Shown here in pieces: positions 1-64,000 of a stretch of DNA of 64,000 nucleotides. The translations under genes and the position numbers were made by a program. Position 1 is the first letter of the stretch. Each line of letters begins with the position of its first letter. The DNA comes from an uncultured bacterium. Its GTDB lineage: Bacteria > Krumholzibacteriota > Krumholzibacteriia > JAJRXK01. The stretch lies in assembly GCA_964601275.1 (NCBI GenBank), contig CAZRMV010000001.1, positions 205,290-269,289 of the forward strand, in the 5' to 3' direction. The notes under the pieces are model-generated. The model searched no databases. It was not told the origin of the DNA and was given only the letters and a program-made list of their open reading frames with translations.

Positions 1-1820
1 GACGCCTCTTCCGGGTGGCCGCCGATGCCCACATCCGCCGGGGAGGTACGGCGGCCCACGCCTATGCCTGGGAGAGCGTGGGCAGCCTGGCCGGGGGAGG
101 GGTGGCCACGTGGTTGCTTGTCCTGGGGTGGTCCAACCTCCAGGCCACGCTCTTGACCGCTGTTCTGGCCACGGCAACCGCTCTTCTGTCCACGACGACC
201 GCCCGGGGGCCGAAGGTGTTCCGGGGTGGGGCAGCACCGTCCGCGGTGATGCTGGCGGTCCTGCTGGCGGCCGGCGCGTTCTCATCCCGTCTCGACCAGT
301 GGCTGACCCGCCTGGACCATCCCGCGCTCCTCGCCACGCGGGACACCCCCTACGGGCGACTCACCCTCGACCGCCGGGGTGGACAGCTTGCGGTCTTCAT
401 GGACAACGCCCTGAGTTGGGAGAGCCAGGGAACCGCCACCGAGGAATTCGCCCTGCTCGCCGGTCTGCAGGTCGATGCGCCGCGCGACTTCCTGGTGCTC
501 GGCGGAGGCGCGGAGGGCCTGGTGGAGCAACTGCTCAAGTTCCGGCCCCGCCGCGTCGATCTCGTCGAGCTGGACGCGCGAGCCTTGCAACTTTTGCGGA
601 AGGTGCTTCCCGCTGAAGCGACCCTCGCCCTGGACGATCCGAGGGTGCGGGTGATCTTCGGCGATCCACGCCGGGAGATGGAAAGGCTCGGTCGCTACGA
701 TCTCATTCTCGTGGGAATGCCCCAGCCGGAAAGTGGACCGGCGAACCGCTTCTACACCAAGGAATTCCACCGGGAATGCCGCCGTCATCTCCGGGAGCGG
801 GGGGTCTTGGCCCTGCGCCTGGCCGCGGCCGAGAATCTCTGGACCCCCTTGCTGACCTGGCGCAACGCCAGCGTGGTGAAGGCGCTGAAGGAGGTCTTCC
901 CCGAGGTGACGGTGCTGCCCGGAACGGTCAGCGTGGTGCTCGCGGGCGCCATGCCCCTCCCCGGACCGGATCTCCTCGCCCGCCGCTTCCGCCGCGAAGG
1001 AATCACCGCGCGTCTCGTCGGGTCGCCCTACCTCCATTACCTCTACGAGAACGACCGCCGCCAAGCGATTGAAGGGCTTCTCGCCGAAAGTCCCGCTCCG
1101 GTCAATACCGACCGCCGCCCGATCGGCTACCTCTCTTCATTGATGCTGTGGCTGGCGCGGTTCGATCCTTCGATGGCCTTGCACCCGGTGCAGGGGGGGC
1201 GCGCGCAAGCCCTCCTGGTGGCGCTTGTGGGGGTGCTGATCGCCGCACCCCTTCTTCTGCTCGCCCGTTCCCCCCGCGCGCAGTTCCGGCGAATCGCGTT
1301 GGCCGCGACCGCCGGACTCCTGGCGATGGTGATGGAAGGACTGGTGATCCTGGCCTACCAGAGCGCGCGGGGAGTGCTCTTCCAGGACCTCGGTCTGCTG
1401 CTGGGTCTGTTCATGCTGGGACTGGCCGCCGGGGCGATGATGGGCGATGCCCGCGACGCCGGGTCGGACTTCGCAATCCGGGGGCGGCGGTTGCTGATGG
1501 GGGCTTCGGCCGTGGCTGCGATCACCGCGCTGTTGCTGCAGTTCAACCTGGCGGGTAGCCTGGTGCTGAGCGGCTTGCTCTTGATGGCGGCCGGATTCTC
1601 CACCGGGGCGCTTTTCGCCGTGGCCAGCGGCGCGGACCGCAGCGATATGGTATCGAGAGTGGGCTCGCTCTACGGCGCGGACCTGGCCGGGGGATGCGTC
1701 GGGGCGCTGGCGACCAGCCTGGTCCTGGCGCCCCTGCTGGGACTCCCGTTCACCGCCCTCCTGTTCGCCCTGCTCGGGCTGGGGCTGGCCATCTCGATGC
1801 GGTCGGGGCGACCCTCGTGA
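1..1820 (+). CDS. Polytopic membrane protein fused to a spermidine-synthase-like aminopropyltransferase domain; 5' end probably truncated by the window edge
   Basis: Frame is open to nt 3; the track start at 15 is GTG. Central region FLVLGGGAEGLVEQLL...VDLVELD...DLILVGMP...RFYTKEFH matches the SpeE/PABS Rossmann fold. Hydrophobic TM segments flank it on both sides. Confidence 0.6.
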   Translation, partial: RLFRVAADAHIRRGGTAAHAYAWESVGSLAGGGVATWLLVLGWSNLQATLLTAVLATATALLSTTTARGPKVFRGGAAPSAVMLAVLLAAGAFSSRLDQWLTRLDHPALLATRDTPYGRLTLDRRGGQLAVFMDNALSWESQGTATEEFALLAGLQVDAPRDFLVLGGGAEGLVEQLLKFRPRRVDLVELDARALQLLRKVLPAEATLALDDPRVRVIFGDPRREMERLGRYDLILVGMPQPESGPANRFYTKEFHRECRRHLRERGVLALRLAAAENLWTPLLTWRNASVVKALKEVFPEVTVLPGTVSVVLAGAMPLPGPDLLARRFRREGITARLVGSPYLHYLYENDRRQAIEGLLAESPAPVNTDRRPIGYLSSLMLWLARFDPSMALHPVQGGRAQALLVALVGVLIAAPLLLLARSPRAQFRRIALAATAGLLAMVMEGLVILAYQSARGVLFQDLGLLLGLFMLGLAAGAMMGDARDAGSDFAIRGRRLLMGASAVAAITALLLQFNLAGSLVLSGLLLMAAGFSTGALFAVASGADRSDMVSRVGSLYGADLAGGCVGALATSLVLAPLLGLPFTALLFALLGLGLAISMRSGRPS

Positions 1821-1872
1821 ACGCCGGGCGAAGGTGGTGGCGGTGGGGGATCGTGTGGGTGCAGGAACGTCT

Positions 1873-1886
1873 CCGGCACGTGCCGG
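1873..1886. terminator. Perfect 14-bp palindrome CCGGCACGTGCCGG in the 84-bp gap between two convergent genes; candidate bidirectional terminator hairpin
   Basis: Read directly from sequence; it lies between stop 1820 (+) and stop 1905 (-). No U-tract. Confidence 0.3.
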
Positions 1887-1904
1887 TGGAGATCGAGCGG
1901 CGGT

Positions 1905-4900
1905 TCAATCCGGGGGCGCGTGTCCCTCCCCCCACATCTTCTCGCCGGCCTCGACCCCGAACGGCAAGACGTTCTCCGTCGGCGGGAGCGGGCAGGTCGC
2001 ATACGGGGTGAACACGCAGGGTGGATCATAGGCCCGGTTGAAATCGACGACGACCGTTCCGTCCTCACGCGGGGGGGCGATCTCCAGGAAGCGGCCGCCT
2101 CCATAGGTCTCTTCGCCGTTGGTAGCGTCCCCGAAGATCAGGGAGAGCCCCTGGGCGGGATCGCCGGTGGGAAGCAGACGCACCGTGGTTCCCTCGTGTT
2201 CGAAGACGATCGCCCCGTGCACCGCTTCCTTCTCCACCTGGCCGAGCACGTTGGGAATCTCCAGCATACGCGGTGGGTCGAAGGGTTCCCACCTGGCGAT
2301 GATGCGCCAGGTGGGATCCGGCGGGAATCGCTCGATGTCGTGGAAGGCCGCCCGGACCGGGCTGTCGTTGTCCTTGGTCCGCACGAAGAACTTCGGTCCG
2401 CGCTCGATCAGGTAGAAGCTGAAGCTTCCCCGGCGCAGGATGGTGGGATTCCCCGAGCTGTCCGGCAGCATCTCCACCGCGTTCTCCAGGGGCTTGCCGT
2501 CCAGGAGAAGACCGGCTCCTGCGGCGGGGGTGAAGAGGAAGCCGTCGTCGCTCCAGCGCAGAACCCCGAGCCGTGCGGGCAGCTTCTCCTCGAGACGGAG
2601 ATCGCTTCCTTCGGCCGAGCCCATGGTGTTGCTTCCCTCGTGCAGGGGAAACAATCCCACCAGGGTCAACCAGCCGTCCGGGCGCTTGAGGCGCTCGATG
2701 CGCCGGCGGTGCCACGCATTGAGTTCCCCGCGCCAGGCCGTCTCCTCGGTTGCGGCCCGCAAGGCCTCGTCGCCGCCCGCCGACTCTCCCCGGGCATTCT
2801 CCGGCGGCAGGATCACCGCCGGCACCGCCTTCTCCTTCACCAGCTCGTTCAAGGCCCGCAGTTGGGTCGCGTACACCGCGTCCAGTTTGGACAGTTCCTT
2901 CTCGATGCGCTCCATCAGGTCGCGGCGGACACCCCGCATCTGCTCGGTGGGCTGGAAATCGCCGGTTGCGGCCGCCCCGGCCAGGGCGGCCAGCTTGTTG
3001 TTGAGCCGGATGGGGAAGTTGAGCGGGTCCTGCGGGCTCTTGTTGCGGGTCTGGTACAGGGCCTTCTCGATGGAGGTGAGGGTGTCGCTCAAAGCCTTCG
3101 CCGCGTCGATGATCTCCGGGTCGCCCTCCTGCTTCTTGAGCCGCGTCCGCAGGTCGTCGGCCTGCCGCCGTACTTCCCGCAAGCGCAGGATGGCCCGGTG
3201 GGTGCGGCTGAGGTCGTCACGTACTCCCAGCAGGAAGTCGAACTGCTCCTTCAACTGGGCGAGGGTCGAGCTGCTGCGCGGGTCGCCCCGGAGTTCGAAT
3301 TCCACTTCCATCGAATCGTCACCGGCCACCAGCCGCGCCCGGTACCGGCCCGGCAGCGCCCGGGGACCGCGGGTCATGCCACCCCACAGGATCATGCCCT
3401 CGACGGTCACCGCGTCCGGGTATCGCAGGTCCCAGCGCAATTGGGAAAGCGGCGGCTTCAGGGGCAGCCGGTCCTTCTTCTCCTTCGCCCGGGGGGTGAA
3501 GGTGCGGATGATCGTTCCGTCCTCTTCCAGGATGCGCAGGGCGTAGGCCGTCGAATCGGGTGTGTCGGGAAGGCGGTAGCGCAGGAGAACGCCTTCGGGA
3601 AGATCCTCGCCATGCCAACTGGAGATCGGCCAGCGGCCCCGCGAGCTGAGGCGGTCACCGGGCCGGGGGGTGAACAGCCAGGTGTCCGCCTTGGCCACTT
3701 CCTCGCTCCACTGCCGCAGGGGGGAGAGGTCGTCCAGCACCCAGAACGAGCGCCCCTGGGTGGCCACCACCAGGTCGTCGTTCTTCACCGCCAGGTCGGT
3801 GATGGGAACCACCGGCAGGTTGAGTTGCAGCGTCTGCCACGAACTCCCGTCGTCGAAGCTGAGGTATAGGCCGTTCTCGGTCCCGCAGTAGAGCAGCCCC
3901 TCCCGCTTGGGGTCGGCGCGGACCACGCGGGTGAAGTGGAAGGAATCGATTCCCTTGTCGATGCGCTTCCAGCTTCGGCCCCAATCCTTGCTGCGCAGGA
4001 GGTAGGGGTGGAAGTCGTCGCTCTTGTAGCGGGTGGCGGCGAGGTACACTCCCCCCTCGTGGAAGGGGTCGGCCTCGATGCAATTGATCTGGGCCCACTC
4101 GCCCAGCAGTTTGCGCGGCGGGGTCACATCCTCCCAGTGCCGGCCGCCGTCGCGGGTGAGGTGGACCCGTCCGTCGTCGCTTCCGCACCAGATCGTGCCG
4201 GGGAGGAAGGCGTCCTCGGCCATGGAGAAGATCGTCGCGTAGTACTCGACCCCGGTGTTGTCCTTGGTGATGGGTCCGCCCGAGGGCTCGAGGGTCTTGG
4301 GGTCGGCGCGGGTCAGATCGCCGGAGATCGGCTGCCAGCTCTGTCCTTCGTCACGGCTGGCGAAAAGGATGTTGCCGGCGGCGTAGAGCAATCCCGGCTC
4401 GTGACGGCTGAAGAGGATGGGAAAGTTCCACTGGAAGCGCGGGTTCATGTCCTTTGCGCCGTGGCCCAGCGGATCGTCCGGCCATACGTTCACCACCCGG
4501 GTCTGCCCGGTCCGGTGGTCGTAGCGAGTGAGCAGTCCCCCGTAGCTTCCCCCGTAGACGATCTCGTTGTCGCGGGGATCGGGTGCGAGCCATCCGCTCT
4601 CGCCCCCGGCGGTGGGCTCCCAGTCGAAGATGGTGATGGCCCCGGTGCCGGTGCGATGGAGGATGCGGACGGTCGAGTTGTCCTGCTGGGCGCCGTAGAT
4701 CCGGTAGGGGAAATGGTCGTCGGTGGTGACACGGTAGAACTGCGCGGTGGGTTGGTTGTAGTAGGTGGTCCAGTTCTTCCCGGCATCGTAACTGACCTGG
4801 GCGCCGCCGTCGTCGGCCACGATCATCCGCCGGGGATCTTCCGGGGCGATCCACAGGTCGTGATGGTCGCCGTGGGGGGTGCGGATGCGCTGGAAGCTCT

Positions 4901-5924
4901 TGCCCCCATCCTTCGAGCGCCACAGGCCCACGTTCACCACGTAGACCTTGTCCTCGTCCCCGGTATCGGCGTAGATCCTCGTGTAGTACCAGGCCCGCTG
5001 GCGCAGCTTGCGTTCACTGTTGATTCTCTTCCAGGTCTTGCCTCCATTCTCGCTGCGGAAGATACCCCCGTCCTCGGCCTCGATGATCGCCCACACCCGG
5101 TCGGGGTTCAGGGGGGAGACCGCGATGCCGCTGATGCCGAGGGTCCCGGTGGGGAGACCGTCGTTGCGGGTGATCTCCTCCCAGGTATCTCCCCCATCGC
5201 GCGACTTCCAGAGACTGCTGCCCTCCCCGCCGCTTTCCAGGCTCCAGGGAGTGCGCCGCACCCGCCAGAAACTGGCGTAGAGGATACGGGGATTGGTGGG
5301 ATCCATCACCAAGTCCACCGCGCCCACCTCGTCGTTGACGAAGAGGACACGCTCCCAGTTCTTTCCGCCATCGCGGCTGCGATAGATTCCCCTCTCTTCG
5401 TTGGGTCCGTAGAGATGCCCCAGGACCGCCGCGTAGACCAGGTCCGGATCGTGGGGGTGCACCCGGACCCGGGGAATGTGCCGCGAGTCGTCCAGTCCCA
5501 CGTGGGTCCAGTTGCGTCCCGCGTCGGTCGACTTCCACATGCCGCTTCCGTGGGAGACGTTGCCCCGGACGGTGACTTCGCCGCCGCCGGCGTACACCAC
5601 GTTGGGGTCGTCCGCGCAGACCGCGACCGCCCCGATCGATCCCCCGAAGAAGCCGTCGGAGACGGGTTTCCACGATTGCCCGCCATCCGTCGATTTCCAC
5701 ACCCCGCCTCCCGTTGCGCCGAAATACCAGGTCAAGGGGTCGTCCGGCACTCCACAGACCGCCGCGCTGCGACCGCCCCGGTACGGGCCGATACTGCGGA
5801 ATTCCAGGCCCTTCAGGGAATCTTCGTCGAAGGTCGAGGCGGCCCCGGCATTGTGGATCGAGGCGGTGGTGACGCTCCAGAGGGCGGTGAAGAGGATCAG
5901 CGAAGAAACGCGGCGGAGACTCAT
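1905..5924 (-). CDS. Secreted BNR/sortilin(VPS10)-type beta-propeller repeat protein fused to a C-terminal DUF1684 domain (1340 aa)
   Basis: The track ORF starts upstream in junk; the real start is ATG at 5924 (MSLRRVSSLILFTALWSV signal peptide, AGGAG 7 nt upstream). Repeated WKSTDGG.SW / YRSRDGGKNW / WKSRDGGDTW BNR-like motifs. The C-terminus ...GGGRFLEIAPPREDGTVVVDFNRAYDPPCVFTPYATCP is typical DUF1684. Confidence 0.75.
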   Translation of the reverse strand: MSLRRVSSLILFTALWSVTTASIHNAGAASTFDEDSLKGLEFRSIGPYRGGRSAAVCGVPDDPLTWYFGATGGGVWKSTDGGQSWKPVSDGFFGGSIGAVAVCADDPNVVYAGGGEVTVRGNVSHGSGMWKSTDAGRNWTHVGLDDSRHIPRVRVHPHDPDLVYAAVLGHLYGPNEERGIYRSRDGGKNWERVLFVNDEVGAVDLVMDPTNPRILYASFWRVRRTPWSLESGGEGSSLWKSRDGGDTWEEITRNDGLPTGTLGISGIAVSPLNPDRVWAIIEAEDGGIFRSENGGKTWKRINSERKLRQRAWYYTRIYADTGDEDKVYVVNVGLWRSKDGGKSFQRIRTPHGDHHDLWIAPEDPRRMIVADDGGAQVSYDAGKNWTTYYNQPTAQFYRVTTDDHFPYRIYGAQQDNSTVRILHRTGTGAITIFDWEPTAGGESGWLAPDPRDNEIVYGGSYGGLLTRYDHRTGQTRVVNVWPDDPLGHGAKDMNPRFQWNFPILFSRHEPGLLYAAGNILFASRDEGQSWQPISGDLTRADPKTLEPSGGPITKDNTGVEYYATIFSMAEDAFLPGTIWCGSDDGRVHLTRDGGRHWEDVTPPRKLLGEWAQINCIEADPFHEGGVYLAATRYKSDDFHPYLLRSKDWGRSWKRIDKGIDSFHFTRVVRADPKREGLLYCGTENGLYLSFDDGSSWQTLQLNLPVVPITDLAVKNDDLVVATQGRSFWVLDDLSPLRQWSEEVAKADTWLFTPRPGDRLSSRGRWPISSWHGEDLPEGVLLRYRLPDTPDSTAYALRILEEDGTIIRTFTPRAKEKKDRLPLKPPLSQLRWDLRYPDAVTVEGMILWGGMTRGPRALPGRYRARLVAGDDSMEVEFELRGDPRSSSTLAQLKEQFDFLLGVRDDLSRTHRAILRLREVRRQADDLRTRLKKQEGDPEIIDAAKALSDTLTSIEKALYQTRNKSPQDPLNFPIRLNNKLAALAGAAATGDFQPTEQMRGVRRDLMERIEKELSKLDAVYATQLRALNELVKEKAVPAVILPPENARGESAGGDEALRAATEETAWRGELNAWHRRRIERLKRPDGWLTLVGLFPLHEGSNTMGSAEGSDLRLEEKLPARLGVLRWSDDGFLFTPAAGAGLLLDGKPLENAVEMLPDSSGNPTILRRGSFSFYLIERGPKFFVRTKDNDSPVRAAFHDIERFPPDPTWRIIARWEPFDPPRMLEIPNVLGQVEKEAVHGAIVFEHEGTTVRLLPTGDPAQGLSLIFGDATNGEETYGGGRFLEIAPPREDGTVVVDFNRAYDPPCVFTPYATCPLPPTENVLPFGVEAGEKMWGEGHAPPD

Positions 5925-6316
5925 CGGCGACTCCTGGTCGAAGCAAGGAGAACGATGCCGCAACCACTGCATGAAGCGAAGAACGACGGTTGCGGCGGCA
6001 GGCCAATCCGGCGGGAGCTCCCGGTTGGAGTCTTCCCGGCACAGTCGGCAGTGTAACCTGTGGGGTGGGCCGCGTCGAGAACCGGTCGGATGCGGTGGGG
6101 CCCAAGGTTCCATTCGCACCGGGGGAGAGATTCTCCCGGGAACCCCGGTGGCGTGCTGGAGTTGAAAACAGTAGCCACGATCGCTCCCCATTTCCGGGAG
6201 GTCGGCCGGTGGAGACCGCGGATTCTACGGTCCGTCCGTGTGCGGTGGGCACCCCGCTGGACGCCTGGCGGCGCCATCGGGTGGATTACCGGCTTCCCGC
6301 GGTGGCGGCACTCGTG

Positions 6317-6895
6317 ATGGCGCTGGTCCTGTTCTCCCTCATGCCGCGCCTGTGGAATGTCTTCGGACGATCGCCCCTGGATGTCTCCCCTATCGGCGCG
6401 GTCTTCTCTCCCCTTCGTTTCGCCGAGGATGAAGGTCTGCGGATCCTCGATGTGAGGGTCCTTTCCCCGTCGGCCTCCTTGGATCATGGCGCCGCCGGCC
6501 AGGCCTTCGATTCCGGAATGGCCTTGTCGCGGGAAGGAAAGAGACCGGCCCCGGAGAGCGGCCGACCGGAATCCGGACGGAACGGACTCGTCTGGAATCC
6601 CGCCCGGAATCACCAGATCGCAAGGGAGCTTCTGGCACCGGTCCCGGAATCGGCTCCCGGGGTCACAGAACTCGCTCGGCCCCGACTCCTGCAGTTTCTC
6701 TCGATGGACGCCGTGGCATCCGTCTCCCTCGCCGACACCAGCCAGGTGACCCTCGGCCACCTCGGCTTCGTCGGTTTGCAGCGACAGATCTTCCTCGAGA
6801 ATGCCCCGCGATGGGCCTATGAAGCTGCCGCCGAACGATATCGCCGGGCCCTCGAGCAGATTGCGAAGGACAATCCACTGTGGGGCCCCCGATAG
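6317..6895 (+). CDS. Hypothetical protein with one N-terminal TM
   Basis: Internal ATG of the long 5990..6895 ORF, whose N-terminal 110 aa are R/P/G junk. GC3-rich codons; the C-terminus is protein-like (...ENAPRWAYEAAAERYRRALEQIAKDNPLWGPR). No recognisable family. Confidence 0.35.
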   Translation: MALVLFSLMPRLWNVFGRSPLDVSPIGAVFSPLRFAEDEGLRILDVRVLSPSASLDHGAAGQAFDSGMALSREGKRPAPESGRPESGRNGLVWNPARNHQIARELLAPVPESAPGVTELARPRLLQFLSMDAVASVSLADTSQVTLGHLGFVGLQRQIFLENAPRWAYEAAAERYRRALEQIAKDNPLWGPR

Positions 6896-6983
6896 CGGAT
6901 CCCTCCATCAAATGGGTGCCAAAGTAGAGGTTTCTTGCTACCCTTTCGCCGCCGGCACACCATCCATCAGGAGGATGTACTCA

Positions 6984-7508
6984 ATGAAGCGTGCTTTGAT
7001 GCTGTCCCTCGTTCTCGCCGCGCTGACGCTTTCGGCCTGTGGTGGGATGACGGTCAACACCGACTGGGACGACAGTGTTGATTTCTCCGCGTACAAGACC
7101 TTCGCCTGGATGTCGCCCCCCTCGGGGGAGACCCAGGTGAGCCAGTTGGTGATGAATCGCATCCGTGATGCCGTCATTGCCGAGATGAAGGCCAAGGGAT
7201 ACACCGAGGTAGAGGACAACCCCGATCTCTACGTGACCTCGGTGGTGATGGTCCAGGAGAAGGTGGACGTGTCATCGACTTCCTATGGGTACGGCTACGG
7301 TTACGGATACTGGGGCGGCTACGGTGCGCACAGTGTCGACGTGTACCGCTACCACCAGGGGACGGTTCTTCTCGATGTCGTCGACGCGAAGAAGAACCAG
7401 CTCGTCTGGCGCGGTTCGGGAAGCAAGGTCGTCGACCAGAACTCGGGACGGCCGGAGAAGATCCGCGCCGCGGTGCAGAAGATCCTCAGTCGGTTCCCGC
7501 CCAAGTGA
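6984..7508 (+). CDS. DUF4136-family lipoprotein with an internal Tyr-Gly repeat
   Basis: ATG 6984 with AGGAGG 10 nt upstream. MKRALMLSLVLAALTLSACGG lipobox. The middle contains YGYGYGYGYWGGYG. DUF4136-like YKTFAW / VVDAKKNQLVWRG motifs. Confidence 0.75.
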   Translation: MKRALMLSLVLAALTLSACGGMTVNTDWDDSVDFSAYKTFAWMSPPSGETQVSQLVMNRIRDAVIAEMKAKGYTEVEDNPDLYVTSVVMVQEKVDVSSTSYGYGYGYGYWGGYGAHSVDVYRYHQGTVLLDVVDAKKNQLVWRGSGSKVVDQNSGRPEKIRAAVQKILSRFPPK

Positions 7509-7557
7509 TCCCGCGGAGATTGCAGGCCCCATGATTTCGGGGTCCGGGTTTCGGCGT

Positions 7558-7590
7558 GGTCCTCACCTCCTGGGGACCGCGCCTTTTTCG
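7558..7590 (+). terminator. Hairpin GGTCC-N11-GGACC followed by GCGCCTTTTTCG; candidate intrinsic terminator for the DUF4136 gene
   Basis: Stem plus T5 tract read from sequence, in the convergent gap 7509..7642. Confidence 0.35.
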
Positions 7591-7642
7591 TCGCGGGGAT
7601 CCTCCATTCCGACTTGTCTTCCCCGCAACCGGGGTTTCCATC

Positions 7643-9082
7643 TCAGCCCGGCGGCGTGCGGATGACCAGCAGGCGCAGCTCGGTCATCTCCTCCATGGCG
7701 AAGCGCAACCCCTCCCGGCCCAGGCCCGAGTTCTTCACTCCTCCGTAGGGCATATGGTCGACCCGCCAACTGGGGATATCACCGATGATGACCCCGCCCA
7801 CTTCCAACTCGTCCCAGGCCTTCTGCGCCTTGTAGAGGTCGCAGGTGAAGATCCCCGCCTGCAGCCCGTAGCTCGAGTCGTTGACCTCGGCCAACGCCTC
7901 GTCGAAGTCGGTGAAGCGGGAGAGGATCGCAACCGGACCGAAGACTTCCCGGCGGTAGAGCCGATCCTCGCGACGCACGTTCTCCAGAAGCGTGGCCGGC
8001 AGCATCACTCCCTCGCGTCGGCCTCCACACAGTACCTTCGCTCCATGTCCGACCGCCTCGTCGATCCACTCCTGCACCCTCCGGGCTTCCTCCTCGCTGA
8101 TCATCGGCCCGATGAAGGTGGCCTCGTCCTTGGGATCGCCCATCACCAGGCTCTGCGCGCGTTCGACCAGCCGCCTCCTGAATTCGTCATGGATCGATGC
8201 ATGGAGGAGGATGCGCTGCACGCTGATGCAACTCTGGCCGGACTGGTAGAACGCCCCGATGATCACCCTCTCGAGGGCGTCATCCAGGTCGGCGTCCTCG
8301 TCGATGATGCAGGCTGCGTTGCCGCCCAGTTCGAGGACGACCTTCTTCTTTCCCGCCTTGGCCTTGAGGGCCCAGCCCGAGGCGGGTGATCCGGTGAAGC
8401 TGAGCAGTTTCAGCCGCTCGTCGGTGGTGAAGAGCTCGGCGCCCTCGCGGTCGCAGGGAAGGATGCTGAACGCGCCCTCGGGCAGGTCGCACTCGGCGAG
8501 GATCTCCCCGAGGATCAAGGCGCCCACCGGCGTGCGGCTGGAGGGCTTGAGCACGAAGGGACATCCCACCGCGAGGGCCGGCGCGATCTTGTGCGCCACC
8601 AGGTTCAAGGGGAAGTTGAAGGGAGCGATGAGGCTGACCGGTCCGATGGGGACGCGCTTGTACATGCCGCGGTAGCCCCGGGCGCGCGCGGAGATCTCCA
8701 GGTCCATGACCTCGCCGTTCAACCGTGGTGCCTCCTCCGCGGCGTAGCGGAAGGTGTCGATGAGGCGTTGGACTTCTCCCCGGCTGTCCCGGATGGGCTT
8801 GCCCGCCTCCACGCACAGGGCCATCGCCAATTCGTCGAAGCGCTCCTCGAAGCGCTTCACGCAGTGGTAGAGCACCTCCTGGCGCTGGTAGGCGGGCAGC
8901 TTCCGCATGGGGTCGGCGGCGGCGGCCGCCGCAGCGATCGCCTGGTCGATGGCCTCTTCGCTTGCCCGAGCGACGCGGGTCGCGATCTCTCCGGTGTACT
9001 TGTCACGGACCGGGAGGTCCTGGTTGGTGGCGACGGGTCGGTTGGCCAGGTAGTAGGGATAGCTCTCACGCACGGTGGTCAC
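7643..9082 (-). CDS. NAD(P)-dependent aldehyde dehydrogenase
   Basis: 479 aa. ALDH motifs VLELGGNAA, FYQSGQSC, GPVSLIAPFNFP. GTG start at 9082, or GTG three codons downstream with GGAG 9 nt upstream. Confidence 0.85.
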   Translation of the reverse strand: MTTVRESYPYYLANRPVATNQDLPVRDKYTGEIATRVARASEEAIDQAIAAAAAAADPMRKLPAYQRQEVLYHCVKRFEERFDELAMALCVEAGKPIRDSRGEVQRLIDTFRYAAEEAPRLNGEVMDLEISARARGYRGMYKRVPIGPVSLIAPFNFPLNLVAHKIAPALAVGCPFVLKPSSRTPVGALILGEILAECDLPEGAFSILPCDREGAELFTTDERLKLLSFTGSPASGWALKAKAGKKKVVLELGGNAACIIDEDADLDDALERVIIGAFYQSGQSCISVQRILLHASIHDEFRRRLVERAQSLVMGDPKDEATFIGPMISEEEARRVQEWIDEAVGHGAKVLCGGRREGVMLPATLLENVRREDRLYRREVFGPVAILSRFTDFDEALAEVNDSSYGLQAGIFTCDLYKAQKAWDELEVGGVIIGDIPSWRVDHMPYGGVKNSGLGREGLRFAMEEMTELRLLVIRTPPG

Positions 9083-10418
9083 CTCCGGACTGCACCAGTC
9101 GCACGACCGGCGCGATCAGCATGAGATTGCTCAGGAACCTTCCCCCCAGGTAAGCCAGGGCGGCCGCGGTGGCCCCGGGGAGGTCGGTGAAGGTGATGAC
9201 CGCCCACAAGACGCCGGCGATGCCGCCGAGTTCGAGGGCGGTGGCCCAGGTGATGGGATCGGTGCGGCGGCCGTACACCAGGATGGCTCGCTGCACCGCC
9301 AGCAACACCGAGAGGGCGGGCAGGATGGAGAGGATCCGGGTAGGGTCGAGGGCAAAGTGGGTGAGCCCCGGTTGCAGTCCGCTGAGAACCCCGAACCAGA
9401 TCCGGGAGAGAGGAGTGAAGGCGATGGCGGACATTCCCGCGCTGACGAGGACTCCCAGCCCGATGGCGAATCTCCGCAGGGGAACCAGGTTGTGCCAGCC
9501 TTCGCCCAAGAGGGCGATCATCGCGTCGTGATAGGCCAGAGCCGGCGACCGGAAGATGAAGGAGAGTGAGTTCACCACCGGGAGCACCGCGAGCGACTCG
9601 AGGCTGTGCGGCGCGTGTCCCATGAAGAAGGTGACCACCGGGTAGGCGGCCAGGCTGATGGTCGAGGTCATGGCCAATGGAGCGTAGAAGCGACCGATGC
9701 TGCGGTAGCTGAGAGTCCGCAGCGAGCTTTCCGGTTCGCGCAGATCGCGCAATGCGCTGCGGGCCATCCACCGGCTCGCCAACGCTTCCATGCAGACACC
9801 CGCGGCGAGGGCACCCGCTCCCACCCATGCTCCGGGAACCCTACCGCTGCGATAGAGCAAGAGGGCGGTCAGCGCCATCGTGGACAGCCGCACCACGGTT
9901 CCGTAGGCGACCCGCCGGGTCATGCCGCTGCGGATGAGCAGGCCCTGGTAGAGGCGCCGGTACCCGATGGCGCCCGGCCAGGGCAGAAGGATCCACAGGG
10001 CGACGCGGGTGAGATGCTCGACCTCCGGAGGCAGGTTCATCAAGTCCCGCGCCACCCAGTCGAAGAGTGGAGTGGCCAGGAGGATGAGCTGGAAGGCGGT
10101 GATGGCGAAGTTCAGGAGGTAGGTGAAGCGCCGAAGCCGGCGGAAGTTGGGCCCGTCTTCGGCCAGCGCGGTCGCCGCGCTCATGATCATGATCACCGGC
10201 GATTCGATGATGATGGCGAAGGCGAAGGCCACCCCGTGGGCCGCGAGATTGAACTTGGGATCGGCCAGGCGGGCGATGATCGCGGCCAGGAATGGCCCTT
10301 CGATCGCCATCATCAGCCAGGTGGCGGCCAGAGGAAGCCAGAACACCAGGATGCGGCGCTGGCTCACGGTTTCGGGGTGGGTGCGGTCTTCCATGCCGCA
10401 GGCATGATAGGCCCTCAC
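9066..10418 (-). CDS. MOP/MATE-superfamily polytopic membrane transporter (12 or more TM)
   Basis: 450 aa, almost entirely hydrophobic helices. Overlaps the ALDH start by 17 bp. Start is uncertain (GTG 10418 or ATG 10394). Confidence 0.6.
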   Translation of the reverse strand: MRAYHACGMEDRTHPETVSQRRILVFWLPLAATWLMMAIEGPFLAAIIARLADPKFNLAAHGVAFAFAIIIESPVIMIMSAATALAEDGPNFRRLRRFTYLLNFAITAFQLILLATPLFDWVARDLMNLPPEVEHLTRVALWILLPWPGAIGYRRLYQGLLIRSGMTRRVAYGTVVRLSTMALTALLLYRSGRVPGAWVGAGALAAGVCMEALASRWMARSALRDLREPESSLRTLSYRSIGRFYAPLAMTSTISLAAYPVVTFFMGHAPHSLESLAVLPVVNSLSFIFRSPALAYHDAMIALLGEGWHNLVPLRRFAIGLGVLVSAGMSAIAFTPLSRIWFGVLSGLQPGLTHFALDPTRILSILPALSVLLAVQRAILVYGRRTDPITWATALELGGIAGVLWAVITFTDLPGATAAALAYLGGRFLSNLMLIAPVVRLVQSGGDHRA

Positions 10419-10556
10419 CGGAAGAAGGCAACGATCAGCCTCGCCGAGCCGGCCGTCTCCCTTGCGAAGCCCTACGGGCTTTTCTAAGCTCCTGCGGCGA
10501 GCCCGGTTTCCACTGTCCCGCCCATCGGCGGTATTCCAGAGAAGAGGTGCTCGACC

Positions 10557-12467
10557 ATGGCCACATCCTCATCCAGCCGCGAGACCCACGAATTCCGGGC
10601 CGATCTGCGGCAACTGCTCGATCTCATCACCCATTCCCTGTACAGCAACCGGGAGATCTTCCTGCGCGAGCTCATCTCGAATGCAAGCGATGCCCTGGAC
10701 AAACTGCGTTTCGAGGCCCTGACCCGTCCCGAACTGCGCGAGGACAAGGAGGAACTGCGAATCCGTCTGTCCGTCGATCCGGACGCGGGAACCCTCACCG
10801 TGTCGGACAACGGGATCGGGATGAGCCGGGAGGGCATCGCCGACGATCTGGGGACGATCGCCCGCAGCGGCACGGCTGCCTTCCTCCAGGCCTTGAAGGA
10901 GGCCGATGAGACCCATCGTCCTGAACTCATCGGCCAGTTCGGGGTGGGGTTCTATTCGGCCTTCATGGTGGCCGAGGAGATCACCGTGGTGTCCCGACGC
11001 GCGGGGGAGAAATCGGCGGTGCAATGGATCAGCCGGGGAGAGGGTGAGTACACCCTGGAGGATGCCGAGAAGGAAACGGTGGGGACCGATGTCATCCTGA
11101 AGCTGCGCGAGGACGCCCGTGAATTCCTCGATCCCCATCGCCTGCGCGCGTTGGTGCGCAAGTACAGTGACTTCATCGAACACCCCATCGTCATGGAGGT
11201 CGAGAAGGAAGTCGACGGCGAAACGAAACGGGAAGACGAGGTTCTCAACCGCCGCAAGGCGATCTGGCTGCGATCGCCGGACGAGGTCTCCAAGGAGGAC
11301 TACGCGGAATTCTACAAACAAATTGCCCGGGATTTCCGCGATCCCCTTCAGACCATCCACTTCAGCGCGGAAGGGGTCATCGAGTTCAGGGCCTTGCTCT
11401 ACATCCCCGAAGCGCCCCCGTGGGAGCAGCTCTTCGGAGAGAGCAAGAACGGGCTCAATCTGTACATCCAGCGCGTCTTCATCATGGACGATTGCCAGGA
11501 CCTATTGCCCGAGTACCTGCGCTTCGTCCGCGGCGTCGTCGACAGTTCCGACCTGCCCCTGAACGTCTCCCGCGAGATGCTCCAGGAGAACGCCCTGGTG
11601 GCCAAGATCCGCAAGAATCTTACCGGCAAGGTGCTCAAGACCCTGGCCGAGATGAAGAAGAAGGACCGGCCGCGCTACGAGAAGTTCTTCCGGCGCATGG
11701 GTGCGATCCTGAAGGAGGGCGTCACCCGCGACTTCGAGCGCCGCGACGAACTGGCCGACCTTCTCCTGATGGAGAGTACCGCCACCAAGCCCGGCGAGTA
11801 CACCACCCTGCAGGACTACGTCTCCCGGATGTCCGAGACGCAGGAAGCCATCTGGTACCTCATCGGGGAAGACCGCGCCGCCATCGAGCGCGCGCCGTTT
11901 TTGGAGTCCTTCCGCTCGAAGGGCCAGGAAGTCCTGCTCCTCACCGACCCCATCGACGAGTTCCTCGTGCACTCGCTCGCCACCTACCAGGGCAAGCCCC
12001 TTCGGGCGGTGGACCGCGGGAGCATCGAGGAGGAGGAGATCCCCGAGATCATCCGGGACAGCTACCGCCCGTTGTTGGTCCACCTGAAGGAGTTGCTGGA
12101 CGAGGTCTCCGAGGTCCGCCTGGGTTCCCGCCTGCGGGAGAGCGCCTCGTGCCTGGTCACCCCTGAAGGAGCGCTGGGGTCGCACATGGAGCGCCTGCTG
12201 GAGCGTCTGGGCCGCGACGATGAGATTCCCGAGACCAAGCGGATCCTCGAGCTGAATCCCGAGCATCCATTGGTGCAATCGCTGCGGACCCTCTTCGAGC
12301 GCGATCCCCGCGATCCGCGGGTGGCGAGCTTCGCGCGCCTGCTGCATGACGAAGCGGTGTTGACCCAGGGCTCCAGGCCGAAGGACCCGGCCGAGTTCAC
12401 CCGGCGGATCAACGAACTGGTGCTCGCCGCGATCTCGGGGGAGGAGAAGCAGGAGAGCGAGGCCTGA
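10557..12467 (+). CDS. htpG: Molecular chaperone HtpG (Hsp90)
   Basis: N-terminus LLDLITHSLYSNREIFLRELISNASDALDKLRF, GIGMS, and full-length colinearity with HtpG. GAGGTG 7 nt upstream of ATG. Confidence 0.95.
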   Translation: MATSSSSRETHEFRADLRQLLDLITHSLYSNREIFLRELISNASDALDKLRFEALTRPELREDKEELRIRLSVDPDAGTLTVSDNGIGMSREGIADDLGTIARSGTAAFLQALKEADETHRPELIGQFGVGFYSAFMVAEEITVVSRRAGEKSAVQWISRGEGEYTLEDAEKETVGTDVILKLREDAREFLDPHRLRALVRKYSDFIEHPIVMEVEKEVDGETKREDEVLNRRKAIWLRSPDEVSKEDYAEFYKQIARDFRDPLQTIHFSAEGVIEFRALLYIPEAPPWEQLFGESKNGLNLYIQRVFIMDDCQDLLPEYLRFVRGVVDSSDLPLNVSREMLQENALVAKIRKNLTGKVLKTLAEMKKKDRPRYEKFFRRMGAILKEGVTRDFERRDELADLLLMESTATKPGEYTTLQDYVSRMSETQEAIWYLIGEDRAAIERAPFLESFRSKGQEVLLLTDPIDEFLVHSLATYQGKPLRAVDRGSIEEEEIPEIIRDSYRPLLVHLKELLDEVSEVRLGSRLRESASCLVTPEGALGSHMERLLERLGRDDEIPETKRILELNPEHPLVQSLRTLFERDPRDPRVASFARLLHDEAVLTQGSRPKDPAEFTRRINELVLAAISGEEKQESEA

Positions 12468-14663
12468 TCAGGGCGCGATGAGGATCGTCGAGCGGGTCCG
12501 CCGAACCCCTTCCGCATCGGCCACCAGCCAATAGACCCCGGAAGCCACCCGTTGCCCCCGATCGTCCCGCCCGTCCCAGTGGAGGAAATGGGAACCGGCG
12601 GGATAGAGGGCCGGCGGGTCGCTGCGGACCACCCGGCCCCGCGCGTCGAACCATCGCAATCGCACGGTCATCTCGTGGGAAAGATCGAGGATCATCCGAA
12701 CCTCTCCCGGCGCGGAGCGCGCGGGCCGTAGGTGGAAGGTGCTGGCACCTGGAGCCGGCGCATCGACCGCGATGGACGTGATCTCGAACCAGCGGTTCGT
12801 CTCCTGGCTCCATGAACTGTCCCCGTCGGCTTCCTGGGCTCCGACCTTCCACCAATAGCGCTGACCCGGAGTCAGATCGTCCACCACCAGGAAGGTGTCG
12901 GCCCCGGTGGCGAAACTCGCCGGACTGGTGAACTGGGCGTCGGCGGAGAGCTCCACGGTGTAGCTGATCTGCTCCTGGTCGGGGTCGAAGGCGCCTTGCC
13001 ACAAAAAGCGCAGGCCCGACGAGCCGATCAGCCGGCCCTGTTCCGGGTACAGGGGAATGGGTGGAGTCGGCGGGTCGTCCACCGCGTTCTCCCATGCCCG
13101 GGCATTGCCCAGCAGGATCTTCCTCGCGGCGAGGCTGTCGGCCGCGCTGGAATAGAAGCGATAGCGCAAGCTGTTGCGCCAGACCTCGCGCAGCCCGTCG
13201 GCGTGGACGCGCGCCCGGTCCAGGGGAACGACCGCCGGCGTGGCGGTATCGACCCAGATGGGCGAGCTGATCAGGTAGAGGCTGTCCGACGGGGCGAACC
13301 AGGTGCCCCCGACGGCCACCGCTTCCACCAGCAGGGCTTCCGTTCGGGGCAGGTCGATGGGGCCGTCGTAGAAGAACTCGTGCTGCTGGCCCGCGGGCAC
13401 CGGCAGGTCTTCACGCCGTCCACCAGAACCGAGGAGGGTGACCCGCGTCAGGGGAGTCCAACTCACCAGGTGCAACTGCAGACGAGCCGACCCGCCCGTC
13501 GGTTGCAGGGTTTCGCCCAGACGGGCTCCATCGAGACGGCAGTCGAGCAACAGGGGGCCGCTGGTGGCGTAGCAGTGCTTGGCCCGGACCGCGTCGCGCC
13601 ACTGCACATCGAGCTTGGGGCGGGTGGGGGCCGCCGGCCGCTCGATCCAGGCGTAGGTGCGCAGCGATCCCAGCGGTCGGAGATCGTGCCGGTTCATGAC
13701 CCCGTCGGTTTCCCCCACGCTGGCCCACCGGGCTCCGATGGCCAGACCATCCAGCAGGGGCTGGGGATTCCAGCGCCGATCCCACCGATTGCTGCCGCTT
13801 CCGGTAGCGACCGCGTGCAGGGTTCCGGATCGGGCGAGCGAGGGAAGTTCCCGGGCGATCCCGGTTTCCGGCCAGCTCCTGGCCGCGGCGATCACGCCTC
13901 CCGGATCGGGATGGGCCTGGTAGACCAAGGGAGGTCGAGCATCCTGCAGGATCTTCTGCAACATGGGCCAGGCGGGAAAACCCAGTCCGTTGGCCCAGGG
14001 ATTCCCGTCGACCGTGACCAGGGTCTTGGCCCCGAGGATCACCAGGTGTCCCCACCAGCCGCTGCGGAACTCCTCCCCCCACACGACCAGCACGTCCTTC
14101 TGCGGCATGTCGACCACCCCGCTCGGCGTGTCGGCCCGGTTCTCCAGAAGGTACACGAGGTCGAGATCCTCGGCCCTCCCGGCCCGTGCGGCCACACTCG
14201 TGAGCAGAGGATAGCGGTCGGGGAGTCCCCGTTCTCCCTGGTGGGTCAGGTGGACGTGGGGATCGGCGCCGATCCAACCCCAGTCGCGGGGAACGATCCA
14301 TCTCTCCACGTACACCGTGGTCTCATCGCCGGCGTCGGAGACGCTGACCGGGTACTCCCCGGGGATGATCGTAGGACCGCCGGCGACGCGGAGGGTGTAG
14401 TTGCCGGGAGGCAGCTCGAGATCGACCTGGTCTTCGGCGTAGAAATAGGGGTGGAAGGCGTCGTCCCGGTGCGTGCGCAGGGTGGAATCGGGTTGGGAGA
14501 ACAGGTATCCCTGGTCAGAGAGGACCATGAGTCGGGCGGCGGCGGGGGCGCCGGTCTGTCCGTCACGGAGAAAGACCCTCAGGGGCGCCGCCCCGGCCGG
14601 GATCGGCAGCACCGCGGCAAGCAGGAGGAGCCCGCGGAGGAGTGGATGTCGCTTCGGTTGCAT
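12468..14663 (-). CDS. Secreted PHP-domain (CehA/McbA-like) metallohydrolase with an FN3-like region and a C-terminal T9SS type-A / FlgD-Ig-like sorting domain
   Basis: Signal peptide MQPKRHPLLRGLLLLAAVLPIPAGAA. WGWIGADPHVHLTH PHP-like metal site. C-terminus ...HFLHWDGRDDRGQRVASGVYWLVADAEGVRRTRSTILIAP. Confidence 0.75.
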   Translation of the reverse strand: MQPKRHPLLRGLLLLAAVLPIPAGAAPLRVFLRDGQTGAPAAARLMVLSDQGYLFSQPDSTLRTHRDDAFHPYFYAEDQVDLELPPGNYTLRVAGGPTIIPGEYPVSVSDAGDETTVYVERWIVPRDWGWIGADPHVHLTHQGERGLPDRYPLLTSVAARAGRAEDLDLVYLLENRADTPSGVVDMPQKDVLVVWGEEFRSGWWGHLVILGAKTLVTVDGNPWANGLGFPAWPMLQKILQDARPPLVYQAHPDPGGVIAAARSWPETGIARELPSLARSGTLHAVATGSGSNRWDRRWNPQPLLDGLAIGARWASVGETDGVMNRHDLRPLGSLRTYAWIERPAAPTRPKLDVQWRDAVRAKHCYATSGPLLLDCRLDGARLGETLQPTGGSARLQLHLVSWTPLTRVTLLGSGGRREDLPVPAGQQHEFFYDGPIDLPRTEALLVEAVAVGGTWFAPSDSLYLISSPIWVDTATPAVVPLDRARVHADGLREVWRNSLRYRFYSSAADSLAARKILLGNARAWENAVDDPPTPPIPLYPEQGRLIGSSGLRFLWQGAFDPDQEQISYTVELSADAQFTSPASFATGADTFLVVDDLTPGQRYWWKVGAQEADGDSSWSQETNRWFEITSIAVDAPAPGASTFHLRPARSAPGEVRMILDLSHEMTVRLRWFDARGRVVRSDPPALYPAGSHFLHWDGRDDRGQRVASGVYWLVADAEGVRRTRSTILIAP

Positions 14664-14699
14664 GGCGTTCGCTGGAGCTCGTCATGACTATGCCACAGA

Positions 14700-17588
14700 T
14701 CAGGGGCCGGAATCCACCGCAGCCGGCTCCGCAAGCGACGCGATCACCGCCCGTCGCAAGGCGTCCAGGCGCTCTGTGTCCATTGTCCCGTATCGTACCA
14801 GGCGGGAGACCTCCCGCGATCCGTGCCACCACCGCTTCGGGGGCCGGCTGAACCAGTCCTGCAGCACCGGGAGGAACTGGGCCCGACGCAGTCCCTTGCG
14901 CTCGACCCAGATCTCGAGCCATTCGGTCAACTGCTGGGCGTCCCGGAGCGCCTTCACCCGCAGATCGGCCGCGACCCGGGGGCGCTCGCCCAGGGACTTG
15001 TGGGAAAAAGAAGCGCCGTTCCAGGTCGCCAGCAGCGCGGTCCCCGGGGCGTTCGGGGGATCGTATCCGGTCCAGGCATCGCGGGGGGCCAGGGTCTGCC
15101 ACACCAGCACGCCCTGCGCACCATCCATCCACGCGCCCAGCACCCAGGCCGCAGTCTCGGCCGGGGGAGCGTTCTCATTTCCCGCGGCCGAATACACCTG
15201 CCACCGCAGGTGGAGGTCGCGCACCAGGGTGCGGCACCGACGCGCTTGCGCGGCGTCGAGGGGTCCCCCGGTGTAGACGATGCGGGCCGCTGAGCCCAGT
15301 GCGCCGCGCAACCACTCCGGACGCGAGATGTCCGCCCGGGTCCACCACCGCGAGGCGGCGGAAGGAGGGAGGTTGTCCCGGAAGAACTCGAGGTAGAAGC
15401 GCAGCGCGGCCCAGTCGGGCCAGTAGAGGGGTTCGTCGAGGTTCCACCAGGTGGAATGGCCGTAGTCGACGCGGTCCTTCATCTTCGCGTTGAGGAAGAA
15501 ATGCAGTTCGGTGTGCGTCCACCCCTTCGCTCGGAAATGGTCGAGGAAGGCGATCTCCGCGTGCTTCAGGCGTTCGCGGTAGATCGGCGCCAGGGCATCT
15601 TCGATCGGGGGAGCGGTCGCGTGGTGCTCCCACATGAGGGAGAAGGGATCGCCACGGCCGGGCCAGGGACCGCGGTAGTGGTAGTTCTGCGGAGTGAGAG
15701 GGGTGGGCCAATCTTCGCGCAAGGGAAGGTAGAGGACCTCCAGGGGATGCGGGTCCCCGGGGAAGGCCGATCCGTCGAGCAACGGCCCCAGGAGGCGGTC
15801 GTAGTCGGACCAGTCGAGGGAAAACGACGCGGCGGACTTCGTTCCGGCCGGTCCCGGATTCTCCACGACGCGGGGTGCGGCCACCCAGGGAGTGAAGACG
15901 CAGCGATTGCTCCGGGCCACCCGGAACTGTTCGATGGCTTCCTTCCTCAGGTGATAGGCGTTGAGTTCGATGCGAAAACCCGGCCGGGCGGGAAGGATGA
16001 ACGGCTGTACTTCGACGAGGACCGGCAGCAGATGGCGGCCGCCCGGTTGCAATTCGACGATCAATTCTCCCCGATAGCGGCCGGGTGGTGTGTCGCGGCC
16101 GATCGCGAGCTCGGCCAGGAACGCGCGGTTGGCGACCTCGGGCAGACGCGGCTCCTCACTCCTCCAGGTCAGGGTGCTTCCCTCCGGGATGGGCACGAGG
16201 TACGAAGGCTGCCACGATCCCCGATCGCGTCGGAAATACCACGCGCGGAACAACGACCACCGGGAGCTTTCCAGGGTATCCCCTCGGGCGGAAACGAGGA
16301 TTCCTCCCCGGATCCGCAGAGAGGCGGGAAGCGAATGCGCGGTCGACCCCTCGCGTCCCTGGGCCTGGACGATCAGCTGGAAGGAGACCGTCTCTCCGCG
16401 CGCTCCCACCAGGTGGACCCGGCGCCCATCCCAGACCCCGTTGCCGTCCCAGGGATTGAGACCGTTTTCCCCGGAGGTGTCGAGGCGTTCGGTGGTGACC
16501 GGGTCGAGTTGGGCCAGGGCGGGCAGTGCCCACAGGCGGGGAGGGTGACGGTGGACGAACTCGGAAGCCCGCAACGGCGGGGCCTTCAGCGGTACGGCTG
16601 GCCTCAGCGCCGGCGAGGCCGTGAACTCCACTTCGGTGGGTGGGGAGACTTCACCGTGCGGCCCCAGCGCTTCGATTCTCAAGTGGTGGGTCTTCGAAGG
16701 CGCGAGTCCCTCGAGATGGAACTCGGTGGTTCCCAGGTCGGCAGGCCAAGGGAGTTTCCAGGACGGCAAGGGCTTTCCGTCGACCCACGCGCGCCAGGCG
16801 AAGCAGGTGGAATCGGGGGCGATGCGCACCACCACGTCGCCATGGGTGAGGGTCGCGCGATCCTGGCTCGGCCGGATCGAGACCCGGGGCGCCCGCCGCG
16901 CGGACGAACTCGTCCTATCTCCCACCGTCAGTTCGAGCCAAGGCTTGTTCGACCAGCTGTTGCGGCTGTAGAAGTAGTAGTTCCGGTTGGCGGGCGACCC
17001 TCCCTCCATCAACGCCACCCCGTCGCTACGCCCGCAGAGGATGGCCTGGAGGATGACTGGAGGGAGCTCGATCGAAATCCAGTCGTCCCCGTCGTCGCGC
17101 ACCGGGGCGGTGGAGACCAGGCTGTTGCCTTCGCCCATGATCACATCGCAGAAGGCCGATCCCGGCCAGGCCCAGGGGCGGCGCACGGAGGCATCGGCCC
17201 AGAGCCAGCAGGCCCCATCCCTTCCCGAATAGGCGCGCGTCGCCTGCCCTTCCTTCCACGGGGAACCCACCGTCGAGACCCTCAGCCAGCGGGGAGCGGG
17301 AGGATGCCGCAGGCGGAGATGCAATCGCGCGGCGAGAAGCTCGCGGCCGCGAAACGGCGACAGGTCGAAGCGGAGGGCTGCCATCTCTTCCACCGACTTC
17401 AACTTGAAGACCGGGCTGCCTCCCGCGCTGGCCTCGCGCTCTCTGGGGGTGGCGTTGGAGATCCAGACATCGGCGGTGGCCGGCAGGCGGAAGGTCCTGG
17501 ACGACTCTCCTGCCGAAGACCGCGGGGCGGCAGACCCGCTCGTGCCGGCGGCGAGGATCAACAGGAAGGCGAGAAGGCGCTGGTTCAT
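14700..17588 (-). CDS. Large secreted hypothetical protein (962 aa), possibly a glycoside-hydrolase-like DUF; co-directional with the PHP hydrolase gene 36 bp downstream
   Basis: Real start ATG 17588 (MNQRLLAFLLILAAGTSGSA signal peptide); the track ORF is over-extended. No confident family. The C-terminal half (WWNLDEPLYWPDW..., HFFLNAKMKDR...) is weakly reminiscent of DUF4091 / GH123-like proteins. Confidence 0.7.
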   Translation of the reverse strand: MNQRLLAFLLILAAGTSGSAAPRSSAGESSRTFRLPATADVWISNATPREREASAGGSPVFKLKSVEEMAALRFDLSPFRGRELLAARLHLRLRHPPAPRWLRVSTVGSPWKEGQATRAYSGRDGACWLWADASVRRPWAWPGSAFCDVIMGEGNSLVSTAPVRDDGDDWISIELPPVILQAILCGRSDGVALMEGGSPANRNYYFYSRNSWSNKPWLELTVGDRTSSSARRAPRVSIRPSQDRATLTHGDVVVRIAPDSTCFAWRAWVDGKPLPSWKLPWPADLGTTEFHLEGLAPSKTHHLRIEALGPHGEVSPPTEVEFTASPALRPAVPLKAPPLRASEFVHRHPPRLWALPALAQLDPVTTERLDTSGENGLNPWDGNGVWDGRRVHLVGARGETVSFQLIVQAQGREGSTAHSLPASLRIRGGILVSARGDTLESSRWSLFRAWYFRRDRGSWQPSYLVPIPEGSTLTWRSEEPRLPEVANRAFLAELAIGRDTPPGRYRGELIVELQPGGRHLLPVLVEVQPFILPARPGFRIELNAYHLRKEAIEQFRVARSNRCVFTPWVAAPRVVENPGPAGTKSAASFSLDWSDYDRLLGPLLDGSAFPGDPHPLEVLYLPLREDWPTPLTPQNYHYRGPWPGRGDPFSLMWEHHATAPPIEDALAPIYRERLKHAEIAFLDHFRAKGWTHTELHFFLNAKMKDRVDYGHSTWWNLDEPLYWPDWAALRFYLEFFRDNLPPSAASRWWTRADISRPEWLRGALGSAARIVYTGGPLDAAQARRCRTLVRDLHLRWQVYSAAGNENAPPAETAAWVLGAWMDGAQGVLVWQTLAPRDAWTGYDPPNAPGTALLATWNGASFSHKSLGERPRVAADLRVKALRDAQQLTEWLEIWVERKGLRRAQFLPVLQDWFSRPPKRWWHGSREVSRLVRYGTMDTERLDALRRAVIASLAEPAAVDSGP

Positions 17589-17860
17589 GCTGGACCAGTA
17601 GGCGGAAGGTTGGCCCCGGGACGGCGGTGGACCCGCCGTCCTGGTCATTGCACCACCTCGCGGCAGCCAACGCAAGGAGCGCTTCAGCCATCCCGCCGAG
17701 CTTCCGGCGGACGTCCCGAGGCTCCTCCTTGCCATATCGCGGGATCGAGGCCACGATGGGGTCCATCGTCTCCACCGCGCCCGGCCTTCTGGACAAGGTG
17801 CCGGTACCCGACGGGAGCGGAGTGTTCTGGACTTCTGACTTCCACGCCGTGAGGCCCTCG

Positions 17861-18730
17861 ATGCGTTGCCGGATCTTTCGCCTGAGTCGTCCACCCCATG
17901 AACTGATCCTGGAAACGGGGGGGCGGTACCTGGGCCTGAGCCGTTTTCTCGCCGCGGCCGGTCGGCCGGACGATCTTCTCGCCCTCTGCCGTGAAGGCTT
18001 CTTTCGTCCCGAGGCGTTGCGGCGATGCCTGGAAGAGGAAGCCTGGGAGGAAGTCGGCGCCCCCGACGAGACGGCGGGTGAGATCGACACGCCTCTGGCC
18101 CGCTCGCAGGTGGGCAAGATCCTCGCCCTGGGAAAGAACTTTTCCGCCCATGCGGCGGAATTCGGGGAGGAGGTTCCGGCCGAACCGCTGTTCTTCAACA
18201 AGCTGCCGGAACTGCTCACGCCCACCGGGGCAACGGTCACCGTTCCCGCCTGGTATGATGGACGGGTCGATCACGAGGCGGAAGTCGCGGTCGTGATCGG
18301 CAGCACCGGCCGCGATCTTCGACCGGAAGAGGCCATGGACCGGGTGGCCGGTTATGCCGTGGCCAACGACCTCACCGCGCGCACCCTCCAGAAGAATGAT
18401 CGAGCGAAAGGATTCCCCTGGTTCCGCGGGAAGAACCTGGATGGCTTCTGTCCGCTCGGACCTTGCTTCGTCCCGAAGGAACAACTCGAGGTCCACGATC
18501 TGAGGGTGCAGGCCCGGGTGAACGGCGCCCTGCGGCAGGACGCCACCACCGCCGACTGGGTGGTGGACATTCCCCACGCCCTGGCCTACCTGTCCCGTCA
18601 CCTGACCCTGCGGCCGGGCGACCTCGTGCTCATGGGCACACCAGAAGGTGTTGGCCCTCTTCAGGACGGCGACGAGGTGGTGTGCGAGGTCGAAGGAATC
18701 GGCGCGTTGCGCACCCGCATCGTTCGCTGA
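17861..18730 (+). CDS. Fumarylacetoacetate hydrolase (FAH) family protein
   Basis: ILALGKNFSAHAAEFG...DHEAEVAVVIG...ANDLTAR...LMGTPEGVG is FAH-fold. Start is ambiguous between ATG 17861 (MRCRIFRL) and ATG 17756. Confidence 0.8.
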   Translation: MRCRIFRLSRPPHELILETGGRYLGLSRFLAAAGRPDDLLALCREGFFRPEALRRCLEEEAWEEVGAPDETAGEIDTPLARSQVGKILALGKNFSAHAAEFGEEVPAEPLFFNKLPELLTPTGATVTVPAWYDGRVDHEAEVAVVIGSTGRDLRPEEAMDRVAGYAVANDLTARTLQKNDRAKGFPWFRGKNLDGFCPLGPCFVPKEQLEVHDLRVQARVNGALRQDATTADWVVDIPHALAYLSRHLTLRPGDLVLMGTPEGVGPLQDGDEVVCEVEGIGALRTRIVR

Positions 18731-18766
18731 CCGGCAAGGGAGCTGCGGGACGTCGCGCGCGATCGG

Positions 18767-19777
18767 TCACCAGCCGTAGATCTTCTCCACCTCGGTGATG
18801 CGTTTTCGAACCTCCCGCTTCAATTCCTCCGGGCGGAGAACCCGGGCCAGCGCGCCGAACCGCAGGACCCAGCTCACCGTCTCGGGCATCGACACCGCGG
18901 AGAAGTCGAGCCGGATCGAACCGTCCTTGCGGCGCCGTACTTTCTGCGTAGGGCTCCAGGTGCGCTCGGCGGCGTAGTCGGCGGCCCAGCCCTTCAGTTC
19001 GACCGACACCTCGAAGGACTTGCCCTGGATGAGCCCGAAATGGCGGTTGAGGCTCTTCTCGAAGTCGTAGTTCTCCGGCCGGCGGAAGGGGGTGTCGGTC
19101 AGCGCGGCGCGGCGAAAACGCTGCAGGGCCAGCAGGGGATCGTAGCCGGGATTCTTGAACGGGCGACCGGGCATCTTGGCGTAGCGCGCGTGGACGTAGA
19201 TGGTCTCGTTCCAGGCGAAGATCTTCAGGGGCTTGATACGGAAGGTCTTGGCCCGGGCGTCCGCCGGGCGCCGGTAGCTCACCTCGCAGACCCGCTTGCG
19301 CTTCATGCCTTCGGTCAGCGTGTGGAGGATCTCCTGTTGTGGAGAGTAGTCGATGATCCCGGCACGGAAGATCCCGAAGTGTTGCGTGTCCACTTCTGCT
19401 TCTTCCCCCAACAGTTGGGAACTCTTCTCCACCGCACGGTTCAATTCGGCGAAGTGCCGGCGCCCGAGAAGGTGTTCGGTGAACGCCCGGCACATGAGAA
19501 GCGTCTCGAGTTCTTCACGGGAGAGCATGGCCGCCGAATGAGGCGTCACGGCGCGGCGGATCCGGTAGAAGCTCCGGTTGCCGCGCTTCTCGTGTTCGAT
19601 CTTCGCGCGGTAACTGCAGGTGATATCGTCGATCAGGCGGAGGACGGTCTGTTTCGAACATCCGAGTTCTCGACTCAGTTGGGTCAGCGAACACCATTCC
19701 CCGGTGAACACCAATCGGGCGAAGAGAGAGACGAGTTTTCCACCGTAACTGAGGTCGGGGGAGATCTTGCTGGGCAT
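18767..19777 (-). CDS. HTH + WYL-domain transcriptional regulator (YafY/WYL family), 336 aa
   Basis: N-terminal HTH (LTQLSRELGCSKQTVLRLIDDI), then WYL and WCX-like regions (...RIKPLKIFAWNETIYVHARY...). Start ATG 19777; the track ORF is over-extended by 215 aa. Confidence 0.8.
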   Translation of the reverse strand: MPSKISPDLSYGGKLVSLFARLVFTGEWCSLTQLSRELGCSKQTVLRLIDDITCSYRAKIEHEKRGNRSFYRIRRAVTPHSAAMLSREELETLLMCRAFTEHLLGRRHFAELNRAVEKSSQLLGEEAEVDTQHFGIFRAGIIDYSPQQEILHTLTEGMKRKRVCEVSYRRPADARAKTFRIKPLKIFAWNETIYVHARYAKMPGRPFKNPGYDPLLALQRFRRAALTDTPFRRPENYDFEKSLNRHFGLIQGKSFEVSVELKGWAADYAAERTWSPTQKVRRRKDGSIRLDFSAVSMPETVSWVLRFGALARVLRPEELKREVRKRITEVEKIYGW

Positions 19778-19955
19778 GGCGGACTCGTGGGTTGGAGGAG
19801 ATGGTTGCCGCCGGAGGCTCCCGGGGGTGGTGTCGCGGGACCGGCCGGGGGTCGACTGTAGATTCCGCGGGTGCCCGATGAGTATGACCGATGGTGTGGT
19901 GCCGGTGGAAGGGGCAAGAAGGTGGTTTCCCGGCCCCGGGGTGGAATCGACCGGA

Positions 19956-19976
19956 TCGTTCCGCGATGTGGAACGA
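19956..19976. promoter_or_regulatory. Inverted repeat TCGTTCC-N7-GGAACGA upstream of the WYL regulator gene; candidate autoregulatory operator
   Basis: Read from sequence in the 374-bp non-coding region upstream (minus-strand sense) of ATG 19777. Confidence 0.25.
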
Positions 19977-20151
19977 CCGTGGTCCATGGTGGTCCCGCCG
20001 GCCACCAACTGGTCCATTGAGGAGGCCGGCCGAAACCTCGGGATCTCCTCCCGGCGCATGGGAGCCAGGGGCCGCCCTGTACCGCATGACCCAATGGCGC
20101 GGCGGCTTCGCGCCGGGAGATCCCGGGGTGGACGATCGAGACCTCGCCGGC

Positions 20152-21627
20152 CTACCCGCCGGAACCAGGTGATCGGCCGCAGACGCTCTCGATCCAGTCG
20201 CCGATGGTCTGCAAGGCCTTCGGCGCGATGGTCTCCTCGATCCGGGAATACTCGCTGGGGCTGCCCGTGGTGCAGGTCTGGAACAGATGATTCAACCCGG
20301 GCAGTTCGATGACCCGGAAGTGCTGGTTGCCTCCAGCCTTCAAGGCCTTCTCGATGGCCGCGAGGTTCTCCTTGGCCGGAACCTGGAGGTCCTTCTCGCC
20401 ACCGAGGGCGAGTACGGGACACCGCACCTTCTCGAGGGTGGGGCGCGGATCGTAGCTGAGGAAGAAGCGGAACCAGGGAGAGAGAAGGCTGTGGATCTGG
20501 GCATCGAGGTTCGCCTCGGGGTCATTCAGTCGCCCGCGTTCCTCCTCGTTCAGCGCGTCCAGGGTCTCCTTCAAGATGGAGCGGAGTTTCCGGGCGGCGG
20601 CGGTGCTGTCCGGGGTCGATTCGATCACCTCGAAGAGACGCTCCTGCAGTTTCCGGTTCCGGGCGATCTCCTCTTCGGAGGTGCTGTCCGCCCGGGCGAT
20701 GATCGCGCTCTGCAGCAGGATGATGTCCTTGCCGGGAAGGCCGGGACCGGCCATCAACACGATGAAGGCCACATCCCTCGAGCGCACCGCTGCCATCGGG
20801 GCGATGAGACCGCCCTCGCTGTGGCCGATGAGCCCGATGCACGCCGTGTCGATCTCCGGGCGCTGTTCCAGGTAGTCCACGCCGGCCAGCACGTCTCCGG
20901 CGAAATCCTCGGTGGTCGAAGCCGCGGTGCTTCCCGTCGAGCCGCCCACCCCACGATCGTCCACCCGCAGGACCGCGATGCCCCGGCGGGTGAGGTCATC
21001 GGCCAGGATCCAGAAGGGCCGGTGACCGAAGACCTCCTCGTCCCGGTTTTCCGCCCCTGATCCGGAGATCAAGAGCACCGCGGGAAAGGGTCCACTCCCC
21101 TTGGGCAGGGTCAGGGTTCCGGCCAGGGTCACCCCACCGGCGGCGTTCTCGTAGCGCACCTCCTCTTCGAGATAAGGGTAGGGTTTCTTCGGCTCCTGGG
21201 GACGCCGGAGGGTGATCTTCTCCTTGGATCTCCGGAGAACCAGGGGCAGGGACAGCCCGGCCTGGCTCCAGCTGCCCTCGATCGAGGCGCGGTCTTCGCC
21301 CACCACCCCGACGAAGCCGCCACGGACCACCGCCACGTCCAGCCGCAGGGAATCTCCGGTGAGGGTCACCGCGTTGACCGGGATTCCCGTGGCACCCTGG
21401 TCCGGGCTGTCCAGGGTGGCGCCCAGGGTGCCGTCCTCCTTCGGTGTGAGATGGAGGACCAGGCGCAGCTCGGCTCCGGAAAAGGAGAGTGTTCCCTGCC
21501 AATCCCCGGCGAGATCGGCGGCGGAGATCGGGACATCCTCGGCGTGGAGCGCCGATCCGAACAAGAGCAGTATCGATGACAGCAGGATGGAAAGGAACCG
21601 TCGGAGATCGCGTAGGTTTCTGTTCAT
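20152..21627 (-). CDS. Secreted alpha/beta-hydrolase (dienelactone hydrolase/peptidase-like)
   Basis: Signal peptide. GHSEGG nucleophile elbow (IGLIGHSEGGLIAP). Strong RBS GAGGAGGAGG. Confidence 0.8.
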   Translation of the reverse strand: MNRNLRDLRRFLSILLSSILLLFGSALHAEDVPISAADLAGDWQGTLSFSGAELRLVLHLTPKEDGTLGATLDSPDQGATGIPVNAVTLTGDSLRLDVAVVRGGFVGVVGEDRASIEGSWSQAGLSLPLVLRRSKEKITLRRPQEPKKPYPYLEEEVRYENAAGGVTLAGTLTLPKGSGPFPAVLLISGSGAENRDEEVFGHRPFWILADDLTRRGIAVLRVDDRGVGGSTGSTAASTTEDFAGDVLAGVDYLEQRPEIDTACIGLIGHSEGGLIAPMAAVRSRDVAFIVLMAGPGLPGKDIILLQSAIIARADSTSEEEIARNRKLQERLFEVIESTPDSTAAARKLRSILKETLDALNEEERGRLNDPEANLDAQIHSLLSPWFRFFLSYDPRPTLEKVRCPVLALGGEKDLQVPAKENLAAIEKALKAGGNQHFRVIELPGLNHLFQTCTTGSPSEYSRIEETIAPKALQTIGDWIESVCGRSPGSGG

Positions 21628-21701
21628 GGCCTCCTCCTCGTTCCGGGTCCTGGTTCCGAGGCGTCACGAGGCGCCGGAAGATTCCTTCCGGACGGAGCCG
21701 T

Positions 21702-22226
21702 CTATCGCGAAACACCCAGCCCGAGCAACCCGATGACTCCGTGTCCGACATCTTCGCCGCGGGTGGAGACATTGAACTCGGCGCCCAGGCCCACGGAGAG
21801 TTCCCAGCGCCAGGCTCCGCCGCCGGTTTGCCACCGATAGCCGCCGGTCGCGGTCGGCTGGAACACGGTGACCTCGGTGGTACCGCTCCGCTGGGGGTCT
21901 TCCCAGTCGATGGACAGGAACCAGAGGTCGGCTCGAAGTCCTACGATCCAAGCCTTCTCGCGCATTCCCAGCCGATGGATCCATCCTCCGCCGAAGCCGA
22001 ATCCGTTGCCCTGCTCGTTGTCGTGCTCGCCCCAATCATGGCGGTCGGTGAAATTCATGCCGGCGCAAAGGAGAACGATATCGGGTTCCGACAACGGGAC
22101 GTCCACGCGGACGGCTGGAATCAGACCCGCCGGGTAGGCTCGCAGATCGACCCCCCAGCGGACGCTTTCCGCACGGACGGCCTGGACCCCGGTCGAGGCC
22201 AAGAGGAACAGGACGACGCCCCGCAT
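21702..22226 (-). CDS. Hypothetical secreted protein (possible small beta-barrel)
   Basis: ATG 22226 gives the signal peptide MRGVVLFLLASTGVQAVRA. Alternating-hydrophobic, W/G-rich C-terminal half. Confidence 0.5.
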   Translation of the reverse strand: MRGVVLFLLASTGVQAVRAESVRWGVDLRAYPAGLIPAVRVDVPLSEPDIVLLCAGMNFTDRHDWGEHDNEQGNGFGFGGGWIHRLGMREKAWIVGLRADLWFLSIDWEDPQRSGTTEVTVFQPTATGGYRWQTGGGAWRWELSVGLGAEFNVSTRGEDVGHGVIGLLGLGVSR

Positions 22227-22403
22227 CCAGATGAGTCTTCTCGTTCGGCCGGCGGGTTGCCTGGTGACGCATCGTTCCATGGAGGAACCCTATCACCCGG
22301 CAAGAGAATGCACCAGCACGCCGAGAAGGTCCTCCGATGGCGGCCGACCCGATGTTTCCGGTCGGCCGCAGGGTGATACGGAACGGGTGGAGCGAAGGGC
22401 CGT

Positions 22404-22889
22404 CTAGGGAGCGGCCAGGGAAAGGAGGAGATCGCGGAGCTGGGCGGCGGGCCCGGTGGTGCAGCCGGTGATCTTGGCGATGAACTCATCGCCTCCCTGG
22501 CGCAACCCCAGTTCCTCGACCGGCTCCTGGCTTCCCGCACATCCGGCATTGCCCCGCTTGAAGATCTCCACCATCGCCGGATCCAGGGCGAGGGTTTGCA
22601 CCTGCGCGACGGTGGCGGCGTCGAGGGTGTCGATGGAAGTGATGACCGAGGGATCCCCCAGGGGATTCACCCGCCGCTCTCCGCTCCACAGCACCTGGAC
22701 GAAGCCGAGGCAATCGGCGCCGCCAGGACAGGTGATCGGACGCTGGAACAAGGTGACCCCGGGATCGGTGAGGTTGAGCCCGGGGTCCTGGGGCGGGGGA
22801 GGCGGCGGATTGGTGGTGTTGTCACCGGAACAGGCGGCCAACAGGAAAAGGACCAGAAGGAATACTCTCCGCGACACGGTCCTGGACAT
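22404..22889 (-). CDS. Hypothetical lipoprotein
   Basis: MSRTVSRRVFLLVLFLLAAC lipobox, then a poly-Pro linker. Four Cys residues. Confidence 0.6.
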   Translation of the reverse strand: MSRTVSRRVFLLVLFLLAACSGDNTTNPPPPPPQDPGLNLTDPGVTLFQRPITCPGGADCLGFVQVLWSGERRVNPLGDPSVITSIDTLDAATVAQVQTLALDPAMVEIFKRGNAGCAGSQEPVEELGLRQGGDEFIAKITGCTTGPAAQLRDLLLSLAAP

Positions 22890-22995
22890 CAGGTCCCTCT
22901 TGTTCCGGTGAGACGGAACCATACACTCCTGTGGCGATGACTTGCCGGCTCCTGATGAGTATAGGCGATTTCGACGCGAAGGGACAGGGCAGGCC

Positions 22996-23508
22996 TCAGA
23001 CCGCGAATTCCTTGAAGATCTTGGCCAGGGCGTTGCACACCGGGCAGCGATCGGGGACCTCGTCGCCGACCACCGTGTACCCGCAGATGGGACATACGAA
23101 GACCTTCACCTCGGAGATGTCCTCCCCCGCGTCGACGGCCTTCTTGGCCGCCGCGTAGAGCTGGCTGTGGATCTTCTCCGCTTCCAGCGCGTAGTCCATG
23201 CTCTGGACCGCCTTCTTCTCCCCCTGCATCTCGGCCACGGCCTTGTAGGCCGGGTACATTTCATCGATCTCGAAGTCTTCGCCCTTCTTCGATTCCACCA
23301 GGTTGTCCGAAGTCGAATGGATGCCGTCGAGGGCCTTGAGGTGGTTGGTGGCGTGGACACGTTCGGCGTAGGCGATGGCTCGGTACAGGTTGGCGATGCG
23401 GACCTTGCCTTCCTTCTCGGCCGCGTCGGCGAATGCGAGGTATTTCATGTGGGCCTGGCTCTCGCCGGCAAAGGCCGCTTTGAGGAATTCTTCGGTCATC
23501 GGGTGCAT
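22996..23508 (-). CDS. Rubrerythrin
   Basis: Ferritin-like diiron motifs (E...EAQAHMKY / ...ERVHATNH) plus a C-terminal rubredoxin-like CPICG...CPVC. Start ATG 23508 with AAGGAAAGGA upstream. Confidence 0.9.
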   Translation of the reverse strand: MHPMTEEFLKAAFAGESQAHMKYLAFADAAEKEGKVRIANLYRAIAYAERVHATNHLKALDGIHSTSDNLVESKKGEDFEIDEMYPAYKAVAEMQGEKKAVQSMDYALEAEKIHSQLYAAAKKAVDAGEDISEVKVFVCPICGYTVVGDEVPDRCPVCNALAKIFKEFAV

Positions 23509-23542
23509 GATCGATCCTTTCCTTTGAGGGGATGCTCCCGCC

Positions 23543-25111
23543 TCAAGCGGGATGGGATGCTCGATCCTCGAGTGAAGGCAACCTGTCCTTCGCCCACCGG
23601 AGGAAGGCGCCTTCTTCCACCTTTCGTGCAATGGCCTCGATGTCCGGGGCGAAGTACCGGTCCTTCTCGTAGAAGTCCACGTGATCGCGGATGACCGAAT
23701 GCACCTCGCGCAGTCGGGGGGAGGTCCGATGGGGGCGGTGGAAATCGATGCCCTGGCTGGCCGCCAACAGTTCGATCGCCACCACCGACGCGGCATTGGA
23801 CGCCATGCGCAGGAGGCGGCGCGCTCCGTGGGTCGCCATGCTCACGTGATCTTCCTGGTTGGCCGAGGTGGGCAGGCTGTCCACCGAAGCCGGGTGGGCG
23901 AGCTGGCGGTTCTCGCTGACCAGGGCGGCGGCGGTGACGTGCGCGATCATGAAGCCCGAGTTCACCCCGCTGTCTTCCACCAGGAAGGCGGGGAGGCCGC
24001 TCATCTTGGGATCGGTCAGAAGGGCGATGCGCCGCTCGCTGATCGAGGCCATCTCCACCAGGGGCAAGGCCAAAAGGTCGGCGGCGAAGGCGACCGGTTC
24101 GGCGTGGAAGTTCCCGCCGCTGAGGACGTCGCCGGTCTCGGGGAAGACCAGGGGGTTGTCGGTGACCGCGTTGGCCTCGATCGCCAGGCGCGACGCCGCG
24201 AAGCGGATGGCGTCGAGGCACGCGCCCATCACCTGGGGTTGGCAGCGCAGGCTGTAGGGATCCTGAACCCGGTCGCAGTCGCGGTGGCTGGCCACGATCT
24301 CCGAGCCCTCCAGCAGTTCCAGGATCCAGGCGGCGATCGTCCGTTGCCCGTCCTGGCCTCTCAGATCGTGGATGCGCGGGTCGAAGGGGACGAGGCTGGC
24401 CTGGGCCGCGTCGATGCTCAGCGCGCCGGCGACGACGGCGGCCGCCAGGACGTTCTCCGCCGCGAAGAGACCGCGCAGGGCGAGGGCGGTGGAGACCTGG
24501 GTGCCGTTGATCAGGGCCAGGCCTTCCTTGGGGGCCAGCTCCATCACCGTCAGGCCGGCCTCGGCCAGACCCTCGGCCGCCGGGAGCACGCGATCGCCCC
24601 GGCGCAACCGGCCTTCGCCCAACAGCGTCGCAGCGAGGTGGGCCAGAGGCGCCAGGTCGCCGGACGCTCCGACCGAGCCCTGGGACGGCACCACCGGAAG
24701 CCAACCGGAATCCAGCAGACGGATCAGGGCCTGGACGACCTCGCGCCGCACCCCGCTGTGCCCACGGGCCAGGCTCGCGATCTTCAGGGCCAGGATGAGG
24801 CGCACCGTCGCCTCGTCGAGGGCCTCCCCCACTCCACAACTGTGCGAGAGCAGGAGGTTGCGCTGGAGGAGAGAGAGCTGATCGGAGGAGATCCGGGTCT
24901 GGGCCAGCAGGCCGAAACCGGTGTTCACCCCGTAGGCGGTGCGGTTTCCCTCGATGATGTCGTCGACCACCGCCCGTCCCCGGTCGATCCGTTCCCAGGC
25001 CCCGGCATCCAGCTCCACCTCGAGGGGGGTCTCGACGATCCGGCGCCACTGGTTCAGGCTCATCCGGCCGGGAACCAGCACAAGGCGTGCTGGGGAGGGG
25101 TTCGGGTTCAT
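23543..25111 (-). CDS. hutH: Histidine ammonia-lyase (HAL/PAL family, MIO-forming ASG motif)
   Basis: 522 aa. [13 protein letters not shown] ... [18 protein letters not shown]. Its start overlaps the stop of the upstream aminotransferase gene (ATGA). Confidence 0.85.
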
Positions 25112-26484
25112 GCGGTCTCCACCGGTCCGGTGGTGGTGTGGGGATGGCCCCGGTCGCGGAGGGGGGAGTCCCCACGGAGGGCCCGGTGGTCCTCGTAGCG
25201 GGTGAAGAGTTCGGCCAGGAGACGCGGGACCAGTTTCATCCGTTCGGGGGGCTCCACGTACGCGATGCGCAACTGGGTGCGGCCGGGATTGCCCTGGCCG
25301 GGCACAACGTTGTAGAAGCCGGCCATCGGTGCGGTCAAGAGGGTCATTCTCCTTCCCTCGATCTCGACCGCGCCTTCACTCGCGCACCACAGCACGAAAT
25401 CCATGGCGTCGAATCCCGCCGCGGCGATCCGCCGCAAGTCGACCACCGAGTAGAGCGCGGCGTCGGGACGCGAGACGATGACCCCGGGCAAGAGTTCCTT
25501 CAGCTGCCCGGTGAAGGCGCTCAGCATCCCGCGGTAATAGCCGCGCTGGTGCTCGAACCACTCGTGGAGCTCTCGCTGGCTCTGGTGGGCGAGCGAAGCG
25601 AAGATCCACTGGCCGATGTGGTTCGGACAGAGGTTGGCGGTGTTCTCCGCCACCGCCCTCCGGTGGAACTCCTCGTTGTCGGTGATGAGCGCTCCGATGC
25701 GCAGGCCACAGGCGTTCCAGACCTTGCTCGCACTCTCGATGCTGATCCGCCGGCCGGACAATCCGGGAACGTCCTCGTCATCGAGTTTCCAGATGCTGAC
25801 GCTTTCATCGCCCCGGTAGAAGAGTTCGCGGTAGGCTTCGTCGCTGATGAGCCACATGTCGTGCTGCACGCACAACCGGGCCAGCTCGACCAGTTGATCC
25901 CGGCGGTAGAGCTGGCCGGTCGGGTTGTCGTAGGGGATGACCACCAGGCCGCCGGGTTTCTCCCGCACGATGATTTCCTCGATCTCATCCAGTGGAGGAA
26001 GCTGGAAGCTTCCGTCGTCGTCCAGATGGCGGCTGACGGAGACCGTGCGCCGCCCCAGCCGCTGGGCGAAGGCAGTGTAGTTGGTGTAGGCGGCGTCGAT
26101 GAGCAACAGGGGGCGTTCTCCGCTTCCCGCCGGGCCGCACACGCCCAGGATCACCAGTTCCATGGCCTGGCTTCCCCCGTCGGTGATCTGCGAATGCAGT
26201 CCGGAGGTGGGGCAGCCGCTGGCGGAGAGGATGTTCAGGAACGCGGCATTGGTCTCTTCCAGTCCCATCGTCGGGGTGTAGCGCACCACCCCGTCCTTGA
26301 AGGGACTGCGCTCTTCGCCGAGACCCATCATGCGATCCCGCAGGGAGTCGTGCATCGGCAACGACACGTTGCCGATGGCGACGTTCACCGCCTGGCAATC
26401 GTCCTGGCGTTGCGCGAAGCGGATGCTGGCCACCCGGATGGCCGAGGGTTGGCGCTTCTGGAAGTGTTCGGAGAGCGAGGGCAT
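25108..26484 (-). CDS. PLP-dependent class I/II aminotransferase
   Basis: [23 protein letters not shown] (PLP lysine), 458 aa. Confidence 0.8.
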
Positions 26485-26514
26485 GGACAGCTCCAGCGGT
26501 GAAGAGGGGGTCTC

Positions 26515-27066
26515 CTAGAAGGGGAAGCCGATGGAGGCGGTGGCGGTCAGGAAGCTGATGTCGGAGATGTCCTGCATGAAGTCGTAGTTCGCGCGGCCTT
26601 CGATGGTGAAGTGCAGTGCGGGACCCCCGAAGTCGAAGCCGAGACCCAGTCCGGTGGCGATGCCGTTCTTCGCCGATCGGGCGGGAGGGCTGTAGTTCGC
26701 GTAGCCCGCCTGGACGGTGATGAACAAGGGGGCGAATCGGGCGTAGGCCTTCACCCCGAGGGTAGCCTCGAAGTACGAACTGCTGTCATCATTCATGAGC
26801 CTCTTCACTTCATCCTTCACCACCAGGGGGGCGTAGGCGGCCCGGATGTAGAAGCCCACCAGCGAGGTCTGACCCAGGGCGTTGACTTCCTGGATATCGA
26901 AGGTGGCGCCGAGGTAGGCGGAGGTATCGATCATATCGCCCATGGTGCCCAGGGGGAAGAGACCGCCGCCTTCCAAAGACAGCCGGGTCTGGGCGGAGGC
27001 AGCCGGCACCCACGCCGTCAAGAGGAGTGTGGCGAGGAGGAAGTACGACATGCGACGCGAATCCAT
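26515..27066 (-). CDS. Small outer-membrane beta-barrel (OmpA-like/porin-family) protein
   Basis: Signal peptide MDSRRMSYFLLATLLLTAWVPAASAQ. Alternating beta-strand pattern and a C-terminal aromatic residue (...SIGFPF). Confidence 0.6.
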   Translation of the reverse strand: MDSRRMSYFLLATLLLTAWVPAASAQTRLSLEGGGLFPLGTMGDMIDTSAYLGATFDIQEVNALGQTSLVGFYIRAAYAPLVVKDEVKRLMNDDSSSYFEATLGVKAYARFAPLFITVQAGYANYSPPARSAKNGIATGLGLGFDFGGPALHFTIEGRANYDFMQDISDISFLTATASIGFPF

Positions 27067-27214
27067 GGTTCTCTCCCGGGTCGGGGCCTGAAGGGACGCG
27101 GGCAAGGATACGCTGCACGCGCACAGCCCTCAAGCCCTCGATGGAGCGCCTGTCCCGGACGACGGACGCATTCCCCCGAGGATCTCCGCTGTCGATGTCG
27201 GACCGCCAGATGGT

Positions 27215-29458
27215 TCAATTCTGGATCGTCAATCCCCAGCGATCCCGAAGGATCCACACCAGGGCCGCCTGGGTTTCCTTGAACCCGAAGGCCAGGGGGT
27301 GGAAGCCCCAGAGGAAATCCTCGCTTCCCCGGCGGGGCTTGGTGGAAGACCAGGTCGTGATGGCCAGCCCGACGGGAACCCGGTCGAGAACGCTGCGCTG
27401 GTAGCCCACCGGCGGGCATTCCTGGACCGGATCCTCGATGATGGGCATCCCCGTCCGGGGATCGATCTCATCCCGGGCGGCCCGCAGTTCGAACATCGTC
27501 CTCTGGCACGGTCTCAGGGAGATGGTCACCGGGCGGCAGCTCAGGTTCCGGTTGTAGAACTCCTCGAAGTCGAACTTGTACAGGGGGTTGTTGTCGAGTC
27601 GGAGGTTGGATGGCGGAAGGTCCTCGAGCACCCCCGAGGCGCTGGGATACGCGCGGTAGAAACCCTCGGGAACCACGGCGGTCATGAGGCGATCGCAGCG
27701 CGAGGTTCTCGTCGGCAGGTTCTCTTCGCACGCAAGCGAACCGCGTGGAGGACGGATGATATCCATCACTTCCAGGCACCAGGTGTTCAACGGCCAGTCG
27801 AGATAGGACACGTCGTTCTGGGAATAGACCACCGGGTACTGGGTTCCTCGCTGGCCGATGGCCCCATTCATGGCGAAGGGGCCGGTCATCAACACGTTGC
27901 CCACCTTCTTCATGTAGTACTGCATCCAATTGAACGTGGGCCCATCCAGGGGGAAGATCTTCTCCCGTAGCGCCGAATCGCCCCCTCCCTTGGTGAACCA
28001 TATGACGTTCTTGTAGAGGGCGATCGTCTCGAAAGTGCAGCGCCCAGGTTCCGTGTTGACCTTCAGGATGTCGACCTTGGGGTTCCAGTCCAACACGCGC
28101 CCTTCCAGGAGCGCGGACCAGGTCGACAACCATTGTCGTTGCTGGCCGAGCTCGTTCGATGTGTTCTGCCAACCCCAATCGTCGATCAAGAGCAGATCTC
28201 TCTGTTGCTGGGGGCGGGGAATCGGGATGACCTGGAGGTTGTAGGTTCCCCGGGTGATCGCCCCGGAATTGTCCCTGACCTGAACGACGAAGACATGGTC
28301 GCCACTGTGGAAGGTGTGCTCCCCCGCGCTGCGCCACTGGAGCCCCCAACCTACGGACCAACCTGGATCCTCCTCGTCATTGACGTCCTGCACGTCCCAA
28401 CCGTAGCGGTAGGCGTCGATGACGCCTCCGTAGGCCGAGGCGTCACCCGACCATTGGAAATCGACGGGTTGCTCCGCGATGATCGTCTCCGAGATCAGCG
28501 CGTTCCGGCTGACGAAATTCCGCTGACCGAGATACCGCTCCTTGACGGTGAGGGAGGGGAACTTGTTGCCGGTCGTTCGCAGGTGCCGGACATTGACGTT
28601 CCAGTCGAAGGTGGGGGTCACCGCCCCGGCTCGGTCCATCGCCTGCACGACGAAGAGAAGGCGCTGGTCCAGGTCGACCAGGGGCAAGGTGACCGTTCTG
28701 CCGCTGTCCTCGGGCGCGTCGTAGGCGATCCAGGGACCCCATGCCTCCTCGGGAAGCTGCGCGACGGGATTCAGGCTCGTGTAGGAGGATTGGGTGAGAC
28801 ACTCGCCCTCTCCGAGCTCGATCAGTTCGTCGAGGGGAGGGGGAAGCTCGGCCAGGTTCAGGAGGACGTAGCGCACCGCCGCGGGTTGCCCCAGGGGATC
28901 GTCGGGATCGGTGACGCTCCAGCCGAAGGTGAGGGCCCGGGTGGAGGACAGGCAACTGGTCGTGCTGGAGCGGGTGGGATAGTCGATGAGAACCTTGGGA
29001 GCGATCGTCGTGGCGGTGAAGCTCTCGTGGGCCGGGGTCGGATCGACCGCGCCCTGGTCATCGACCGACCGGATGAAGAAGGTATGGGTCTGCCACCAGC
29101 GATAGGTGAAGTCGGACTGGTTCGGATCCCGGACGTCATCGGGGAAGGAATCGAGATCGGCACTCACGATGAAGGTCGAGTCATTGACTGCGATCGGGTT
29201 CCACGGCAACCCCAGCGTGTCCTCGCGGTCGACGATGCCGTCCGGCCCGTTGTCGCTGATGCGCCACTCGAAGGCCACCACCGTTCCGTCGGGATCGACG
29301 CCCTCCCAGAAGAAGGTCACCTGGAACGAGGTGGCGTCCAAGTTGGGGGGCGCGATCGAGATGGAGGTGTCCGGGGGCAGGTTCGGGCGGGTTTCTCCCT
29401 CGATTCCACCGTCCAGCCCACAGCCCCCCAGCACCAGGAAGGCGGACAGGGCGATCAT
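27215..29458 (-). CDS. Large hypothetical lipoprotein (747 aa)
   Basis: ATG 29458 gives MIALSAFLVLGGCGLDG lipobox. No recognisable catalytic family. Trp- and acidic-residue-rich, beta-rich. Confidence 0.65.
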   Translation of the reverse strand: MIALSAFLVLGGCGLDGGIEGETRPNLPPDTSISIAPPNLDATSFQVTFFWEGVDPDGTVVAFEWRISDNGPDGIVDREDTLGLPWNPIAVNDSTFIVSADLDSFPDDVRDPNQSDFTYRWWQTHTFFIRSVDDQGAVDPTPAHESFTATTIAPKVLIDYPTRSSTTSCLSSTRALTFGWSVTDPDDPLGQPAAVRYVLLNLAELPPPLDELIELGEGECLTQSSYTSLNPVAQLPEEAWGPWIAYDAPEDSGRTVTLPLVDLDQRLLFVVQAMDRAGAVTPTFDWNVNVRHLRTTGNKFPSLTVKERYLGQRNFVSRNALISETIIAEQPVDFQWSGDASAYGGVIDAYRYGWDVQDVNDEEDPGWSVGWGLQWRSAGEHTFHSGDHVFVVQVRDNSGAITRGTYNLQVIPIPRPQQQRDLLLIDDWGWQNTSNELGQQRQWLSTWSALLEGRVLDWNPKVDILKVNTEPGRCTFETIALYKNVIWFTKGGGDSALREKIFPLDGPTFNWMQYYMKKVGNVLMTGPFAMNGAIGQRGTQYPVVYSQNDVSYLDWPLNTWCLEVMDIIRPPRGSLACEENLPTRTSRCDRLMTAVVPEGFYRAYPSASGVLEDLPPSNLRLDNNPLYKFDFEEFYNRNLSCRPVTISLRPCQRTMFELRAARDEIDPRTGMPIIEDPVQECPPVGYQRSVLDRVPVGLAITTWSSTKPRRGSEDFLWGFHPLAFGFKETQAALVWILRDRWGLTIQN

Positions 29459-29670
29459 CCGGCCCAGGTGGCTGCTGCAAGGAAGGGTCTCCGGGAAACC
29501 CGGGCCAGGGGTTACCGTAGGAGGAAACGGGTCGTGGCGGGCAAACAATGGTCTTTTCTGCCGTGCTGAAGAGGTCATGGATCCCGCGGGCAAGAATACG
29601 CATCTTCATGACCACAGATCCAGACATTCAGTGGAGATTCCGGCGTCTTTCGGACGATTGGATGGGGCGA

Positions 29671-32412
29671 ATGTTTCGAAGGATGCTCTCTGACTTCCAC
29701 GGTGGGGCGTCGCGACCCCTGCTCGGGTTGGCGGCCCTGTTCCTCCCGGCGATGCTGGGTGCCGCCCCGGCGGCCGCGTTGCCGCCCGGCGGAGACCCGC
29801 AGCTCGCGCCCCAGTGGGACAAGGACGCGCAGGGGATCTTCGTCCTGGACGGGTCGGTCGTGCACAACATCGGCGAGTTGCAACTGAATATCACCAACTG
29901 GGGACTCATCGGAAGCCTGCCCGGAACCCGCACCACCTACAGTGAAGCGCCCTCGGCCATGTGGCCGGCCGGGAGCGGAGTGGACTACCTCTACGGCGCC
30001 GGTCTGTGGGTGGGAGCGGTGGTCAACGGAACTCCTCTCGTCAGCACGGGCTACCCCCAGACCGAGCTTTTGCCTTCGAATCGCGCACGCGACACCATCT
30101 ATCGGATGGTGGAGGGCGAGCCGCACGGTCTCCGGTATCCCAACGGGGATGGCGATGATGACGGCGACGGAGAGATCGACGAGGACCCCAAGGACGGCGA
30201 GGACAACGACCGCGACGGTCAGGTCGACGAGGACTATGCCGCCATCGGCGACCAGCACTTCCGCTGCGTGATGCGGGACGATACTCCCTTGTCCGTGGCG
30301 AAGTATCCCGACCACGACCCGATGGGGCTGAAGATCATCCAGGAGACCCATCAGTGGACCCGCAATGAACTGGAAGACGCCGTGATCCTCGACTACACCA
30401 TCCAGAACGCGGGTCCGAGGACTCTCGAGGACGTGTGGGTGGGCCTCTATGTCGACGCCGACATCGGGCCCCGTGAAGGACGTGACGCGACCAGCTTCGA
30501 CGACATGATCGGCTTCCTGCCCCGCTACGAGGAGGACGGGAGCCTGAGAATCGTGCCCACCGAACACAACGGCAATGCGTGGTTCAACATGGCCTACATG
30601 TATGACTGCGATGGTGACGACCACTTGTCCGACGGCTACATCGGGATTCTCTTCATCAGCTTCGACCGGGACACCCGGCTCCAGGGAAAGGGATCTCCGA
30701 CCACGACCTGGATCTCGAACTTCCAATGGTTCGCCGGCATCCGTTCCTTCGATGAGGGAGGAGAACCGACCAACGACACCGAGCGATATACCGCCCTGAG
30801 CCGCGGAACCATCCAGGCGGTGCCGCAATCGGAAGACTGCAAGATGGCGAACGACTACCGCTTCCTGGTGAGTGCTCCGGTGGGCTGGCTTCCCCCCGGG
30901 GGGGAACTGAGGGCGCAGATGGCCATCGTGATGGGTTCGAGCCTGGAGGACCTGCAGCGCAACGCCGCGGAGGTGATGGTCGCCTACTTCGGGCAATGGT
31001 TCGATCGGGACAAGGATCCCTCCACGGGGATCCGCGGCCGCGAGCGCTACGCCTGCGAGACCGACGCGGGGGATCCGCCTCCTCCTCCCGCGGCGAACCC
31101 CCTGTTCCGGCGTTCGGTGGACTGCCCCAACCCGGACTTCTGGTTCCAGCCCAACATCAAGCAATCGATGCTGAACTACGAGGGATGCATCTGGATCAAC
31201 GGCGACTGCGAATTCGAGGAGATGCGGGGTCCGGGCCTGGACTGTTGGAGCACCCGCCTCGATTCGGATCGGTACATCGGGTGCACCGGCGTCTTCGGCC
31301 GGGAGTACGATGTCCTGTGGTACGTCGGTTCGCGGCCTCCCCCTCCGCCGAAGCTCCGGGTCTGGCCGGCTCACGATCGCGTCCACATCTTCTGGGACAA
31401 TTCGAGCGAGCATTCGTTGGACACGGAGTTCCAACGACCGCAATTCGAAGGCTATCGCGTGTGGCGCGCCTCGGGGTGGGAGCGTCCGGCGGGAAGTTCG
31501 GTCCAGACCGGACCGAACTCACAGCTGTGGGCGGCCATTGGGGAGTTCGACATGGTGGATTCCTTCCAGGTCAAGAGAGAGCTTCCTGGAGGCCAGGTCC
31601 ATATCGAATGGCGGCCCCTGGGACGCAACACCGGCCTTTCCTCCATCGCCTACACCCCGATCGTGCTCCGACCCGATTCCTGGGAAGCCGCCTACCACCG
31701 GGATCTGCGCGTTCTCCTCGACCAGATCTTCCTCGAGCAACCCTGGGTGGGACCCCAGACCCCGATCCGCTATTCCGACGCCGGGGGAGTCACCGAACTC
31801 GGTCGCATCTACCCCCAATTGCGGTGGTGGGAAGCCAGTTACGCCCAGATCGACACCCTGCAGGCCCACCACTTCGGGACGAAGTGGTACGAGTTCATCG
31901 ATCGGGGGGTGAAGGACGGTTTCCATTATTTCCACGCGGTGAGCACGACCTCGCGAATGTTGGCCAGAAGGGGCGGCAAGGTCGTGGTGGTGGGAATGGG
32001 GCAGGAGGGGGTTCCGCAGAACAACTTCGAGCCGACGATGCCGGTGTCGACCGCGCAGACGCTCGAGGAGCGGCGGGACAAGAGGCCCCAGATCTACGTG
32101 GTCCCCAACCCGGCGACCCGCGCCCGGCTGGAGGAGTTCTCCAGCCTGCATCCGAACGCCGAGGATCCCACCGGTCTCCACGTCGAGTTCAAGAATCTTC
32201 CCCGGGCACGGATCGTGGTGAACATCTACACGCTCGCGGGCGACCTGGTGATCTCCATCCCGCACGACGGCACCGGCGGCGATGGCTCGGTGATCTGGAA
32301 CCTCGTCAGCCGCAACGGTCAGCAGGTGGTCAGCGGCATCTATCTCTACTCGGTGGAGTCCTCCGATCCCGCCTTCCGTACCTTCGTGGGGAGATTCGTG
32401 CTGGTGCGGTAG
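29671..32412 (+). CDS. Large secreted hypothetical protein with acidic thrombospondin-type-3-like Ca-binding repeats and a C-terminal T9SS/FlgD-Ig-like sorting domain
   Basis: Signal peptide from ATG 29671 (MFRRMLSDFHGGASRPLLGLAALFLPAMLGAAPAAA). NGDGDDDGDGEIDEDPKDGEDNDRDGQVDED. C-terminus ...SVIWNLVSRNGQQVVSGIYLYSVESSDPAFRTFVGRFVLVR. Confidence 0.7.
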   Translation: MFRRMLSDFHGGASRPLLGLAALFLPAMLGAAPAAALPPGGDPQLAPQWDKDAQGIFVLDGSVVHNIGELQLNITNWGLIGSLPGTRTTYSEAPSAMWPAGSGVDYLYGAGLWVGAVVNGTPLVSTGYPQTELLPSNRARDTIYRMVEGEPHGLRYPNGDGDDDGDGEIDEDPKDGEDNDRDGQVDEDYAAIGDQHFRCVMRDDTPLSVAKYPDHDPMGLKIIQETHQWTRNELEDAVILDYTIQNAGPRTLEDVWVGLYVDADIGPREGRDATSFDDMIGFLPRYEEDGSLRIVPTEHNGNAWFNMAYMYDCDGDDHLSDGYIGILFISFDRDTRLQGKGSPTTTWISNFQWFAGIRSFDEGGEPTNDTERYTALSRGTIQAVPQSEDCKMANDYRFLVSAPVGWLPPGGELRAQMAIVMGSSLEDLQRNAAEVMVAYFGQWFDRDKDPSTGIRGRERYACETDAGDPPPPPAANPLFRRSVDCPNPDFWFQPNIKQSMLNYEGCIWINGDCEFEEMRGPGLDCWSTRLDSDRYIGCTGVFGREYDVLWYVGSRPPPPPKLRVWPAHDRVHIFWDNSSEHSLDTEFQRPQFEGYRVWRASGWERPAGSSVQTGPNSQLWAAIGEFDMVDSFQVKRELPGGQVHIEWRPLGRNTGLSSIAYTPIVLRPDSWEAAYHRDLRVLLDQIFLEQPWVGPQTPIRYSDAGGVTELGRIYPQLRWWEASYAQIDTLQAHHFGTKWYEFIDRGVKDGFHYFHAVSTTSRMLARRGGKVVVVGMGQEGVPQNNFEPTMPVSTAQTLEERRDKRPQIYVVPNPATRARLEEFSSLHPNAEDPTGLHVEFKNLPRARIVVNIYTLAGDLVISIPHDGTGGDGSVIWNLVSRNGQQVVSGIYLYSVESSDPAFRTFVGRFVLVR

Positions 32413-32442
32413 CCCCGCCGGAGGACACGCCAAGGAACCTGC

Positions 32443-33822
32443 TCATCTTTCGGCGGGAAGTGGAACCTTGTGAGGAGGGATCAACGGCTCGAGCCTTTGC
32501 AAGCACCAGGCGGCGGTCCCCGGGCGCTCGAAGAAGGCCGGCTCCTCGAAGGCGGCATGGATCATCGCCCGCCGGAACCCGACCGGGGGCAAGGCATTCC
32601 AGGAGGCGATTTCCTCGGCGGAGCCCTCCCGATCGAGCACCGCGCGGTAGAGCATGGGAACGTAATCGGTCCAGCCACCGGAGTCTTCGGCGGACCGCTT
32701 CCGGCCCTCGAACCACGTGGCCGCCAGGTCCTGCCCTCGACGCGTGCACGCGGCCTCGTCGGGAGCCAGGCCGTCCCGTGCTCTGCGGGCGAATTCGAAC
32801 TGCGCCGCCACCCGGGCGTACCACTTCAACTGCCATGTGCGGGCGAAGCGGTCCAGCTCGGCTGGCGGTGCCCGACCTTCGAGGATCGCCGCGAAGAGCG
32901 CCCGCGCGTAGTCGGGGACGCTTCCTCCCGCCTCCCGGTAGAAATCGTCGGTGACGCATCCAGCCTCCAGCCGCGCCTGCTCGGCGTAGACCTCGTCGAG
33001 GTACTCGTGGAGCACGTAGCCGGGGCCGGCCCGCAGGTGCGCGGTGAGGTCTTCGGGCAGGAGCTGGGTGGCGACGGTGGCGAGGATTCCCATGCTCAAG
33101 GCCACCGCGGGCAGACTGGGATGGCGCTGGTACACGAGAGCCCACACCAGCATTGCCACGAAGGTCGTGATCATCAACGGGAGATTCGGCCAGTGGACCA
33201 GGGCGAAGAGCCCGGCGGGAACCAGCACCAGGGCGGCAGACGATGCGCCCAGGCGTCGCAGACGGCTCTGCGAGAAGACCAGCACCAGGGCCAGCTGGAC
33301 GAAAGCATAGAGGGGATATCGCAGCAGCGACTTCGCGAAGCGGGCACCGGAGACGGGAACGGGATCAAGGCGGAAGAGAATCAGCACCGGGACCATCAGG
33401 AGCAGGGTGGGAATCGACAACGACCTCGCCGCCTCGCAGAACGCGTGCATCGAACCCCACAGAGCCCGCCAGCCGGGGTCGCGCCGCAAGAGGAAGGCCA
33501 CCGTCGCGATCACGCCCCCGGCGACCGCCAGGTGGTTCGGCTGCCTCGGGCCCGAGGGGAACCAGGTCCAGACCAGGAGGAAGAGCAGCGGGAAGATCGA
33601 CAACTCCCAAGCCGCCTGTCGGGCGGTGGGGTCGGAGGGAAATCGACGGCCCCGGCGCCGGAGGAGGAACCCCGCGGTGACCAGCGAGATCACCAGGAGA
33701 GCGATCCACAGTGGGGGGGAGAGCGGCAGGGGCGCGGCGTGGTGCAGTCCGACCCGACGGTAGCGCAGACCTGCCGCCCCCAGGATGGCGATCCAGCTTG
33801 CAAGCAGCGGCAGCCAGGCCAT
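32443..33822 (-). CDS. Polytopic membrane protein with a soluble C-terminal domain, hypothetical
   Basis: ATG 33822 (MAWLPLLASWIAILGAAG). At least 8 hydrophobic helices, then a ~170-aa hydrophilic tail. Confidence 0.6.
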   Translation of the reverse strand: MAWLPLLASWIAILGAAGLRYRRVGLHHAAPLPLSPPLWIALLVISLVTAGFLLRRRGRRFPSDPTARQAAWELSIFPLLFLLVWTWFPSGPRQPNHLAVAGGVIATVAFLLRRDPGWRALWGSMHAFCEAARSLSIPTLLLMVPVLILFRLDPVPVSGARFAKSLLRYPLYAFVQLALVLVFSQSRLRRLGASSAALVLVPAGLFALVHWPNLPLMITTFVAMLVWALVYQRHPSLPAVALSMGILATVATQLLPEDLTAHLRAGPGYVLHEYLDEVYAEQARLEAGCVTDDFYREAGGSVPDYARALFAAILEGRAPPAELDRFARTWQLKWYARVAAQFEFARRARDGLAPDEAACTRRGQDLAATWFEGRKRSAEDSGGWTDYVPMLYRAVLDREGSAEEIASWNALPPVGFRRAMIHAAFEEPAFFERPGTAAWCLQRLEPLIPPHKVPLPAER

Positions 33823-34373
33823 GGTTCTCGGTCCGTCGTCGCGCGTGGGAGCCCGAAGGGGAAGAAGGGGCTCGGAAGGGCCCCGGTTGGACGAAGAAGG
33901 CCCCGGCATCGGTGACCGGGGCCTTCCGGGTTCGATGTGGTGGCGATGGGGTCCCCTTTCCCGGGGGTTCCCCGTGGGCACATCGTGCGGTGGAAGGTCC
34001 CCTAAGGGGTCGCCACCTCCATCAAGCCACAAAAGTCGTTACAGCCCACTGGATCACCTCCTTCGCGACGGTTCTCGATCGGCGGGCCCCTTCCCGCCCG
34101 GTCCCGGGGCCGCCGTCTGCCCGCTGGGGACCGCCGCGCTGAAGGCGCGGGCTCCGGACCGGATCTTCCTCCACCGGCCCGCTTCCTGTCAAGGGAGCCC
34201 TCGGCGAGGGTGCGGGCCAGATCGATCATTGCGCGAGGCCTGGAATCGGGTACTTTTTGTCCTGTTCCGGGCGTGAGCGGACCCCGTGTCCCTTCGAGTG
34301 GGCCCCAAGTCCCTTCCCCCGCCACTGGCCTTCCCCCAGGAGCCCGCCCTGCGGGCGTCGCATCGGAGATCCC

Positions 34374-35831
<1,458 letters not shown>

Positions 35832-35890
35832 GGAGTGGGTCCTCCTCTCTCCCCAGCTGCGCTTGGTTCTCGTTCGATCGGGTGTCGGAA

Positions 35891-37048
35891 TCACCGCAGT
35901 GGTTTGACTTGGTCCACGAGATCTTGAAGGGCCACGGCGCGGATTCGCGGCGCCATCGGGTAGGATTGCGAACCGGCGTGGATCACCGTGACCGATGAGA
36001 GCTTCAGATCTTCGATGGCTGTCCTCATCGAGCGAGTGACCCTTGGCTCCGACGATCTCTTGAACTCGAAGCCCAGTCGCTCTCGCCCTCGAAAGACGAT
36101 GAGATCGATCTCCGCGCCTCCGTGCGTTCCCCAGAAGAAGCATTCGTCCGGGCGTGCGCCGAGCCGTTGAACGATCTGATCGAGGGCAAAACCCTCCCAG
36201 GATGCTCCGACCTTGGGGTGTCCCTCCAGATCGTGGCGGGTTCGCAGGCCGAGGAGAGTGTGGAGAAGTCCGGAATCGGCTACGTAGACTTTTGGGGACT
36301 TGATCTGACGCTTCTTGAGGTTCGCGTGCCACGGCTGCAATTGCCGCACCACGAGTGCGTGGGTGAGGAGATCGAGATATCGACGGACGGTATGGTCGGA
36401 GACTCCGAAAGAACGGGAGAATTCCGACGCGTTCCAGATTTGTGCGTGGTAATGCGCCAGCATCGTCCAGAAGCGCCGTAAAGCCCGGGCCTCGATATGG
36501 ATGCCGAGTTGGGGAAGATCCTGCTCCAAGAAGGTTCGCACGAAACTGAGACGCCATTTCTCGCTCTGGTCGAGCGTCCGAGCGAGATAGGCCCGGGGAA
36601 ATCCACCTCTCAGCCACAGGGCTTCCCAGCTCGTGGAGCCGACTTCATCCAGCGCGAGGCCGGGAAGTTGGTGATAGTGGATGCGTCCAGCCAGAGATTC
36701 CGAACCCTGCCTCAGGAGCTGGGGAGATGCACTCCCCAGGATGAGGAAACGGGCCGGTAGAGGCCGCCGGTCGACCAGAACCCGAAGAATCGGGAACAAT
36801 TCAGGGAGCCTTTGGATCTCATCGATGACCACCAGTCCCCGTAGATCCTTCAGAGCGAGCATGGGATCGTGCAGCCTGGCCAGATCCTCTGGATTCTCGA
36901 GGTCGAAGAAGGTGGTTCTGCGACGGCCAGCGGCGAATTGCCGGGCCAGCGTCGTCTTGCCCACCTGCCTTGCTCCCACGATTCCCGTCACGGGGAATTG
37001 GGAGATCAGACGCTTGAGCTGTTGCAGATGCCGACTTCTCTGGATCAT
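35891..37048 (-). CDS. AAA+ ATPase with C-terminal DUF4143 domain
   Basis: Walker A GARQVGKTT, Walker B LVVIDEIQ, and a C-terminal DUF4143-like region. Start ATG 37048 with GAAGG SD. Confidence 0.8.
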   Translation of the reverse strand: MIQRSRHLQQLKRLISQFPVTGIVGARQVGKTTLARQFAAGRRRTTFFDLENPEDLARLHDPMLALKDLRGLVVIDEIQRLPELFPILRVLVDRRPLPARFLILGSASPQLLRQGSESLAGRIHYHQLPGLALDEVGSTSWEALWLRGGFPRAYLARTLDQSEKWRLSFVRTFLEQDLPQLGIHIEARALRRFWTMLAHYHAQIWNASEFSRSFGVSDHTVRRYLDLLTHALVVRQLQPWHANLKKRQIKSPKVYVADSGLLHTLLGLRTRHDLEGHPKVGASWEGFALDQIVQRLGARPDECFFWGTHGGAEIDLIVFRGRERLGFEFKRSSEPRVTRSMRTAIEDLKLSSVTVIHAGSQSYPMAPRIRAVALQDLVDQVKPLR

Positions 37049-37070
37049 GATCGCCTTCAATATACCGTGA

Positions 37071-37099
37071 AATATCGAAGTACACCATCGGTATTTCAA
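37071..37099 (-). promoter_or_regulatory. Sigma70-like promoter (TTGAAA-17 nt-GATATT) in an AT-rich island with an ATACCG...CGGTAT inverted repeat, upstream of the AAA+ ATPase gene
   Basis: Hexamers and spacing read from the minus strand; a local AT-rich patch in an otherwise ~70% GC context. Confidence 0.35.
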
Positions 37100-37228
37100 G
37101 GTTCCCAAGAGCACGATCCATGCCCGCTGAACCGGCTTGGTGGGAGGCGGGACGTGGATTGGTCCTTCCGGGTCCGACACGAATCAGGGTGGTCAGGGTG
37201 TCCCGCCCGCCGGCGCTTCCTTTCTCCA

Positions 37229-37981
37229 TCAGGACTGCCGGAGCGAGAAGCGTCTCATCTCGTTGCGGTCGACACTTTCCAGGCGCAGGTAGTACAGCCC
37301 GTTGGGCAGCTCCTCGCCTTCTTTGTCGCGCGCGTTCCATCGCACTTCGTGCCGGCCGGCATGCAAGACCTTGCCCGGCCGCAGGGGCAGGTCGTCGTCC
37401 TTGGGCTCGAGCAGCTTCAAGACGAATTCATGCACGCCGGGATCCATCGTGGCGTGCAGGAGTTCGCCGCGGAACTTCTTCTGATCGTCGTAGATGCTCA
37501 CGATCACCGATTGGGTACGGGGCAGGACGAAGCGGAACACGATCCGCTTCTTCTGGATCTCGGGGAAGCGGTAGAGAGGAGCGGTTCCGTCGACCGCGCT
37601 GGCAACTCCGCCCTTGAAGAAGACCCAGGTCGTGTCGGCACGGCTGGTCCAGCTCCACTCCTCGTCGAAGTATCCGCCGATCTTCTCCCGGTGGTCGGGT
37701 TCGCCTTTCAGCAGCAGTACCTGTTCGGTGGTCAAGCCCGGCTGCAGGCGGCCCCGGTAGATGGCGTCGAACTGCGCCTGGGGCAGCGAGCCGTGCGTCT
37801 TCAGGTACGACATGCGGGCCTGGCGATGGGGGCCCTCGGGCATGTTCTCCAGCGGGGGCAGCGAGGAGGCGCAGGCGCCGAGGAACAAGGCCAGGACGAG
37901 GGCGGCCGCCCCTCCCGCGGGAGAGGCCCCGCACTGCGAACGAGCCATGCTCTTCCAGAAGTGGAGACCCGTGGTCATCAT
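37229..37981 (-). CDS. Lipoprotein with a degenerate FlgD-Ig/T9SS-CTD-like C-terminus
   Basis: MMTTGLHFWKSMARSQCGASPAGGAAALVLALFLGAC lipobox (alternative start ATG 37948). C-terminus HEVRWNARDKEGEELPNGLYYLRLESVD. The long track ORF upstream of this start is junk. Confidence 0.6.
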   Translation of the reverse strand: MMTTGLHFWKSMARSQCGASPAGGAAALVLALFLGACASSLPPLENMPEGPHRQARMSYLKTHGSLPQAQFDAIYRGRLQPGLTTEQVLLLKGEPDHREKIGGYFDEEWSWTSRADTTWVFFKGGVASAVDGTAPLYRFPEIQKKRIVFRFVLPRTQSVIVSIYDDQKKFRGELLHATMDPGVHEFVLKLLEPKDDDLPLRPGKVLHAGRHEVRWNARDKEGEELPNGLYYLRLESVDRNEMRRFSLRQS

Positions 37982-38121
37982 GGTCGATCTCCTGGACCGA
38001 GGACAAACGGAAACGGCTGGTGTCACCATCACCCCAAGCGACCCGCGCGTCAAGCGGCCCGGCCGTCCACCAGACGTGGCCTCGGGGGTGCGCGTTCCCA
38101 CCGCCGCTTTCCGGTGTGTCC

Positions 38122-38985
38122 TCAACCGGGGGCGTCTTCCGGCGCGCGCGCTTCCTGGAACACCTTCCGGTCTTCCCACCGCACCGCGGTCAGCTCGCCC
38201 CCCCATACGCAGCCGCTGTCCAGGCACCAGGCGTCTTCGCGCAGCATCAATCCCAGCATGGCCCAGTGCCCGAAGATCACCTTCGTCCCCCGCCATCTCC
38301 GGCCGGGAGCGTCGAACCAGGGCACCGCGCCCGCGGGAATCTCGTCCTCCCCCTTGACGAAACCCTCCACCATCTCTCCGCGCCGATCGACCAGCCGCAG
38401 CAAGGTCGCGGCATGGAGGAAGAGCGTTTCCTCGGCCGGGACACCGTCCGTTCCCTGCCGTCCCTCCGCCCGGCTCGAGCGCCCGGGGCGGGCTCCCTCC
38501 GGCGCCGCGGGGTGGCCCCGGCGCCACGAGGCCTCCAGGAGCGGCCCGGCCGCCGCGCCCTGCAGGCGTTCGCTGCACCGGCCGGCCAGGATCCGCGCCT
38601 CCTCCAGGGTCCACCGGGGCAAGAGACCCGCGTGGACCAGGGCGGATCCGTCCTTTACCAGCAACAAGGGCTGCCGGCGGAGCCACGCGACCCGTTCGGC
38701 CGCTTCGGGAGCGTCGAGCAGCCGACCGAGGGCGTCCGGCCGGCCGAAGCCCTCCACCCCGAGAGCCATCGCCAGCAGGTGCATCTCGTGGTTGCCCAGC
38801 ACGAAGTGGACGCAATCCTGGTGGTCGAAGGCCCAATTGAGGACGTGCCGGGAATGGGGGCCCCGGTGGATGAGGTCGCCGGTCAGCCACAGGCGGTCCC
38901 GTCCGGGACGGAACCGGATGCGCCCGAGAAGCCCCTGGAGGGTGTACCAGCAGCCGTGGATGTCGCCGATCGCGTAGGTGGCCAT
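38122..38985 (-). CDS. apaH: Bis(5'-nucleosyl)-tetraphosphatase, symmetrical (diadenosine tetraphosphatase)
   Basis: MATYAIGDIHGC...GDLIHRGP...GNHE metallophosphatase motifs. Confidence 0.85.
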   Translation of the reverse strand: MATYAIGDIHGCWYTLQGLLGRIRFRPGRDRLWLTGDLIHRGPHSRHVLNWAFDHQDCVHFVLGNHEMHLLAMALGVEGFGRPDALGRLLDAPEAAERVAWLRRQPLLLVKDGSALVHAGLLPRWTLEEARILAGRCSERLQGAAAGPLLEASWRRGHPAAPEGARPGRSSRAEGRQGTDGVPAEETLFLHAATLLRLVDRRGEMVEGFVKGEDEIPAGAVPWFDAPGRRWRGTKVIFGHWAMLGLMLREDAWCLDSGCVWGGELTAVRWEDRKVFQEARAPEDAPG

Positions 38986-39187
38986 GAGGCCGCAGCTTGG
39001 GGGGAGAGAAGCGCCCATGCAAGGGCGGAGGAAGATCCTCTTGGGTTTTCCCGGAGTTCCACTAGGATTCACGGGGAGTCGAAGGCTTCATCGTCGGCCG
39101 GCGGGGAGAGCCAACCCGCCGGGGCTTCGGTCACCATCGCGGGATTCCCGCCCGAGAGGAACCCCCGTGATCTCCAGGAGGCAGTCC

Positions 39188-39874
39188 ATGCGTCGCGTCG
39201 TCGTTTTCATCGCGCTGACCACCCTGATCGCCGGCCTCGTCGCGTTGGCCGGTTGCGATCAGAACACCAAGGATCCCAACGCCGGCAAGACCACCCAGAC
39301 GGCAAAGAAACTGGCTCCGGTGACCGGCACCGAACAGTTGCCTGAAGGGCACCCCCCGATCGAGGGTATGACTCCTTCCGCCGAGGGAACCACATCGCCC
39401 ACGGTCATCGGCGGGGTTGCCTACACCGTTCCCGCCGAGTGGATCGACGCCGGACCCGCGGGAATGCGGGCGGCCCAGTTCCAGTTGCCGCCGCAGGGCA
39501 GCGATCCCGCCGCCGCCGAGGTGACGGTGTTCTACTTCGGTCCGAGCAATGGCGGCGGCGTCGAGGCCAACATCGATCGGTGGATCGGCCAGATGAGCCA
39601 GCCGGACGGCAGCAGCTCGGCCGAGCACGCCCATCGGGAGGACCTCGAGGTGGACGGAATGCCGGTGCACATCGTCAGCGTCGACGGCACCTTCAATGCC
39701 GGGAGCATGGGCGGCTCCACCGGCGGACCGAAGAAGGGCTACCGGATGGTGGGGGCCATCGTGGAAGGTCCCCAGGGCAGCATCTTCTTCAAGCTCGTCG
39801 GTCCCAAGGAGACCGCGACCGCCATGGAAGCGGGGTTGCGCGACCTGGTGAAGAGCTTCAAGAAGGCGGGCTGA
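39188..39874 (+). CDS. Hypothetical lipoprotein
   Basis: AGGAGG 7 nt upstream of ATG 39188. MRRVVVFIALTTLIAGLVALAGC lipobox. Confidence 0.7.
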   Translation: MRRVVVFIALTTLIAGLVALAGCDQNTKDPNAGKTTQTAKKLAPVTGTEQLPEGHPPIEGMTPSAEGTTSPTVIGGVAYTVPAEWIDAGPAGMRAAQFQLPPQGSDPAAAEVTVFYFGPSNGGGVEANIDRWIGQMSQPDGSSSAEHAHREDLEVDGMPVHIVSVDGTFNAGSMGGSTGGPKKGYRMVGAIVEGPQGSIFFKLVGPKETATAMEAGLRDLVKSFKKAG

Positions 39875-39950
39875 TCGCCGACCCGCGGGGAATCTCCTTG
39901 CCATCACCGAGACGCTTCCCGCGCCGGTCAGTGGATCCAAGGAAGCCGTA

Positions 39951-42407
39951 TCAGCGGACCACCACCAGGCGCCGGGTGTCGCGGTCGCCCGCGGCCACCA
40001 GCTTGGCCAGGTACACGCCGGAGGCGACGCTACGCCCGGACCCATCCCGGCCGTCCCAGTGCACGGTATGGCTTCCCGCCTCCATCGGGCCGCTCACCAG
40101 GCGGCGCACCAACCGTCCCGCGACATCGTAGATCGCGACGCTCACCTCGCCCCGCCGGGACAGGTGGTAGACCAGGCTGGTGCGCCCCACGGTGGGATTG
40201 GGGTAGGAGCTCTCGAACCAGGCCCGGCTGGAACCCGATTTCGGCTGCACTTGAGGAGTGGGCGTTCCGTCGGGAACCTTCTCCAGGGCCACCAGCGACA
40301 TCGCCGGCAGATCCAGCGCGACGCTCTGGGAGAAGATATCGTAGGCGATGGCCTCGGCGTTGAAGTAGGGAGGCATTCCCTGCCCCGAGCCTTCGTAGCG
40401 GGCGTCCTGGGAATGGATGGCCACGCGCCAGGTCCCGGCCAGGGGAAGCCCTATCCGGTAGCTGCCGTAGTCGGTGTTGGAGAAGTTGGCGACGCACACC
40501 ACCACGTTTCCATTGAGGTCGTAGCGCTGGAAGGCGATGACGTTGCCGCTCTCGTTCATGTGGAAGACCTGGTGGGGCGCCCCGGCCCGCAGCGCGGGAT
40601 TGGTCTTCCGCAGGGCGATGAGATCCTGGTAGTAGCGGTAGATGCCGGCATAGGTGGTCTTCTTGCTCCAGTCGATGCGGTCGGCGAAGTTCGGGCCCCA
40701 GCCGATGCTCTCCAGCCACTCGGTTCCCTGCAGGATGGCGGGAATCCCCGGGGCCAGGAAGACGAGCCCCTCACCCAGCTTGGTCCTTCCCTTGGCGTAC
40801 TGGTCATCGTGGGGGAAGGTGGTGTCGACGATCGTCACGAACCGCTGACCGCCGCTCTCGACCCAGGCTTCGTCGTGCAGCTCGAGATAGTTGAGCACCC
40901 AGCGGCCGCTGAGATAGCTGCCGCCGCCGTTGATGATGTTGCGGATGACATACATCTGCGGATCACCCAGGGCCGCGGTGATGAGCTGCTGGCGCAGGTT
41001 GTCGGTGAAGTAGTCATAGTACTGGGCGTCGAAACCCGCCCCCCCCGACGATGTCGGGGTGGTGACGGCGGCATCGTCGGGAAGCTGCTCGGCGATCACC
41101 ACCTTGTCGACGAAACGTCGATCGACCATGTCGTTGAGCTCTTTCATGAGCAGCCATCCCGAAGCGCCCTGGACTCCATTCTTCATGAAGTCGGCCCCAT
41201 CCATCCGGAAACCGTCCACGTGGTATTCCTCCAACCACATGAGGGCCGAGTCGAGGAAATAGTCGCGCACCTGGGGATTGTCGAAATCGGCCTGGCTGCC
41301 CCAGGGGGTATCGACCGCCGGAGTGTCGAAGTAGATCTGCGAACCGTCGTAGTTCCAAAGGTAGTTGTCGGTGGCGGAGAAGTGGTTCCATACGAGGTCC
41401 ACCAGGACGGCGATTCCGTTCTGGTGGAAGGCGTCCACCATCTGCTTGAACTGGTCCGGGGTGCCGTACTTCCACTCGGGAGCGTACTGGCTGATCGGAT
41501 TGTACCCGGCCGAGATATCTCCGGCGAACTCGGTGATGGGATTGAGCATCACCGTGTTCACGCCCAGTTCGGCCAGAAGGGACGCGCGGGCCGCGATATC
41601 GACGTAGCGGGCGGGAAACGGCGTGGTTCCCACCGGATCATTGCGGCCGGCCCAGGTTCCCACATGCAGTTGGTAGATGACCATCTCCTCCAGGGGGGGA
41701 GTGGCGAAATCCTGGACCACCCAGGAGTAACCCTGGGGATCCTCGACGAAGGAATTGAGATTGTTGCTGGGGTCGAGTCCCCGCGCCCTCGCGTCGGCGT
41801 TCCACACCGAATTGTTGAAGTAGTACTTGTACTGCTGGCGCGAAGAGACCGAGGGAACCAGGGCGATGAAATAGGGGTCGACCCTCTGCATGAGATTGGC
41901 CAGGCCCCAGGAATTGAAGTCTCCGCGCACATAGCAGGTGCTGCGCGTCGGCGACCACACCTTGAACACCGCGCCTCCTCCGCTGGTGAGCGTCGCTCCC
42001 AAGGGCGCATGGGAGAGATGCACGTAGTCCATCAGCCAGCGATTGGTCGGAGGGAGGTCACTGACCCCGTCGGGACCGATGTAGTCGGTATCCGCTCCGT
42101 CGGTCACCTCGATGAGGTAGTAGAGGGTATCGGCGGTGGTCGCCGGTACGGTGGCTTCCCACTGGTCGTAGGGACCGCGGGTTCCCACCACGGCGGCGTC
42201 CACCCACTGCACCGTTCCGTCATCGACCTGGACGCGGGCCACGGTCAGATCGTTCTGGTAGGACTGGAAGCGAACGGTGAAGCTTTCGCCGGCCACGGGA
42301 CAACGGGGTTGCCGGTCGAGCTCGGCCTCGTGGGACAGGCCATTCCATTCGACGTTGCCGTCGGCGGTGGCCAGAACGGTCAGCAGGAGCCAGGGAAGGA
42401 GGTTCAT
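39951..42407 (-). CDS. Secreted 1,4-alpha-glucan branching-enzyme-like GH13 protein (CBM48 + GH13 catalytic core) with a C-terminal T9SS type-A sorting domain
   Basis: Signal peptide MNLLPWLLLTVLATADG (ATG 42407). VWSPTRSTCYVRGDFNSW (CBM48-like), IYQLHVGTW, DGFRMDGADFM, LELHDE GlgB-like motifs. C-terminus ...GSHTVHWDGRDGSGRSVASGVYLAKLVAAGDRDTRRLVVVR. Confidence 0.85.
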   Translation of the reverse strand: MNLLPWLLLTVLATADGNVEWNGLSHEAELDRQPRCPVAGESFTVRFQSYQNDLTVARVQVDDGTVQWVDAAVVGTRGPYDQWEATVPATTADTLYYLIEVTDGADTDYIGPDGVSDLPPTNRWLMDYVHLSHAPLGATLTSGGGAVFKVWSPTRSTCYVRGDFNSWGLANLMQRVDPYFIALVPSVSSRQQYKYYFNNSVWNADARARGLDPSNNLNSFVEDPQGYSWVVQDFATPPLEEMVIYQLHVGTWAGRNDPVGTTPFPARYVDIAARASLLAELGVNTVMLNPITEFAGDISAGYNPISQYAPEWKYGTPDQFKQMVDAFHQNGIAVLVDLVWNHFSATDNYLWNYDGSQIYFDTPAVDTPWGSQADFDNPQVRDYFLDSALMWLEEYHVDGFRMDGADFMKNGVQGASGWLLMKELNDMVDRRFVDKVVIAEQLPDDAAVTTPTSSGGAGFDAQYYDYFTDNLRQQLITAALGDPQMYVIRNIINGGGSYLSGRWVLNYLELHDEAWVESGGQRFVTIVDTTFPHDDQYAKGRTKLGEGLVFLAPGIPAILQGTEWLESIGWGPNFADRIDWSKKTTYAGIYRYYQDLIALRKTNPALRAGAPHQVFHMNESGNVIAFQRYDLNGNVVVCVANFSNTDYGSYRIGLPLAGTWRVAIHSQDARYEGSGQGMPPYFNAEAIAYDIFSQSVALDLPAMSLVALEKVPDGTPTPQVQPKSGSSRAWFESSYPNPTVGRTSLVYHLSRRGEVSVAIYDVAGRLVRRLVSGPMEAGSHTVHWDGRDGSGRSVASGVYLAKLVAAGDRDTRRLVVVR

Positions 42408-42604
42408 CACTACTCCGGGAGCCAAAGGATGCGCTGCGTCGGCTCGCCGGCCGAAGAACGCAGGAGGGGAGCCGCAGTGGATTCGCGCCGGGTCGGCCGT
42501 CGTCTCTTCCGATCGAGGGCAGACCGCGCTCCACAAAGTATACTGGAAATGCGGGATTCCGGTATGGACCGGATCGGGTGGATCGGAGAAAGACCGGTCC
42601 CGCC

Positions 42605-43717
42605 TCAGGAGGCCTGGAAGAGAAGGCGCTTGCCGTCGCGGGGATCGAAGAAATGGGCCCGGGACAGGCGCAGACGCAGGTCGACCTCCTGGTCGACGGC
42701 AACCGGGACATCGGGCGTGATGCGGCTGATGAAGGTCTCCTCGCCCAGGCGCCAGTAGAGCAGGGTCTCGCTGCCCAAGGGTTCGATCACGTCGATGGTC
42801 GAGCGTAGGCGGGCGCCGAAGGTTCCCTCGCGGTCCGCGGTGGCGAGAGGGATGTCCTCCGGCCGCAACCCGAGGACCAGCTTCTTTCCCATCCACTCGT
42901 CCCATGCCGGGGGGATGGTTCCCTCCAGGGGCAGGCGCCGTCCGGCCAGCTCGAGGAAGCCGCCTTCCTCGCCGTGGAGCGAGACGGTCCAGAAGTTCAT
43001 GCGCGGAGTGCCCACGAAGCCGGCCACGAAACGATTCGCCGGCCGCTCGTAGAGTTCCATCGGGGTGGCGATCTGCTGGATCTCTCCCTTCTCGATGACC
43101 GCGATGCGCGTGCCCATGGTCATGGCCTCCACCTGGTCGTGGGTCACGTAGATCATGGTCGCGCCCAGGCGGTGATGCAGGCGGGAGATCTCAGTCCGCA
43201 TGTCCGTCCGCATATCCGGGTCGAGATTGCTCAGCGGCTCATCGAAGAGGAACACCCGGGGCTGGCGGACAATGGCCCGTCCCACCGCCACCCGCTGCCG
43301 CTGCCCACCGCTCAGTTGACCCGGCTTGCGATCAAGCATTTCCGTGATGCCCAGGATCCCAGCTGCGGCGCGCACGCGTTCGTCGATCTCCTTCCGCGGA
43401 GTCTTCCGGATGCGCAGGCTGAGCGACATGTTCTCGTACACACTCATGTGCGGGTAGAGGGCGTAGTTCTGGAACACCATGGCGATGTCGCGCTGGCGCG
43501 GCGGGACATCGTTGACCACCTCGCCGTCGATGCGGATCTCTCCCTCGCTGACCTCTTCCAGTCCGGCAACCATCCTCAACAGGGTGGATTTGCCGCAGCC
43601 GGAGGGGCCGACCAGCACCATGAACTCGCGGTCGGCGACGGCGAAGGTGGCGTCACGCACCGCGGTGACACCTCCTTCGTAGACCTTGCTGACGTGATCG
43701 AGGGTGACCTGGGCCAT
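42605..43717 (-). CDS. Sugar ABC transporter ATP-binding protein (MalK/UgpC/MsmX type, with C-terminal TOBE-like domain)
   Basis: GPSGCGKST, LSGGQRQRVAVGRAI, LFDEPLSNLD. Start ATG 43717 (MAQVTLDHVSKVY) with GGGAG SD. No permease or SBP gene adjacent. Confidence 0.9.
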   Translation of the reverse strand: MAQVTLDHVSKVYEGGVTAVRDATFAVADREFMVLVGPSGCGKSTLLRMVAGLEEVSEGEIRIDGEVVNDVPPRQRDIAMVFQNYALYPHMSVYENMSLSLRIRKTPRKEIDERVRAAAGILGITEMLDRKPGQLSGGQRQRVAVGRAIVRQPRVFLFDEPLSNLDPDMRTDMRTEISRLHHRLGATMIYVTHDQVEAMTMGTRIAVIEKGEIQQIATPMELYERPANRFVAGFVGTPRMNFWTVSLHGEEGGFLELAGRRLPLEGTIPPAWDEWMGKKLVLGLRPEDIPLATADREGTFGARLRSTIDVIEPLGSETLLYWRLGEETFISRITPDVPVAVDQEVDLRLRLSRAHFFDPRDGKRLLFQAS

Positions 43718-43831
43718 CGAGGGCTCCCTGGCTGGAAGTGGGGACGGCGCGCCGCCGCAGTCTATCACGGCCCGGCGGCGGACCGTCAACGGGAGAGGTC
43801 GAATCGGTCGACGGGAGAAGACGGCGGCGGG

Positions 43832-46800
43832 TCACCGGACCATGGTGAGCTTCCTGGTCTCCACCCGATCGCCCGCTCGCAAGCGCGCGAAGTACACCCC
43901 GCTGGCCAGGGGGCGGCCTCTGCCGTCGCGGCCATTCCAGACCACCTGGTGTTCCCCGGCCGCTTGGTTCGCGTCCAGCAGGTGCACCACCACCCGCCCC
44001 GCGGGGTCGAGGATGCTCAGGGACACCGTGCCGGCGTCGGGCACGCGATAGTCCAGGACGACCCGGGGGTTGAAGGGGTTGGGATGGGCCCGCAAGAGAA
44101 GCGGCCCCCGGCGGATCGCCGGGCTTGCCGTGGCGGTGGTTCCAACGATGCGCACGATCCGGGGAGGGGCGTTGCTGCCGGGGTTGGTGATGCTCTCCGC
44201 GCCGCCGGGATCGAGGATGTAGAGCGAGCCGTCGCTGCCGAAGGCGAGGACATCGCTGCCGTAGAGGTTCTCGAATCCCTCGGCGAAGACCGAGACGCTT
44301 CCGTCCGGCTGCACCACGAGGATGCGTTCGTTCACGGCGTCGGCCAGGTAGGCCACCCCTTCACCGAATGCCCCCCGTGGGGCGAAGGCCACGTCGATGG
44401 CCCCGGAGACCAGCGGATCATCCACCCAGATCGAGACCTTGCCCGCCGCGTCCACCCGGAAGACGCGCCCCGTGGAGCCTCCCTGGAGATCGGGATCGCA
44501 GACGATGAGCTGCCCGGCCCACGGATGACCGGCCGGGGCCGGCGCCATTCCCCGCGGGTTGGTCATGCCGGTTGCCCACAGACTGCCGCTGCCGTCGCCT
44601 GCGATGCGATAGATTCCCCCGCCCTCCGGAGACGAGAGGTAGGCCCAGCCGGCCAGCGCGCCGGTTCCCGTGACCACGGCCTCGCAATGGGTGGGGGAGG
44701 GGAAGAGAACCGACCACACCCCATCGCCGTCCCGCCGCAGCAGGTTCAAGGGCGTCGAGACGAAGAGGTCTCCTCCGAGCTTTCCAGTGGTGTCCTGGTC
44801 GATCGAAAGCACCACGTCGAGGAACTCGGGTCGGACCGCACCACTGGACACCCGCTGGTTCGCGTCGACCTCGAGGATCCTCCGGCGGGTCACGTCCCCC
44901 ACGAGGAGGCGGTCCATGCGGGGGGAGGGTCCCCAGGGGTCGGCGGGAAGGATCTCGACTCCCAGGGGATGATGCAGGTTGAAGGGGGCGCGGACCCGGA
45001 CCGCGAAACCCGGCGGAAGGGTGAGCCCGGCGTTTCCCAGGGCGGAGTGGAACACGCTCTTGAAGGGCACCGGGGTGGCGCTTCCATCCTGCGCGGGGAG
45101 TCCGGCGTCGACGGTCAGTTGCCAGGTGCCGCCGTCAGGCCAGGGGGTGGTGAGGGTGAGCACCGCGGTGTCGCCGTTGCGCCAGCTCAGGTGGAAGGGA
45201 ACGGGAGGGGTGAAGGAGAACCACGCCGAAGAGGAGGCCAGCATCGGCCGGTCGAAGTGGACCTCGATGGGCTGGTTGGGATCCTGGATCCACCCGTCGT
45301 GGTGGGGGTCCACGTTGACGACCCGGGGCGTCGTCGCCGCCGGGTCGAGGGTGAAGAGGTACGCGGAGCGGCTGGGCAACCGAAGGGTGATCTGTCCCCC
45401 CGCCTGCACGGTCACACTTTGCCGGGTTTGCAGTCGGTCATACACCACGGCTCCAACGGGCCAGCGGGCTGTGACAGTGACGGTGGTGTCCTGCCACGAG
45501 GTGTTCATGGCCACCAGGACGTCCCAGGTGAAGTGCTGCGGATGGGTGCGCAGGTACACCAGGGTTCCCGCGTCGTCCGCGTCGGCGGAGAGCACCTGGA
45601 GACCTCCCCGGCGCAGGGCCGCGAGCTCGTGCCGGAGATCCTGCAAGCGTCGGATGAGCGCGTAGAGCGGGGTGGCCATGTTGAAGCCGTCCCCCTGGCT
45701 GGGGCCGAAATCCCACTGGCCGTCCCAGAGATCCTCGCGGTTCCAGGGATCGCCGCCCCCGTCATATTCCTGTTCGGTGCCGTAGTAGACAATGGGCATC
45801 CCCGGCCAGGTCAATAGCCAGGTCAAGGCCTGACGCAAGAGGGTGTCGTCCTGTCTCGCCAAGCCCTGCGCGGCCAGGCGGCCCATGTCGTGGTTGTCGA
45901 AGAAGTTGCCGAGTTGCCACCGGACGCTCGGATCGTAGGAATTCGAATCGCCCATGACCCAGGACAGAATGGCGGGCGCTCCCTGGCCCGAAAACACCCA
46001 CCGGGCGGCGAAGGCCATGGGAAACCAGGTCACCGAGTTCAACGCGTAGGCGCCGCCGCCCTGGGTTCCGGTGTAGATTCCCACCTTGGCCGGGTCTCCG
46101 TCGAAGACTTCGCCCATCAGCAGGAAGTTGTCCTTTCCTTCGGCCGCGGCCGCCGCGCGGATCCGGGGTGCGAAGTCCTGCCAGAAGTCGAGTTCGACGT
46201 GCTTGACCGTATCGATGCGGAAACCGTCACAATCGGTTTGCCGGATCAACTGCGAATAGGCGTCGACCAGGATGTCGCGCACCGCGGGAAGCTCGGTTTT
46301 CAGGTCGTCGAGACCGAAGAGTTCACCGCGGATCTGCTCGGGGTCGGTGAAGTCCTGGATCTCGCCGAAGGAGTGATACCAGGAGAGATCGTCGAATGGG
46401 GGAGGATATCGGTCGCCGTTGTTCCACCAGCCGAGCTGGTAACTCCCCGAGGGATCGTAGGCCGGATAGGCGGGATCCGTTGATCCGATGAGATCGCCCA
46501 TGTGGTTGGCGACCACGTCCAGGATGACGTAGAGCCCCCGGGCATGGGCCGCCTGGACGAAGGTCTGCAACGCGGAGAGTCCTCCCATCTGGGGCGAGAT
46601 CGTGAACAGGTCGCGCGCCGCGTAGCCGTGGTATTCACCGTGCGTGTTGAGAACCACCGGGGAGATCCAGACCGCATCCACCCCCAGGCCTTCGATGTAA
46701 TCCAGCTTCTCCTGCAGGCCCTGGAAGTCGCCCCCGTGCGTACGGCTTCCATCGGCCGGATCGTAGCTGCCTCCCAGATTGTCATTCGATGGATCCCCGT

Positions 46801-46933
46801 TGCGGAAACGGTCGGTCACGATCTGGTAGATGGTGATGTCGCGCCAGGAGGCGGGTGAGGGAGTTCCGGCGAGGGCGGGCGATGTCCAGGTGAGGATCGC
46901 GCCCAGCGCGAGTGCGGTGTGCCGGAGGGTCAT
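43832..46933 (-). CDS. Secreted alpha-amylase-family (GH13) enzyme with a long beta-propeller-like extension and a C-terminal T9SS type-A sorting domain (1033 aa)
   Basis: Signal peptide MTLRHTALALGAILTWTSPALAG. GH13 motifs DVVANHMG, GFRIDTVKHV, EVFDGD, FFDNHD. C-terminus ...NPFNPRVVLDYRVPDAGTVSLSILDPAGRVVVHLLDANQAAGEHQVVWNGRDGRGRPLASGVYFARLRAGDRVETRKLTMVR. Confidence 0.85.
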   Translation of the reverse strand: MTLRHTALALGAILTWTSPALAGTPSPASWRDITIYQIVTDRFRNGDPSNDNLGGSYDPADGSRTHGGDFQGLQEKLDYIEGLGVDAVWISPVVLNTHGEYHGYAARDLFTISPQMGGLSALQTFVQAAHARGLYVILDVVANHMGDLIGSTDPAYPAYDPSGSYQLGWWNNGDRYPPPFDDLSWYHSFGEIQDFTDPEQIRGELFGLDDLKTELPAVRDILVDAYSQLIRQTDCDGFRIDTVKHVELDFWQDFAPRIRAAAAAEGKDNFLLMGEVFDGDPAKVGIYTGTQGGGAYALNSVTWFPMAFAARWVFSGQGAPAILSWVMGDSNSYDPSVRWQLGNFFDNHDMGRLAAQGLARQDDTLLRQALTWLLTWPGMPIVYYGTEQEYDGGGDPWNREDLWDGQWDFGPSQGDGFNMATPLYALIRRLQDLRHELAALRRGGLQVLSADADDAGTLVYLRTHPQHFTWDVLVAMNTSWQDTTVTVTARWPVGAVVYDRLQTRQSVTVQAGGQITLRLPSRSAYLFTLDPAATTPRVVNVDPHHDGWIQDPNQPIEVHFDRPMLASSSAWFSFTPPVPFHLSWRNGDTAVLTLTTPWPDGGTWQLTVDAGLPAQDGSATPVPFKSVFHSALGNAGLTLPPGFAVRVRAPFNLHHPLGVEILPADPWGPSPRMDRLLVGDVTRRRILEVDANQRVSSGAVRPEFLDVVLSIDQDTTGKLGGDLFVSTPLNLLRRDGDGVWSVLFPSPTHCEAVVTGTGALAGWAYLSSPEGGGIYRIAGDGSGSLWATGMTNPRGMAPAPAGHPWAGQLIVCDPDLQGGSTGRVFRVDAAGKVSIWVDDPLVSGAIDVAFAPRGAFGEGVAYLADAVNERILVVQPDGSVSVFAEGFENLYGSDVLAFGSDGSLYILDPGGAESITNPGSNAPPRIVRIVGTTATASPAIRRGPLLLRAHPNPFNPRVVLDYRVPDAGTVSLSILDPAGRVVVHLLDANQAAGEHQVVWNGRDGRGRPLASGVYFARLRAGDRVETRKLTMVR

Positions 46934-47137
46934 CGGTCGAAACCTCGAGGGGAAAGACCTCGACTCCCGCCGGATCTTCCGACTCGAAGGATCGTGCGTT
47001 GCGGTCGAGGAGTGGTCGAGACCACGAGAGTCTAGCACAACCGCGTGGATCCGGCGTTTCTGATTGTCGTTCGCATGGGATCAGGCTAGCCTTGGCGGCA
47101 TGTCGTGTCTGCGCGAAGACGGTCGGGAGGTCCGTGG

Positions 47138-48889
47138 ATGAGATCCTCGAGACCCATCGGCCTGGCCCTGTCGATGATCGCCCTGGGCTGGGCTGTCTTC
47201 GGTTCCATCGGGACCGCCCGTGGCGCGGGCGAGGACGGGTCCAGCCGGGTCCGGCTCTCCCAACCGGTGGTGGGGGAACCGGGCCGCACGCTCATCCGGG
47301 AAGACACCAACGGCTCGGAAGGCGTCGACGCGCTCCGAAACCGCATCGATCGGGATCTCGAGGCGCTGGACCGCTACGAGAAGCGTCTTGCCCACGCCAG
47401 CCGGGAGGACAGCCTCGTCCTGCGGCGCCAGATCGCGCATCGGCAGGTCTCGGCCCTTCGCGCGCTCCATCGCCTCGCTGGCATGCTGATGGAGATGGAG
47501 AAGGAAGGCGAACAGCCGAAGTTGCGCAGGGATGTGGAGACGAGATTCGCCACGGTGACCCCGCTGTTGCAACCCTATGTCGATGCCCTTCGCGAGGAGA
47601 TCGACGAACTGCGCGCGCGACGGTGGGAAACCCCGGTAGGGCGTCGCCTCGACCTGGAGAACCACATTGCCAAGCAAACCGGGTTCCTGGACGAGGTCTA
47701 CCGGATCTATCTCGATCACCTCGCGAAGGAAGAATTGCTCGGCTTGGGCGATTCCACTGAAGTGGCCCGGCTCAAGCGTTCCCTGATGGATCGGGCGGAC
47801 GAACTCTCCGGGAGGTTGGACTATGCTCTCGAGCGCGCGAATGAACTGAAGAATCAGTACAAGACCGATTCGTCGAACCAAGACCTTCCCATCCTGATCA
47901 GCGCGGTGAAGATCACCGTGGAGACGAATGTGTCGAGCCTGCAGGCCAGCGTCGACCTGATGGACAAGCTCGACCTGCCCACCAGCACCTACCGCGCGCA
48001 ACTCGTCGCGGCGACCCGGGACATCAGTTCGGGGATCTTCGATGTCAACGTCGTGAGCAGTCTCCTCGGCCAGGCCATGGATTCCCTGGGCGCCTGGTTC
48101 CGAAGGAACGGCCCCCGCCTGCTCATCAAGGTCCTGCTCTTCGCGCTCATCCTCTTCGCGTTCAGGACCCTGGCGAAACTCGTCCGGAGGGCTCTCGATC
48201 ACGCGCTCGGTTCGGCGAAGGTCAAGACCACCCAACTGCTGCGGCGGATGATCGTCAACACGACCTACAACCTGATCATGTTCATGGGGCTCCTGATCGG
48301 CCTCGCCCAGTTCGGGATCAGTATCGGGCCACTCATGGCCGGCCTGGGAGTCGCCGGGTTCATCATCGGTTTCGCCCTGCAGGACACGCTGGCGAATTTC
48401 GCTTCGGGGATGATGATCCTGTTCTACCGGCCCTATGACGTGGGGGACGTGGTGGAGATCGGCGGAGTGTTCGGAAAGGTCGACAAGATGAGCCTCGTTT
48501 CGACCAACATCCTCACTCTCGACCACCAGACCATGGTGGTTCCCAACAACAAGATCTGGGGCGACGTCATCAAGAACGTCACCGATCAGAGGATCCGGAG
48601 GGTCGACCTGGTCTTCGGCATCTCCTACAGCGACGATGTCGAGAAGGCGGAGAGGGTGCTGATGGAGATCCTCCAGGACAGTGAGAAGATCCTGGACAAC
48701 CCGGCCCCGGTGGTCCGGCTGCACGAGTTGGCCGACTCCTCGGTGAACTTCGTCGTGCGTCCGTGGGCGAAGACCGAGGACTACTGGGAGGTGTACTGGG
48801 ACGTCACCCGGAAGGTGAAGATGCGCTTCGACGAGGAGGGGATCTCCATCCCGTTCCCGCAGCGGGATGTGCATCTGCGGAAGGATTGA
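47138..48889 (+). CDS. Mechanosensitive ion channel (MscS family) with a large N-terminal periplasmic coiled-coil domain
   Basis: GGGAGG 7 nt upstream of ATG 47138. MscS core ...GFALQDTLANFASGMMILFYRPYDVGDVVEIGGVFGKVDKMSLVSTNILTLDHQTMVVPNNKI. Confidence 0.85.
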   Translation: MRSSRPIGLALSMIALGWAVFGSIGTARGAGEDGSSRVRLSQPVVGEPGRTLIREDTNGSEGVDALRNRIDRDLEALDRYEKRLAHASREDSLVLRRQIAHRQVSALRALHRLAGMLMEMEKEGEQPKLRRDVETRFATVTPLLQPYVDALREEIDELRARRWETPVGRRLDLENHIAKQTGFLDEVYRIYLDHLAKEELLGLGDSTEVARLKRSLMDRADELSGRLDYALERANELKNQYKTDSSNQDLPILISAVKITVETNVSSLQASVDLMDKLDLPTSTYRAQLVAATRDISSGIFDVNVVSSLLGQAMDSLGAWFRRNGPRLLIKVLLFALILFAFRTLAKLVRRALDHALGSAKVKTTQLLRRMIVNTTYNLIMFMGLLIGLAQFGISIGPLMAGLGVAGFIIGFALQDTLANFASGMMILFYRPYDVGDVVEIGGVFGKVDKMSLVSTNILTLDHQTMVVPNNKIWGDVIKNVTDQRIRRVDLVFGISYSDDVEKAERVLMEILQDSEKILDNPAPVVRLHELADSSVNFVVRPWAKTEDYWEVYWDVTRKVKMRFDEEGISIPFPQRDVHLRKD

Positions 48890-48967
48890 GAGCCCTTGGA
48901 ATCAGGGGCCGGAAAGTGGTAGTCTGGAAACGGTTGGGCCATCAAGCCTTGGCCGGGAGGTACCCGG

Positions 48968-50044
48968 ATGATTCCTGCGCGCTGCCTCGCCAGAAGGGTC
49001 GAGTCTCCTCGACGGGCCACCGTTTTCTCACTTGTCTTCTTCCTTCTGAGCTTGGTTCGACCCGTCTTCGTCGCCGCTCAGCAACCGACCATCGGGGTCT
49101 ATCTCGATGAGGGGGCAACCGTCAACTGGGGGACGGTAGCGACAGGTTCGCAGCTCGATTTCTACGTGGTTGCCTTCGATCCTCCATCCACCCTTTTGCA
49201 CTATGGCTTTTCAATCTCGACTTCCATCGCATCCGACCTCATTCTGATCCTGGGTCAGGATTCTCCCTACCTTTCCCGAGCGATGACTCGCGATCTCCAT
49301 TTCGATGTCATCCTCCCTGCGTGCGCTACGGTCGGTCGGAAAGTGCTGTTGGGTCATGTGAAGGTTTTCTTTTCCTCCGCCTCCCAGGACATGTACTTCT
49401 GCCTGGTTCCGTTGGAGGGAGATTCCGCCCCGCGCTGGATGGATTGCAGCGACACGAGCGTCGATCTGCTTCCCGCCACCAACAATTCCGGCGGAACCCT
49501 CCCCGAAGCTTGCGTGGTTCTCAATCCCAGCTTTCTACCTCCTTCTCCCCAAGTCTTTCCTCTCCGCCTGAACCCGAAAGATGCCTTCCCGGTCCTCAGT
49601 TCTGACTTTTCGATGGAGATTGGATCGGGCAGTTCCGTTCTGGTCTCGACCGACCCACTTTCCAGCAAGGCCAACCATGACATCAGCATGGTCACCATGC
49701 ACCTCGCATGGGATCGATCGCAGTATCCCTTTCGAGGTGTCCGCCAGGGACCGGCCGGTCTCGATTGGGACCTGAACTGGCAAGTGGATTCCACGGGGGT
49801 GACGGTGACGATCGAGGCGGCAACGGATTTCATTCCCCATTGGAATGACCCTCTCATCTACCTCGATCTCCGTAGCTGGAAGACGTCGATGAGGACACCA
49901 GTGACCATCGATGCAAGCTACGCGGAGTATGCGGATGGCACGGAATGTCCATCGTCGGGAGGAACGGGGATCCTGACGCCCATCGTCGCCGATCCCACCG
50001 ATCTCATGAGTTGGGGCGCGATGAAAGCGCAATACGGAGAGTAG
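48968..50044 (+). CDS. Hypothetical secreted protein in a locally low-GC segment
   Basis: GGGAGG SD and a signal peptide. Visibly T/A-rich codons (ttt, att, tct) compared with neighbours. No recognisable family. Confidence 0.6.
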   Translation: MIPARCLARRVESPRRATVFSLVFFLLSLVRPVFVAAQQPTIGVYLDEGATVNWGTVATGSQLDFYVVAFDPPSTLLHYGFSISTSIASDLILILGQDSPYLSRAMTRDLHFDVILPACATVGRKVLLGHVKVFFSSASQDMYFCLVPLEGDSAPRWMDCSDTSVDLLPATNNSGGTLPEACVVLNPSFLPPSPQVFPLRLNPKDAFPVLSSDFSMEIGSGSSVLVSTDPLSSKANHDISMVTMHLAWDRSQYPFRGVRQGPAGLDWDLNWQVDSTGVTVTIEAATDFIPHWNDPLIYLDLRSWKTSMRTPVTIDASYAEYADGTECPSSGGTGILTPIVADPTDLMSWGAMKAQYGE

Positions 50045-50165
50045 GGGATCTCTTTCAAGAGTGCCAGCCCGTCCCCTTCTCCCCTTCTCCTCTTGTCCCT
50101 GGTAAAGCGTCCTGTCCTATGCTACGCACTACTGGAGATCCCCTTCATGCCCGCGGAGGCGACGC

Positions 50166-50573
50166 ATGGACACCATCCAGATTGCAGGTACGCAGTACGA
50201 ATACGCTACGCGTTGGCAGCGATGGCTGGGTCAGTTCCTCGACAGCCTGATCTACGGGGTCATCGCGATCATTCCTATGATGATCCTCGACATCATCCTG
50301 CCCGAAGAGTACGCGGTGGTCCTGGGCATCCTTCCCGCCCTCTGGTATCTCCTGTTCCAGGACGGCATGCCCGAGGGCCAGAGCCTGGGCAAGAAGGGGG
50401 TCGATACCAGGGTTCTCGACGCCAAGACGGGCCGGCCGTGCACCTACGGGCAGTCGTTCATCCGCAACATCTCCCTCATCGTGCTGAACTGGATCGACTG
50501 GATCTTCATCTTCGGAGAGAAGCACCAGCGCCTCGGGGACAAGTTGGCAGGCACCGTGGTGGTCAAGCTCTGA
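50166..50573 (+). CDS. RDD-family membrane protein
   Basis: GGAGG SD. WQRWLGQFLDSLIYGVIAI ... KHQRLGDKLAGTVVVK is typical RDD topology. Confidence 0.7.
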   Translation: MDTIQIAGTQYEYATRWQRWLGQFLDSLIYGVIAIIPMMILDIILPEEYAVVLGILPALWYLLFQDGMPEGQSLGKKGVDTRVLDAKTGRPCTYGQSFIRNISLIVLNWIDWIFIFGEKHQRLGDKLAGTVVVKL

Positions 50574-50694
50574 ATCCTCTTTGGTCGGTGGCCGGTGGGA
50601 GTCTCGGACGCTGTGGGCCGCTTCGGGGTGAGTTCCTCGATCCGGCGGGTCGGCGTGCGTCCAACCCGATCCGAGCCTTGCGAAGGTGGCTTTC

Positions 50695-51741
50695 ATGAAC
50701 CGAACCACTCGAGCCATCCGCATCGAGAAACTGGGACCTCCCGAGGTCCTGGTCGAACGCGAGGTCCCCTTGCCCGATCCCGGGCCGGGCCAGTTGCACC
50801 TGCGGGTCGAAGCGGCCGGGGTGAACTTCGCCGACCTGATCATGCGCCTGGGCATGTACCGTACGGTTCCTCCCCGGCCCTTCGCCCCGGGCTTCGAGGT
50901 GGCCGGCATCGTCGAGCGCTGCGGACCGGGCACCGAGGAGCGATGGAAGCCGGGGACGAAGGTGGTGGCCCTCATGCGCTACGGCGGCTATTCGCGCGAT
51001 GTGATCGTCGAGGCCGCCAACACCTTCGCCCGGCCTTCCGGGTGGGATGCGACCACCGCCGCAGCGGTTCCCGTGGTGTTCCTCACCGCCTGGGCCGCGC
51101 TCTTCGAGGGCGCCAACGCCCGGAAGGGCCAGACCGCGCTGGTGACCAACGCGGGCGGAGGTGTCGGCACCGCTGCGGTGCAACTGGCGGTGGGTGAGGG
51201 GCTGCGCGTGTACGGAACGGCCGGTACCGAGGTCAAGCGTGCGTTCGTGGTGAAGGAGCTGGGGGCGGCGGACTGTTTCGATTCGCGAGGGGACTGGTAC
51301 ACCCCGTTGAAGAAGACCGTCGGCGAACGCGGACTGGACATCGCGCTCGACTCGATGGGGGGACCGGACACCCGCAAGTGCGTCTCCCTGCTGGCTCCTC
51401 TGGGGCACTTGTCCTTCTACGGCATGAGCAACGCGATCACCCGGCGCTGGTGGCACTGGCCCAAGGCGGCCTGGACCTGGCTGCGGATGCCGCGCTTCCA
51501 TCCCATGTCGCTCATGGAACCGTGCATCGGGATCTCCGGGGTGCATCTGTTGCACCTGGCCTCCCGGGAGGACCGTCTGCGGGAGGCCTTCCGCCAGATC
51601 CTCGCGCGCTTCGCCAAGGGAACGCTGCGCGCGGTCGTCGATTCCACCTATCCCTTGACCGCGGCCGGGGCGGCGGCGGCCCACCGTCGCCTGCACAACC
51701 GGGAGAACCTGGGCAAGGTGGTCCTGGTCCGGGAAGACTGA
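50695..51741 (+). CDS. Zinc-type/MDR-superfamily NADPH:quinone oxidoreductase
   Basis: AAGVNFADL, PGFEVAGIV, VTNAGGGVGTAAVQLA Rossmann motif. Confidence 0.85.
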   Translation: MNRTTRAIRIEKLGPPEVLVEREVPLPDPGPGQLHLRVEAAGVNFADLIMRLGMYRTVPPRPFAPGFEVAGIVERCGPGTEERWKPGTKVVALMRYGGYSRDVIVEAANTFARPSGWDATTAAAVPVVFLTAWAALFEGANARKGQTALVTNAGGGVGTAAVQLAVGEGLRVYGTAGTEVKRAFVVKELGAADCFDSRGDWYTPLKKTVGERGLDIALDSMGGPDTRKCVSLLAPLGHLSFYGMSNAITRRWWHWPKAAWTWLRMPRFHPMSLMEPCIGISGVHLLHLASREDRLREAFRQILARFAKGTLRAVVDSTYPLTAAGAAAAHRRLHNRENLGKVVLVRED

Positions 51742-51788
51742 TTCCAGCCCGGATTGACAGGGCACTCCGGCTCGCCGATGATGAAGCC

Positions 51789-53930
51789 ATGAACCGTGTC
51801 CTGCATCGCCGCCGGGCGGAGATCCTCCTCTTCTTCGCGTTCCTGGGGGGGATTCTCCTTCTTGCCACCGGATCCCGTGCCCGGCTCGACACCCCGCACT
51901 CCCCGGTTCCCCGGTCACCTTCGTCGGACGGATCCGCGGCCCCAGGACACACGAGGGGAAATCCCCCCCCACAAGACCCCTGGGAGATCGACATCACCCC
52001 CGGTCTCTCGCGCGAGGTCATCTTCACCAACAAGAAGGCCACCCACTACGCCTGCGACACCTCCGCCCGGGAGATGCGCGCCTACGCCGGCCTGTACACC
52101 AGCATGCACGAGAGCCTGGATGATTTCGTGTGGGCGATCGACGGCCGGGTCCTGGAGCCGGCCGAAGCACTGCGGGTTCGGGTGTGGCCCTGGCTCCTGC
52201 GGCGGGAATACGAGGGGGAATGGGCCGAGGAGGTCTTCCTGCCCCTGGACGAGCCGGTGCTGTTGGTGCGGCTGGAAGGTCCCGGCGGCAAGCGGTGGAT
52301 GTTCACCCCGCGGGTCGATCTGCGCTTCATCTGGGAGACGCCGACTCCCGCCTACGAGACTCGGGAGCTCGACGGTGTACTGTGTATCCGGAGGAAGGGA
52401 TGGCAACCGGGCGCCGGCGCCTACGCCTGGCTCGCGGTCGCGACGAATCCTCCCGGCAGTTTCTTCGGGAACCCGAAGCAGTGGACCTTCACCCACCCCC
52501 GGGATGCCGCGCGCCGCGCAATGGGGCGGACCCACCCCTTCGACCCGGGGGAGATCGCGGGAAAGTGGCCCAAGGACCGAAACGCGGTCGACGTGGCGGT
52601 CGCCCAGGGGGCCTCGGCCGAGGACGCGGCGGAGCTGGCCCGTCGAGCGCTCCAGGAACGAAGAGCCTGGCTGAAGCAGCGGCGCGCCCACGTGGAAGGG
52701 CTTCTGCGGGCCGCCTCGGTGGACCTGGGACGGGAGGAGTGGAACCGCGCCTATCGCTGGGCCCGCGCGAGCATGGACGAGCTGATCATGGACGCGCGGG
52801 GCGAGGGCATCTACGCCGGCTTCCACTGGTTTCCCAACTACTGGGGACGTGACACCTTCATCTGCCTGCCCGGCGCGGCGCTCGACCTCGGCCGGCTCGA
52901 CGCCGCGCGGAGCATCCTGCGCTCCTTCCTGCGCTTCCAACGCACCGACCGCAACGATCCCTTCCTGGGCCGTCTTCCGAACATCGTCAACCCCGGTGCG
53001 TTGCAGTACCAGGGGGTGGACGGCACCTGGTGGCAGGTGCGCGCCAGCTACCGCTACATCCGGGCTCGGCGGGCCCGGGGCGACGCCGATGAAGAGTACG
53101 AACGCGAGTTCGCCGCCGCGCTCTCCTTGATGATCGACGGAGCCGAGCGCAAGGCGGTCGACGAGTACGGCCTGCTGTGCCACGGGGATGGGGAGACCTG
53201 GATGGACGCGGGAGGCTCGGCGCATCCTTTTTCCCCCCGGGGAAACCGGGCGGTGGAAGTCCAGGCGCTTTACTACAACGCCCTGCGGGTGGCCCAGTGG
53301 CTGGCCGGCGAGCAGGGCCGCAGCGAGGAGGCCACCGGGTACGCGACCCTGGCCAGCCGCACCGCCGGCAACTTCCGTGCCCTGTTCTGGAGTTCCCGAC
53401 GGCAGCAGCTCGCCGACCATCTCAACCCCGATGGCAGCGGCGATTTCCAGATCCGCCCCAACACCATCCTGGCGGTCTTCGCCGTGGAGGACGAATGGCC
53501 TCCGCTGCTCACCCGCGGTCAGCTGGAAAGCGTGGTGAACCGCGCCTGGGAGAGGCTGGTGTTGCCCTACGGGGTGACCAGTCTCGACCCCCACGACCCG
53601 CAGTTCAAACCGCGGCACCTCGATCTCGACCACTACCCCTTCGACGCCGCCTACCACAACGGGGACGTGTGGTACTGGCTGAGCGGACCGATGATCCACG
53701 CCCTGTGCAAGGTCGGGCGGGTCGATGATGCCTTGACCCTCGTGCAGCCCCTGGTGGACGAGATGCTCTACCACGGGGCGGTCGGCGCGATCCGGGAGAT
53801 CCGCGACGGCGGGGACACCGGCACGACCGAGGAGTTCGGGGGTGCGACCTTCCAGGCGTGGTCGATGGCCGAGTTCCTCCGGGCCGTCCACGAGGATCTC
53901 GCCCCGGCCCTGGGCTGGCCGGTGCGCTGA
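51789..53930 (+). CDS. Amylo-alpha-1,6-glucosidase (glycogen-debranching-enzyme C-terminal-domain family) with an N-terminal TM anchor
   Basis: First in-frame ATG after the previous gene's stop. N-terminal hydrophobic AEILLFFAFLGGILLLA. (alpha/alpha)6-barrel GDE-type motifs (GFHWFPNYWGRDTFI, WMDAGG, NGDVWYW). Confidence 0.8.
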   Translation: MNRVLHRRRAEILLFFAFLGGILLLATGSRARLDTPHSPVPRSPSSDGSAAPGHTRGNPPPQDPWEIDITPGLSREVIFTNKKATHYACDTSAREMRAYAGLYTSMHESLDDFVWAIDGRVLEPAEALRVRVWPWLLRREYEGEWAEEVFLPLDEPVLLVRLEGPGGKRWMFTPRVDLRFIWETPTPAYETRELDGVLCIRRKGWQPGAGAYAWLAVATNPPGSFFGNPKQWTFTHPRDAARRAMGRTHPFDPGEIAGKWPKDRNAVDVAVAQGASAEDAAELARRALQERRAWLKQRRAHVEGLLRAASVDLGREEWNRAYRWARASMDELIMDARGEGIYAGFHWFPNYWGRDTFICLPGAALDLGRLDAARSILRSFLRFQRTDRNDPFLGRLPNIVNPGALQYQGVDGTWWQVRASYRYIRARRARGDADEEYEREFAAALSLMIDGAERKAVDEYGLLCHGDGETWMDAGGSAHPFSPRGNRAVEVQALYYNALRVAQWLAGEQGRSEEATGYATLASRTAGNFRALFWSSRRQQLADHLNPDGSGDFQIRPNTILAVFAVEDEWPPLLTRGQLESVVNRAWERLVLPYGVTSLDPHDPQFKPRHLDLDHYPFDAAYHNGDVWYWLSGPMIHALCKVGRVDDALTLVQPLVDEMLYHGAVGAIREIRDGGDTGTTEEFGGATFQAWSMAEFLRAVHEDLAPALGWPVR

Positions 53931-54168
53931 CCATTGCCCCGCCCGTACGCGGGCATCACGCCGACGCGCAGCTTGGTCGCCACGCCGGGAACTGCCGGGC
54001 CCATCTCGCCGGCGGAGGCCCCGCGGTCGCGAGGGGCTTCCCGTACGGCCTCCGCTTTCCCCCGGGCGGAGTCGATGGTAGGCTGTTCCCACTTCCCGAA
54101 GAGTCCGGCTGCGGCTTTCCTTCCCCAGGAGCCCTGCCGGGACGACCTTTCCAACCAGGAGATCATCC

Positions 54169-57100
54169 ATGATGCCCCCCCGTATGAATCGACCGGCCCT
54201 GGCCGCCATCCTCCTGCTGGGCCTCGCACTGCTCTGCGCGTCGACCTGCTGGGCTACTCCGGTGACCTTCCGTTTCGAGAGTTCCGCCCAGCGGGTGTTC
54301 CTGGCGGGTGAGTTCAACAACTGGTCGGACAGTGCACAACCGATGACCCAGGGAGAGGACGGCATCTGGAGTGTCACCCTCGACCTCGCGCCGGGAGACT
54401 ACCAGTACAAGTACGTGGCCGACGGTACCTGGATCACCGACCCCCACAGCGTCGACACCACCGACGACGGGTTCGGCGGGAAGAACAGCATCGTCCACGT
54501 GGGCAAGGACGCCATGACCGTCGGGGTGGGCGCTGCGGCGGGAACGGCCGGCGCGAAAGCCGCCGCCGAGGGGGCGGAAGCCGTGGGTGGCGGAAAGAAT
54601 GCCCAGGGGAACGCCGGGGTCCAGGCCAAGGCCGGCCAGCGCCTGGTGCATTTTGGGATCTCCGCCCCCGGTGCAGGCAGCGTCTACCTGGCCGGTGAAT
54701 TCAACGGCTGGAACGCCAGCGGCGAGAAAATGGAGGACCCCGACGGGGACGGGGTGTTCGAAGTGACCCTTCCGTTGAAGCCGGGGCGCTACCAGTACAA
54801 GTACGTGATCGACGGCACCTGGAAGGAGGATCCGGCCAGCGCCGAGTACGCCGATGACGGTTTCGGAGGCAAGAACAGCGTGGTCGCCGTCGTGGCGGGC
54901 GACGGCGTGCAGGAGGCCGCCGCCGGTAGCGGCGGGGCGGGGCCTGGGGGCGGAGCACAGGGAGCGGCCGGCACCGAGGGGGCGTCTGGAGCTTCGGGAA
55001 CCACTGGAGGGGAGGCGGTGCACGGCACCTTCAGTGTCACCTTCAGCTACCAGCCGGTGATCTCCGGGGTGGGCTCGGTGATGCTCGCGGGGACCTTCAA
55101 CGACTGGAACGTGGGCGCCACTCCCATGACCGACCCCGATGGGGATGGGACCTACACCGCCACCCTGCTGTTGCCGGCGGGCGAATACCAGTACAAGTTC
55201 GTGGTCGACGGCAACTGGATCACCGACGAGAAGGCCACCGCCTTCGCCGATGATGGCTTCGGGGGCAAGAACAGTGTCATCACCGTCGATGCCAGCTACG
55301 AGAAGATGGACCTGGAGGTCGGCGACGGCAGAATCTACCTGAAGGGACTGGAGGTCGTTCTCGACTATCCCACCGTCAACGCGGTCGACGAAGGGCAGCT
55401 CCTGCTACGGGCGAAGGCCTACCGCGACGATATCCAGGAACTGCGGCTGCACTACCGGGTGGGCGATGGAGAGCCCCAGACGGTGCCGATGCTGGCGGCG
55501 GAGAAGGATCCGGTCTTCGTGACCTACCGCCGGCCGCTCGAGTTCACCGGCGACGGTGATCTGCGCTTCACCTTCGAGTACCGCGACGCAAACACGCATC
55601 GCTTTGCCACCGCGTCGGGAGACTTCACGGAGACCCTTCCTCCGACCGACCAGTGGGTCCTCTACAACGAGAAGATCCTTCCTCCGTTCCGCATTCCGAT
55701 GTGGGCCCAGCAGGGCATCTACTACCAGATCTTCCCCGATCGTTTCCTCAACGGTGACCAGAGCAACGACCAGGACTTCCAGGAGCCCTACTACCAGGGC
55801 CGCAACGAACTGCCCGCGTCGGGCAAGACCAATGGCGAGTATTTCCATTTTGTCGAGGACTGGGACGATGTTTCCGGTCTGGTGAAGAGCCCCTATCGCA
55901 CCGACGGCAAGCCCGACTACTTCAGTTTCTACGGTGGGGATATCGAGGGCGTGCGCCAGAAGATCCCCTACCTGAGGGATCTGGGGATCACCATCATCTA
56001 CTTCAACCCGGTCACCGATGCTCGAAGCAACCATCGCTACGACCCCTGTGACTATCTCAAGCTCGACCCGCACCTGGGCACCGAGGACCAGTTCAAGGCC
56101 TTCACCGAAGAGTGCGCGGAGAACGGCATCCGGGTGATCATCGATATGGCCTTCAACCATACCGGCGACTGTCATTTCGCGTTCCAGGACGCGCTGAAGA
56201 AGTGGAAGGAGAGCAAGTACTTCAACTGGTACGAGTGGAAGAAGCGTCCACCCAGCTATCCCCTGCCGCCGGGCGAGAAAGCCATCGACTACTACGACTG
56301 CTGGTGGGGCTTCGGGTTGCACCCGAATCTCAACTACGACCTCAGCCGGCCCAATGCCCAGGAGAACGGGATCAAGGACACCAAGGATGCCGATCCGAAC
56401 TGGGACGTGGTCAACTACGTCCTGAAGGTTCCGGCGTACTGGATGGGAGAGTTGGGGGTTTCCGGTTTCCGCCTGGATGTTCCCAATGAAGTGCCGTTCT
56501 GGTTCTGGAGACTCTTCCGGGAGAAATGCCGCGAGGTGAAGCCCGACCACGTGCTCATCGGCGAGATCTGGGGCGATGCCCGCCAGTGGATCGGACCGGA
56601 GGTCTTCGATGCGGTGATGAACTACCGTTATTTCAAGGATCCGGTGGTGAAGTGGATCGGTCAGAAGAAGGGCAACAGCGCCACCTTCGACCAGGAACTC
56701 GCCGGAGGACGCACCCGGTACCCCCTGCAGGCAGTGCGGGCCCAGATGAATCTCATCGACAGCCACGACACCCGCCGCTTCTTGAGGGTCGCCGGGGAAG
56801 ACGCCCGCCGGCTGCGGCTGGCCGCGACCTTTGCCATGACCTACGTGGGAGCCCCCCATATCTACTACGGCGATGAACTGGCCCTGACCGGAGGCAAGGA
56901 CCCGGATTGCCGCCGAACGATGCCCTGGTCGACGATGGACGCGCCGGCCCGCCAGGAGACCTTGCGGCATTACCAGGAGTTGACCCGCCTGCGCCGCGAG
57001 CACGACGCGCTCAGCCTGGGTGATTTCATTCCCGTGCTCACCCAGGGGCAGGTGTACGCCTATCTGCGGGTCGAGGGCGATGACAAGGTGCTGGTGGTGT

Positions 57101-57273
57101 TGAACAACGGGGAGGCTCCGGCCTCGGTGGTGGTTCCGGTGGGCAACGCCCGGATTCCCGACGGAACCTCGATCGAATTCCTCCTTGGAGAGGGCGAGGC
57201 GACCACGGTGACCCGAGGGGCGGTGAAGCTGCAGGTGCCCGGGGTGGACGCGGTGATCGTCGCCTTGCGGTGA
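54169..57273 (+). CDS. Secreted GH13 alpha-glucanase (neopullulanase/cyclomaltodextrinase-like catalytic domain) preceded by three tandem CBM48/AMPK-beta-type glycogen-binding modules
   Basis: AGGAG SD. Signal peptide MMPPRMNRPALAAILLLGLALLCASTCWA. Three repeats of F...AGEFN.W.....PMT...DG.....L.L.PG.YQYKYV.DG.W..DP......DDGFGGKNS. GH13 motifs IDMAFNHTGD, GFRLDVPNEV, GEIWGD, IDSHDTRR. Confidence 0.9.
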   Translation: MMPPRMNRPALAAILLLGLALLCASTCWATPVTFRFESSAQRVFLAGEFNNWSDSAQPMTQGEDGIWSVTLDLAPGDYQYKYVADGTWITDPHSVDTTDDGFGGKNSIVHVGKDAMTVGVGAAAGTAGAKAAAEGAEAVGGGKNAQGNAGVQAKAGQRLVHFGISAPGAGSVYLAGEFNGWNASGEKMEDPDGDGVFEVTLPLKPGRYQYKYVIDGTWKEDPASAEYADDGFGGKNSVVAVVAGDGVQEAAAGSGGAGPGGGAQGAAGTEGASGASGTTGGEAVHGTFSVTFSYQPVISGVGSVMLAGTFNDWNVGATPMTDPDGDGTYTATLLLPAGEYQYKFVVDGNWITDEKATAFADDGFGGKNSVITVDASYEKMDLEVGDGRIYLKGLEVVLDYPTVNAVDEGQLLLRAKAYRDDIQELRLHYRVGDGEPQTVPMLAAEKDPVFVTYRRPLEFTGDGDLRFTFEYRDANTHRFATASGDFTETLPPTDQWVLYNEKILPPFRIPMWAQQGIYYQIFPDRFLNGDQSNDQDFQEPYYQGRNELPASGKTNGEYFHFVEDWDDVSGLVKSPYRTDGKPDYFSFYGGDIEGVRQKIPYLRDLGITIIYFNPVTDARSNHRYDPCDYLKLDPHLGTEDQFKAFTEECAENGIRVIIDMAFNHTGDCHFAFQDALKKWKESKYFNWYEWKKRPPSYPLPPGEKAIDYYDCWWGFGLHPNLNYDLSRPNAQENGIKDTKDADPNWDVVNYVLKVPAYWMGELGVSGFRLDVPNEVPFWFWRLFREKCREVKPDHVLIGEIWGDARQWIGPEVFDAVMNYRYFKDPVVKWIGQKKGNSATFDQELAGGRTRYPLQAVRAQMNLIDSHDTRRFLRVAGEDARRLRLAATFAMTYVGAPHIYYGDELALTGGKDPDCRRTMPWSTMDAPARQETLRHYQELTRLRREHDALSLGDFIPVLTQGQVYAYLRVEGDDKVLVVLNNGEAPASVVVPVGNARIPDGTSIEFLLGEGEATTVTRGAVKLQVPGVDAVIVALR
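54259..55287 (+). repeat. Three tandem ~85-aa CBM48-like domain repeats (nt 54259-54498, 54637-54891, 55027-55287) separated by Gly/Ala-rich linkers
   Basis: Protein-level repeat with conserved LAGEFN.W / PG.YQYK(Y/F)V.DG.W / DDGFGGKNS blocks, seen directly in the translation. Confidence 0.7.
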
Positions 57274-57522
57274 TTGTCGCCTTGCGGTGATCGTCACCTT
57301 GCGGTGACCGTCCTCCACGATCCCGGGCCCGGAATCCCCGGGAGACTTGACCCTTGCCCGGCATCTCCCGTAGGGTAGTGGCCGCCCGCTGGGGATGGCG
57401 GGCGGCCCAGCTCAGCATTCATCTTCCGGCGCGTGTTCTCTTCCCCCGCGCGTTCCGGCCACCAGGGCTCCCCCGGGAGCGTGCCCGGCCGCGACCGAAG
57501 CGCGGCTGTCGAAGGGGCTCCG

Positions 57523-60500
57523 ATGCGCGTCGTTCCCTCCCGTCGCACCCTGGACGTGCTTCTTTCTCCACCGCCTCCCTCCGGCGCGCTACGTATCGCT
57601 CTCGTTGGCACCCTGGGGTGGCTTCTCGCCCTGGGCATGGCTCCCACTCCGGCCGCCATGGCCACCACCTGGAACACGCCCATCGTCGATGGCCCCATCC
57701 ACGACCTCCCCGATTCCAATGACTGGCAGCCGGACGAGCTCTTCTTCGAGGACCCGGCGGGAGACAGCAACTGGGGACCCTTCAACGACTTGCAGGGACT
57801 GTGGGTCACCTGGGACGAGAACGGTCTGTATGTCGGGGTGAGCGGGCAGCTCTGGGACACCGCCGGTCCGGGCACCGGGGGCAACTCGGTCAACGTCTAC
57901 CTCGATGTCGATTTCGGGCGGGGCACCGGGATCTCCAACATGGACGCGATCGACCCGAACGCCTTGGGCGCGGTCACCCGCAATCTCTGGAGGCCGCTCC
58001 AGGTCGGCGGCGGCTTCGGCGCCGATTTCGGGTTCACCTCGTGGGCGGGCACCTACGATCGGGGGATCCTCGATCTCTTCGATCCGCTTCTGCCGGTGAA
58101 TCTCATCACCGACGAGAGCCGGCAGGTCGGGGTGAATCAGCCCTGTCTCGACCCGACCGGCCCCTGCCAGGGTTTCGACAAGCAGGGAAACTTCTCCTTT
58201 GAATTCTTCATCCCCTGGCACGATCTCTACGCCCGGCTCTATCCGAACCTGACCACGACCGTCCCTCCCGGGGCGGCGATCGCCCTGGTGGTGAACATCG
58301 TCGGCGGCGGTGATTCGATGTCGGAGGAGTCGATTCCCTCGCAATCGACCTTCCGGGTGATCGACCGGCCGGTCACCCTGGTGGTCGACGCCGATGCCGA
58401 CGGGGTGCCCGACCGGGACTGGCCTCCCTCGGGCAGTATCTCGGGAACCGTGAACTTGAGCGATCCGGCGGACACCACCACCGTGGTCGACGTAGTGGCC
58501 TGGCTGCCCGACGGAACCGAAGCCGCGCGCGACCAGACGCCCCCGGGAGGGGGCGCCTACCAGCTGACCCGCCTGGGCGCCGGGGATTATACCGTCGGTA
58601 TCGAGAGCATCTTCTACGTGGCCAATCCGCAGACCGTGCAAGTGGGAGAGAACCAGGATGTCACCGGAATCGACTTCGACGCCTTGCGGGTGCGCAGCGG
58701 GATCGATCTGCGGCTGCGCTACCTGGACGGTCCGGAGAGCAGCTCACGCAGCCTCGATCTGGCGTTCCGGCTGAGCGGGCGCACCGATCTGGGATCGGAT
58801 TTCTCGGTCGATTTCATCATTGGACCGCAGGATTCCCTGGTGGTGGGTCTGCGCCCGGTCCCCGCCGGCGACTATCACCTGAGCGTGGTGCCCCAGTGGC
58901 CCACGTCGCAACCGGTACCCGATCCGCAACGCTCCGGATATACCCGCATCGAACGGGATCTGCGGGTCCCCGACAACGATGGCATCGTCGATCTGGGCAC
59001 CTTGGACCTGAAGGTGGTGCGGCCCACCCAGGTGGCGTTCTTCGCTCCCGACGAGACGGGCGACGGAGAGCGGATCACCGCGGATTTCACTACGGTGAGT
59101 CTCCCCTCGGAGAACTTCTACGCCTACCTGGTGGTGGAGGCCGGGTTCGTCGACGACGAGGGAAACGAAGCGATCTACGGCCTGCCGGGGCTGCAGATCA
59201 CCACCACCACCATGGATCCGGCGTTTGCGACCCAGGGAGTGGTCGAACTGTGGTCGGCGGCGGACACCACCCGCAGCGCCCAGCCGCTGGCCGATCCCTC
59301 GGTGTGGCTACCCCCTTCGGGCGAGCCACCGGTGGGGAGGGCCCGTTTCCTGTTGACCGACGACGCCCAGGAGGTCGTTCGTCTCTTCGCCGCGGGCAGC
59401 GGGATGGACGGCGTCCTCGAGGTGGGGGTCCAGCCCATCGAGCCGGCCGAGATCGCCCTGTCCGCCCAGGGCGATGCGATGGTGGCCGGGGCACAGATCC
59501 CGCTGCAGGGGCGGCTGCTGGACGTGGCCGGCAACCCGGTGTTCCTCAACGAGTTCCTGGTCTTCTTCGATATCACCCCGAATGTTCCGGGGGTGGGTCC
59601 CAGTCTCGCCGTCACCGCGAGCGACGGTTCGTTCGGCACCGATGGCGACGTGGCCTTCACCACCACGGTGAGCGGCGACTACACCGTGCAAGCCAAAGGC
59701 ACCACCGACTCGGGGAAGGATATCGTCTCGCCCCAGCTCGCCTTCCATGTGGCCCCGGATCTCCCCTACCAGCTGGAACTGGTCGCCGAGTTGAAGAAGG
59801 TGGACGGCAGCCCGGTGGGGCTGAGCTATCGCGTCCGGCAGACCGACCGGTTCGAGAATTCCTCGCCGGCCACCGGGGTCACGGTGCAGATCCAGGCCGG
59901 TCCGCCGGAGATCGTGGCCTCGGCTCCGGCCAGCGTCGTCCTGGACGACGCGGACGCGACCGGGACCTTCGATGTGCAACTCGTTCCGGGAAGAACCGGG
60001 GTGGTCGAGTGCACCGTGACCGTGCCGGGTCTCGCCCGGCAAAGCACCACCCTGCGCACCCCGGTGCTTTTCGGCCTGGTGGCCACCGACGAGGTGGCGC
60101 CCGAGAGCGACACGAACCACAACGCGAATCCGGACATCGATCTGACCGCGTTGTACGCGTTCAGCCAGAACGACACCCTCGTGGTGAAGCTTCCATTTCG
60201 CAGCAACTTCAACGGCGCCCACATGGCGCTCCTGTTGGAATCGACGGGAACCCCCGAGGGAGCGGTCGGCGACTATTTCGGCTTTCCCATCTTCTACCTG
60301 CACGACCTGTTGCCCGATTTCGTCTTCACCTACAAGTACGCCGCCGACGATTACGCCGACCTGCGGCGGCCGCCTCCGGGGGGCGATCCCAGCCAATGGC
60401 AGTGGTACGATATGCAGGCTGCCGCCTGGGTCAGCGAATTCAATGACAATGTGAACGCCAAGGCGCAGGGTTGGGTGTCCAAGGACGAGAGCGCGGTCAC

Positions 60501-63258
60501 CTTCCGCATTCCCTTGACGGTGCTCGGTGGGGGTTTCACCGCGGGTCGCGATACCCTCCGGGCGCAGGTGTACGTGATGCAGGAAGACGGGGGCGAGAAG
60601 AGGCCGGCCCTCGATTCGGTGCCCCACGACGCCACCGTGGACATGGTGCCCCCTCCCGGGGCGGGAGAATGGTGGGAAAATCTTCCGCCGCGCGTCGACC
60701 TGAAGAACTGGGCCGTCTTCGTGCCCGAGGTCTTGCCCGGGCTGTTGAGCCTGGAAGATGTCGCGTTCGATCCTCCCGAGGTCACCCAGGGGGAGACCAC
60801 TCTCTTGACCGCGCGTCCGGTGATCGATGTCCAGGCGGTCCCCGATCCCATCTTCCAGGTCTTTGCCGATTTCTCCCGCTTCGGAGGCGACGCGCTCACT
60901 CCCATGGACGACGAGGGCCGAAACGGCGATCTCGTGGCGGGAGACGGCATCTACAGCGTCGAATTGACCATCGATCCTTCCGAACTCGAAGGGGACGCCG
61001 CCATTCTCGTCCAGGCCACCGAACTCAATTCGGGGGAAAGGGCCTCGGCCACCGCCGACCTGGCGATCACCGGGCAGCCCCAACTGCAACCCATCTTGAG
61101 CTTCGACGACCCCGCGGGGGACGATCACGGCCCCAATCATCCAGGGGAGAAATTCCTCTACTACACCTATCCCACCAACGGCGTCTTCTTCCCCGGTGTG
61201 TTCGACCTGTTGGGCATGCAGGTCTTCGATGCGGGCGAGAAGCTGGTGTTCCGGGTCGATGTGGGCGAAGTCACCGACCCCGCCCAACCCGACGCGGCCA
61301 ACTGGAATGCGCCGTTCCCGACCGACCAGTTGTGTCCCGAGGGTTCCCGCATCGACCTGAACCTGCAGAACGTGGTGGTTCTCATCGACAACATTCCCGG
61401 GAAGGGTTCGATCAAGCTGCCCGACAACCGTTGGGCCGATGTCGCCCGGCAGGACGCCTGGGATTACGCGGTGATCGCCGACGGCTGGTGGAAGGGGATG
61501 GTGCGCAGCAACGGATCGTCGTCTTCGGGAAGTTGGGACATCTTCCGCAACGACGAGGACTATTTCTTCTGTGTCAACGCCATCGACAACACCATCGACA
61601 TGTTCGTGGACAAGAAGGTCCTCGAAGTGGGAGGGCTGAGCGGAGCGGAACTGCAAGAGGTGATCGACCAATGGGACTTCATCGTCCTGATGAGCGGGCA
61701 CGATGGCGATTCCAACGACAACAACTGGGGAGGGATCCGTTGGGTCAACGAGGGCCGGCCGCAGTGGCAGTTCGGCGGGGGCAAGAACGGAGAGTCGGGC
61801 CGGGAGCGTGACGCCAACATCATCGACATCATGACCCACGCGGGGCTCGACCCCACCGGGAAGCCGAAGCCGCCCGGCCGGCCCCAGGAGGAGCAACTCG
61901 ACTTCACCACCCCGGAAGCCGAGCGCCGCTTCTCCGACCCCAAGATCCTGGTATCGGTCGAGTTGGAGGCCGAGGAGCTCATCGACAACGTCCCCCCCCA
62001 GATCACCTTCCTGAACGATCCCGATCGCGCCCTGCGGCAGTGGGCCATCCTCAAGGGAGCGCCGGTCTCTCCCATCGTGCGGATCGAGGACGACAACGAC
62101 GTGGTCTCGGCGAAGATGCGCTGGCGCGGAGTAGGAGAACCCCGGAGCGCGGCCCGCGAAGCGCCGCTCGGCCTCTTGCGCAGCGATCTGGACAGCGATG
62201 GGGTCACCTTCATCGGCGACGTGCCTTTCGAGCAGTTCAGCGACCCTTCGGTGACGAACCTGGTATCCCGGTTGAAGCCGGATGGCACCATCGAGAAGGT
62301 GCGGTACATGATCCTCTCGTTCGAGGCGGTCGACCGGGTTGGGAACGCCACCCCCCAAAGCAGCACCGAATACCTGCTCGAGGTTCCCGAACAGCCGGTC
62401 GAGGAAGTGATCCAGTCGGTGCTTCCCGATTCCCTGGAGGAAGGCGGCACCGATCCGGTGCAATTCGACCTGCCCGAGGGAAGCCGCCTTCGCCTGCCGC
62501 GTGGGTTCGTCGATGATCTCTTCGCGCGCGATGACAGCTCACGGGTGGAATTGCGGTACCGCGCGTTCGCCCTGGAGGATCTCGACCTGGCTCCGCACGG
62601 CGGAAGCAACCCGAGCGTCCTGCTTCCGGAGAACCGCTATCTGCAGGCGGCCCGGTCGTTCCAGCTCTTCTGGGTCCATGGAGACAGCACGGTCGAGGAG
62701 ATCCAACAGCTTCCCGAATCGGCCGAGTTCTCCATCCACTTCCCCCATTTCCTGATCGAAGGGGAAAGCCCGCCCAATCTCCAGTACTTCCACTACAGCG
62801 AAGCGTCGAAACGCTGGGTCCTGGTGGGAGGCCATAGCGAGGTCGAGGGCAGCACCTTGACCGCCGAGGTGGTGGAGACCGGTCTGTATGGGGTCTTCAC
62901 CAAGGGATCGAAGCTCAAGGACGAGACCCTGGTCACCGGTCTGCAGTTGTCGCCGAATCCGTTCTCGCCCAACGGGGATGGAGTGCACGATTTCCTGAAC
63001 ATCAGCTATGTGATTCCCGACCAGATCAACCAGGTCGTGGTCGAGATCTACGACCTGCGGGGTGAGAAGGTTCGCACCCTCCAGCTCTTCGAGGGAATCG
63101 GAGATGTGACGAACCGTACCACCGGCCTGGTGTGGGACGGACGCGATGAGCGGGGCAACTATGTTCCCATGGGTATCTACGTCTGCCGGGTCGAGGTGGA
63201 GGGGAAGTTCCTAAAGCGCTGGGAACGGGCGACCGCGGCGGTGGTGGTGGTACGATGA
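57523..63258 (+). CDS. Giant secreted multidomain protein (1911 aa) with a C-terminal T9SS/FlgD-Ig-like sorting domain; function unknown, possibly a cell-surface carbohydrate-binding or adhesin scaffold
   Basis: ATG 57523 (GAAGGGG SD). Signal peptide MRVVPSRRTLDVLLSPPPPSGALRIALVGTLGWLLALGMAPTPAAMA. A related D-P-A-G-D...GP... module appears twice, near residue 100 and near residue 1230. C-terminus ...NPFSPNGDGVHDFLNISY...GLVWDGRDERGNYVPMGIYVCRVEVEGKFLKRWERATAAVVVVR. Confidence 0.8.
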   Translation: MRVVPSRRTLDVLLSPPPPSGALRIALVGTLGWLLALGMAPTPAAMATTWNTPIVDGPIHDLPDSNDWQPDELFFEDPAGDSNWGPFNDLQGLWVTWDENGLYVGVSGQLWDTAGPGTGGNSVNVYLDVDFGRGTGISNMDAIDPNALGAVTRNLWRPLQVGGGFGADFGFTSWAGTYDRGILDLFDPLLPVNLITDESRQVGVNQPCLDPTGPCQGFDKQGNFSFEFFIPWHDLYARLYPNLTTTVPPGAAIALVVNIVGGGDSMSEESIPSQSTFRVIDRPVTLVVDADADGVPDRDWPPSGSISGTVNLSDPADTTTVVDVVAWLPDGTEAARDQTPPGGGAYQLTRLGAGDYTVGIESIFYVANPQTVQVGENQDVTGIDFDALRVRSGIDLRLRYLDGPESSSRSLDLAFRLSGRTDLGSDFSVDFIIGPQDSLVVGLRPVPAGDYHLSVVPQWPTSQPVPDPQRSGYTRIERDLRVPDNDGIVDLGTLDLKVVRPTQVAFFAPDETGDGERITADFTTVSLPSENFYAYLVVEAGFVDDEGNEAIYGLPGLQITTTTMDPAFATQGVVELWSAADTTRSAQPLADPSVWLPPSGEPPVGRARFLLTDDAQEVVRLFAAGSGMDGVLEVGVQPIEPAEIALSAQGDAMVAGAQIPLQGRLLDVAGNPVFLNEFLVFFDITPNVPGVGPSLAVTASDGSFGTDGDVAFTTTVSGDYTVQAKGTTDSGKDIVSPQLAFHVAPDLPYQLELVAELKKVDGSPVGLSYRVRQTDRFENSSPATGVTVQIQAGPPEIVASAPASVVLDDADATGTFDVQLVPGRTGVVECTVTVPGLARQSTTLRTPVLFGLVATDEVAPESDTNHNANPDIDLTALYAFSQNDTLVVKLPFRSNFNGAHMALLLESTGTPEGAVGDYFGFPIFYLHDLLPDFVFTYKYAADDYADLRRPPPGGDPSQWQWYDMQAAAWVSEFNDNVNAKAQGWVSKDESAVTFRIPLTVLGGGFTAGRDTLRAQVYVMQEDGGEKRPALDSVPHDATVDMVPPPGAGEWWENLPPRVDLKNWAVFVPEVLPGLLSLEDVAFDPPEVTQGETTLLTARPVIDVQAVPDPIFQVFADFSRFGGDALTPMDDEGRNGDLVAGDGIYSVELTIDPSELEGDAAILVQATELNSGERASATADLAITGQPQLQPILSFDDPAGDDHGPNHPGEKFLYYTYPTNGVFFPGVFDLLGMQVFDAGEKLVFRVDVGEVTDPAQPDAANWNAPFPTDQLCPEGSRIDLNLQNVVVLIDNIPGKGSIKLPDNRWADVARQDAWDYAVIADGWWKGMVRSNGSSSSGSWDIFRNDEDYFFCVNAIDNTIDMFVDKKVLEVGGLSGAELQEVIDQWDFIVLMSGHDGDSNDNNWGGIRWVNEGRPQWQFGGGKNGESGRERDANIIDIMTHAGLDPTGKPKPPGRPQEEQLDFTTPEAERRFSDPKILVSVELEAEELIDNVPPQITFLNDPDRALRQWAILKGAPVSPIVRIEDDNDVVSAKMRWRGVGEPRSAAREAPLGLLRSDLDSDGVTFIGDVPFEQFSDPSVTNLVSRLKPDGTIEKVRYMILSFEAVDRVGNATPQSSTEYLLEVPEQPVEEVIQSVLPDSLEEGGTDPVQFDLPEGSRLRLPRGFVDDLFARDDSSRVELRYRAFALEDLDLAPHGGSNPSVLLPENRYLQAARSFQLFWVHGDSTVEEIQQLPESAEFSIHFPHFLIEGESPPNLQYFHYSEASKRWVLVGGHSEVEGSTLTAEVVETGLYGVFTKGSKLKDETLVTGLQLSPNPFSPNGDGVHDFLNISYVIPDQINQVVVEIYDLRGEKVRTLQLFEGIGDVTNRTTGLVWDGRDERGNYVPMGIYVCRVEVEGKFLKRWERATAAVVVVR

Positions 63259-64000
63259 GGAAACGAGCTTCGATCCTCTGCGTTCTCACCGCACTCTCGC
63301 TGTTGCCGGCGACAAGCGCATGGGCCGAATTCATCGACCAGGAGGTGGGCGCGCGCGGCCAGTCGATGGGCGGCGCCTACGTGGCCATGAGCGGTGATCC
63401 TTCGAGCCTGTTCTGGAATCCGGCCGCCATCGTCAATCGCGAGCATTCGGTGCTGGTGGAAGGGATGCGTACTTCCCTGTACGACGGGGTGGAAGGCTTG
63501 AGCGAGGACTTCATCGGGGCTTCCATGCAGTTCGCCGGACGGTTCGCGGTGGGCCTGGGATGGACCCGCACCGGATTGGAACAGCTGTACCACGAGGACG
63601 TTCTCAGCGGTGGAGTGGCCATGTCCACGGGGGAAGGTCGATTCTCGATCGGCGCCTCAGCGCTCTTCTTCGGGGCCTCCGCTCCCGGTTACGTCGACCT
63701 CAACGACCCCAACTACGCCGGCGATCAGTGGGCGGGGTCCTTCAGCCTGGGGCTGCTCTACCGGCCGAGCGGGAAGCTGAGCTTCGGCGCCAGCTTCGAG
63801 AACCTGCTGCGGCCGACCATCCAACTGGTGTCCACCAGCACCGACGTGAAGGAGATCGGCGGACGCCGCCGCTTCGGGATGGCCTACCGGCTGGAAGACG
63901 TGATCTGGCTCACCGTGGAAGTCCGCCATCATGATATTCCCGAGTATGTCGACGGAAACTGGACCGCCCACTTCGGCGGAGAAGCGTGGTTCCAGAAGGT
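63255..64000 (+). CDS. PorV/FadL-like outer-membrane beta-barrel protein, 3' partial (runs off the window); translationally coupled to the giant protein gene
   Basis: Not in the ORF track because it is incomplete. ATG 63255 overlaps TGA 63256-58 (ATGA). Signal peptide MRKRASILCVLTALSLLPATSAWA. N-terminal motif GARGQSMGGAYVAMSGDPSSLFWNPAAI resembles the PorV/FadL N-terminus (GMGD.GVA..D....WNPA). Confidence 0.6.
   Translation, partial: MRKRASILCVLTALSLLPATSAWAEFIDQEVGARGQSMGGAYVAMSGDPSSLFWNPAAIVNREHSVLVEGMRTSLYDGVEGLSEDFIGASMQFAGRFAVGLGWTRTGLEQLYHEDVLSGGVAMSTGEGRFSIGASALFFGASAPGYVDLNDPNYAGDQWAGSFSLGLLYRPSGKLSFGASFENLLRPTIQLVSTSTDVKEIGGRRRFGMAYRLEDVIWLTVEVRHHDIPEYVDGNWTAHFGGEAWFQK

Follow-up and report, generated by a model that had tools for sequence, protein, structure and literature searches.

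Six homologous Ig-like C-terminal tails as probable type IX sorting domains in a Krumholzibacteriota-like genome

Six predicted proteins encoded in the window (the whole 64,000-nt stretch of DNA analysed here) end in one homologous C-terminal tail of 85-95 aa, and this observation is confirmed as a real feature of the DNA. We consider it probable that the six tails are Ig-like C-terminal domains (CTDs) that mark proteins for type IX secretion in a Krumholzibacteriota-like host, and the tail most likely sends all six proteins to the cell surface. One conserved alpha-glucan (starch/glycogen-degrading) gene cluster holds three of the six tail proteins.

Results

Six ORFs of the window carry a homologous C-terminal tail

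An earlier note on this DNA had described a shared C-terminal tail in at least five, possibly six, proteins. The tail was borne out in all six ORFs, namely 12468..14663, 29671..32412, 37229..37981, 39951..42407, 43832..46933 and 57523..63258 (hereafter referred to by their first coordinate), and it runs to the stop codon in each of them. For the count, the four clearest tails were made into a profile, and the 625 six-frame ORFs of the window that reach 50 aa or more were all scanned with it. This profile picked up the two weaker tails, those of 37229 (E 2.9e-9) and 29671 (E 1.5e-5), and because the next-best ORF matched only at E 0.94, the number of tail-bearing ORFs in the window was fixed at exactly six. 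Five of the six gene calls are identical to gene products in public collections, and the sixth, the giant 57523, has its public start at 57658.

The leave-one-out analysis indicated that each tail scores 23.3-75.6 bits against the profile of the other five, whereas residue shuffles (500 per tail) averaged about -1 bit and peaked at 4.2-9.1 bits, and the pairwise tail scores also favoured true homology. The sequence entropy of the tails is 3.6-3.9 bits and their G+R content 18-26%. Because of these scores and this composition, the similarity is not confined to low-complexity G/R-rich sequence, which was the doubt that the earlier note had attached to its own observation. The tail paralogues of this genome are no nearer one another than they are to database relatives.

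The consensus that had been proposed for the tail held in part. The motif NPF(N/S)P was found only in 43832 (NPFNP) and 57523 (NPFSP), while 39951 has PNPT at this place and 12468 and 37229 lack the motif; likewise, a V-R terminus is present in 29671, 39951, 43832 and 57523, but 12468 ends in ...ILIAP and 37229 in ...SLRQS. The copy in 37229, already described as degenerate, is indeed broken in the alignment by an insertion of ~27 aa.

The tails belong to the FlgD Ig-like and T9SS CTD family

[quoted passage not shown] Using FlgD_ig (PF13860, cutoff 27 bits), four of the six tails passed, with 37.0 bits for 12468, 48.3 for 39951, 36.6 for 43832 and 31.1 for 57523; 37229 fell below the cutoff at 24.2 bits and 29671 gave no match. 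The T9SS type A model TIGR04183 (cutoff 23 bits) was passed by two, 39951 (41.7-42.6 bits) and 43832 (33.4 bits), while 57523 (20.0 bits) and 29671 (16.5 bits) scored below it and no match to 12468 or 37229 was found at E up to 0.1. Even the best tail stayed under the cutoff of PF18962 (22.5 vs 27 bits), and by sequence the six tails lie closer to FlgD_ig than to PF18962. The interpretation as CTD-dependent secretion was partly supported: the domain family holds, with two tails above the type A cutoff and the other four below it, and the pathway itself is what we infer.

The six-tail profile matched 1241 database proteins, nearly all of which carry PF18962 and PF13860, some of them being named as T9SS type A sorting domain-containing proteins (Calditrichaeota) or after the FlgD Ig-like domain (Candidatus Krumholzibacteria). 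Every one of the 120 best relatives in the database has the end of the domain at most 3 residues from its C-terminus, and 112 of them terminate in K or R. The FlgD_ig / T9SS CTD family comprises ~496,000 cluster representatives, and it also occurs as internal tandem repeats, many proteins having 5-23 copies and a single protein at most 23 matched stretches, so the domain alone is no proof of a sorting role.

Among solved structures, the tail profile matched the CTD of PorU (6za2, residues 1062-1139 of 1156, E 1e-6) and PorZ (5m11, residues 696-741 of 758, E 5e-5), but its best sequence match in the PDB was flagellar FlgD (3osv, E 3e-9), not a T9SS CTD. AlphaFold2 modelled the 39951 tail (pLDDT 90.3) as a compact 7-strand Ig-like sandwich, which Foldseek aligned to the PorU CTD 6za2 at TM 0.64, rmsd 3.4 and 25% identity and also matched to PorZ 5m11. 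Since FlgD, C5a-peptidase Ig domains and T9SS CTDs score alike in this search (E ~3e-4 to 1e-3), the fold cannot separate a T9SS CTD from FlgD.

Tail proteins with diverse bodies

By inspection, signal-like N-termini with a hydrophobic core and an AxA-like site are seen in 12468, 29671, 43832 and 57523; 39951 has a short uncharged core and 37229 a lipobox. The ORF 12468..14663 (- strand) encodes a predicted exported metallohydrolase of the CehA/McbA family (731 aa; NF038032, 89.5 bits vs cutoff 80) with the signal peptide MQPKRHPLLRGLLLLAAVLPIPAGA, an fn3/Ig domain and the C-terminal tail at ~12471-12740, whose ending is atypical. FlgD_ig lies at residues 665-717, the four-tail profile matched ORF residues 648-736, and the leave-one-out score is 48.3 bits. 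The lipoprotein candidate at 37229..37981 (- strand, 250 aa, lipobox LFLGAC) carries its degenerate tail at ~37232-37561, which the tail profile matched in two pieces and which scored 38.3 bits in the leave-one-out analysis.

The 913-aa predicted exported protein at 29671..32412 (+ strand) belongs to a conserved family of unknown function, has no Pfam match and ends in a divergent CTD subtype (~32150-32409, ...GRFVLVR). This tail scored 23.5 bits with the PorZ CTD, and 23.3 bits in the leave-one-out analysis vs a shuffle maximum of 4.2. Its family has 161 homologues, with the tail in 101 of the 120 listed and kept to the last residue, and remote members carry canonical PF13860/PF18962. In the relative L013, the gene after that of a 29671-family member encodes a barrel homologous to the one of the window (see below), and this barrel exceeds the PorV_fam cutoff (170.8 vs 90 bits). 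A PorZ analogue was considered because the tail best fits the PorZ CTD and a homologue adjoins a PorQ-like barrel, and was rejected, since searches with the body, whether its one sequence or a profile of 50 sequences was used, matched neither PorZ nor any PDB or Pfam entry.

The two tails above the type A cutoff terminate predicted exported glycoside hydrolases, both encoded on the - strand. The first (39951..42407, 818 aa) is a GH13 protein with CBM48 (branching/TreZ-like; Alpha-amylase, CBM_48 and Alpha-amylase_C domains) and has its tail at 39954-40223, ending in ...RRLVVVR. The second (43832..46933, 1033 aa) is a GH13 alpha-amylase (Alpha-amylase, 173.5 bits) with the signal peptide MTLRHTALALGAILTWTSPALA, and its tail (43835-44101) starts with HPNPFNP and ends in ...RKLTMVR. 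With two GH13 bodies in the set, the earlier description of the tail-bearing proteins as unrelated was overstated.

A giant tail protein is followed by a PorV-family barrel

The largest tail protein (57523..63258, + strand, 1911 aa) is a predicted surface protein with a Glucodextran_C module (102 bits) and a hybrid type A/type B CTD. Its tail (62986-63255) starts with SPNPFSPNGDGVHD and ends in ...AAVVVVR. The tail passed CHU_C (PF13585, 32.1 bits vs cutoff 27), with NPFSPNGDG as its N-terminal motif, and scored 26.2 bits with the type B model TIGR04131 (cutoff 35), covering only profile positions 4-45 of 85. We prefer the start at 57523 to that at 57658 because the signal peptide then directly precedes the conserved mature N-terminus TTWNTPIVDG / TYNxPTIDG. 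The orthologues in the relatives L004, L005, L007 and L010 retain the tail, and the full giant sequence had no match when searched against PDB sequences.

The ATG of the next gene overlaps the stop codon of the giant gene (ATGA). This gene (63255..64000, + strand, cut by the window end; full length L002:19087-19977) encodes a predicted PorV-family 14-strand outer-membrane barrel of 296 aa, as indicated by sequence and fold. It matched PorV_fam (NF033709) at 63.5 bits (E 2.5e-17, profile positions 4-326 of 326), below the cutoff of 90, and PorP/SprF (TIGR03519) at 13.9 bits vs a cutoff of 90.55. The only PDB sequence match with E <0.1 was PorV 6h3i_F (E 6.7e-5). Its AlphaFold2 model (pLDDT 85.8) has 14 strands, and the top Foldseek matches in the PDB were PorV 6h3i_F (E 2.1e-12, TM 0.67) and 8gl6_F, with TodX and FadL ranking lower. 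The giant-barrel pair is kept in two Krumholzibacteriota MAGs and also in lineages in which the barrel is only ~40-41% identical, and the giants of these lineages retain the NPFSPNGDG...WDGTD tail. Relatives of the barrel have sporadic Pfam matches to Toluene_X, TraF_2 and UPF0164.

Three tail proteins lie in an alpha-glucan utilisation locus

Several genes of the alpha-glucan cluster encode proteins without a tail. A MalK-type ABC ATPase for alpha-glucan uptake (42605..43789, - strand; ABC_tran, OB_MalK, TOBE_2) and a GDE_C amylo-alpha-1,6-glucosidase family protein (51789..53930, + strand, limits from the public call in L002; GDE_C, 230 bits) have none, and the tail-profile search found none in a predicted exported GH13 protein of 1034 aa (54169..57273, + strand) to which Pfam assigns three CBM48/AMPK1_CBM modules and X25 modules. 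The locus also includes two proteins predicted to lie in the outer membrane, one of 507 aa and one of 767 aa with CBM48, as well as MalEFGK, and a SusC/SusD pair is absent from it. A seventh tail protein, just beyond the window, probably belongs to the alpha-glucan locus as well. To call the window a secretome hotspot, as had been done, went too far, for the region is largely one functional operon region, the alpha-glucan utilisation locus with three of the six tails.

Host lineage and secretion machinery

The T9SS occurs in the FCB (Fibrobacterota-Chlorobiota-Bacteroidota) superphylum. The nearest genomes to the window are Candidatus Krumholzibacteriota MAGs, and this lineage is placed within the FCB superphylum (PMC11285876). 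Searches with Pfam and NCBIfam models over the window and ~9 kb downstream (~73 kb of a 535-kb contig) found no core or accessory T9SS genes such as SprA/Sov, PorU or PorK/L/M/N, and the PorV-family barrel is the sole T9SS-like machinery gene in this stretch. T9SS substrates carry both a Sec signal peptide and a CTD, and for those of type B a genetic linkage to the cognate PorP/SprF-like shuttle is frequent (PMC12618676). [quoted passage not shown] A literature search for PF13860 or "FlgD Ig-like" found nothing relevant, and no paper in the library searched connects Krumholzibacteriota to the T9SS, to type IX secretion or to gliding, so the window adds a concrete cargo set together with a PorV-family partner gene.

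Discussion

T9SS translocation, CTD cleavage or attachment and a CTD-barrel interaction are what we infer for the six proteins. An N-terminal signal peptide would take each of them through Sec into the periplasm, with 37229 following its lipoprotein signal, where the folded 7-strand CTD would be recognised at an outer-membrane translocon and then passed to a FadL-like PorV-family shuttle barrel, and the cargo would afterwards be released or anchored at the cell surface. The canonical type A tails of 39951 and 43832 may in this way bring GH13 amylolytic enzymes to the surface. The giant with its hybrid tail appears to have its own translationally coupled PorV-family barrel, and the pair may work like the SprB-SprF and PG1035-PorP cargo-anchor pairs of Bacteroidota. 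The tail proteins, the CBM48-bearing outer-membrane proteins and MalEFGK would together form a conserved locus for alpha-glucan capture and uptake.

A possible reading, to which we give clearly less weight, is that only the tails with a V-R end (29671, 39951, 43832 and 57523) are working signals and that those of 12468 and 37229 have decayed or been repurposed, their proteins being periplasmic or lipid-anchored. Given their atypical C-termini, these two tails may be weak or non-functional as signals: both are without a TIGR04183 match and without the K/R terminus of 112/120 relatives, and 37229 in addition lies below the FlgD_ig cutoff, has its domain split by the ~27-aa insertion and already gains an anchor from its lipobox. 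The tail of 12468, however, is a strong member of the set (FlgD_ig 37 bits, leave-one-out 48.3 bits, full-length profile coverage), and the terminal requirements in a Krumholzibacteriota-like lineage may differ.

It is unlikely, in our judgement, that the tail is a generic FlgD-type Ig module for adhesion, for glycan or envelope binding or as a spacer, on proteins exported by type II secretion, lipoprotein sorting or vesicles with no T9SS involved. Such a module would fit FlgD as the best PDB sequence match, the Foldseek ranking of FlgD and C5a-peptidase Ig domains beside the PorU/PorZ CTDs, and the ~496,000 representatives, many with 5-23 internal copies; yet the domain is strictly terminal in 120/120 closest relatives and has a conserved K/R end, two tails exceed the curated type A cutoff, and the tail is kept across enzyme families that are not otherwise related and, among the 29671 homologues, to the last residue. 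As to the machinery, the visible ~73 kb holds no core T9SS gene and PorV-related FadL-like barrels also occur outside T9SS contexts (the Toluene_X, TraF_2 and UPF0164 matches), but the top sequence and structure match of the barrel here is PorV, the barrel of a relative passes PorV_fam, and the lineage lies inside the FCB superphylum (PMC11285876). That a high-GC genome with G/R/V-rich ends produced the similarity as an artefact of composition has practically no chance of being true, since, for all the ~66% GC of the window and the 18-26% G+R of the tails, it is refuted by the window-wide profile search (no other of the 625 ORFs better than E 0.94) and the shuffle tests (leave-one-out 23-76 bits vs a shuffle maximum of 9.1), and curated models and solved structures match the tails.

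The type IX reading may be carried further, in a form that we regard as decidedly improbable, namely that in Krumholzibacteriota and their neighbours it is PorV-family, not PorP/SprF-family, barrels that act as cargo-dedicated partners of individual CTD proteins. The clearest case would be the hybrid-tailed giant glucan-binding protein in its non-Sus alpha-glucan uptake operon. CTD-barrel pairs could even be self-contained outer-membrane export and anchoring modules that operate without a full Bacteroidota-type T9SS.

For a candidate phylum known from metagenomes only, the tail is a practical marker of surface and secreted proteins, and here it points to a surface-displayed apparatus for starch/glycogen degradation. 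Because the domain is long known and already caught by standard annotation models, its value lies in annotation, not in surprise. The conserved giant-barrel pair offers a testable case of how CTD type and shuttle specificity have evolved outside Bacteroidota.

Comparison with known systems

The tails resemble the T9SS type A CTDs of the P. gingivalis gingipains and the F. johnsoniae glycoside hydrolases in being 80-90 aa at the extreme C-terminus of Sec-exported enzymes, in starting with a PNP motif, and in the 7-strand Ig-like sandwich and the hydrophobic strand with a K/R end. In type A systems the CTD is cleaved by the PorU sortase and the cargo is attached to anionic LPS. The present tails differ in that their host is Krumholzibacteriota-like, not a member of Bacteroidota, that four of the six score below the type A cutoff, and that no core machinery was seen in the ~73 kb around them.

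The giant is comparable to the cargo of type B cargo-barrel pairs (SprB-SprF of F. johnsoniae and PG1035-PorP of P. gingivalis), since it is a very large predicted surface protein with the NPFSPNGDGxxD hallmark, the gene for a 14-strand FadL-family barrel lies directly downstream, and the pairing is conserved across lineages (PMC9143113, PMC12618676). It departs from them in that the second half of its tail is FlgD_ig/type A-like, with TIGR04131 below its cutoff, and in that its barrel scores 63.5 bits as PorV/PorQ but only 13.9 bits as PorP/SprF. The cargo, moreover, binds glucan and belongs to an operon for nutrient uptake, whereas the cargo of the known pairs is a gliding adhesin.

With the Ig domain of the flagellar hook cap FlgD (PF13860; 3osv, 7bhq) the tails share the core motif WDG(K/R)D...G...G.Y and the fold. 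In FlgD, however, a flagellar scaffold exported from the cytoplasm, the domain has an internal position, whereas the tails lie at the very C-terminal end of proteins that have a signal peptide and an enzyme body, and genes for flagella were not found near the tail proteins.

Finally, the alpha-glucan locus parallels the Bacteroidota Sus system with T9SS-secreted amylases, as both combine GH13 enzymes predicted to be surface-exposed with CBM48 modules, outer-membrane proteins and an inner-membrane importer. In place of SusC/SusD, the locus described here has the giant, the PorV-family barrel, the 507-aa and 767-aa predicted outer-membrane proteins and MalEFGK.

Six genes of the window end in one shared C-terminal domain

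The earlier note had proposed that several secreted proteins of the window share a C-terminal sorting domain, and indeed each of the six ORFs it listed closes with a similar stretch of 85-95 aa: 12468..14663(-), encoding a CehA/McbA-family metallohydrolase, 29671..32412(+), 37229..37981(-), encoding a putative lipoprotein, 39951..42407(-), 43832..46933(-) and 57523..63258(+), encoding a 1911-aa Glucodextran_C protein, hereafter the giant (genes are named by their start coordinates). A profile of the four clearest tails, run over the complete set of 625 six-frame ORFs in the window (GC ~66%), recovered its own four members together with the tails of 37229 (E 2.9e-9) and 29671 (E 1.5e-5), and because the next-best ORF reached only E 0.94, the window holds exactly six copies. 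When the six tails are aligned, four columns (W, G, G, Y) are invariant, and tail-versus-tail BLASTP gave at most 74 bits. With a profile built from the remaining five, each tail scored 23.3-75.6 bits, whereas shuffles of its own residues (500 per tail) never exceeded 9.1 bits; with an entropy of 3.6-3.9 bits and a G+R content of 18-26%, the similarity is not confined to low-complexity G/R-rich sequence, the reservation attached to the original claim, and compositional or chance similarity was excluded. The consensus proposed there needs narrowing, as 43832 and 57523 alone contain NPF(N/S)P, and the suggested (V/L)(V/L)R ending holds as a terminal V-R in four tails but not in 12468 and 37229. 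The tail of 37229 also carries a ~27-aa insertion. Nor are the protein bodies all unrelated, since 39951 and 43832 are both GH13 proteins.

Public collections contain products identical to those of five of the six gene calls. For the giant, public calls begin at 57658 (MATTW...), which leaves out its signal peptide. Translation from 57523, or from the GTG at 57556, adds back a hydrophobic signal sequence with the last residues ...PAAMA, just ahead of TTWNTPIVDG, the conserved N-terminus of the mature protein; in orthologues the signal peptide ends ...AGA and is followed by RTYNRPTIDG. On sequence grounds 57523 is the better start, because the signal peptide then sits directly before the N-terminus conserved in orthologues.

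The tails belong to the FlgD_ig/T9SS family

Using the cutoffs of 27 bits for Pfam FlgD_ig (PF13860) and 23 bits for NCBIfam TIGR04183 (type A), the tails of 39951 (48.3 and 41.7 bits, respectively) and 43832 (36.6 and 33.4) passed both models, and those of 12468 (37.0; no TIGR04183 match) and the giant (31.1; TIGR04183 20.0) passed FlgD_ig only. The tail of 37229 scored 24.2 bits with FlgD_ig and had no TIGR04183 match, and that of 29671 had no FlgD_ig match and scored 16.5 bits with TIGR04183. The two-model assignment suggested previously is thus borne out by PF13860 in four of the six tails and by TIGR04183 in two, the others being below cutoff or unmatched. It is possible, if somewhat doubtful, that the tails of 12468 and 37229, the two unmatched by TIGR04183, are weak or non-functional signals; 12468 clearly passes FlgD_ig, and such a loss would be compatible with the export route proposed below. 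The giant's tail opens with the type B hallmark SPNPFSPNGDGVHD and passes the type B model Pfam CHU_C (32.1 bits; cutoff 27) but falls below the cutoff of TIGR04131 (26.2 bits; cutoff 35), which makes it a type A/type B hybrid.

Searched against 5.8 billion proteins, the combined profile of all six tails retrieved 1241, nearly all previously annotated with PF18962 and PF13860, under names including 'T9SS type A sorting domain-containing protein' (Calditrichaeota) and 'FlgD immunoglobulin-like domain containing protein' (Candidatus Krumholzibacteria); the latter label indicates that the domain type was already known in the lineage. The tail domain is long known and detected by standard models, and the tails are a known kind of domain, now in a poorly studied phylum.

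The tail profile matched FlgD (3osv, E 3e-9), the PorU C-terminal domain (CTD; 6za2 residues 1062-1139 of 1156, E 1e-6) and the PorZ CTD (5m11 residues 696-741 of 758, E 5e-5) in the PDB. The AlphaFold2 model of the 39951 tail (90-sequence alignment) is a seven-strand sandwich (pLDDT 90.3), for which Foldseek returned C5a-peptidase Ig domains, FlgD, PorU-CTD and PorZ-CTD together (E ~3e-4 to 1e-3). The predicted fold is compatible with a T9SS CTD but does not distinguish it from FlgD.

Terminal position of the domain and the 29671 family

When 1.84 billion cluster representatives were searched exhaustively with the profile, 496,279 matched at E <=1e-3. The top-ranked relatives are 900-7600 aa long and match in 5-23 stretches each, so the Ig-like module is also used as an internal tandem repeat, presumably in the stalks of adhesins. 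With this number of matches, and with as many as 23 internal copies, the fold family is very large and extends beyond terminal signals. The tail could accordingly be a generic Ig-like surface module on proteins exported by another route, but we consider this unlikely: in each of the 120 closest database relatives the domain stops no more than 3 residues short of the C-terminus, and 112 of these proteins have K or R as their final residue; this position supports a signal role.

The weakest tail, that of 29671, belongs to a widespread, conserved family of ~820-950 aa proteins with acidic DDDGDG repeats, in which no known domain was found. Its orthologues keep their own CTD subtype to the last residue (WNLVSRNGQxVVSGIYLYSVES...GRFVVVR), remoter members carry canonical PF13860/PF18962 tails, and a tail profile built without this family detected 101 of the 120 listed homologues. 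In a relative (L013:6992-15281), the gene after one for a 29671-family CTD protein encodes a barrel that is homologous to the window barrel described below (hhalign probability 98%) and passes the PorV/PorQ model (170.8 bits). This family member lies between a TonB-dependent receptor and that bona fide PorV/PorQ-family barrel, near GWxTD-domain proteins and ExbBD/TonB. Another contig (L014:1575-15582) carries five family paralogues in tandem.

A PorV-like barrel adjoins the giant

Pfam and NCBIfam models detected no SprA/Sov, PorU, PorK/L/M/N or accessory T9SS protein among all called window genes and ~9 kb downstream. The single machinery-like gene starts at 63255(+), its ATG overlapping the TGA of the giant. 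Its product of 296 aa has a signal peptide, and is truncated by the window end and full length in an overlapping public contig (L002). This protein, the barrel, aligned with the whole PorV/PorQ family profile at 63.5 bits (cutoff 90) and belongs to a small, unnamed family of 50 homologues. A 39-sequence profile of this family had one meaningful PDB match, F. johnsoniae PorV (E 6.7e-5), the remaining three all being ribonuclease PH (E >=0.1). Its AlphaFold2 model is a 14-strand barrel (pLDDT 85.8). For this model Foldseek ranked PorV from two T9SS translocon structures, 6h3i and 8gl6, highest (E 2e-12), above TodX and FadL.

The window sequence was traced to a 535-kb contig of metagenome JGI 3300023503, with near-identical copies in other samples. 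The closest GTDB genomes are Candidatus Krumholzibacteriota/Krumholzibacteriia MAGs (70% and 56% identity on the barrel), and a 29671-family homologue is present on the same Krumholzibacteriia MAG. Both MAGs keep the order GH13-CBM48 enzyme, giant, barrel, ~510-aa protein and ~770-aa CBM48 protein. The core order of giant, barrel, ~520-aa protein, CBM48 proteins and MalFGE persists where the barrel is only ~41% identical, and the giants of those lineages end in the same tail type.

Half of the tail genes lie in an alpha-glucan locus

Six of the ~38 window genes carry the tail, and three of them (39951, 43832 and 57523) sit in one alpha-glucan utilisation region with MalK (42605), a GDE_C glucosidase (51789) and a tailless GH13 enzyme with three CBM48 modules (54169). 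Past the window end the region continues with the barrel, a 507-aa protein, 767-aa and 263-aa CBM48 proteins, MalE, MalF and MalG. The other three tail genes lie among housekeeping genes, e.g. HtpG, histidine ammonia-lyase and AdoHcy hydrolase. Much of the clustering behind the term 'secretome hotspot' is thus accounted for by a common function.

The conserved locus spans window 39951-64000 and L006:15598-24203, on a contig extending past the window end, and is devoid of SusC/SusD. Its 507-aa protein ends ...LWF, and the 263-aa protein has a double CBM48. The 767-aa protein has an N-terminal CBM48 and orthologues ending in F, which suggests a starch-binding module fused to an outer-membrane barrel. 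Directly after MalG, an 821-aa protein (L006:24328-25601, ~window 71985 onward, outside the window), read without its C-terminus, has a weak precomputed FlgD_ig match and is probably a seventh tail-bearing neighbour.

Several other window genes were noted. Behind its signal peptide, the 1339-aa protein of 1905-5924(-) has BNR/sortilin-Vps10 repeats and, at its C-terminus, DUF1684; it looks secreted but is tailless, and scored 152 bits with the 'F510_1955 family glycosylhydrolase' model (cutoff 175). The ORFs 14700-17648(-) (982 aa; weak DNRLRE match only) and 27215-29593(-) (792 aa; divergent neighbour of 29671) have coding-type GC3 and no Pfam/NCBIfam family. A putative high-GC3 ORF without a family match, 38978-39874(+), overlaps the 5′ end of the metallophosphatase gene 38122-39072(-) by ~95 nt on the opposite strand. 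The proteins of 21702-22226(-) (174 aa) and 26515-27105(-) (196 aa; last residue F) have signal peptides and glycine/aromatic-rich, barrel-like sequence and may be small outer-membrane barrels; neither matched T9SS accessory models or other families.

Proposed export route and comparison with Bacteroidota

Krumholzibacteriota are members of the FCB superphylum. Bacteroidota are reported to carry T9SS genes, which 'may also be present' in a number of further FCB phyla (PMC11285876); our literature search found no paper pairing Krumholzibacteriota with T9SS. With the tail homology, terminal position, fold, signal-like N-termini, the barrel, the conserved pairing of its gene with that of the giant and the taxonomic placement shown here, the best-supported reading, which we regard as probable, is that the tail-bearing proteins would be exported by Sec, that a T9SS-type outer-membrane pathway using PorV-family shuttles would recognise their folded CTDs, and that the amylolytic enzymes and the giant glucan-binding protein would be displayed at the surface. 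Oligosaccharides would afterwards be taken up via outer-membrane proteins and MalEFGK. For this route we infer that a T9SS carries out translocation, that the CTD is cleaved or attached, and that CTD and barrel make contact.

Of more interest than the domain itself is a by-product, the conserved pair of CTD protein and PorV-family barrel within a non-Sus alpha-glucan locus. In Bacteroidota, CTD proteins of type A are bound by PorV and those of type B by PorP/SprF-like proteins, all of them 14-strand barrels of the FadL family, and a type B cargo gene often lies next to the gene for its cognate barrel (PMC9143113, PMC12618676). The giant-barrel layout is the same as that of these type B cargo-barrel pairs, but the barrel of the window is PorV-like rather than PorP-like, and the tail of the giant is a hybrid.

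Follow-up and report, generated by a model that had tools for sequence, protein, structure and literature searches.

A probable Sus-like alpha-glucan utilisation locus without SusC and SusD in an uncultured diderm

Exported glucan-active enzymes and a MalK-type ATPase

The window, that is, the whole 64-kb stretch of DNA that was analysed, holds the upstream two-thirds of an alpha-glucan gene cluster that continues for about 8.6 kb beyond it on the source contig. GC3 analysis and independent JGI/Logan gene calls back the gene models as genuine, and the alpha-glucan theme also stands. The domains, the signal peptides and the CTDs can be read directly from the sequence, as can the order of the genes and its conservation. 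A preliminary description had proposed an extracytoplasmic alpha-glucan degradation locus, which the domains and motifs (Pfam, NCBIfam) bear out: PF00128 in g1, g3 and g8 and PF06202 in g7 score above their cut-offs.

By its Pfam and NCBIfam matches, g1 (39951..42407, minus strand) encodes an exported GH13 enzyme of 818 aa that comprises, in order, a signal peptide, a CBM34-like N domain, CBM48, the GH13 catalytic domain (PF00128, 66.6 bits, cut-off 22), Alpha-amylase_C and a T9SS type A CTD. Its true start is at 42407; the open reading frame first assigned to it (39951-42905) is 498 nt too long, because the extra 498 nt overlaps the end of malK and has non-coding GC3. Motif inspection identified the GH13 motifs DLVWNH, GFRMDGADF, IAEQ and ELHDE, with the catalytic triad in GFRMDG, IAEQ and LHDE. 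The protein had been described as a secreted GlgB-like GH13 enzyme; it is indeed a secreted GH13 protein, but not GlgB, reaching 226.7 bits on NF003811 (cut-off 741) and 185.3 bits on TIGR01515 (cut-off 464), and its best GlgB relative in the PDB has an E value of 2.4e-39. TreZ was likewise rejected (225.4 bits, cut-off 538.8), the score being about equal to that on GlgB. Any substrate specificity given to g1 is a prediction. This domain architecture recurs in over 120 clusters of homologues, with identities of 54-77%.

The exported alpha-amylase g3 (43832..46933, minus strand; 1033 aa; PF00128, 173.4 bits) consists of a signal peptide, a GH13 domain (residues 28-530) with the catalytic triad motifs GFRIDT, MGEV and NHD, a Big_5 Ig domain, about six propeller-like repeats and a T9SS type A CTD. 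Among solved structures, it is closest to alpha-amylases of bacteria and fungi (E 1.7e-68 to 1e-45). The extension contains, by inspection, about six blade-like repeats at a spacing of about 45 aa, and a beta-propeller is plausible; an HMM search of the extension for a propeller family matched Big_5 alone.

On TIGR04183 (cut-off 23), the tail of g1 scores 41.3 bits and that of g3 33.0 bits; both matches lie at the extreme C-terminus, which reads ...VVVR or ...TMVR. The expectation of GH13 enzymes with T9SS-type tails is therefore upheld. The further claim that three enzymes combine a signal peptide with this same CTD is right for g1 and g3 only; g8 has no CTD. Inspection of g1, g3 and the giant protein g9 also reveals N-termini that are hydrophobic and contain a plausible cleavage site of the AxA type, features kept in their homologues.

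Gene g2 (42605..43717, minus strand) encodes a MalK/UgpC-type sugar ABC ATPase with ABC_tran, OB_MalK and TOBE_2 domains. It passes the sugar-ATPase subfamily NF008653 (472.8 bits, cut-off 432) and scores 384.9 bits on the MalK equivalog NF008233 (cut-off 568). MalK also adjoins the cluster in two relatives (L008 and L011).

Four plus-strand genes at 47138..51741, assigned by Pfam and NCBIfam matches (MscS, RDD, quinone oxidoreductase), lie outside the system: an MscS channel (47138-48889), an orphan secreted 358-aa protein (48968-50044), an RDD membrane protein (50166-50573) and a quinone oxidoreductase (50695-51741). Judged from gene order, they are an unrelated insert; in L011, the gap from the g3 homologue to the GDE gene is 293 nt and contains none of them.

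The GDE-type enzyme reported earlier is g7 (51789..53930, plus strand), a GDE_C protein of the amylo-alpha-1,6-glucosidase type that scores 230.1 bits on PF06202 (cut-off 21) and 147.2 on the archaeal-type equivalog TIGR01561, below its cut-off of 364. It opens with MNRVLHRRRAEILLFFAFLGGILLLATG, a signal or anchor sequence, and its homologues in L007 and L008 likewise start with signal peptides. The GH13 enzyme with three CBM48 modules was also correctly recognised: g8 (54169..57273, plus strand) is, by Pfam, an exported enzyme with 3x CBM48/X25, of the neopullulanase/maltodextrin-glucosidase type (PF00128, 197.2 bits, cut-off 22; triad motifs GFRLDV, IGEI and SHD; NF008051, 323.9 bits and NF041090, 278.3 bits, each below its own cut-off). 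Its signal peptide ends ...LLCASTCWA|TP, and its Cloacimonadota counterparts are lipoproteins. Neither g7 (no TIGR04183-type domain) nor g8 has a CTD, and PF13860 or PF18962 was found in 0 of the 120 best g8 homologues. Since g7 and g8 have a signal peptide but no CTD, both are probably periplasmic, g7 as a predicted debranching enzyme. Three starch-binding modules would be odd for a periplasmic enzyme, and g8 may get to the cell surface by a different pathway. GDE adjoins g8 in L007 and L011, lies one gene upstream of it in L008 and, in many Eisenbacteria loci, follows the core at a distance of a few kb.

A giant non-catalytic protein and its PorV-like neighbour

The largest protein of the locus, g9 (57523..63258, plus strand; 1911 aa), begins with a signal peptide, after which comes a conserved N-terminal domain (about 260 aa); the remainder is an Ig-like beta-sandwich chain, a glucodextranase C-terminal-like module and a type B-like T9SS CTD. 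Pfam matches are PF09985 (102 bits), CHU_C (32 bits, cut-off 27) and FlgD_ig (31 bits). No enzyme domain came to light in HMM searches of isolated segments, in a sequence search of the PDB or in Foldseek comparisons of two AlphaFold models, and the protein has no sequence match in the PDB. The models (pLDDT 71.6 and 72.9, with the N-terminal 250 aa poor at about 50) retrieved S-layer proteins, adhesins and Ig chains of the alpha-2-macroglobulin type, as well as glucodextranase 1ug9 (E 1.9e-12). The tail of g9 differs from those of g1 and g3: it scores 20.0 bits on TIGR04183, below the cut-off of 23, passes CHU_C, and reaches 26.1 bits on the type B model TIGR04131 (cut-off 35), matching the N-terminal half of that model alone (4-45 of 85). 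By these profile scores, the tail is a domain other than the g1/g3 CTD, intermediate between types A and B.

Could these be ordinary intracellular glycogen-metabolism proteins (GlgB, GlgX/GDE, MalZ) whose signal peptides and CTDs are artefactual? Public pipelines label the g1 homologues '1,4-alpha-glucan branching enzyme', and the public call for g9 (1866 aa) begins at M46, so that the signal peptide is lost. However, more than 100 clusters of g1 homologues retain the hydrophobic N-terminus and the CTD, the CTDs of g1 and g3 exceed the curated TIGR04183 threshold, g1 falls far under the GlgB and TreZ equivalog cut-offs, the GDE and g8 homologues also open with signal peptides, and mature N-termini align directly after the predicted cleavage sites; for g9, only 13 homologues were found, and its homologues start with a signal peptide and then TYN[ST]P..DG. 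The sequence effectively refutes the intracellular reading. If the proteins are exported, as we propose, hundreds of g1-type proteins automatically annotated as branching enzymes would be exported GH13 enzymes of unknown specificity. CBM48 is frequent in secreted pullulanases, which weakens the premise that proteins with this module normally stay inside the cell. A type A CTD has previously been predicted on a GH13_10 enzyme in Bacteroidota (PMC10792170).

The locus does not end with the giant protein at 63258, as had been stated: a PorV-like gene begins at 63255, with a 4-nt overlap at the g9 stop codon, and the operon runs on for about 8.6 kb. This gene, h296 (63255..64000 for the first 248 of its 296 aa, plus strand), encodes a predicted PorV/PorQ-like outer-membrane beta-barrel with a signal peptide and the C-terminus ...NLSF. 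Residues 24-296 align to positions 4-326 of 326 of NF033709 (PorV_fam; E 2.5e-17; 63.5 bits, short of the 90-bit cut-off), and the score on PorP/SprF (TIGR03519) is 13.9 bits against a cut-off of 90.55. In 13 of 13 reduced loci and in about 25 g9-containing loci, the gene immediately before the h296 homologue encodes a protein with a CTD. In some loci, this is a protein of 380-550 aa that takes the place of g9, and in Cloacimonadota (L053) the short protein matches the N-terminal domain of g9. In Bacteroidota, type B CTD cargo and PorP/SprF-like barrels are genetically linked and physically paired (PMC9143113; PMC12618676). We regard h296 as a candidate for the shuttle or anchor cognate to g9. 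The constant association of CTD cargo and a PorV-like barrel would carry the cargo-shuttle pairing of Bacteroidota over to further phyla and into nutrient acquisition.

Candidate outer-membrane barrels and the importer genes downstream

Past position 64000, the order on the source contig is g9, h296, h507, c767, c263, SBP, permease, permease, with intergenic gaps from g9 through to SBP of -4, 14, 20, 12 and 6 nt. The most distinctive part of the cluster (the remainder of h296, h507, c767, the CBM48 lipoprotein and the MalEFG core) was outside the window on which the preliminary description was based. The MalE/F/G-like genes are an SBP with the lipobox WSGC (MalE-like at 120 bits) and two permeases, so the MalK-type ATPase, described as lone, is alone only within the window and, on this gene content, is not an orphan. 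The protein c263 is a lipoprotein with the lipobox LMGC and two CBM48 modules. The absence of SusC/SusD was correctly noted and extends further: no SusD, Plug or TonB_dep_Rec match was found in the window proteins, in the L010 proteins or in the 8.6 kb downstream.

Two proteins are encoded between h296 and c263. One, h507, is a 507-aa protein of no known family; the other, c767, is a CBM48 fused to a paralogue of h507, the post-CBM part being homologous to h507 (hhalign 94%, E 1.4e-7). In the listed homologues of both, a signal peptide is present in every sequence whose start is not over-extended, and the last residue is always F, Y or W. Profile searches against the PDB returned nothing besides CBM48, and a Pfam scan of the h507 family members gave no match; among the c767 members, 3 of 27 had sub-threshold TonB-barrel matches, one of them (L016) reaching 25.3 bits on the TonB-receptor barrel PF00593, for which the cut-off is 27. 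A single-sequence hydrophobic-moment test was non-discriminating, in that the PorV-like positive control was not distinct, and it gave way to an alignment-averaged version with controls. In this version, h507 and c767 have a strong period-2 hydrophobicity signal, like that of the PorV-like control, with beta/alpha ratios of 1.53-1.78 versus 0.91-1.03 in the SBP, permease, GDE and GH13 controls. These patterns make h507 and c767 candidate new outer-membrane barrels, which might act as channels. The two families, which have no Pfam, NCBIfam or PDB relatives and of which one is fused to CBM48, make prime candidates for an outer-membrane glycan channel of a new kind.

Conservation, proposed route and comparison with known systems

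Synteny was followed with the g8 and g9 homologues, which were informative, in place of those of g1. The latter have no conserved neighbours in four relatives (L003-L006), where they stand alone among housekeeping genes, and g1 is thus only loosely part of the cluster. The core runs from g9 to the permeases. Its genes keep the same order in L011, in L012 and in about 25 MAGs, each a GTDB species, of Krumholzibacteriia and Eisenbacteria, and Cloacimonadota carry reduced versions. In L011, the g3 homologue adjoins MalK and is divergent from GDE. One could argue that the region is a loose neighbourhood of independent alpha-glucan genes whose co-location is largely fortuitous, with g1 drawn from an unrelated regulon. 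The solitary g1 homologues, the interruption of the window locus by four unrelated genes and the variable glycosidase set (GH57 in L012, pullulanase in L009) would all fit. We find this very improbable: the core order is kept in those approximately 25 species down to about 30% identity, the gaps from g9 through c263 to SBP are -4 to 20 nt, MalK, g3, GDE, g8 and g9 are contiguous in L011, without the insert genes, and alpha-glucan-specific modules occur in every component.

Taking these data together, we consider it probable that the region is a conserved Sus-like, SusC/D-free utilisation system for alpha-glucans (starch, glycogen, pullulan-like) in an uncultured diderm whose nearest public MAGs carry the label Krumholzibacteriia. 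In this scenario, g3 and g1 would be exported in two steps, through the inner membrane by Sec and then, by means of their type A CTDs, through the outer membrane by a type IX-like pathway, and would cleave the polymer at or near the cell surface. The giant g9 would be exported via its type B-like tail and retained at the surface by the PorV-like barrel encoded directly after it. Then, g9, the 2xCBM48 lipoprotein c263 and the CBM48 of the predicted barrel c767 would bind alpha-glucan at the outer membrane, and oligosaccharides would pass this membrane via c767 and/or its paralogue h507. In the periplasm, the neopullulanase-like g8 and the GDE-type debrancher g7 would shorten and debranch them, and the products would be imported by the MalE-like lipoprotein, the two permeases and the MalK-type ATPase g2. 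No T9SS machinery (SprA/Sov, PorV, PorU, PorK/L/M/N) is encoded within the 64-kb window. Outside Bacteroidota, T9SS has only been suspected in other FCB phyla (PMC11285876), and searches of the open-access literature found no description of it in Krumholzibacteriota or Eisenbacteria; its use in the host phylum is suggested here by the CTDs.

A different role for the outer-membrane proteins deserves attention. The predicted barrels h296, h507 and c767 could form a platform that anchors g9, as an adhesin- or S-layer-like glucan tether, much as in PorP-PorE-PG1035 or SprF-SprB, with oligosaccharides entering via an unrelated porin encoded elsewhere. In favour of this, CTD gene, h296 and h507 always follow one another in this order, also in loci where c767 and g9 are missing or replaced; g9 is similar to the Ig chains of S-layer proteins and adhesins; and binding to PorP-like barrels anchors type B cargo at the surface (PMC9143113). 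Against this, about 25 colinear loci place the CBM48-bearing c767 between h507 and the CBM48 lipoprotein with the ABC genes, an arrangement that fits capture and uptake better, and two large paralogous barrels exceed the needs of known cargo anchors. We therefore judge a pure anchoring platform unlikely and favour uptake through h507 and/or c767.

It is tempting to speculate that Krumholzibacteriota, Eisenbacteria and Cloacimonadota share an undescribed SusC/D-independent capture and uptake module, in which a CTD protein with its PorV-like barrel, the h507/c767 channel and the CBM48 lipoprotein lead to the ABC importer; we hold this broader idea only tentatively. If it is true, this would be a third diderm polysaccharide-uptake architecture beside the SusCD and the TonB-receptor/porin systems, with an uptake module mechanistically coupled to type IX secretion. 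The phyla with the cluster are uncultured and were recovered as MAGs from varied environmental and engineered samples; they lack SusC/D, and the cluster offers a concrete, conserved and testable candidate for how they take up polysaccharides. In the open-access literature, we found no description of the cluster, nor of CBM48 with outer-membrane proteins.

The overall logic recalls the Sus system of Bacteroides thetaiotaomicron: a surface alpha-amylase, outer-membrane passage, periplasmic trimming and inner-membrane import in one cluster, with c263 comparable to SusE/F and g8 to SusA. In contrast to Sus, the locus has neither SusC (a TonB-dependent transporter with a plug) nor SusD, its surface enzymes appear to be T9SS cargo rather than lipoproteins, its binding modules are CBM48/X25 instead of Sus-specific CBMs, its inner-membrane uptake would rely on a MalEFGK-type ABC transporter, and its outer-membrane candidates, h507 and c767, fall outside described families. 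The g9-h296 pair, in turn, resembles SprB-SprF and PG1035-PorP, where a large non-catalytic CHU_C (type B) protein precedes a small barrel of the PorV/PorQ/PorP superfamily and this gene pairing is kept in many genomes. However, h296 scores best on the PorV/PorQ family, below the cut-off, and not on PorP/SprF, the g9 CTD lies between types A and B, and the host phylum has no demonstrated T9SS; unlike SprB-SprF, the pair sits inside a carbohydrate-uptake operon rather than a motility locus.

An 'amylosome'-like apparatus had also been suggested. As in the Ruminococcus bromii amylosome and in cellulosomes, several multi-CBM GH13 enzymes would act outside the cell beside a very large non-catalytic protein. 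However, evidence for an enzyme scaffold did not emerge, cohesin and dockerin families had no match in the locus proteins (E<=0.01 in the window, E<=1 downstream), enzyme docking on g9 is not indicated, and the host is a diderm with CTD-type export; we therefore do not retain this part of the preliminary description. Finally, the locus shares with the E. coli maltose regulon (LamB, MalE, MalFGK2, MalS) a MalE-like protein, two permeases and a MalK-type ATPase, together with predicted periplasmic alpha-glucan trimming and a dedicated outer-membrane passage. It differs in having no LamB homologue, in its binding protein being a lipoprotein, and in adding extensive machinery for extracellular depolymerisation and binding; its malK, moreover, is on the other strand than malEFG and some 20 kb away.

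Enzymes of the glucan cluster

Real genes in the window, where GC is about 65%, were told from many shadow ORFs by third-position GC, and the resulting calls match those made independently by JGI and Logan for the source metagenome contig. The minus strand carries g1 (39951-42407, 818 aa), the MalK/UgpC-type ATPase g2 (42605-43717, 370 aa) and g3 (43832-46933, 1033 aa), while g7 (51789-53930, 713 aa), g8 (54169-57273, 1034 aa) and the giant g9 (57523-63258, 1911 aa) lie on the plus strand. The cluster is interrupted by an insert of four plus-strand genes (47138-51741 overall), which encode an MscS channel, an orphan secreted 358-aa protein, an RDD protein and a quinone oxidoreductase. The orphan (48968-50044, +) carries a clear signal peptide but matches nothing in Pfam or NCBIfam; like the other insert genes, it is missing from L011, the syntenic locus of a relative.

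The preliminary description, whose observation is confirmed in part and whose interpretation is likewise supported in part, had begun with a GlgB-like ORF at 39951-42905. This ORF was overextended at its start, where 166 codons of non-coding composition coincide with the end of malK. The corrected g1 comprises a weak Alpha-amylase_N/CBM34-like domain, CBM48, a GH13 catalytic domain, Alpha-amylase_C and a C-terminal FlgD_ig/Por_Secre_tail domain. Its closest solved structures are branching enzymes (about E 1e-39), but the GlgB model falls far short of its cut-off (226.7 versus 741 bits) and the TreZ model scores equally (225.4 versus 538.8). Because all GH13 catalytic motifs are present and neither model prevails, g1 is a predicted active GH13 enzyme of the CBM48-bearing clade, and no more than a candidate branching enzyme.

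Matches to bacterial alpha-amylases of solved structure, among them that of Anoxybacillus (E down to 1.7e-68), predict that g3 is a true alpha-amylase. Beyond its GH13 domain come a Big_5 domain, some six blade-like repeats, for which an HMM search of the extension gave no support, and a C-terminal sorting domain (CTD). Of the other two enzymes, g7 is a GDE_C enzyme (230 bits), and g8 joins three CBM48/AMPK1_CBM and three X25 modules to a GH13 domain of neopullulanase/maltodextrin-glucosidase-like type. By subfamily, g1 would be expected near GH13_8-10, g3 near GH13_36 and g8 near GH13_20/21.

Export signals and the giant protein g9

Hydrophobic signal-like N-terminal segments are present in g1, g3, g7, g8 and g9, and likewise in homologues of g1, g7, g8 and g9. 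Three enzymes had been credited with both a signal peptide and a shared CTD. With the type A model TIGR04183 (cut-off 23 bits), this holds for g1 (41.3 bits) and g3 (33.0), which are predicted T9SS-type cargo, and fails for g8, as no CTD was found in it or in its 120 best homologues. g7 and g8 are predicted to be Sec-only and are probably periplasmic. GDE-type enzymes are usually viewed as cytoplasmic; an N-terminal signal or anchor sequence on the GDE_C enzyme, here (51789-53930) and in relatives (L007:7776-9863, L008:5225-7252), implies a periplasmic or membrane-tethered debranching enzyme. No T9SS machinery genes lie within the window, and T9SS use beyond Bacteroidota is only suspected (PMC11285876).

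The tail of g9, which starts with SPNPFSPNGDGVHDF, is distinct from the CTD of g1 and g3. It reaches 20.0 bits with TIGR04183, 32 bits with the type B Pfam model CHU_C (cut-off 27) and 26.1 bits with TIGR04131, where 35 are needed. The public call of g9 (1866 aa) starts at M46 and probably cuts off the signal peptide. Since in homologues a conserved TYN[ST]P..DG start comes straight after a signal peptide, we set the start at the ATG at 57523; the added region (57523-57660) restores the signal peptide and agrees with homologue N-termini.

Two AlphaFold models of g9, made with homologue alignments as input (mean pLDDT 71.6 and 72.9), show Ig-like sandwiches strung in a chain that is almost entirely beta, with poor quality over the conserved N-terminal 250 aa. 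Foldseek relates them to S-layer proteins (EA1, SbsB, Sap), the adhesin FdeC and alpha-2-macroglobulin-type chains, and the Glucodextran_C region to the C-terminal domains of Arthrobacter glucodextranase (1ug9, E 1.9e-12). Segment HMMs and a PDB sequence search found no catalytic domain in g9.

A conserved core of transport and predicted outer-membrane genes

The giant protein had been taken as the end of the locus and the MalK as a lone ATPase. On the source contig (JGI Ga0117756_1000044), however, genes run on from window position 63255, where a 296-aa gene (h296) overlaps the g9 stop. It is followed by h507 (507 aa), c767 (767 aa), c263 (263 aa), a solute-binding protein (SBP), two permeases and another CTD protein; MalK is therefore an orphan only within the window. 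All gaps between g9 and the SBP gene are -4 to 20 nt, with 83 nt between SBP and permease and 11 nt between the permeases. Along its full length, h296 aligns with the PorV/PorQ family (E 2.5e-17; 63.5 bits, under the cut-off of 90). c263 combines two CBM48 modules with a canonical lipobox (LMGC), and the MalE-like SBP also has a lipobox. c767 has a signal peptide and a CBM48, then about 650 residues outside any family; for h507, profile searches including Pfam, NCBIfam and PDB found no family. The large FlgD_ig-tailed protein after the permeases keeps its position on the source contig (L010:24328-25601) and in L011 (24426-25637; 1459 aa), and its N-terminus (IIIDGVNDF...DDTGD) resembles the g9 N-terminal domain.

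Several features make an outer-membrane barrel fold likely for h507 and c767. Both have signal peptides, all family members examined end in aromatic F, Y or W, and the families are homologous (hhalign 94%, E 1.4e-7). Period-2 amphipathicity dominates their alignment-averaged hydrophobicity, and their beta/alpha ratios (1.53 for h507, 1.78 for c767) resemble that of a PorV-like control (1.60) rather than those of SBP, permease, GDE and GH13 controls (0.91-1.03). TonB-receptor barrels were matched near threshold by 3 of 27 c767 members (best 25.3 bits, cut-off 27), and profile searches found no PDB relative of either family. A putative channel role is plausible. It is tempting to speculate that the two make up a new kind of channel for glycan uptake, coupled to type IX-like secretion, which we regard as possible rather than probable.

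The g1 family is very large (over 120 clusters at 54-77% identity), and the CTD is present in nearly all of them; labels on the few named members read Eisenbacteria, Krumholzibacteriota or Gemmatimonadota, and no conserved neighbours surround the homologues. Those of g8 adjoin GDE in L007 and L011 and lie one gene downstream of it in L008. Only 13 relatives of g9 were detectable. In L011 (g9 51% identical), MalK and a g3 homologue occupy one strand, and GDE, g8, g9, proteins of 338 and 545 aa, a 761-aa CBM48 protein, a 204-aa protein with two CBM48 modules, SBP and two permeases the other. An Eisenbacteria MAG (L012, g9 33% identical) has the g9-to-transporter core, after which (L012:24374-25442) come a small Glucodextran_C protein and, in place of the GH13 enzymes, a GH57 enzyme with a CBM48. 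The enzymes can be exchanged, while the outer-membrane and transport core stays fixed.

We searched GTDB species genomes with the c767 alignment and built a tblastn synteny matrix. The order g9-h296-h507-c767-c263-ABC is colinear in about 25 species (Krumholzibacteriia at 43-50% identity, many Eisenbacteria at 27-32%), and reduced forms with h296, h507, CBM48 proteins, g8-like GH13 and ABC genes occur in Cloacimonadota and other Eisenbacteria. Since reduced loci also have, directly upstream of h296, a 380-550 aa protein with a terminal CTD, which in the Cloacimonadota locus L053 matches the g9 N-terminal domain, the predicted invariant unit is CTD cargo, PorV-like barrel and h507. In four Cloacimonadota loci (L053, L055, L056, L061) a short CTD protein (about 380-415 aa) precedes the PorV-like barrel and h507 homologue, and the g8-like GH13 is a lipoprotein with an N-terminal lipobox.

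No regulator gene was identified in the window locus. In Eisenbacteria MAGs, MalT-like regulators (WHD_MalT/TPR_MalT) adjoin g1 or g8 homologues (L004:6129-9500; L009:19945-23226); one of them is a fusion with a Ser/Thr kinase.

Proposed pathway and further candidate secreted proteins

We class the system as a polysaccharide utilisation locus; it reads most coherently as a Sus-like pathway that lacks SusC/D. Alpha-glucan would be depolymerised by the surface or released cargo enzymes g3 and g1. g9, held by its PorV-like partner, would bind substrate at the outer membrane, as would the CBM48 lipoprotein and the CBM48 of c767. Oligosaccharides may then enter via c767 and/or h507, be trimmed and debranched in the periplasm by g8 and g7, and be imported by MalE, the two permeases and MalK.

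Exported enzymes with CBM48 are common. T9SS-tagged CAZymes, including a GH13_10 enzyme, have already been predicted in Bacteroidota (PMC10792170). For both reasons, the secreted, tagged GH13 set, the original surprise of the locus, is a modest one. The 'amylosome' label is unsupported, as no cohesin or dockerin modules were found in proteins of the window locus or the downstream genes. A parallel to the g9-h296 pairing is found in Bacteroidota, where type B CTD proteins are paired with PorP/SprF-like shuttles or anchors (PMC9143113; PMC12618676). The part for which the open-access literature yielded no description is the conserved outer-membrane module with its two unannotated families.

Elsewhere in the window, a 731-aa protein (12468-14663, -) with a CehA/McbA-family metallohydrolase domain, an fn3/Ig domain and a FlgD_ig-type C-terminal domain is a probable further CTD cargo, unrelated to glucan use. 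A 954-aa protein (29548-32412, +) without a Pfam family may be another, given a weak match (18 bits) of its C-terminal 50 or so residues to the CTD portion of PorZ. Finally, a 1428-aa protein (1905-6191, -) combines Sortilin-Vps10/BNR repeats with a C-terminal DUF1684, and in L003 a protein of similar Sortilin/BNR type is encoded close to the g1 homologue.

Follow-up and report, generated by a model that had tools for sequence, protein, structure and literature searches.

A predicted exported GH13 enzyme with a branching-enzyme-like core, distinct from GlgB, in an alpha-glucan gene cluster of an Eisenbacteria-like bacterium

An open reading frame from an uncultured Eisenbacteria-like bacterium raises the question of whether a protein with the core of a glycogen branching enzyme (GlgB) and apparent export signals at both ends is indeed a GlgB and, if not, what it does to its substrate and where. 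The window, i.e., the whole stretch of 64,000 nucleotides that was analysed (GCA_964601275.1, CAZRMV010000001.1:205290-269289), carries this frame intact with its ATG at 42407 and its stop codon at 39951-39953 on the minus strand, and public gene callers predict the identical 818-aa product (Table 1). A scan for promoters and terminators around the gene returned no signal above shuffled expectation. The original prediction had described the product as a GlgB homolog with a CBM48 and GH13 core, and the core is recovered by Pfam as CBM_48 (PF02922, residues 135-199, 28.8 bits against a cutoff of 22.4) and Alpha-amylase (PF00128, 67.8 bits), with the two motifs that had been singled out, DGFRMDGADFM and LELHDE, at residues 398-408 and 508-513, respectively. 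Additionally, Alpha-amylase_C (PF02806) is matched at residues 618-709 with 59 bits and FlgD_ig (PF13860) at residues 753-806 with 48.3 bits. Similarity to solved GlgBs is far above chance (E = 2e-39), and the same architecture is seen in more than 120 homologue clusters (~60% identity).

Table 1. Features of the locus, with positions counted from the first letter of the window
Feature	Position	Strand	Basis or remark
GlgB-like ORF	39951-42407	-	intact, 818 aa
Shine-Dalgarno-like GGAG	42413..42416	-	5 nt before ATG; sequence reading
Predicted signal peptide, residues 1-16 (MNLLPWLLLTVLATA)	42360..42407	-	predicted cleavage A16|D17
CBM34-like N-terminal beta-sandwich, residues ~17-125	42033..42359	-	phmmer to TVA I; pLDDT >90
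CBM48 domain, residues ~135-225	41733..42005	-	PF02922; aligns with GlgB CBM48
GH13 (beta/alpha)8 + domain B, residues ~240-610	40578..41690	-	PF00128; GlgB/TreZ alignments
Domain C, all-beta, residues ~611-710	40278..40577	-	PF02806; strands in predicted model
Pro/Thr/Ser-rich flexible linker, residues ~711-734	40206..40277	-	sequence; pLDDT <50 at 716-726
T9SS type A / FlgD-Ig-like CTD, residues 735-818	39954..40205	-	TIGR04183 + PF13860; ends ...RRLVVVR
Asp403, predicted nucleophile	41199..41201	-	aligns with RpBE D305, EcBE D405; invariant, 51 homologues
Glu440, predicted general acid/base	41088..41090	-	aligns with RpBE E356; invariant
Asp512, predicted transition-state stabiliser	40872..40874	-	HDE motif; aligns with RpBE D424; invariant
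MalK/MsmX-type sugar ABC-transporter ATPase	42605..43789	-	upstream neighbour; Pfam ABC_tran, OB_MalK, TOBE_2
Secreted GH13 alpha-amylase, Big_5, same CTD	43832..46933	-	Pfam; CTD HMM 97.5 bits; 1033 aa
GDE_C-type amylo-alpha-1,6-glucosidase	51789..53930	+	PF06202, 230 bits; gene call
Signal peptide, repeated CBM48, X25, neopullulanase-like GH13	54169..57273	+	domain matches, gene call
1866-aa protein, Glucodextran_C module + CTD	57658..63258	+	domain match, gene call, CTD HMM
PorV/PorQ-family-like outer-membrane beta-barrel, 296 aa	63255..64000	+	runs on to ~64145

The relationship to branching enzymes is most apparent at the level of the fold. The top 50 Foldseek matches in the PDB are all GH13_9 or GH13_8 branching enzymes, the best being that to the Rhodothermus profundi branching enzyme (RpBE, PDB 8zqa; target-normalised TM 0.84, rmsd 3.1-3.7 A), and hhalign aligns residues 144-709 with residues 136-724 of E. 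coli GlgB (EcBE, 1m7x) with a probability of 99.9. The GlgB-type architecture, comprising CBM48, (beta/alpha)8 A/B barrel and C-domain in that order on a branching-enzyme-like fold, is thus present, as is the catalytic triad. That the closest solved proteins, by structure and by sequence, are without exception true branching enzymes, i.e., transferases, speaks against a hydrolytic activity, as does the retention throughout the clade of the glutamate of the HDE motif and of the branching-enzyme-like GG(A/L)GF motif after region III. Membership in the eukaryote-type GH13_8 was rejected on its weaker matches (70-83 bits, as against 137 bits for GH13_9).

While the branching-enzyme-type core of the original prediction stands, the assignment to GlgB itself (GH13_9-type) fails on profile cutoffs, clade, loop and motifs alike, and with it falls by the refuting condition that the original prediction had set. 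The three NCBIfam GlgB equivalog models align with the protein over their full length yet return only 226.7 bits (cutoff 741), 220.5 bits (cutoff 577) and 185.3 bits (cutoff 463.95), such that it reaches about 30% of the cutoffs and falls short of all three. As a positive control, the MalQ-GlgB fusion of a relative scores 932.5, 905.5 and 865 bits with the GlgB models; this genuine, cytoplasmic GlgB adjoins the orthologue of our gene in the related genome. Identity to real GlgBs is 24-28%. In a neighbour-joining tree of 141 sequences (100 bootstraps; distance-based, with few GlgB sequences for reference and with GlgX as the outgroup), the canonical GlgB clade (100% bootstrap) excludes the protein, which forms a clade of its own with its orthologues (99%), TreZ being likewise separate (100%). 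A TreZ+GlgX split with 75% bootstrap leaves this clade closer to GlgB than to TreZ.

Inspection of the alignments shows that the spacing between the nucleophile and the acid/base is 37 aa in the protein and all its orthologues, 53 in four GlgBs and 35-36 in the hydrolases TreZ and GlgX. What shortens it is the absence of the GlgB loop ASMLYxDYSRxEGEWxPNxxGGRENLEA, and the corresponding region II extension and 16-residue beta4-alpha4 loop, DAVASM(L/I)YxDYSR...GGRENLEA, was not found in the protein. At the GlgB beta4-alpha4 position, eukaryotic GH13_8 branching enzymes likewise have a long loop together with an extension of the SMLY type. Further, the DWVPxH and SWGYQ of GlgB are replaced by DLVWNH and SAGYN, respectively, and the ASMLY signature is lost. 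An ordinary cytoplasmic GlgB, with the signal peptide and CTD as annotation artefacts or irrelevancies, might be suggested by JGI pipelines, which name homologues '1,4-alpha-glucan branching enzyme'. This is very improbable given that every equivalog cutoff is failed, that the protein lies outside the GlgB clade, that the related genome has its real GlgB beside the orthologue, and that two phyla have kept both a signal peptide and an extracellular module at the C-terminus. In place of a cytoplasmic location and a glycogen-synthesis context there are the putative signal peptide, the CTD, and secreted amylases and a MalK-like ATPase as neighbours, with neither glgC nor glgA among the neighbours of the gene. 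Hence, we hold with high confidence that it is not a GlgB orthologue.

The other GH13 family that comes into question is TreZ (GH13_10), which shares a CBM48 and GH13 combination, a DxVxNH-like region I and a short beta4-alpha4 loop, and whose model scores the protein nearly as well as those for GlgB do. However, the 225.4 bits obtained are far from the cutoff of 538.8, and the alignment is limited to the N-terminal half of the model (positions 3-315 of 545). The TreZ region IV signature NHDQxGN is absent, the protein having LHDE instead, and the distance between acid/base and stabiliser is 72 aa as against 96-97 in TreZ, which has ~25 residues more; a treY context is also lacking. The models for type I pullulanase and GlgX give partial matches of 96 and 82 bits, weaker than those for branching enzymes and TreZ. 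On these sequence comparisons, the clade is an uncharacterised one, related to glycogen branching enzymes yet distinct from them.

The catalytic apparatus is nevertheless that of an active GH13 enzyme by all appearances. The conserved regions read DLVWNH (I), GFRMDGADF (II), VIAEQLPD (III), LELHDE (IV) and PGIPAILQGTEW (VII), and these, along with the triad, the two histidines and the arginine as aligned with GlgB, TreZ and GlgX, place the protein in GH13 (clan GH-H). D337, H342, R401, D403, E440, H511 and D512 are invariant across 51 sequences, and so is Glu513 of the HDE motif, the counterpart of E425 in RpBE. Judged by these invariant residues, the enzyme is predicted to be catalytically competent.

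What is harder to predict is whether the glycosyl-enzyme intermediate is resolved by water or by a sugar. A genuine extracellular transglycosylase, in line with the transferase of the original prediction, would cleave an alpha-1,4 chain and hand it over to a 6-OH, which is branching, to the chain's own end, which gives branched cyclic dextrins, or to a 4-OH, in a disproportionation, thereby remodelling external starch or glycogen instead of simply hydrolysing it. Since branching-type GH13 reactions need no nucleotide sugar, such chemistry is feasible outside the cell, and the fold and domain order nearest to those of branching enzymes, the unbroken run of branching enzymes among the top PDB matches, the HDE glutamate and GG(A/L)GF motif shared with GlgB, and the position of the clade in the neighbour-joining tree all favour it. 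In modelling of RpBE, the HDE glutamate is the key acceptor-positioning residue, and D314, S316 and R317, in the loop region, are predicted acceptor contacts (PMC11464733). When our alignment is mapped onto that model, however, only ~4-5 of the 12 acceptor contacts are kept, and the region I tryptophan that contacts the donor chain (EcBE W336; PMC10254366) is lost, as are the ASMLY extension and the beta4-alpha4 loop specific to GlgB. This comparison of active-site contacts with RpBE and EcBE residues yields but a weak lean between hydrolysis and transfer, because the contacts are modelled and acceptor binding in bacterial branching enzymes is itself unsettled (PMC10254366). Additionally, the N-domain and the carbohydrate-binding modules of relatives are typical of secreted hydrolases, which also counts against transfer. 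We therefore regard a transglycosylase as possible, though on the doubtful side, and a hydrolase rather than a transferase as a call only a shade better than a coin toss.

A secreted debranching-type hydrolase for alpha-1,6 linkages, akin to pullulanase or isoamylase and trimming branch points for the neighbouring amylases, is a further alternative. CBM48 is also a hallmark N-terminal module of debranching enzymes, the loop lengths around the nucleophile match those of GlgX, and the above-mentioned pullulanase and GlgX scores are significant. Yet those matches are partial and much weaker than the ones to branching enzymes and TreZ, the position of GlgX in the tree is no independent evidence given its use as the outgroup, and the YNWGYDP-type motif of pullulanases is absent, with SAGYNP in its place. 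This alternative is accordingly improbable.

The N-terminal domain helps to glean the likely setting of the enzyme. With phmmer it matches residues 6-113, in domain N (CBM34), of Thermoactinomyces vulgaris alpha-amylase I (TVA I; E = 2e-9 over ~105 residues), both mature N-termini sharing the motif NVEWNGL, and in the profile search positions 24-138 correspond to residues 1-120 of TVA I; one homologue also has a precomputed PF02903 match. TVA I is a secreted protein and its domain N binds starch. An identity with the GlgB N1 domain was dropped when hhalign found no similarity to N1 of E. coli GlgB, the domain being CBM34-like instead. The homology is confined to this region: the core of TVA I is neopullulanase-like and has no CBM48, whereas here the N-domain is fused to a branching-enzyme-like core. 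As a homologue of the N-domain of a secreted hydrolase, it argues for a degradative role.

The claim that the protein bears export signals is upheld at both ends, with a difference in kind: the N-terminal signal is recognised heuristically and by comparison (a hydrophobic core, A-x-A and the homologues), while the CTD scores above its cutoff. The stretch of residues 1-16 (MNLLPWLLLTVLATA|DG) is hydrophobic, closes with A-x-A and has no lipobox cysteine and no basic n-region, and the putative signal peptide is unusually short. In about 50 homologues, in turn, a canonical signal peptide precedes this conserved beginning of the mature protein (xDxNVEWxGxSH), and the point where the mature protein is predicted to begin lines up with residue 6 of TVA I in its mature form; in the predicted model, pLDDT is <50 for residues 1-13. 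The T9SS-type C-terminus that had been proposed is found by TIGR04183 at residues 735-816 of 818 (42.6 bits; cutoff 23) and is modelled as a beta-sandwich of 7 strands. Six ORFs within the window end in the same CTD, i.e., our gene and five others, and the PorV/PorQ-like protein aligns end to end with NF033709 at 63.5 bits, below the cutoff of 90. Core T9SS genes (SprA/Sov, PorK/L/M/N, PorU) were not seen at the locus, and the literature searched gave no link between T9SS and Eisenbacteria. T9SS is called Bacteroidota-restricted in several reviews, with one extending it to the FCB superphylum (PMC12398890). In comparison with known type A CTD cargo, following the rule in PMC12618676, the protein shows the combination of a putative Sec signal peptide with a C-terminal ~85-residue beta-sandwich on a polysaccharide-acting enzyme; it differs in that its host is Eisenbacteria-like and not from Bacteroidota, its core is branching-enzyme-like and not amylase-like, and the T9SS-like route is putative. 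Taken together, the conserved signal peptides, the above-cutoff CTD, the PorV/PorQ-like neighbour, and the dockerin-like swap and CBM, X25 and Ig modules of the clade (see below) make it highly likely that the enzyme is extracellular.

To judge by the domain matches, the gene sits within an extracellular alpha-glucan cluster. Its location after the genes for a CTD-tagged amylase and a MalK-like ATPase, in a cluster that also encodes a GDE_C protein, a neopullulanase-like GH13 enzyme and a protein with Glucodextran_C, points to a degradative role, as does the setting of orthologues, one of which adjoins a sugar ABC transporter (binding protein and two permeases) and another a MalT-like regulator. 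Conserved synteny was largely rejected, with alpha-glucan genes within 10 kb at only ~7 of 80 orthologue loci. That the enzyme acts on alpha-glucans is very probable, and we judge it to be a surface or secreted alpha-glucan-processing enzyme, likelier hydrolytic than branching.

The reading that we prefer, to which we give about an even chance, is therefore of an exported multi-module GH13 enzyme that processes alpha-glucans mostly by hydrolysis and is not the GlgB of the organism. Under this preferred reading, the protein would be exported by Sec via its 16-residue signal peptide, and the type A CTD, to go by the presence of the domain, would then direct its passage through the outer membrane, or its placement on it, along a T9SS-like route. 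By homology, the CBM34-like and CBM48 modules would dock it on external starch or glycogen, where the GH13 centre (Asp403, Glu440 and Asp512), whose residues are present, would cleave alpha-1,4-glucan by the retaining double displacement known for GH13. In the least certain step, water would mostly resolve the glycosyl-enzyme intermediate, making the enzyme an endo-type depolymerase whose oligosaccharide products might be imported by a maltodextrin-type ABC system, a MalK-like ATPase gene lying immediately upstream.

A functional analogy for such a scheme is offered by the Bacteroides starch utilisation enzyme BoGH13ASus (PDB 8dge; reference cited in PMC11239784), a surface alpha-amylase with carbohydrate-binding modules including CBM48, which is a lipoprotein rather than CTD-anchored and belongs to a GH13 subfamily other than that of our protein. 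Sequence similarity to it is distant and covers part of the barrel only (67 bits with phmmer, 101 bits with the profile). What the two would share is a cell-surface GH13 that feeds oligosaccharides to an uptake system. A paper on a Pontibacter PUL was set aside, since its enzyme is a canonical GH13_9 member. The literature searched gave nothing relevant on secreted or T9SS-linked branching enzymes, and no characterised member of the clade was found in the PDB, NCBIfam, source names or the literature searched.

The clade is nonetheless a broadly disseminated one. More than 200 species genomes contain an orthologue, a scan of species genomes gave 221 matched stretches encoding a relative, and an exhaustive search gave 591 50%-identity cluster representatives at E <= 1e-30, a set that includes canonical GlgBs and other GH13 relatives. 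Orthologues from Eisenbacteria and Krumholzibacteriota carry the CTD; those from Phycisphaerae, at 54-58% identity, keep the signal peptide and have the CTD replaced by dockerin-like repeats. As the signal peptide is shared and the C-terminal module differs by phylum, export would appear to be ancestral and the anchor phylum-specific. In the wider clade, CBM20, CBM25, CBM53, X25 and Ig modules are found, with signal-peptide-like N-termini in most members. None of the traced members from Eisenbacteria, Krumholzibacteriota and Phycisphaerae comes from a cultured organism.

Certain broader implications follow for these organisms and for the family. The C-terminal module swap between phyla shows, in a clean case from nature, that signals for surface anchoring can be modular, and it lends further indirect support to T9SS-like sorting beyond Bacteroidota. 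Automated '1,4-alpha-glucan branching enzyme' labels on hundreds of proteins inflate the apparent capacity for glycogen synthesis and at the same time obscure that Eisenbacteria, Krumholzibacteriota and Phycisphaerae have a family of exported enzymes. The family is large, conserved and predicted to be catalytic, and characterising one protein would annotate all of it. If it is a hydrolase, it would exemplify a branching-enzyme scaffold turned depolymerase; if a transferase, it could be a new source of starch-modifying enzymes working outside the cell, yielding slowly digestible or cyclic dextrins. It is an unlikely, still more speculative extension of the transferase reading that the clade as a whole represents an overlooked family of alpha-glucan transglycosylases working outside the cell, with branching enzymes as their ancestors and with the CTD (in Eisenbacteria and Krumholzibacteriota) or dockerin-like repeats (in Phycisphaerae) as their surface anchor. 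Were this so, external starch or glycogen would be converted to branched or cyclic dextrins that the producer could bind and import and the amylases of competitors use poorly, a privatising of the substrate like that by secreted cyclodextrin glucanotransferases but built on a branching-enzyme scaffold.

The 818-aa secreted GH13 protein (hereafter the target) had been called a GlgB homolog, and the two parts of that prediction fare differently: the branching-enzyme-like fold and the export stand, but the assignment to GlgB (GH13_9-type) proper does not. The gene was placed exactly, with an ATG at 42407 on the reverse strand opening 818 codons that close in a stop at 39951-39953, preceded by a GGAG at 42416-42413. 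An identical 818-aa product is recorded by public gene callers on several contigs, the longest of 535 kb, and its GC3 falls in the usual range for genes of this window (~65% GC). A start further upstream, through an in-frame extension to 42905, was rejected as not credible because it runs into the upstream malK-like gene.

The 50 best PDB matches by Foldseek are without exception branching enzymes (BEs), first of GH13_9 and then of GH13_8, with a target-normalised TM-score of 0.84 at 26% identity against the Rhodothermus profundi BE, and hhalign pairs target residues 144-709 with residues 136-724 of E. coli GlgB. However, the scores against the GlgB equivalog HMMs (226.7, 220.5 and 185.3 bits) lie below the cutoffs of 741, 577 and 464, and the TreZ HMM gives ~225 bits over the N-terminal half only; a control MalQ-GlgB fusion scores 932 bits on the GlgB model. 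A neighbor-joining tree (141 core sequences, 100 bootstraps) places the target and its orthologues in a 99% clade with GlgB outside, while the canonical GlgBs, including the fusion, and TreZ each form a 100% clade. Across the same set, the target shares 24-28% identity with GlgBs, 27-38% with the wider clade and 59-73% with its orthologues. The gene for the fusion adjoins a target orthologue in a 6.45-Mb Eiseniibacteriota chromosome, indicating that a genuine GlgB and the target-type protein coexist as distinct paralogues. Encoded immediately downstream of this secreted orthologue (OZ245046.1; L005 12592-16671, the same region as L051), the 1359-aa fusion joins MalQ, a GH77 4-alpha-glucanotransferase, to a canonical GlgB part, and is predicted to be a bifunctional glycogen-remodelling fusion of an unusual kind.

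Hallmarks of GlgB are also lacking around the active site. The GlgB loop after β4, ASMLYxDYSRxEGEWxPNxxGGRENLEA, is deleted in the target, which shortens the nucleophile-to-acid/base spacing to 37 residues; all GlgBs have 53, and TreZ and GlgX 35-36. Region I reads DLVWNH as opposed to the DWVPxH of GlgB, whose Trp, lost here, contacts the donor chain (PMC10254366), and further motifs have changed from SWGYQ to SAGYN, from AEEST to AEQLP and from HDEVVHGK to HDEAWxxSGGQR. That the target is the usual GlgB of the cytoplasm is practically ruled out. Two internal loops which flank the active site, residues 290-300 (window ~41508-41540) and 514-519 (~40851-40868), are the least confidently modelled. 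The first of these, the SAGYN loop, has an Ala in the target and close orthologues where the SWGY of GlgB and TreZ has Trp (the WGY is also present in GlgX); in the second, AW(P/V)xSGG after the catalytic Asp stands in for the VVHGK of GlgB in these same proteins. Both stretches could shape substrate or acceptor specificity.

Pfam has no match to the first ~105 mature residues of the target, which are homologous (E = 2e-9) to domain N (CBM34 in CAZy) of the secreted Thermoactinomyces vulgaris alpha-amylase I (TVA I), with which they have an NVEWNGL motif at the mature N-terminus in common. An AlphaFold2 model built with 51 homologues as input (mean pLDDT 87.5) displays two N-terminal β-sandwiches, the barrel, domain C, a Pro/Thr linker that is disordered at 716-726 and a C-terminal β-sandwich. 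Together with the Pfam and TIGR04183 matches (see table), these results yield the architecture signal peptide/CBM34-like/CBM48/GH13 A/B/domain C/linker/C-terminal T9SS type-A sorting domain (CTD). By inspection, residues 1-16 (MNLLPWLLLTVLATA, followed by DG) combine a hydrophobic core and an A-x-A end with the lack of a basic n-region, a short form also seen in the closest relative (70% identity). Nearly all homologues have a canonical signal peptide with a basic n-region, followed by a conserved mature start (P)DxNVEWxGxSH, and the predicted mature N-terminus of the target aligns with residue 6 of mature TVA I; the comparison with homologues thus makes a stronger case for the predicted signal peptide than the target's own sequence.

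Coordinates of the target's domains, its neighbours, CTD-bearing ORFs (stop-to-stop frames) and a member of the wider clade
Feature	Position	Strand	Remark
CBM_48	target residues 135-199	-	Pfam
GH13 catalytic domain	target	-	Pfam
Alpha-amylase_C	target residues 618-709	-	Pfam
FlgD_ig	target residues 753-806	-	Pfam
T9SS type-A sorting domain	target residues 735-816	-	TIGR04183 (NCBIfam), 42.6 bits, cutoff 23
MalK/MsmX-type ABC ATPase	42605-43789	-	neighbour
CTD-tagged GH13 amylase	43832-46933	-	neighbour
Protein with signal peptide, repeated CBM48, X25, neopullulanase-like GH13	54169-57273	+	1034 aa
CTD ORF (target)	39954-43190	-	CTD HMM
CTD ORF	43835-47080	-	CTD HMM
CTD ORF	12471-14681	-	CTD HMM
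CTD ORF	57379-63255	+	CTD HMM
CTD ORF	37232-39061	-	CTD HMM, weak, 38 bits
CTD ORF	29521-32409	+	CTD HMM, weak, 24 bits
~600-aa branch member	L002 8977-10770; NZ_CP136760.1 191354-193147		Palleronia sp. LCG004 plasmid

With each species represented by one genome, a scan retrieved 221 stretches encoding a relative. Among the best 80 of these, orthologues from Candidatus Eisenbacteria/Eiseniibacteriota and Krumholzibacteriota align over the full length including the CTD (52-59% identity), and those from Phycisphaerae/Planctomycetota over residues ~8-714 only (54-58% identity). Read directly, the Phycisphaerae ORFs (L070-L077, L080-L082, L087-L093, all from MAGs) still open with a signal peptide and DNNVEWxG, but dockerin type-I-like repeats occupy the C-terminus in place of the CTD (PF00404, 25.3 and 23.1 bits at a cutoff of 22.9, with a third at 21.1 bits). 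This implies transfer of the catalytic body between phyla with an anchor swap. That two unrelated phyla apparently export the same catalytic body, each with a C-terminal anchoring module of its own, is in our view the strongest evidence that the enzyme acts outside the cell.

When an HMM of the target family's CTD was run over the ORFs of the window, the same ~85-residue domain was found to end six of them (...VVVR, ...TMVR, ...VLVR and similar), a recurrence within 64 kb that points to a genome-wide sorting tag. The gene immediately after that for the 1866-aa CTD protein encodes an outer-membrane β-barrel of 296 aa (63255-64000, continuing to ~64145; L014 19087-19977). From one end to the other this barrel can be aligned to the PorV/PorQ family model, although its 63.5 bits fall short of the cutoff (90). 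Homologues in Eisenbacteria carry the annotation hypothetical protein, and some homologues have precomputed Pfam matches to PF19572 and PF11751, the PorV and PorP/SprF families, and to PF03349 (FadL/TodX family in the Pfam results). The barrel may serve as a T9SS shuttle of divergent sequence. No further T9SS components were seen beside it in the 64-kb window. Several reviews restrict the T9SS to Bacteroidota, although one (PMC12398890) has it occurring in the FCB superphylum, and the literature searched holds no link between it and Eisenbacteria. On these grounds, the sorting tag is confirmed, whereas its T9SS machinery we infer.

The target gene is the last of three on the same strand, following those for the CTD-tagged GH13 amylase and the ABC ATPase. 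A GDE_C glucosidase, the neopullulanase-like GH13 protein, a Glucodextran_C-CTD protein and the PorV-like protein are encoded within 20 kb. The neopullulanase/maltodextrin-glucosidase-like protein has X25, two or three CBM48/AMPK1_CBM copies and no CTD, an architecture that recalls bacterial GH13_49-type proteins (PMC11239784). The secreted Glucodextran_C protein (57658-63258, forward strand; 1866-1941 aa) also carries a choice-of-anchor-X-like stretch, with most of its length matching no known family. Elsewhere, one orthologue adjoins a sugar-binding protein and two permeases, and another a MalT-like regulator. As alpha-glucan genes lie within 10 kb at only ~7 of the 80 orthologue loci, the local context supports a catabolic role here only moderately. 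Two other genes were observed in the window. An AAA_14/DUF4143 ATPase gene (35891-37180, reverse strand), in a local GC dip of 0.62 against ~0.66 and between genes for AdoHcy hydrolase and a small CTD-like protein, may have been acquired from elsewhere. A 1439-aa protein (1905-6224, reverse strand) has Sortilin/Vps10-type BNR repeats and, at its C-terminus, a DUF1684 domain; a similar Sortilin-Vps10 protein adjoins an orthologue in L006, a related stretch.

The full GH13 catalytic set (D337, H342, R401, D403, E440, H511 and D512) is present and invariant in 51 sequences. The protein would be exported by the Sec pathway and brought to or through the outer membrane by a T9SS-like route via the CTD; its CBM34-like and CBM48 modules would then bind starch or glycogen, and its retaining centre would cleave α-1,4 chains. 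With even or slightly better chances, it would be a hydrolase, water resolving the glycosyl-enzyme intermediate: it has lost the loop and motifs specific to BEs, its loop geometry agrees with that of TreZ and GlgX, both hydrolases, its accessory modules are typical of secreted amylases and the local gene cluster is degradative. The GG(A/L)GF motif is kept, as is the Glu following the catalytic Asp, which is central to acceptor positioning according to modelling of the R. profundi BE (PMC11464733); a genuine transglycosylase working outside the cell, whether by branching, cyclisation or disproportionation, is the less likely reading but a rival to be taken seriously. An α-1,6 debrancher, in place of the α-1,4-acting hydrolase favored here, appears quite improbable.

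To cover the wider family, 1.84 billion cluster representatives were searched exhaustively, and 591 matched at E <= 1e-30, canonical GlgBs and other GH13 relatives included. A broad set at 32-40% identity scores 200-380 bits, above canonical GlgB (about 100-145 bits), and none of the clade members tested reaches a GlgB or TreZ cutoff. Many are 900-1900 aa long with CBM20, CBM25, CBM53, X25, Big_7 or Ig modules. When 126 full-length representatives were put through a crude hydrophobicity test, the N-termini of at least 69 resembled those of proteins with a signal peptide or of lipoproteins, and ~21 looked cytoplasmic. A cytoplasmic branch of ~600 aa, devoid of a signal peptide, is found in cultured Alphaproteobacteria and Planctomycetes, with Frigoriglobus among the hosts; its annotations go no further than "alpha-amylase family glycosyl hydrolase" or waver between branching enzyme and trehalohydrolase (TreZ). 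Its Palleronia example (34.6% identity to the target) has no glycogen gene context. No characterised member of the clade was found in the PDB, NCBIfam, source names or the literature searched. The clade is thus a large, conserved, uncharacterised and mostly extracellular GH13 group, now mis-annotated as branching enzyme, to which the ~600-aa branch in cultured organisms offers culturable handles.
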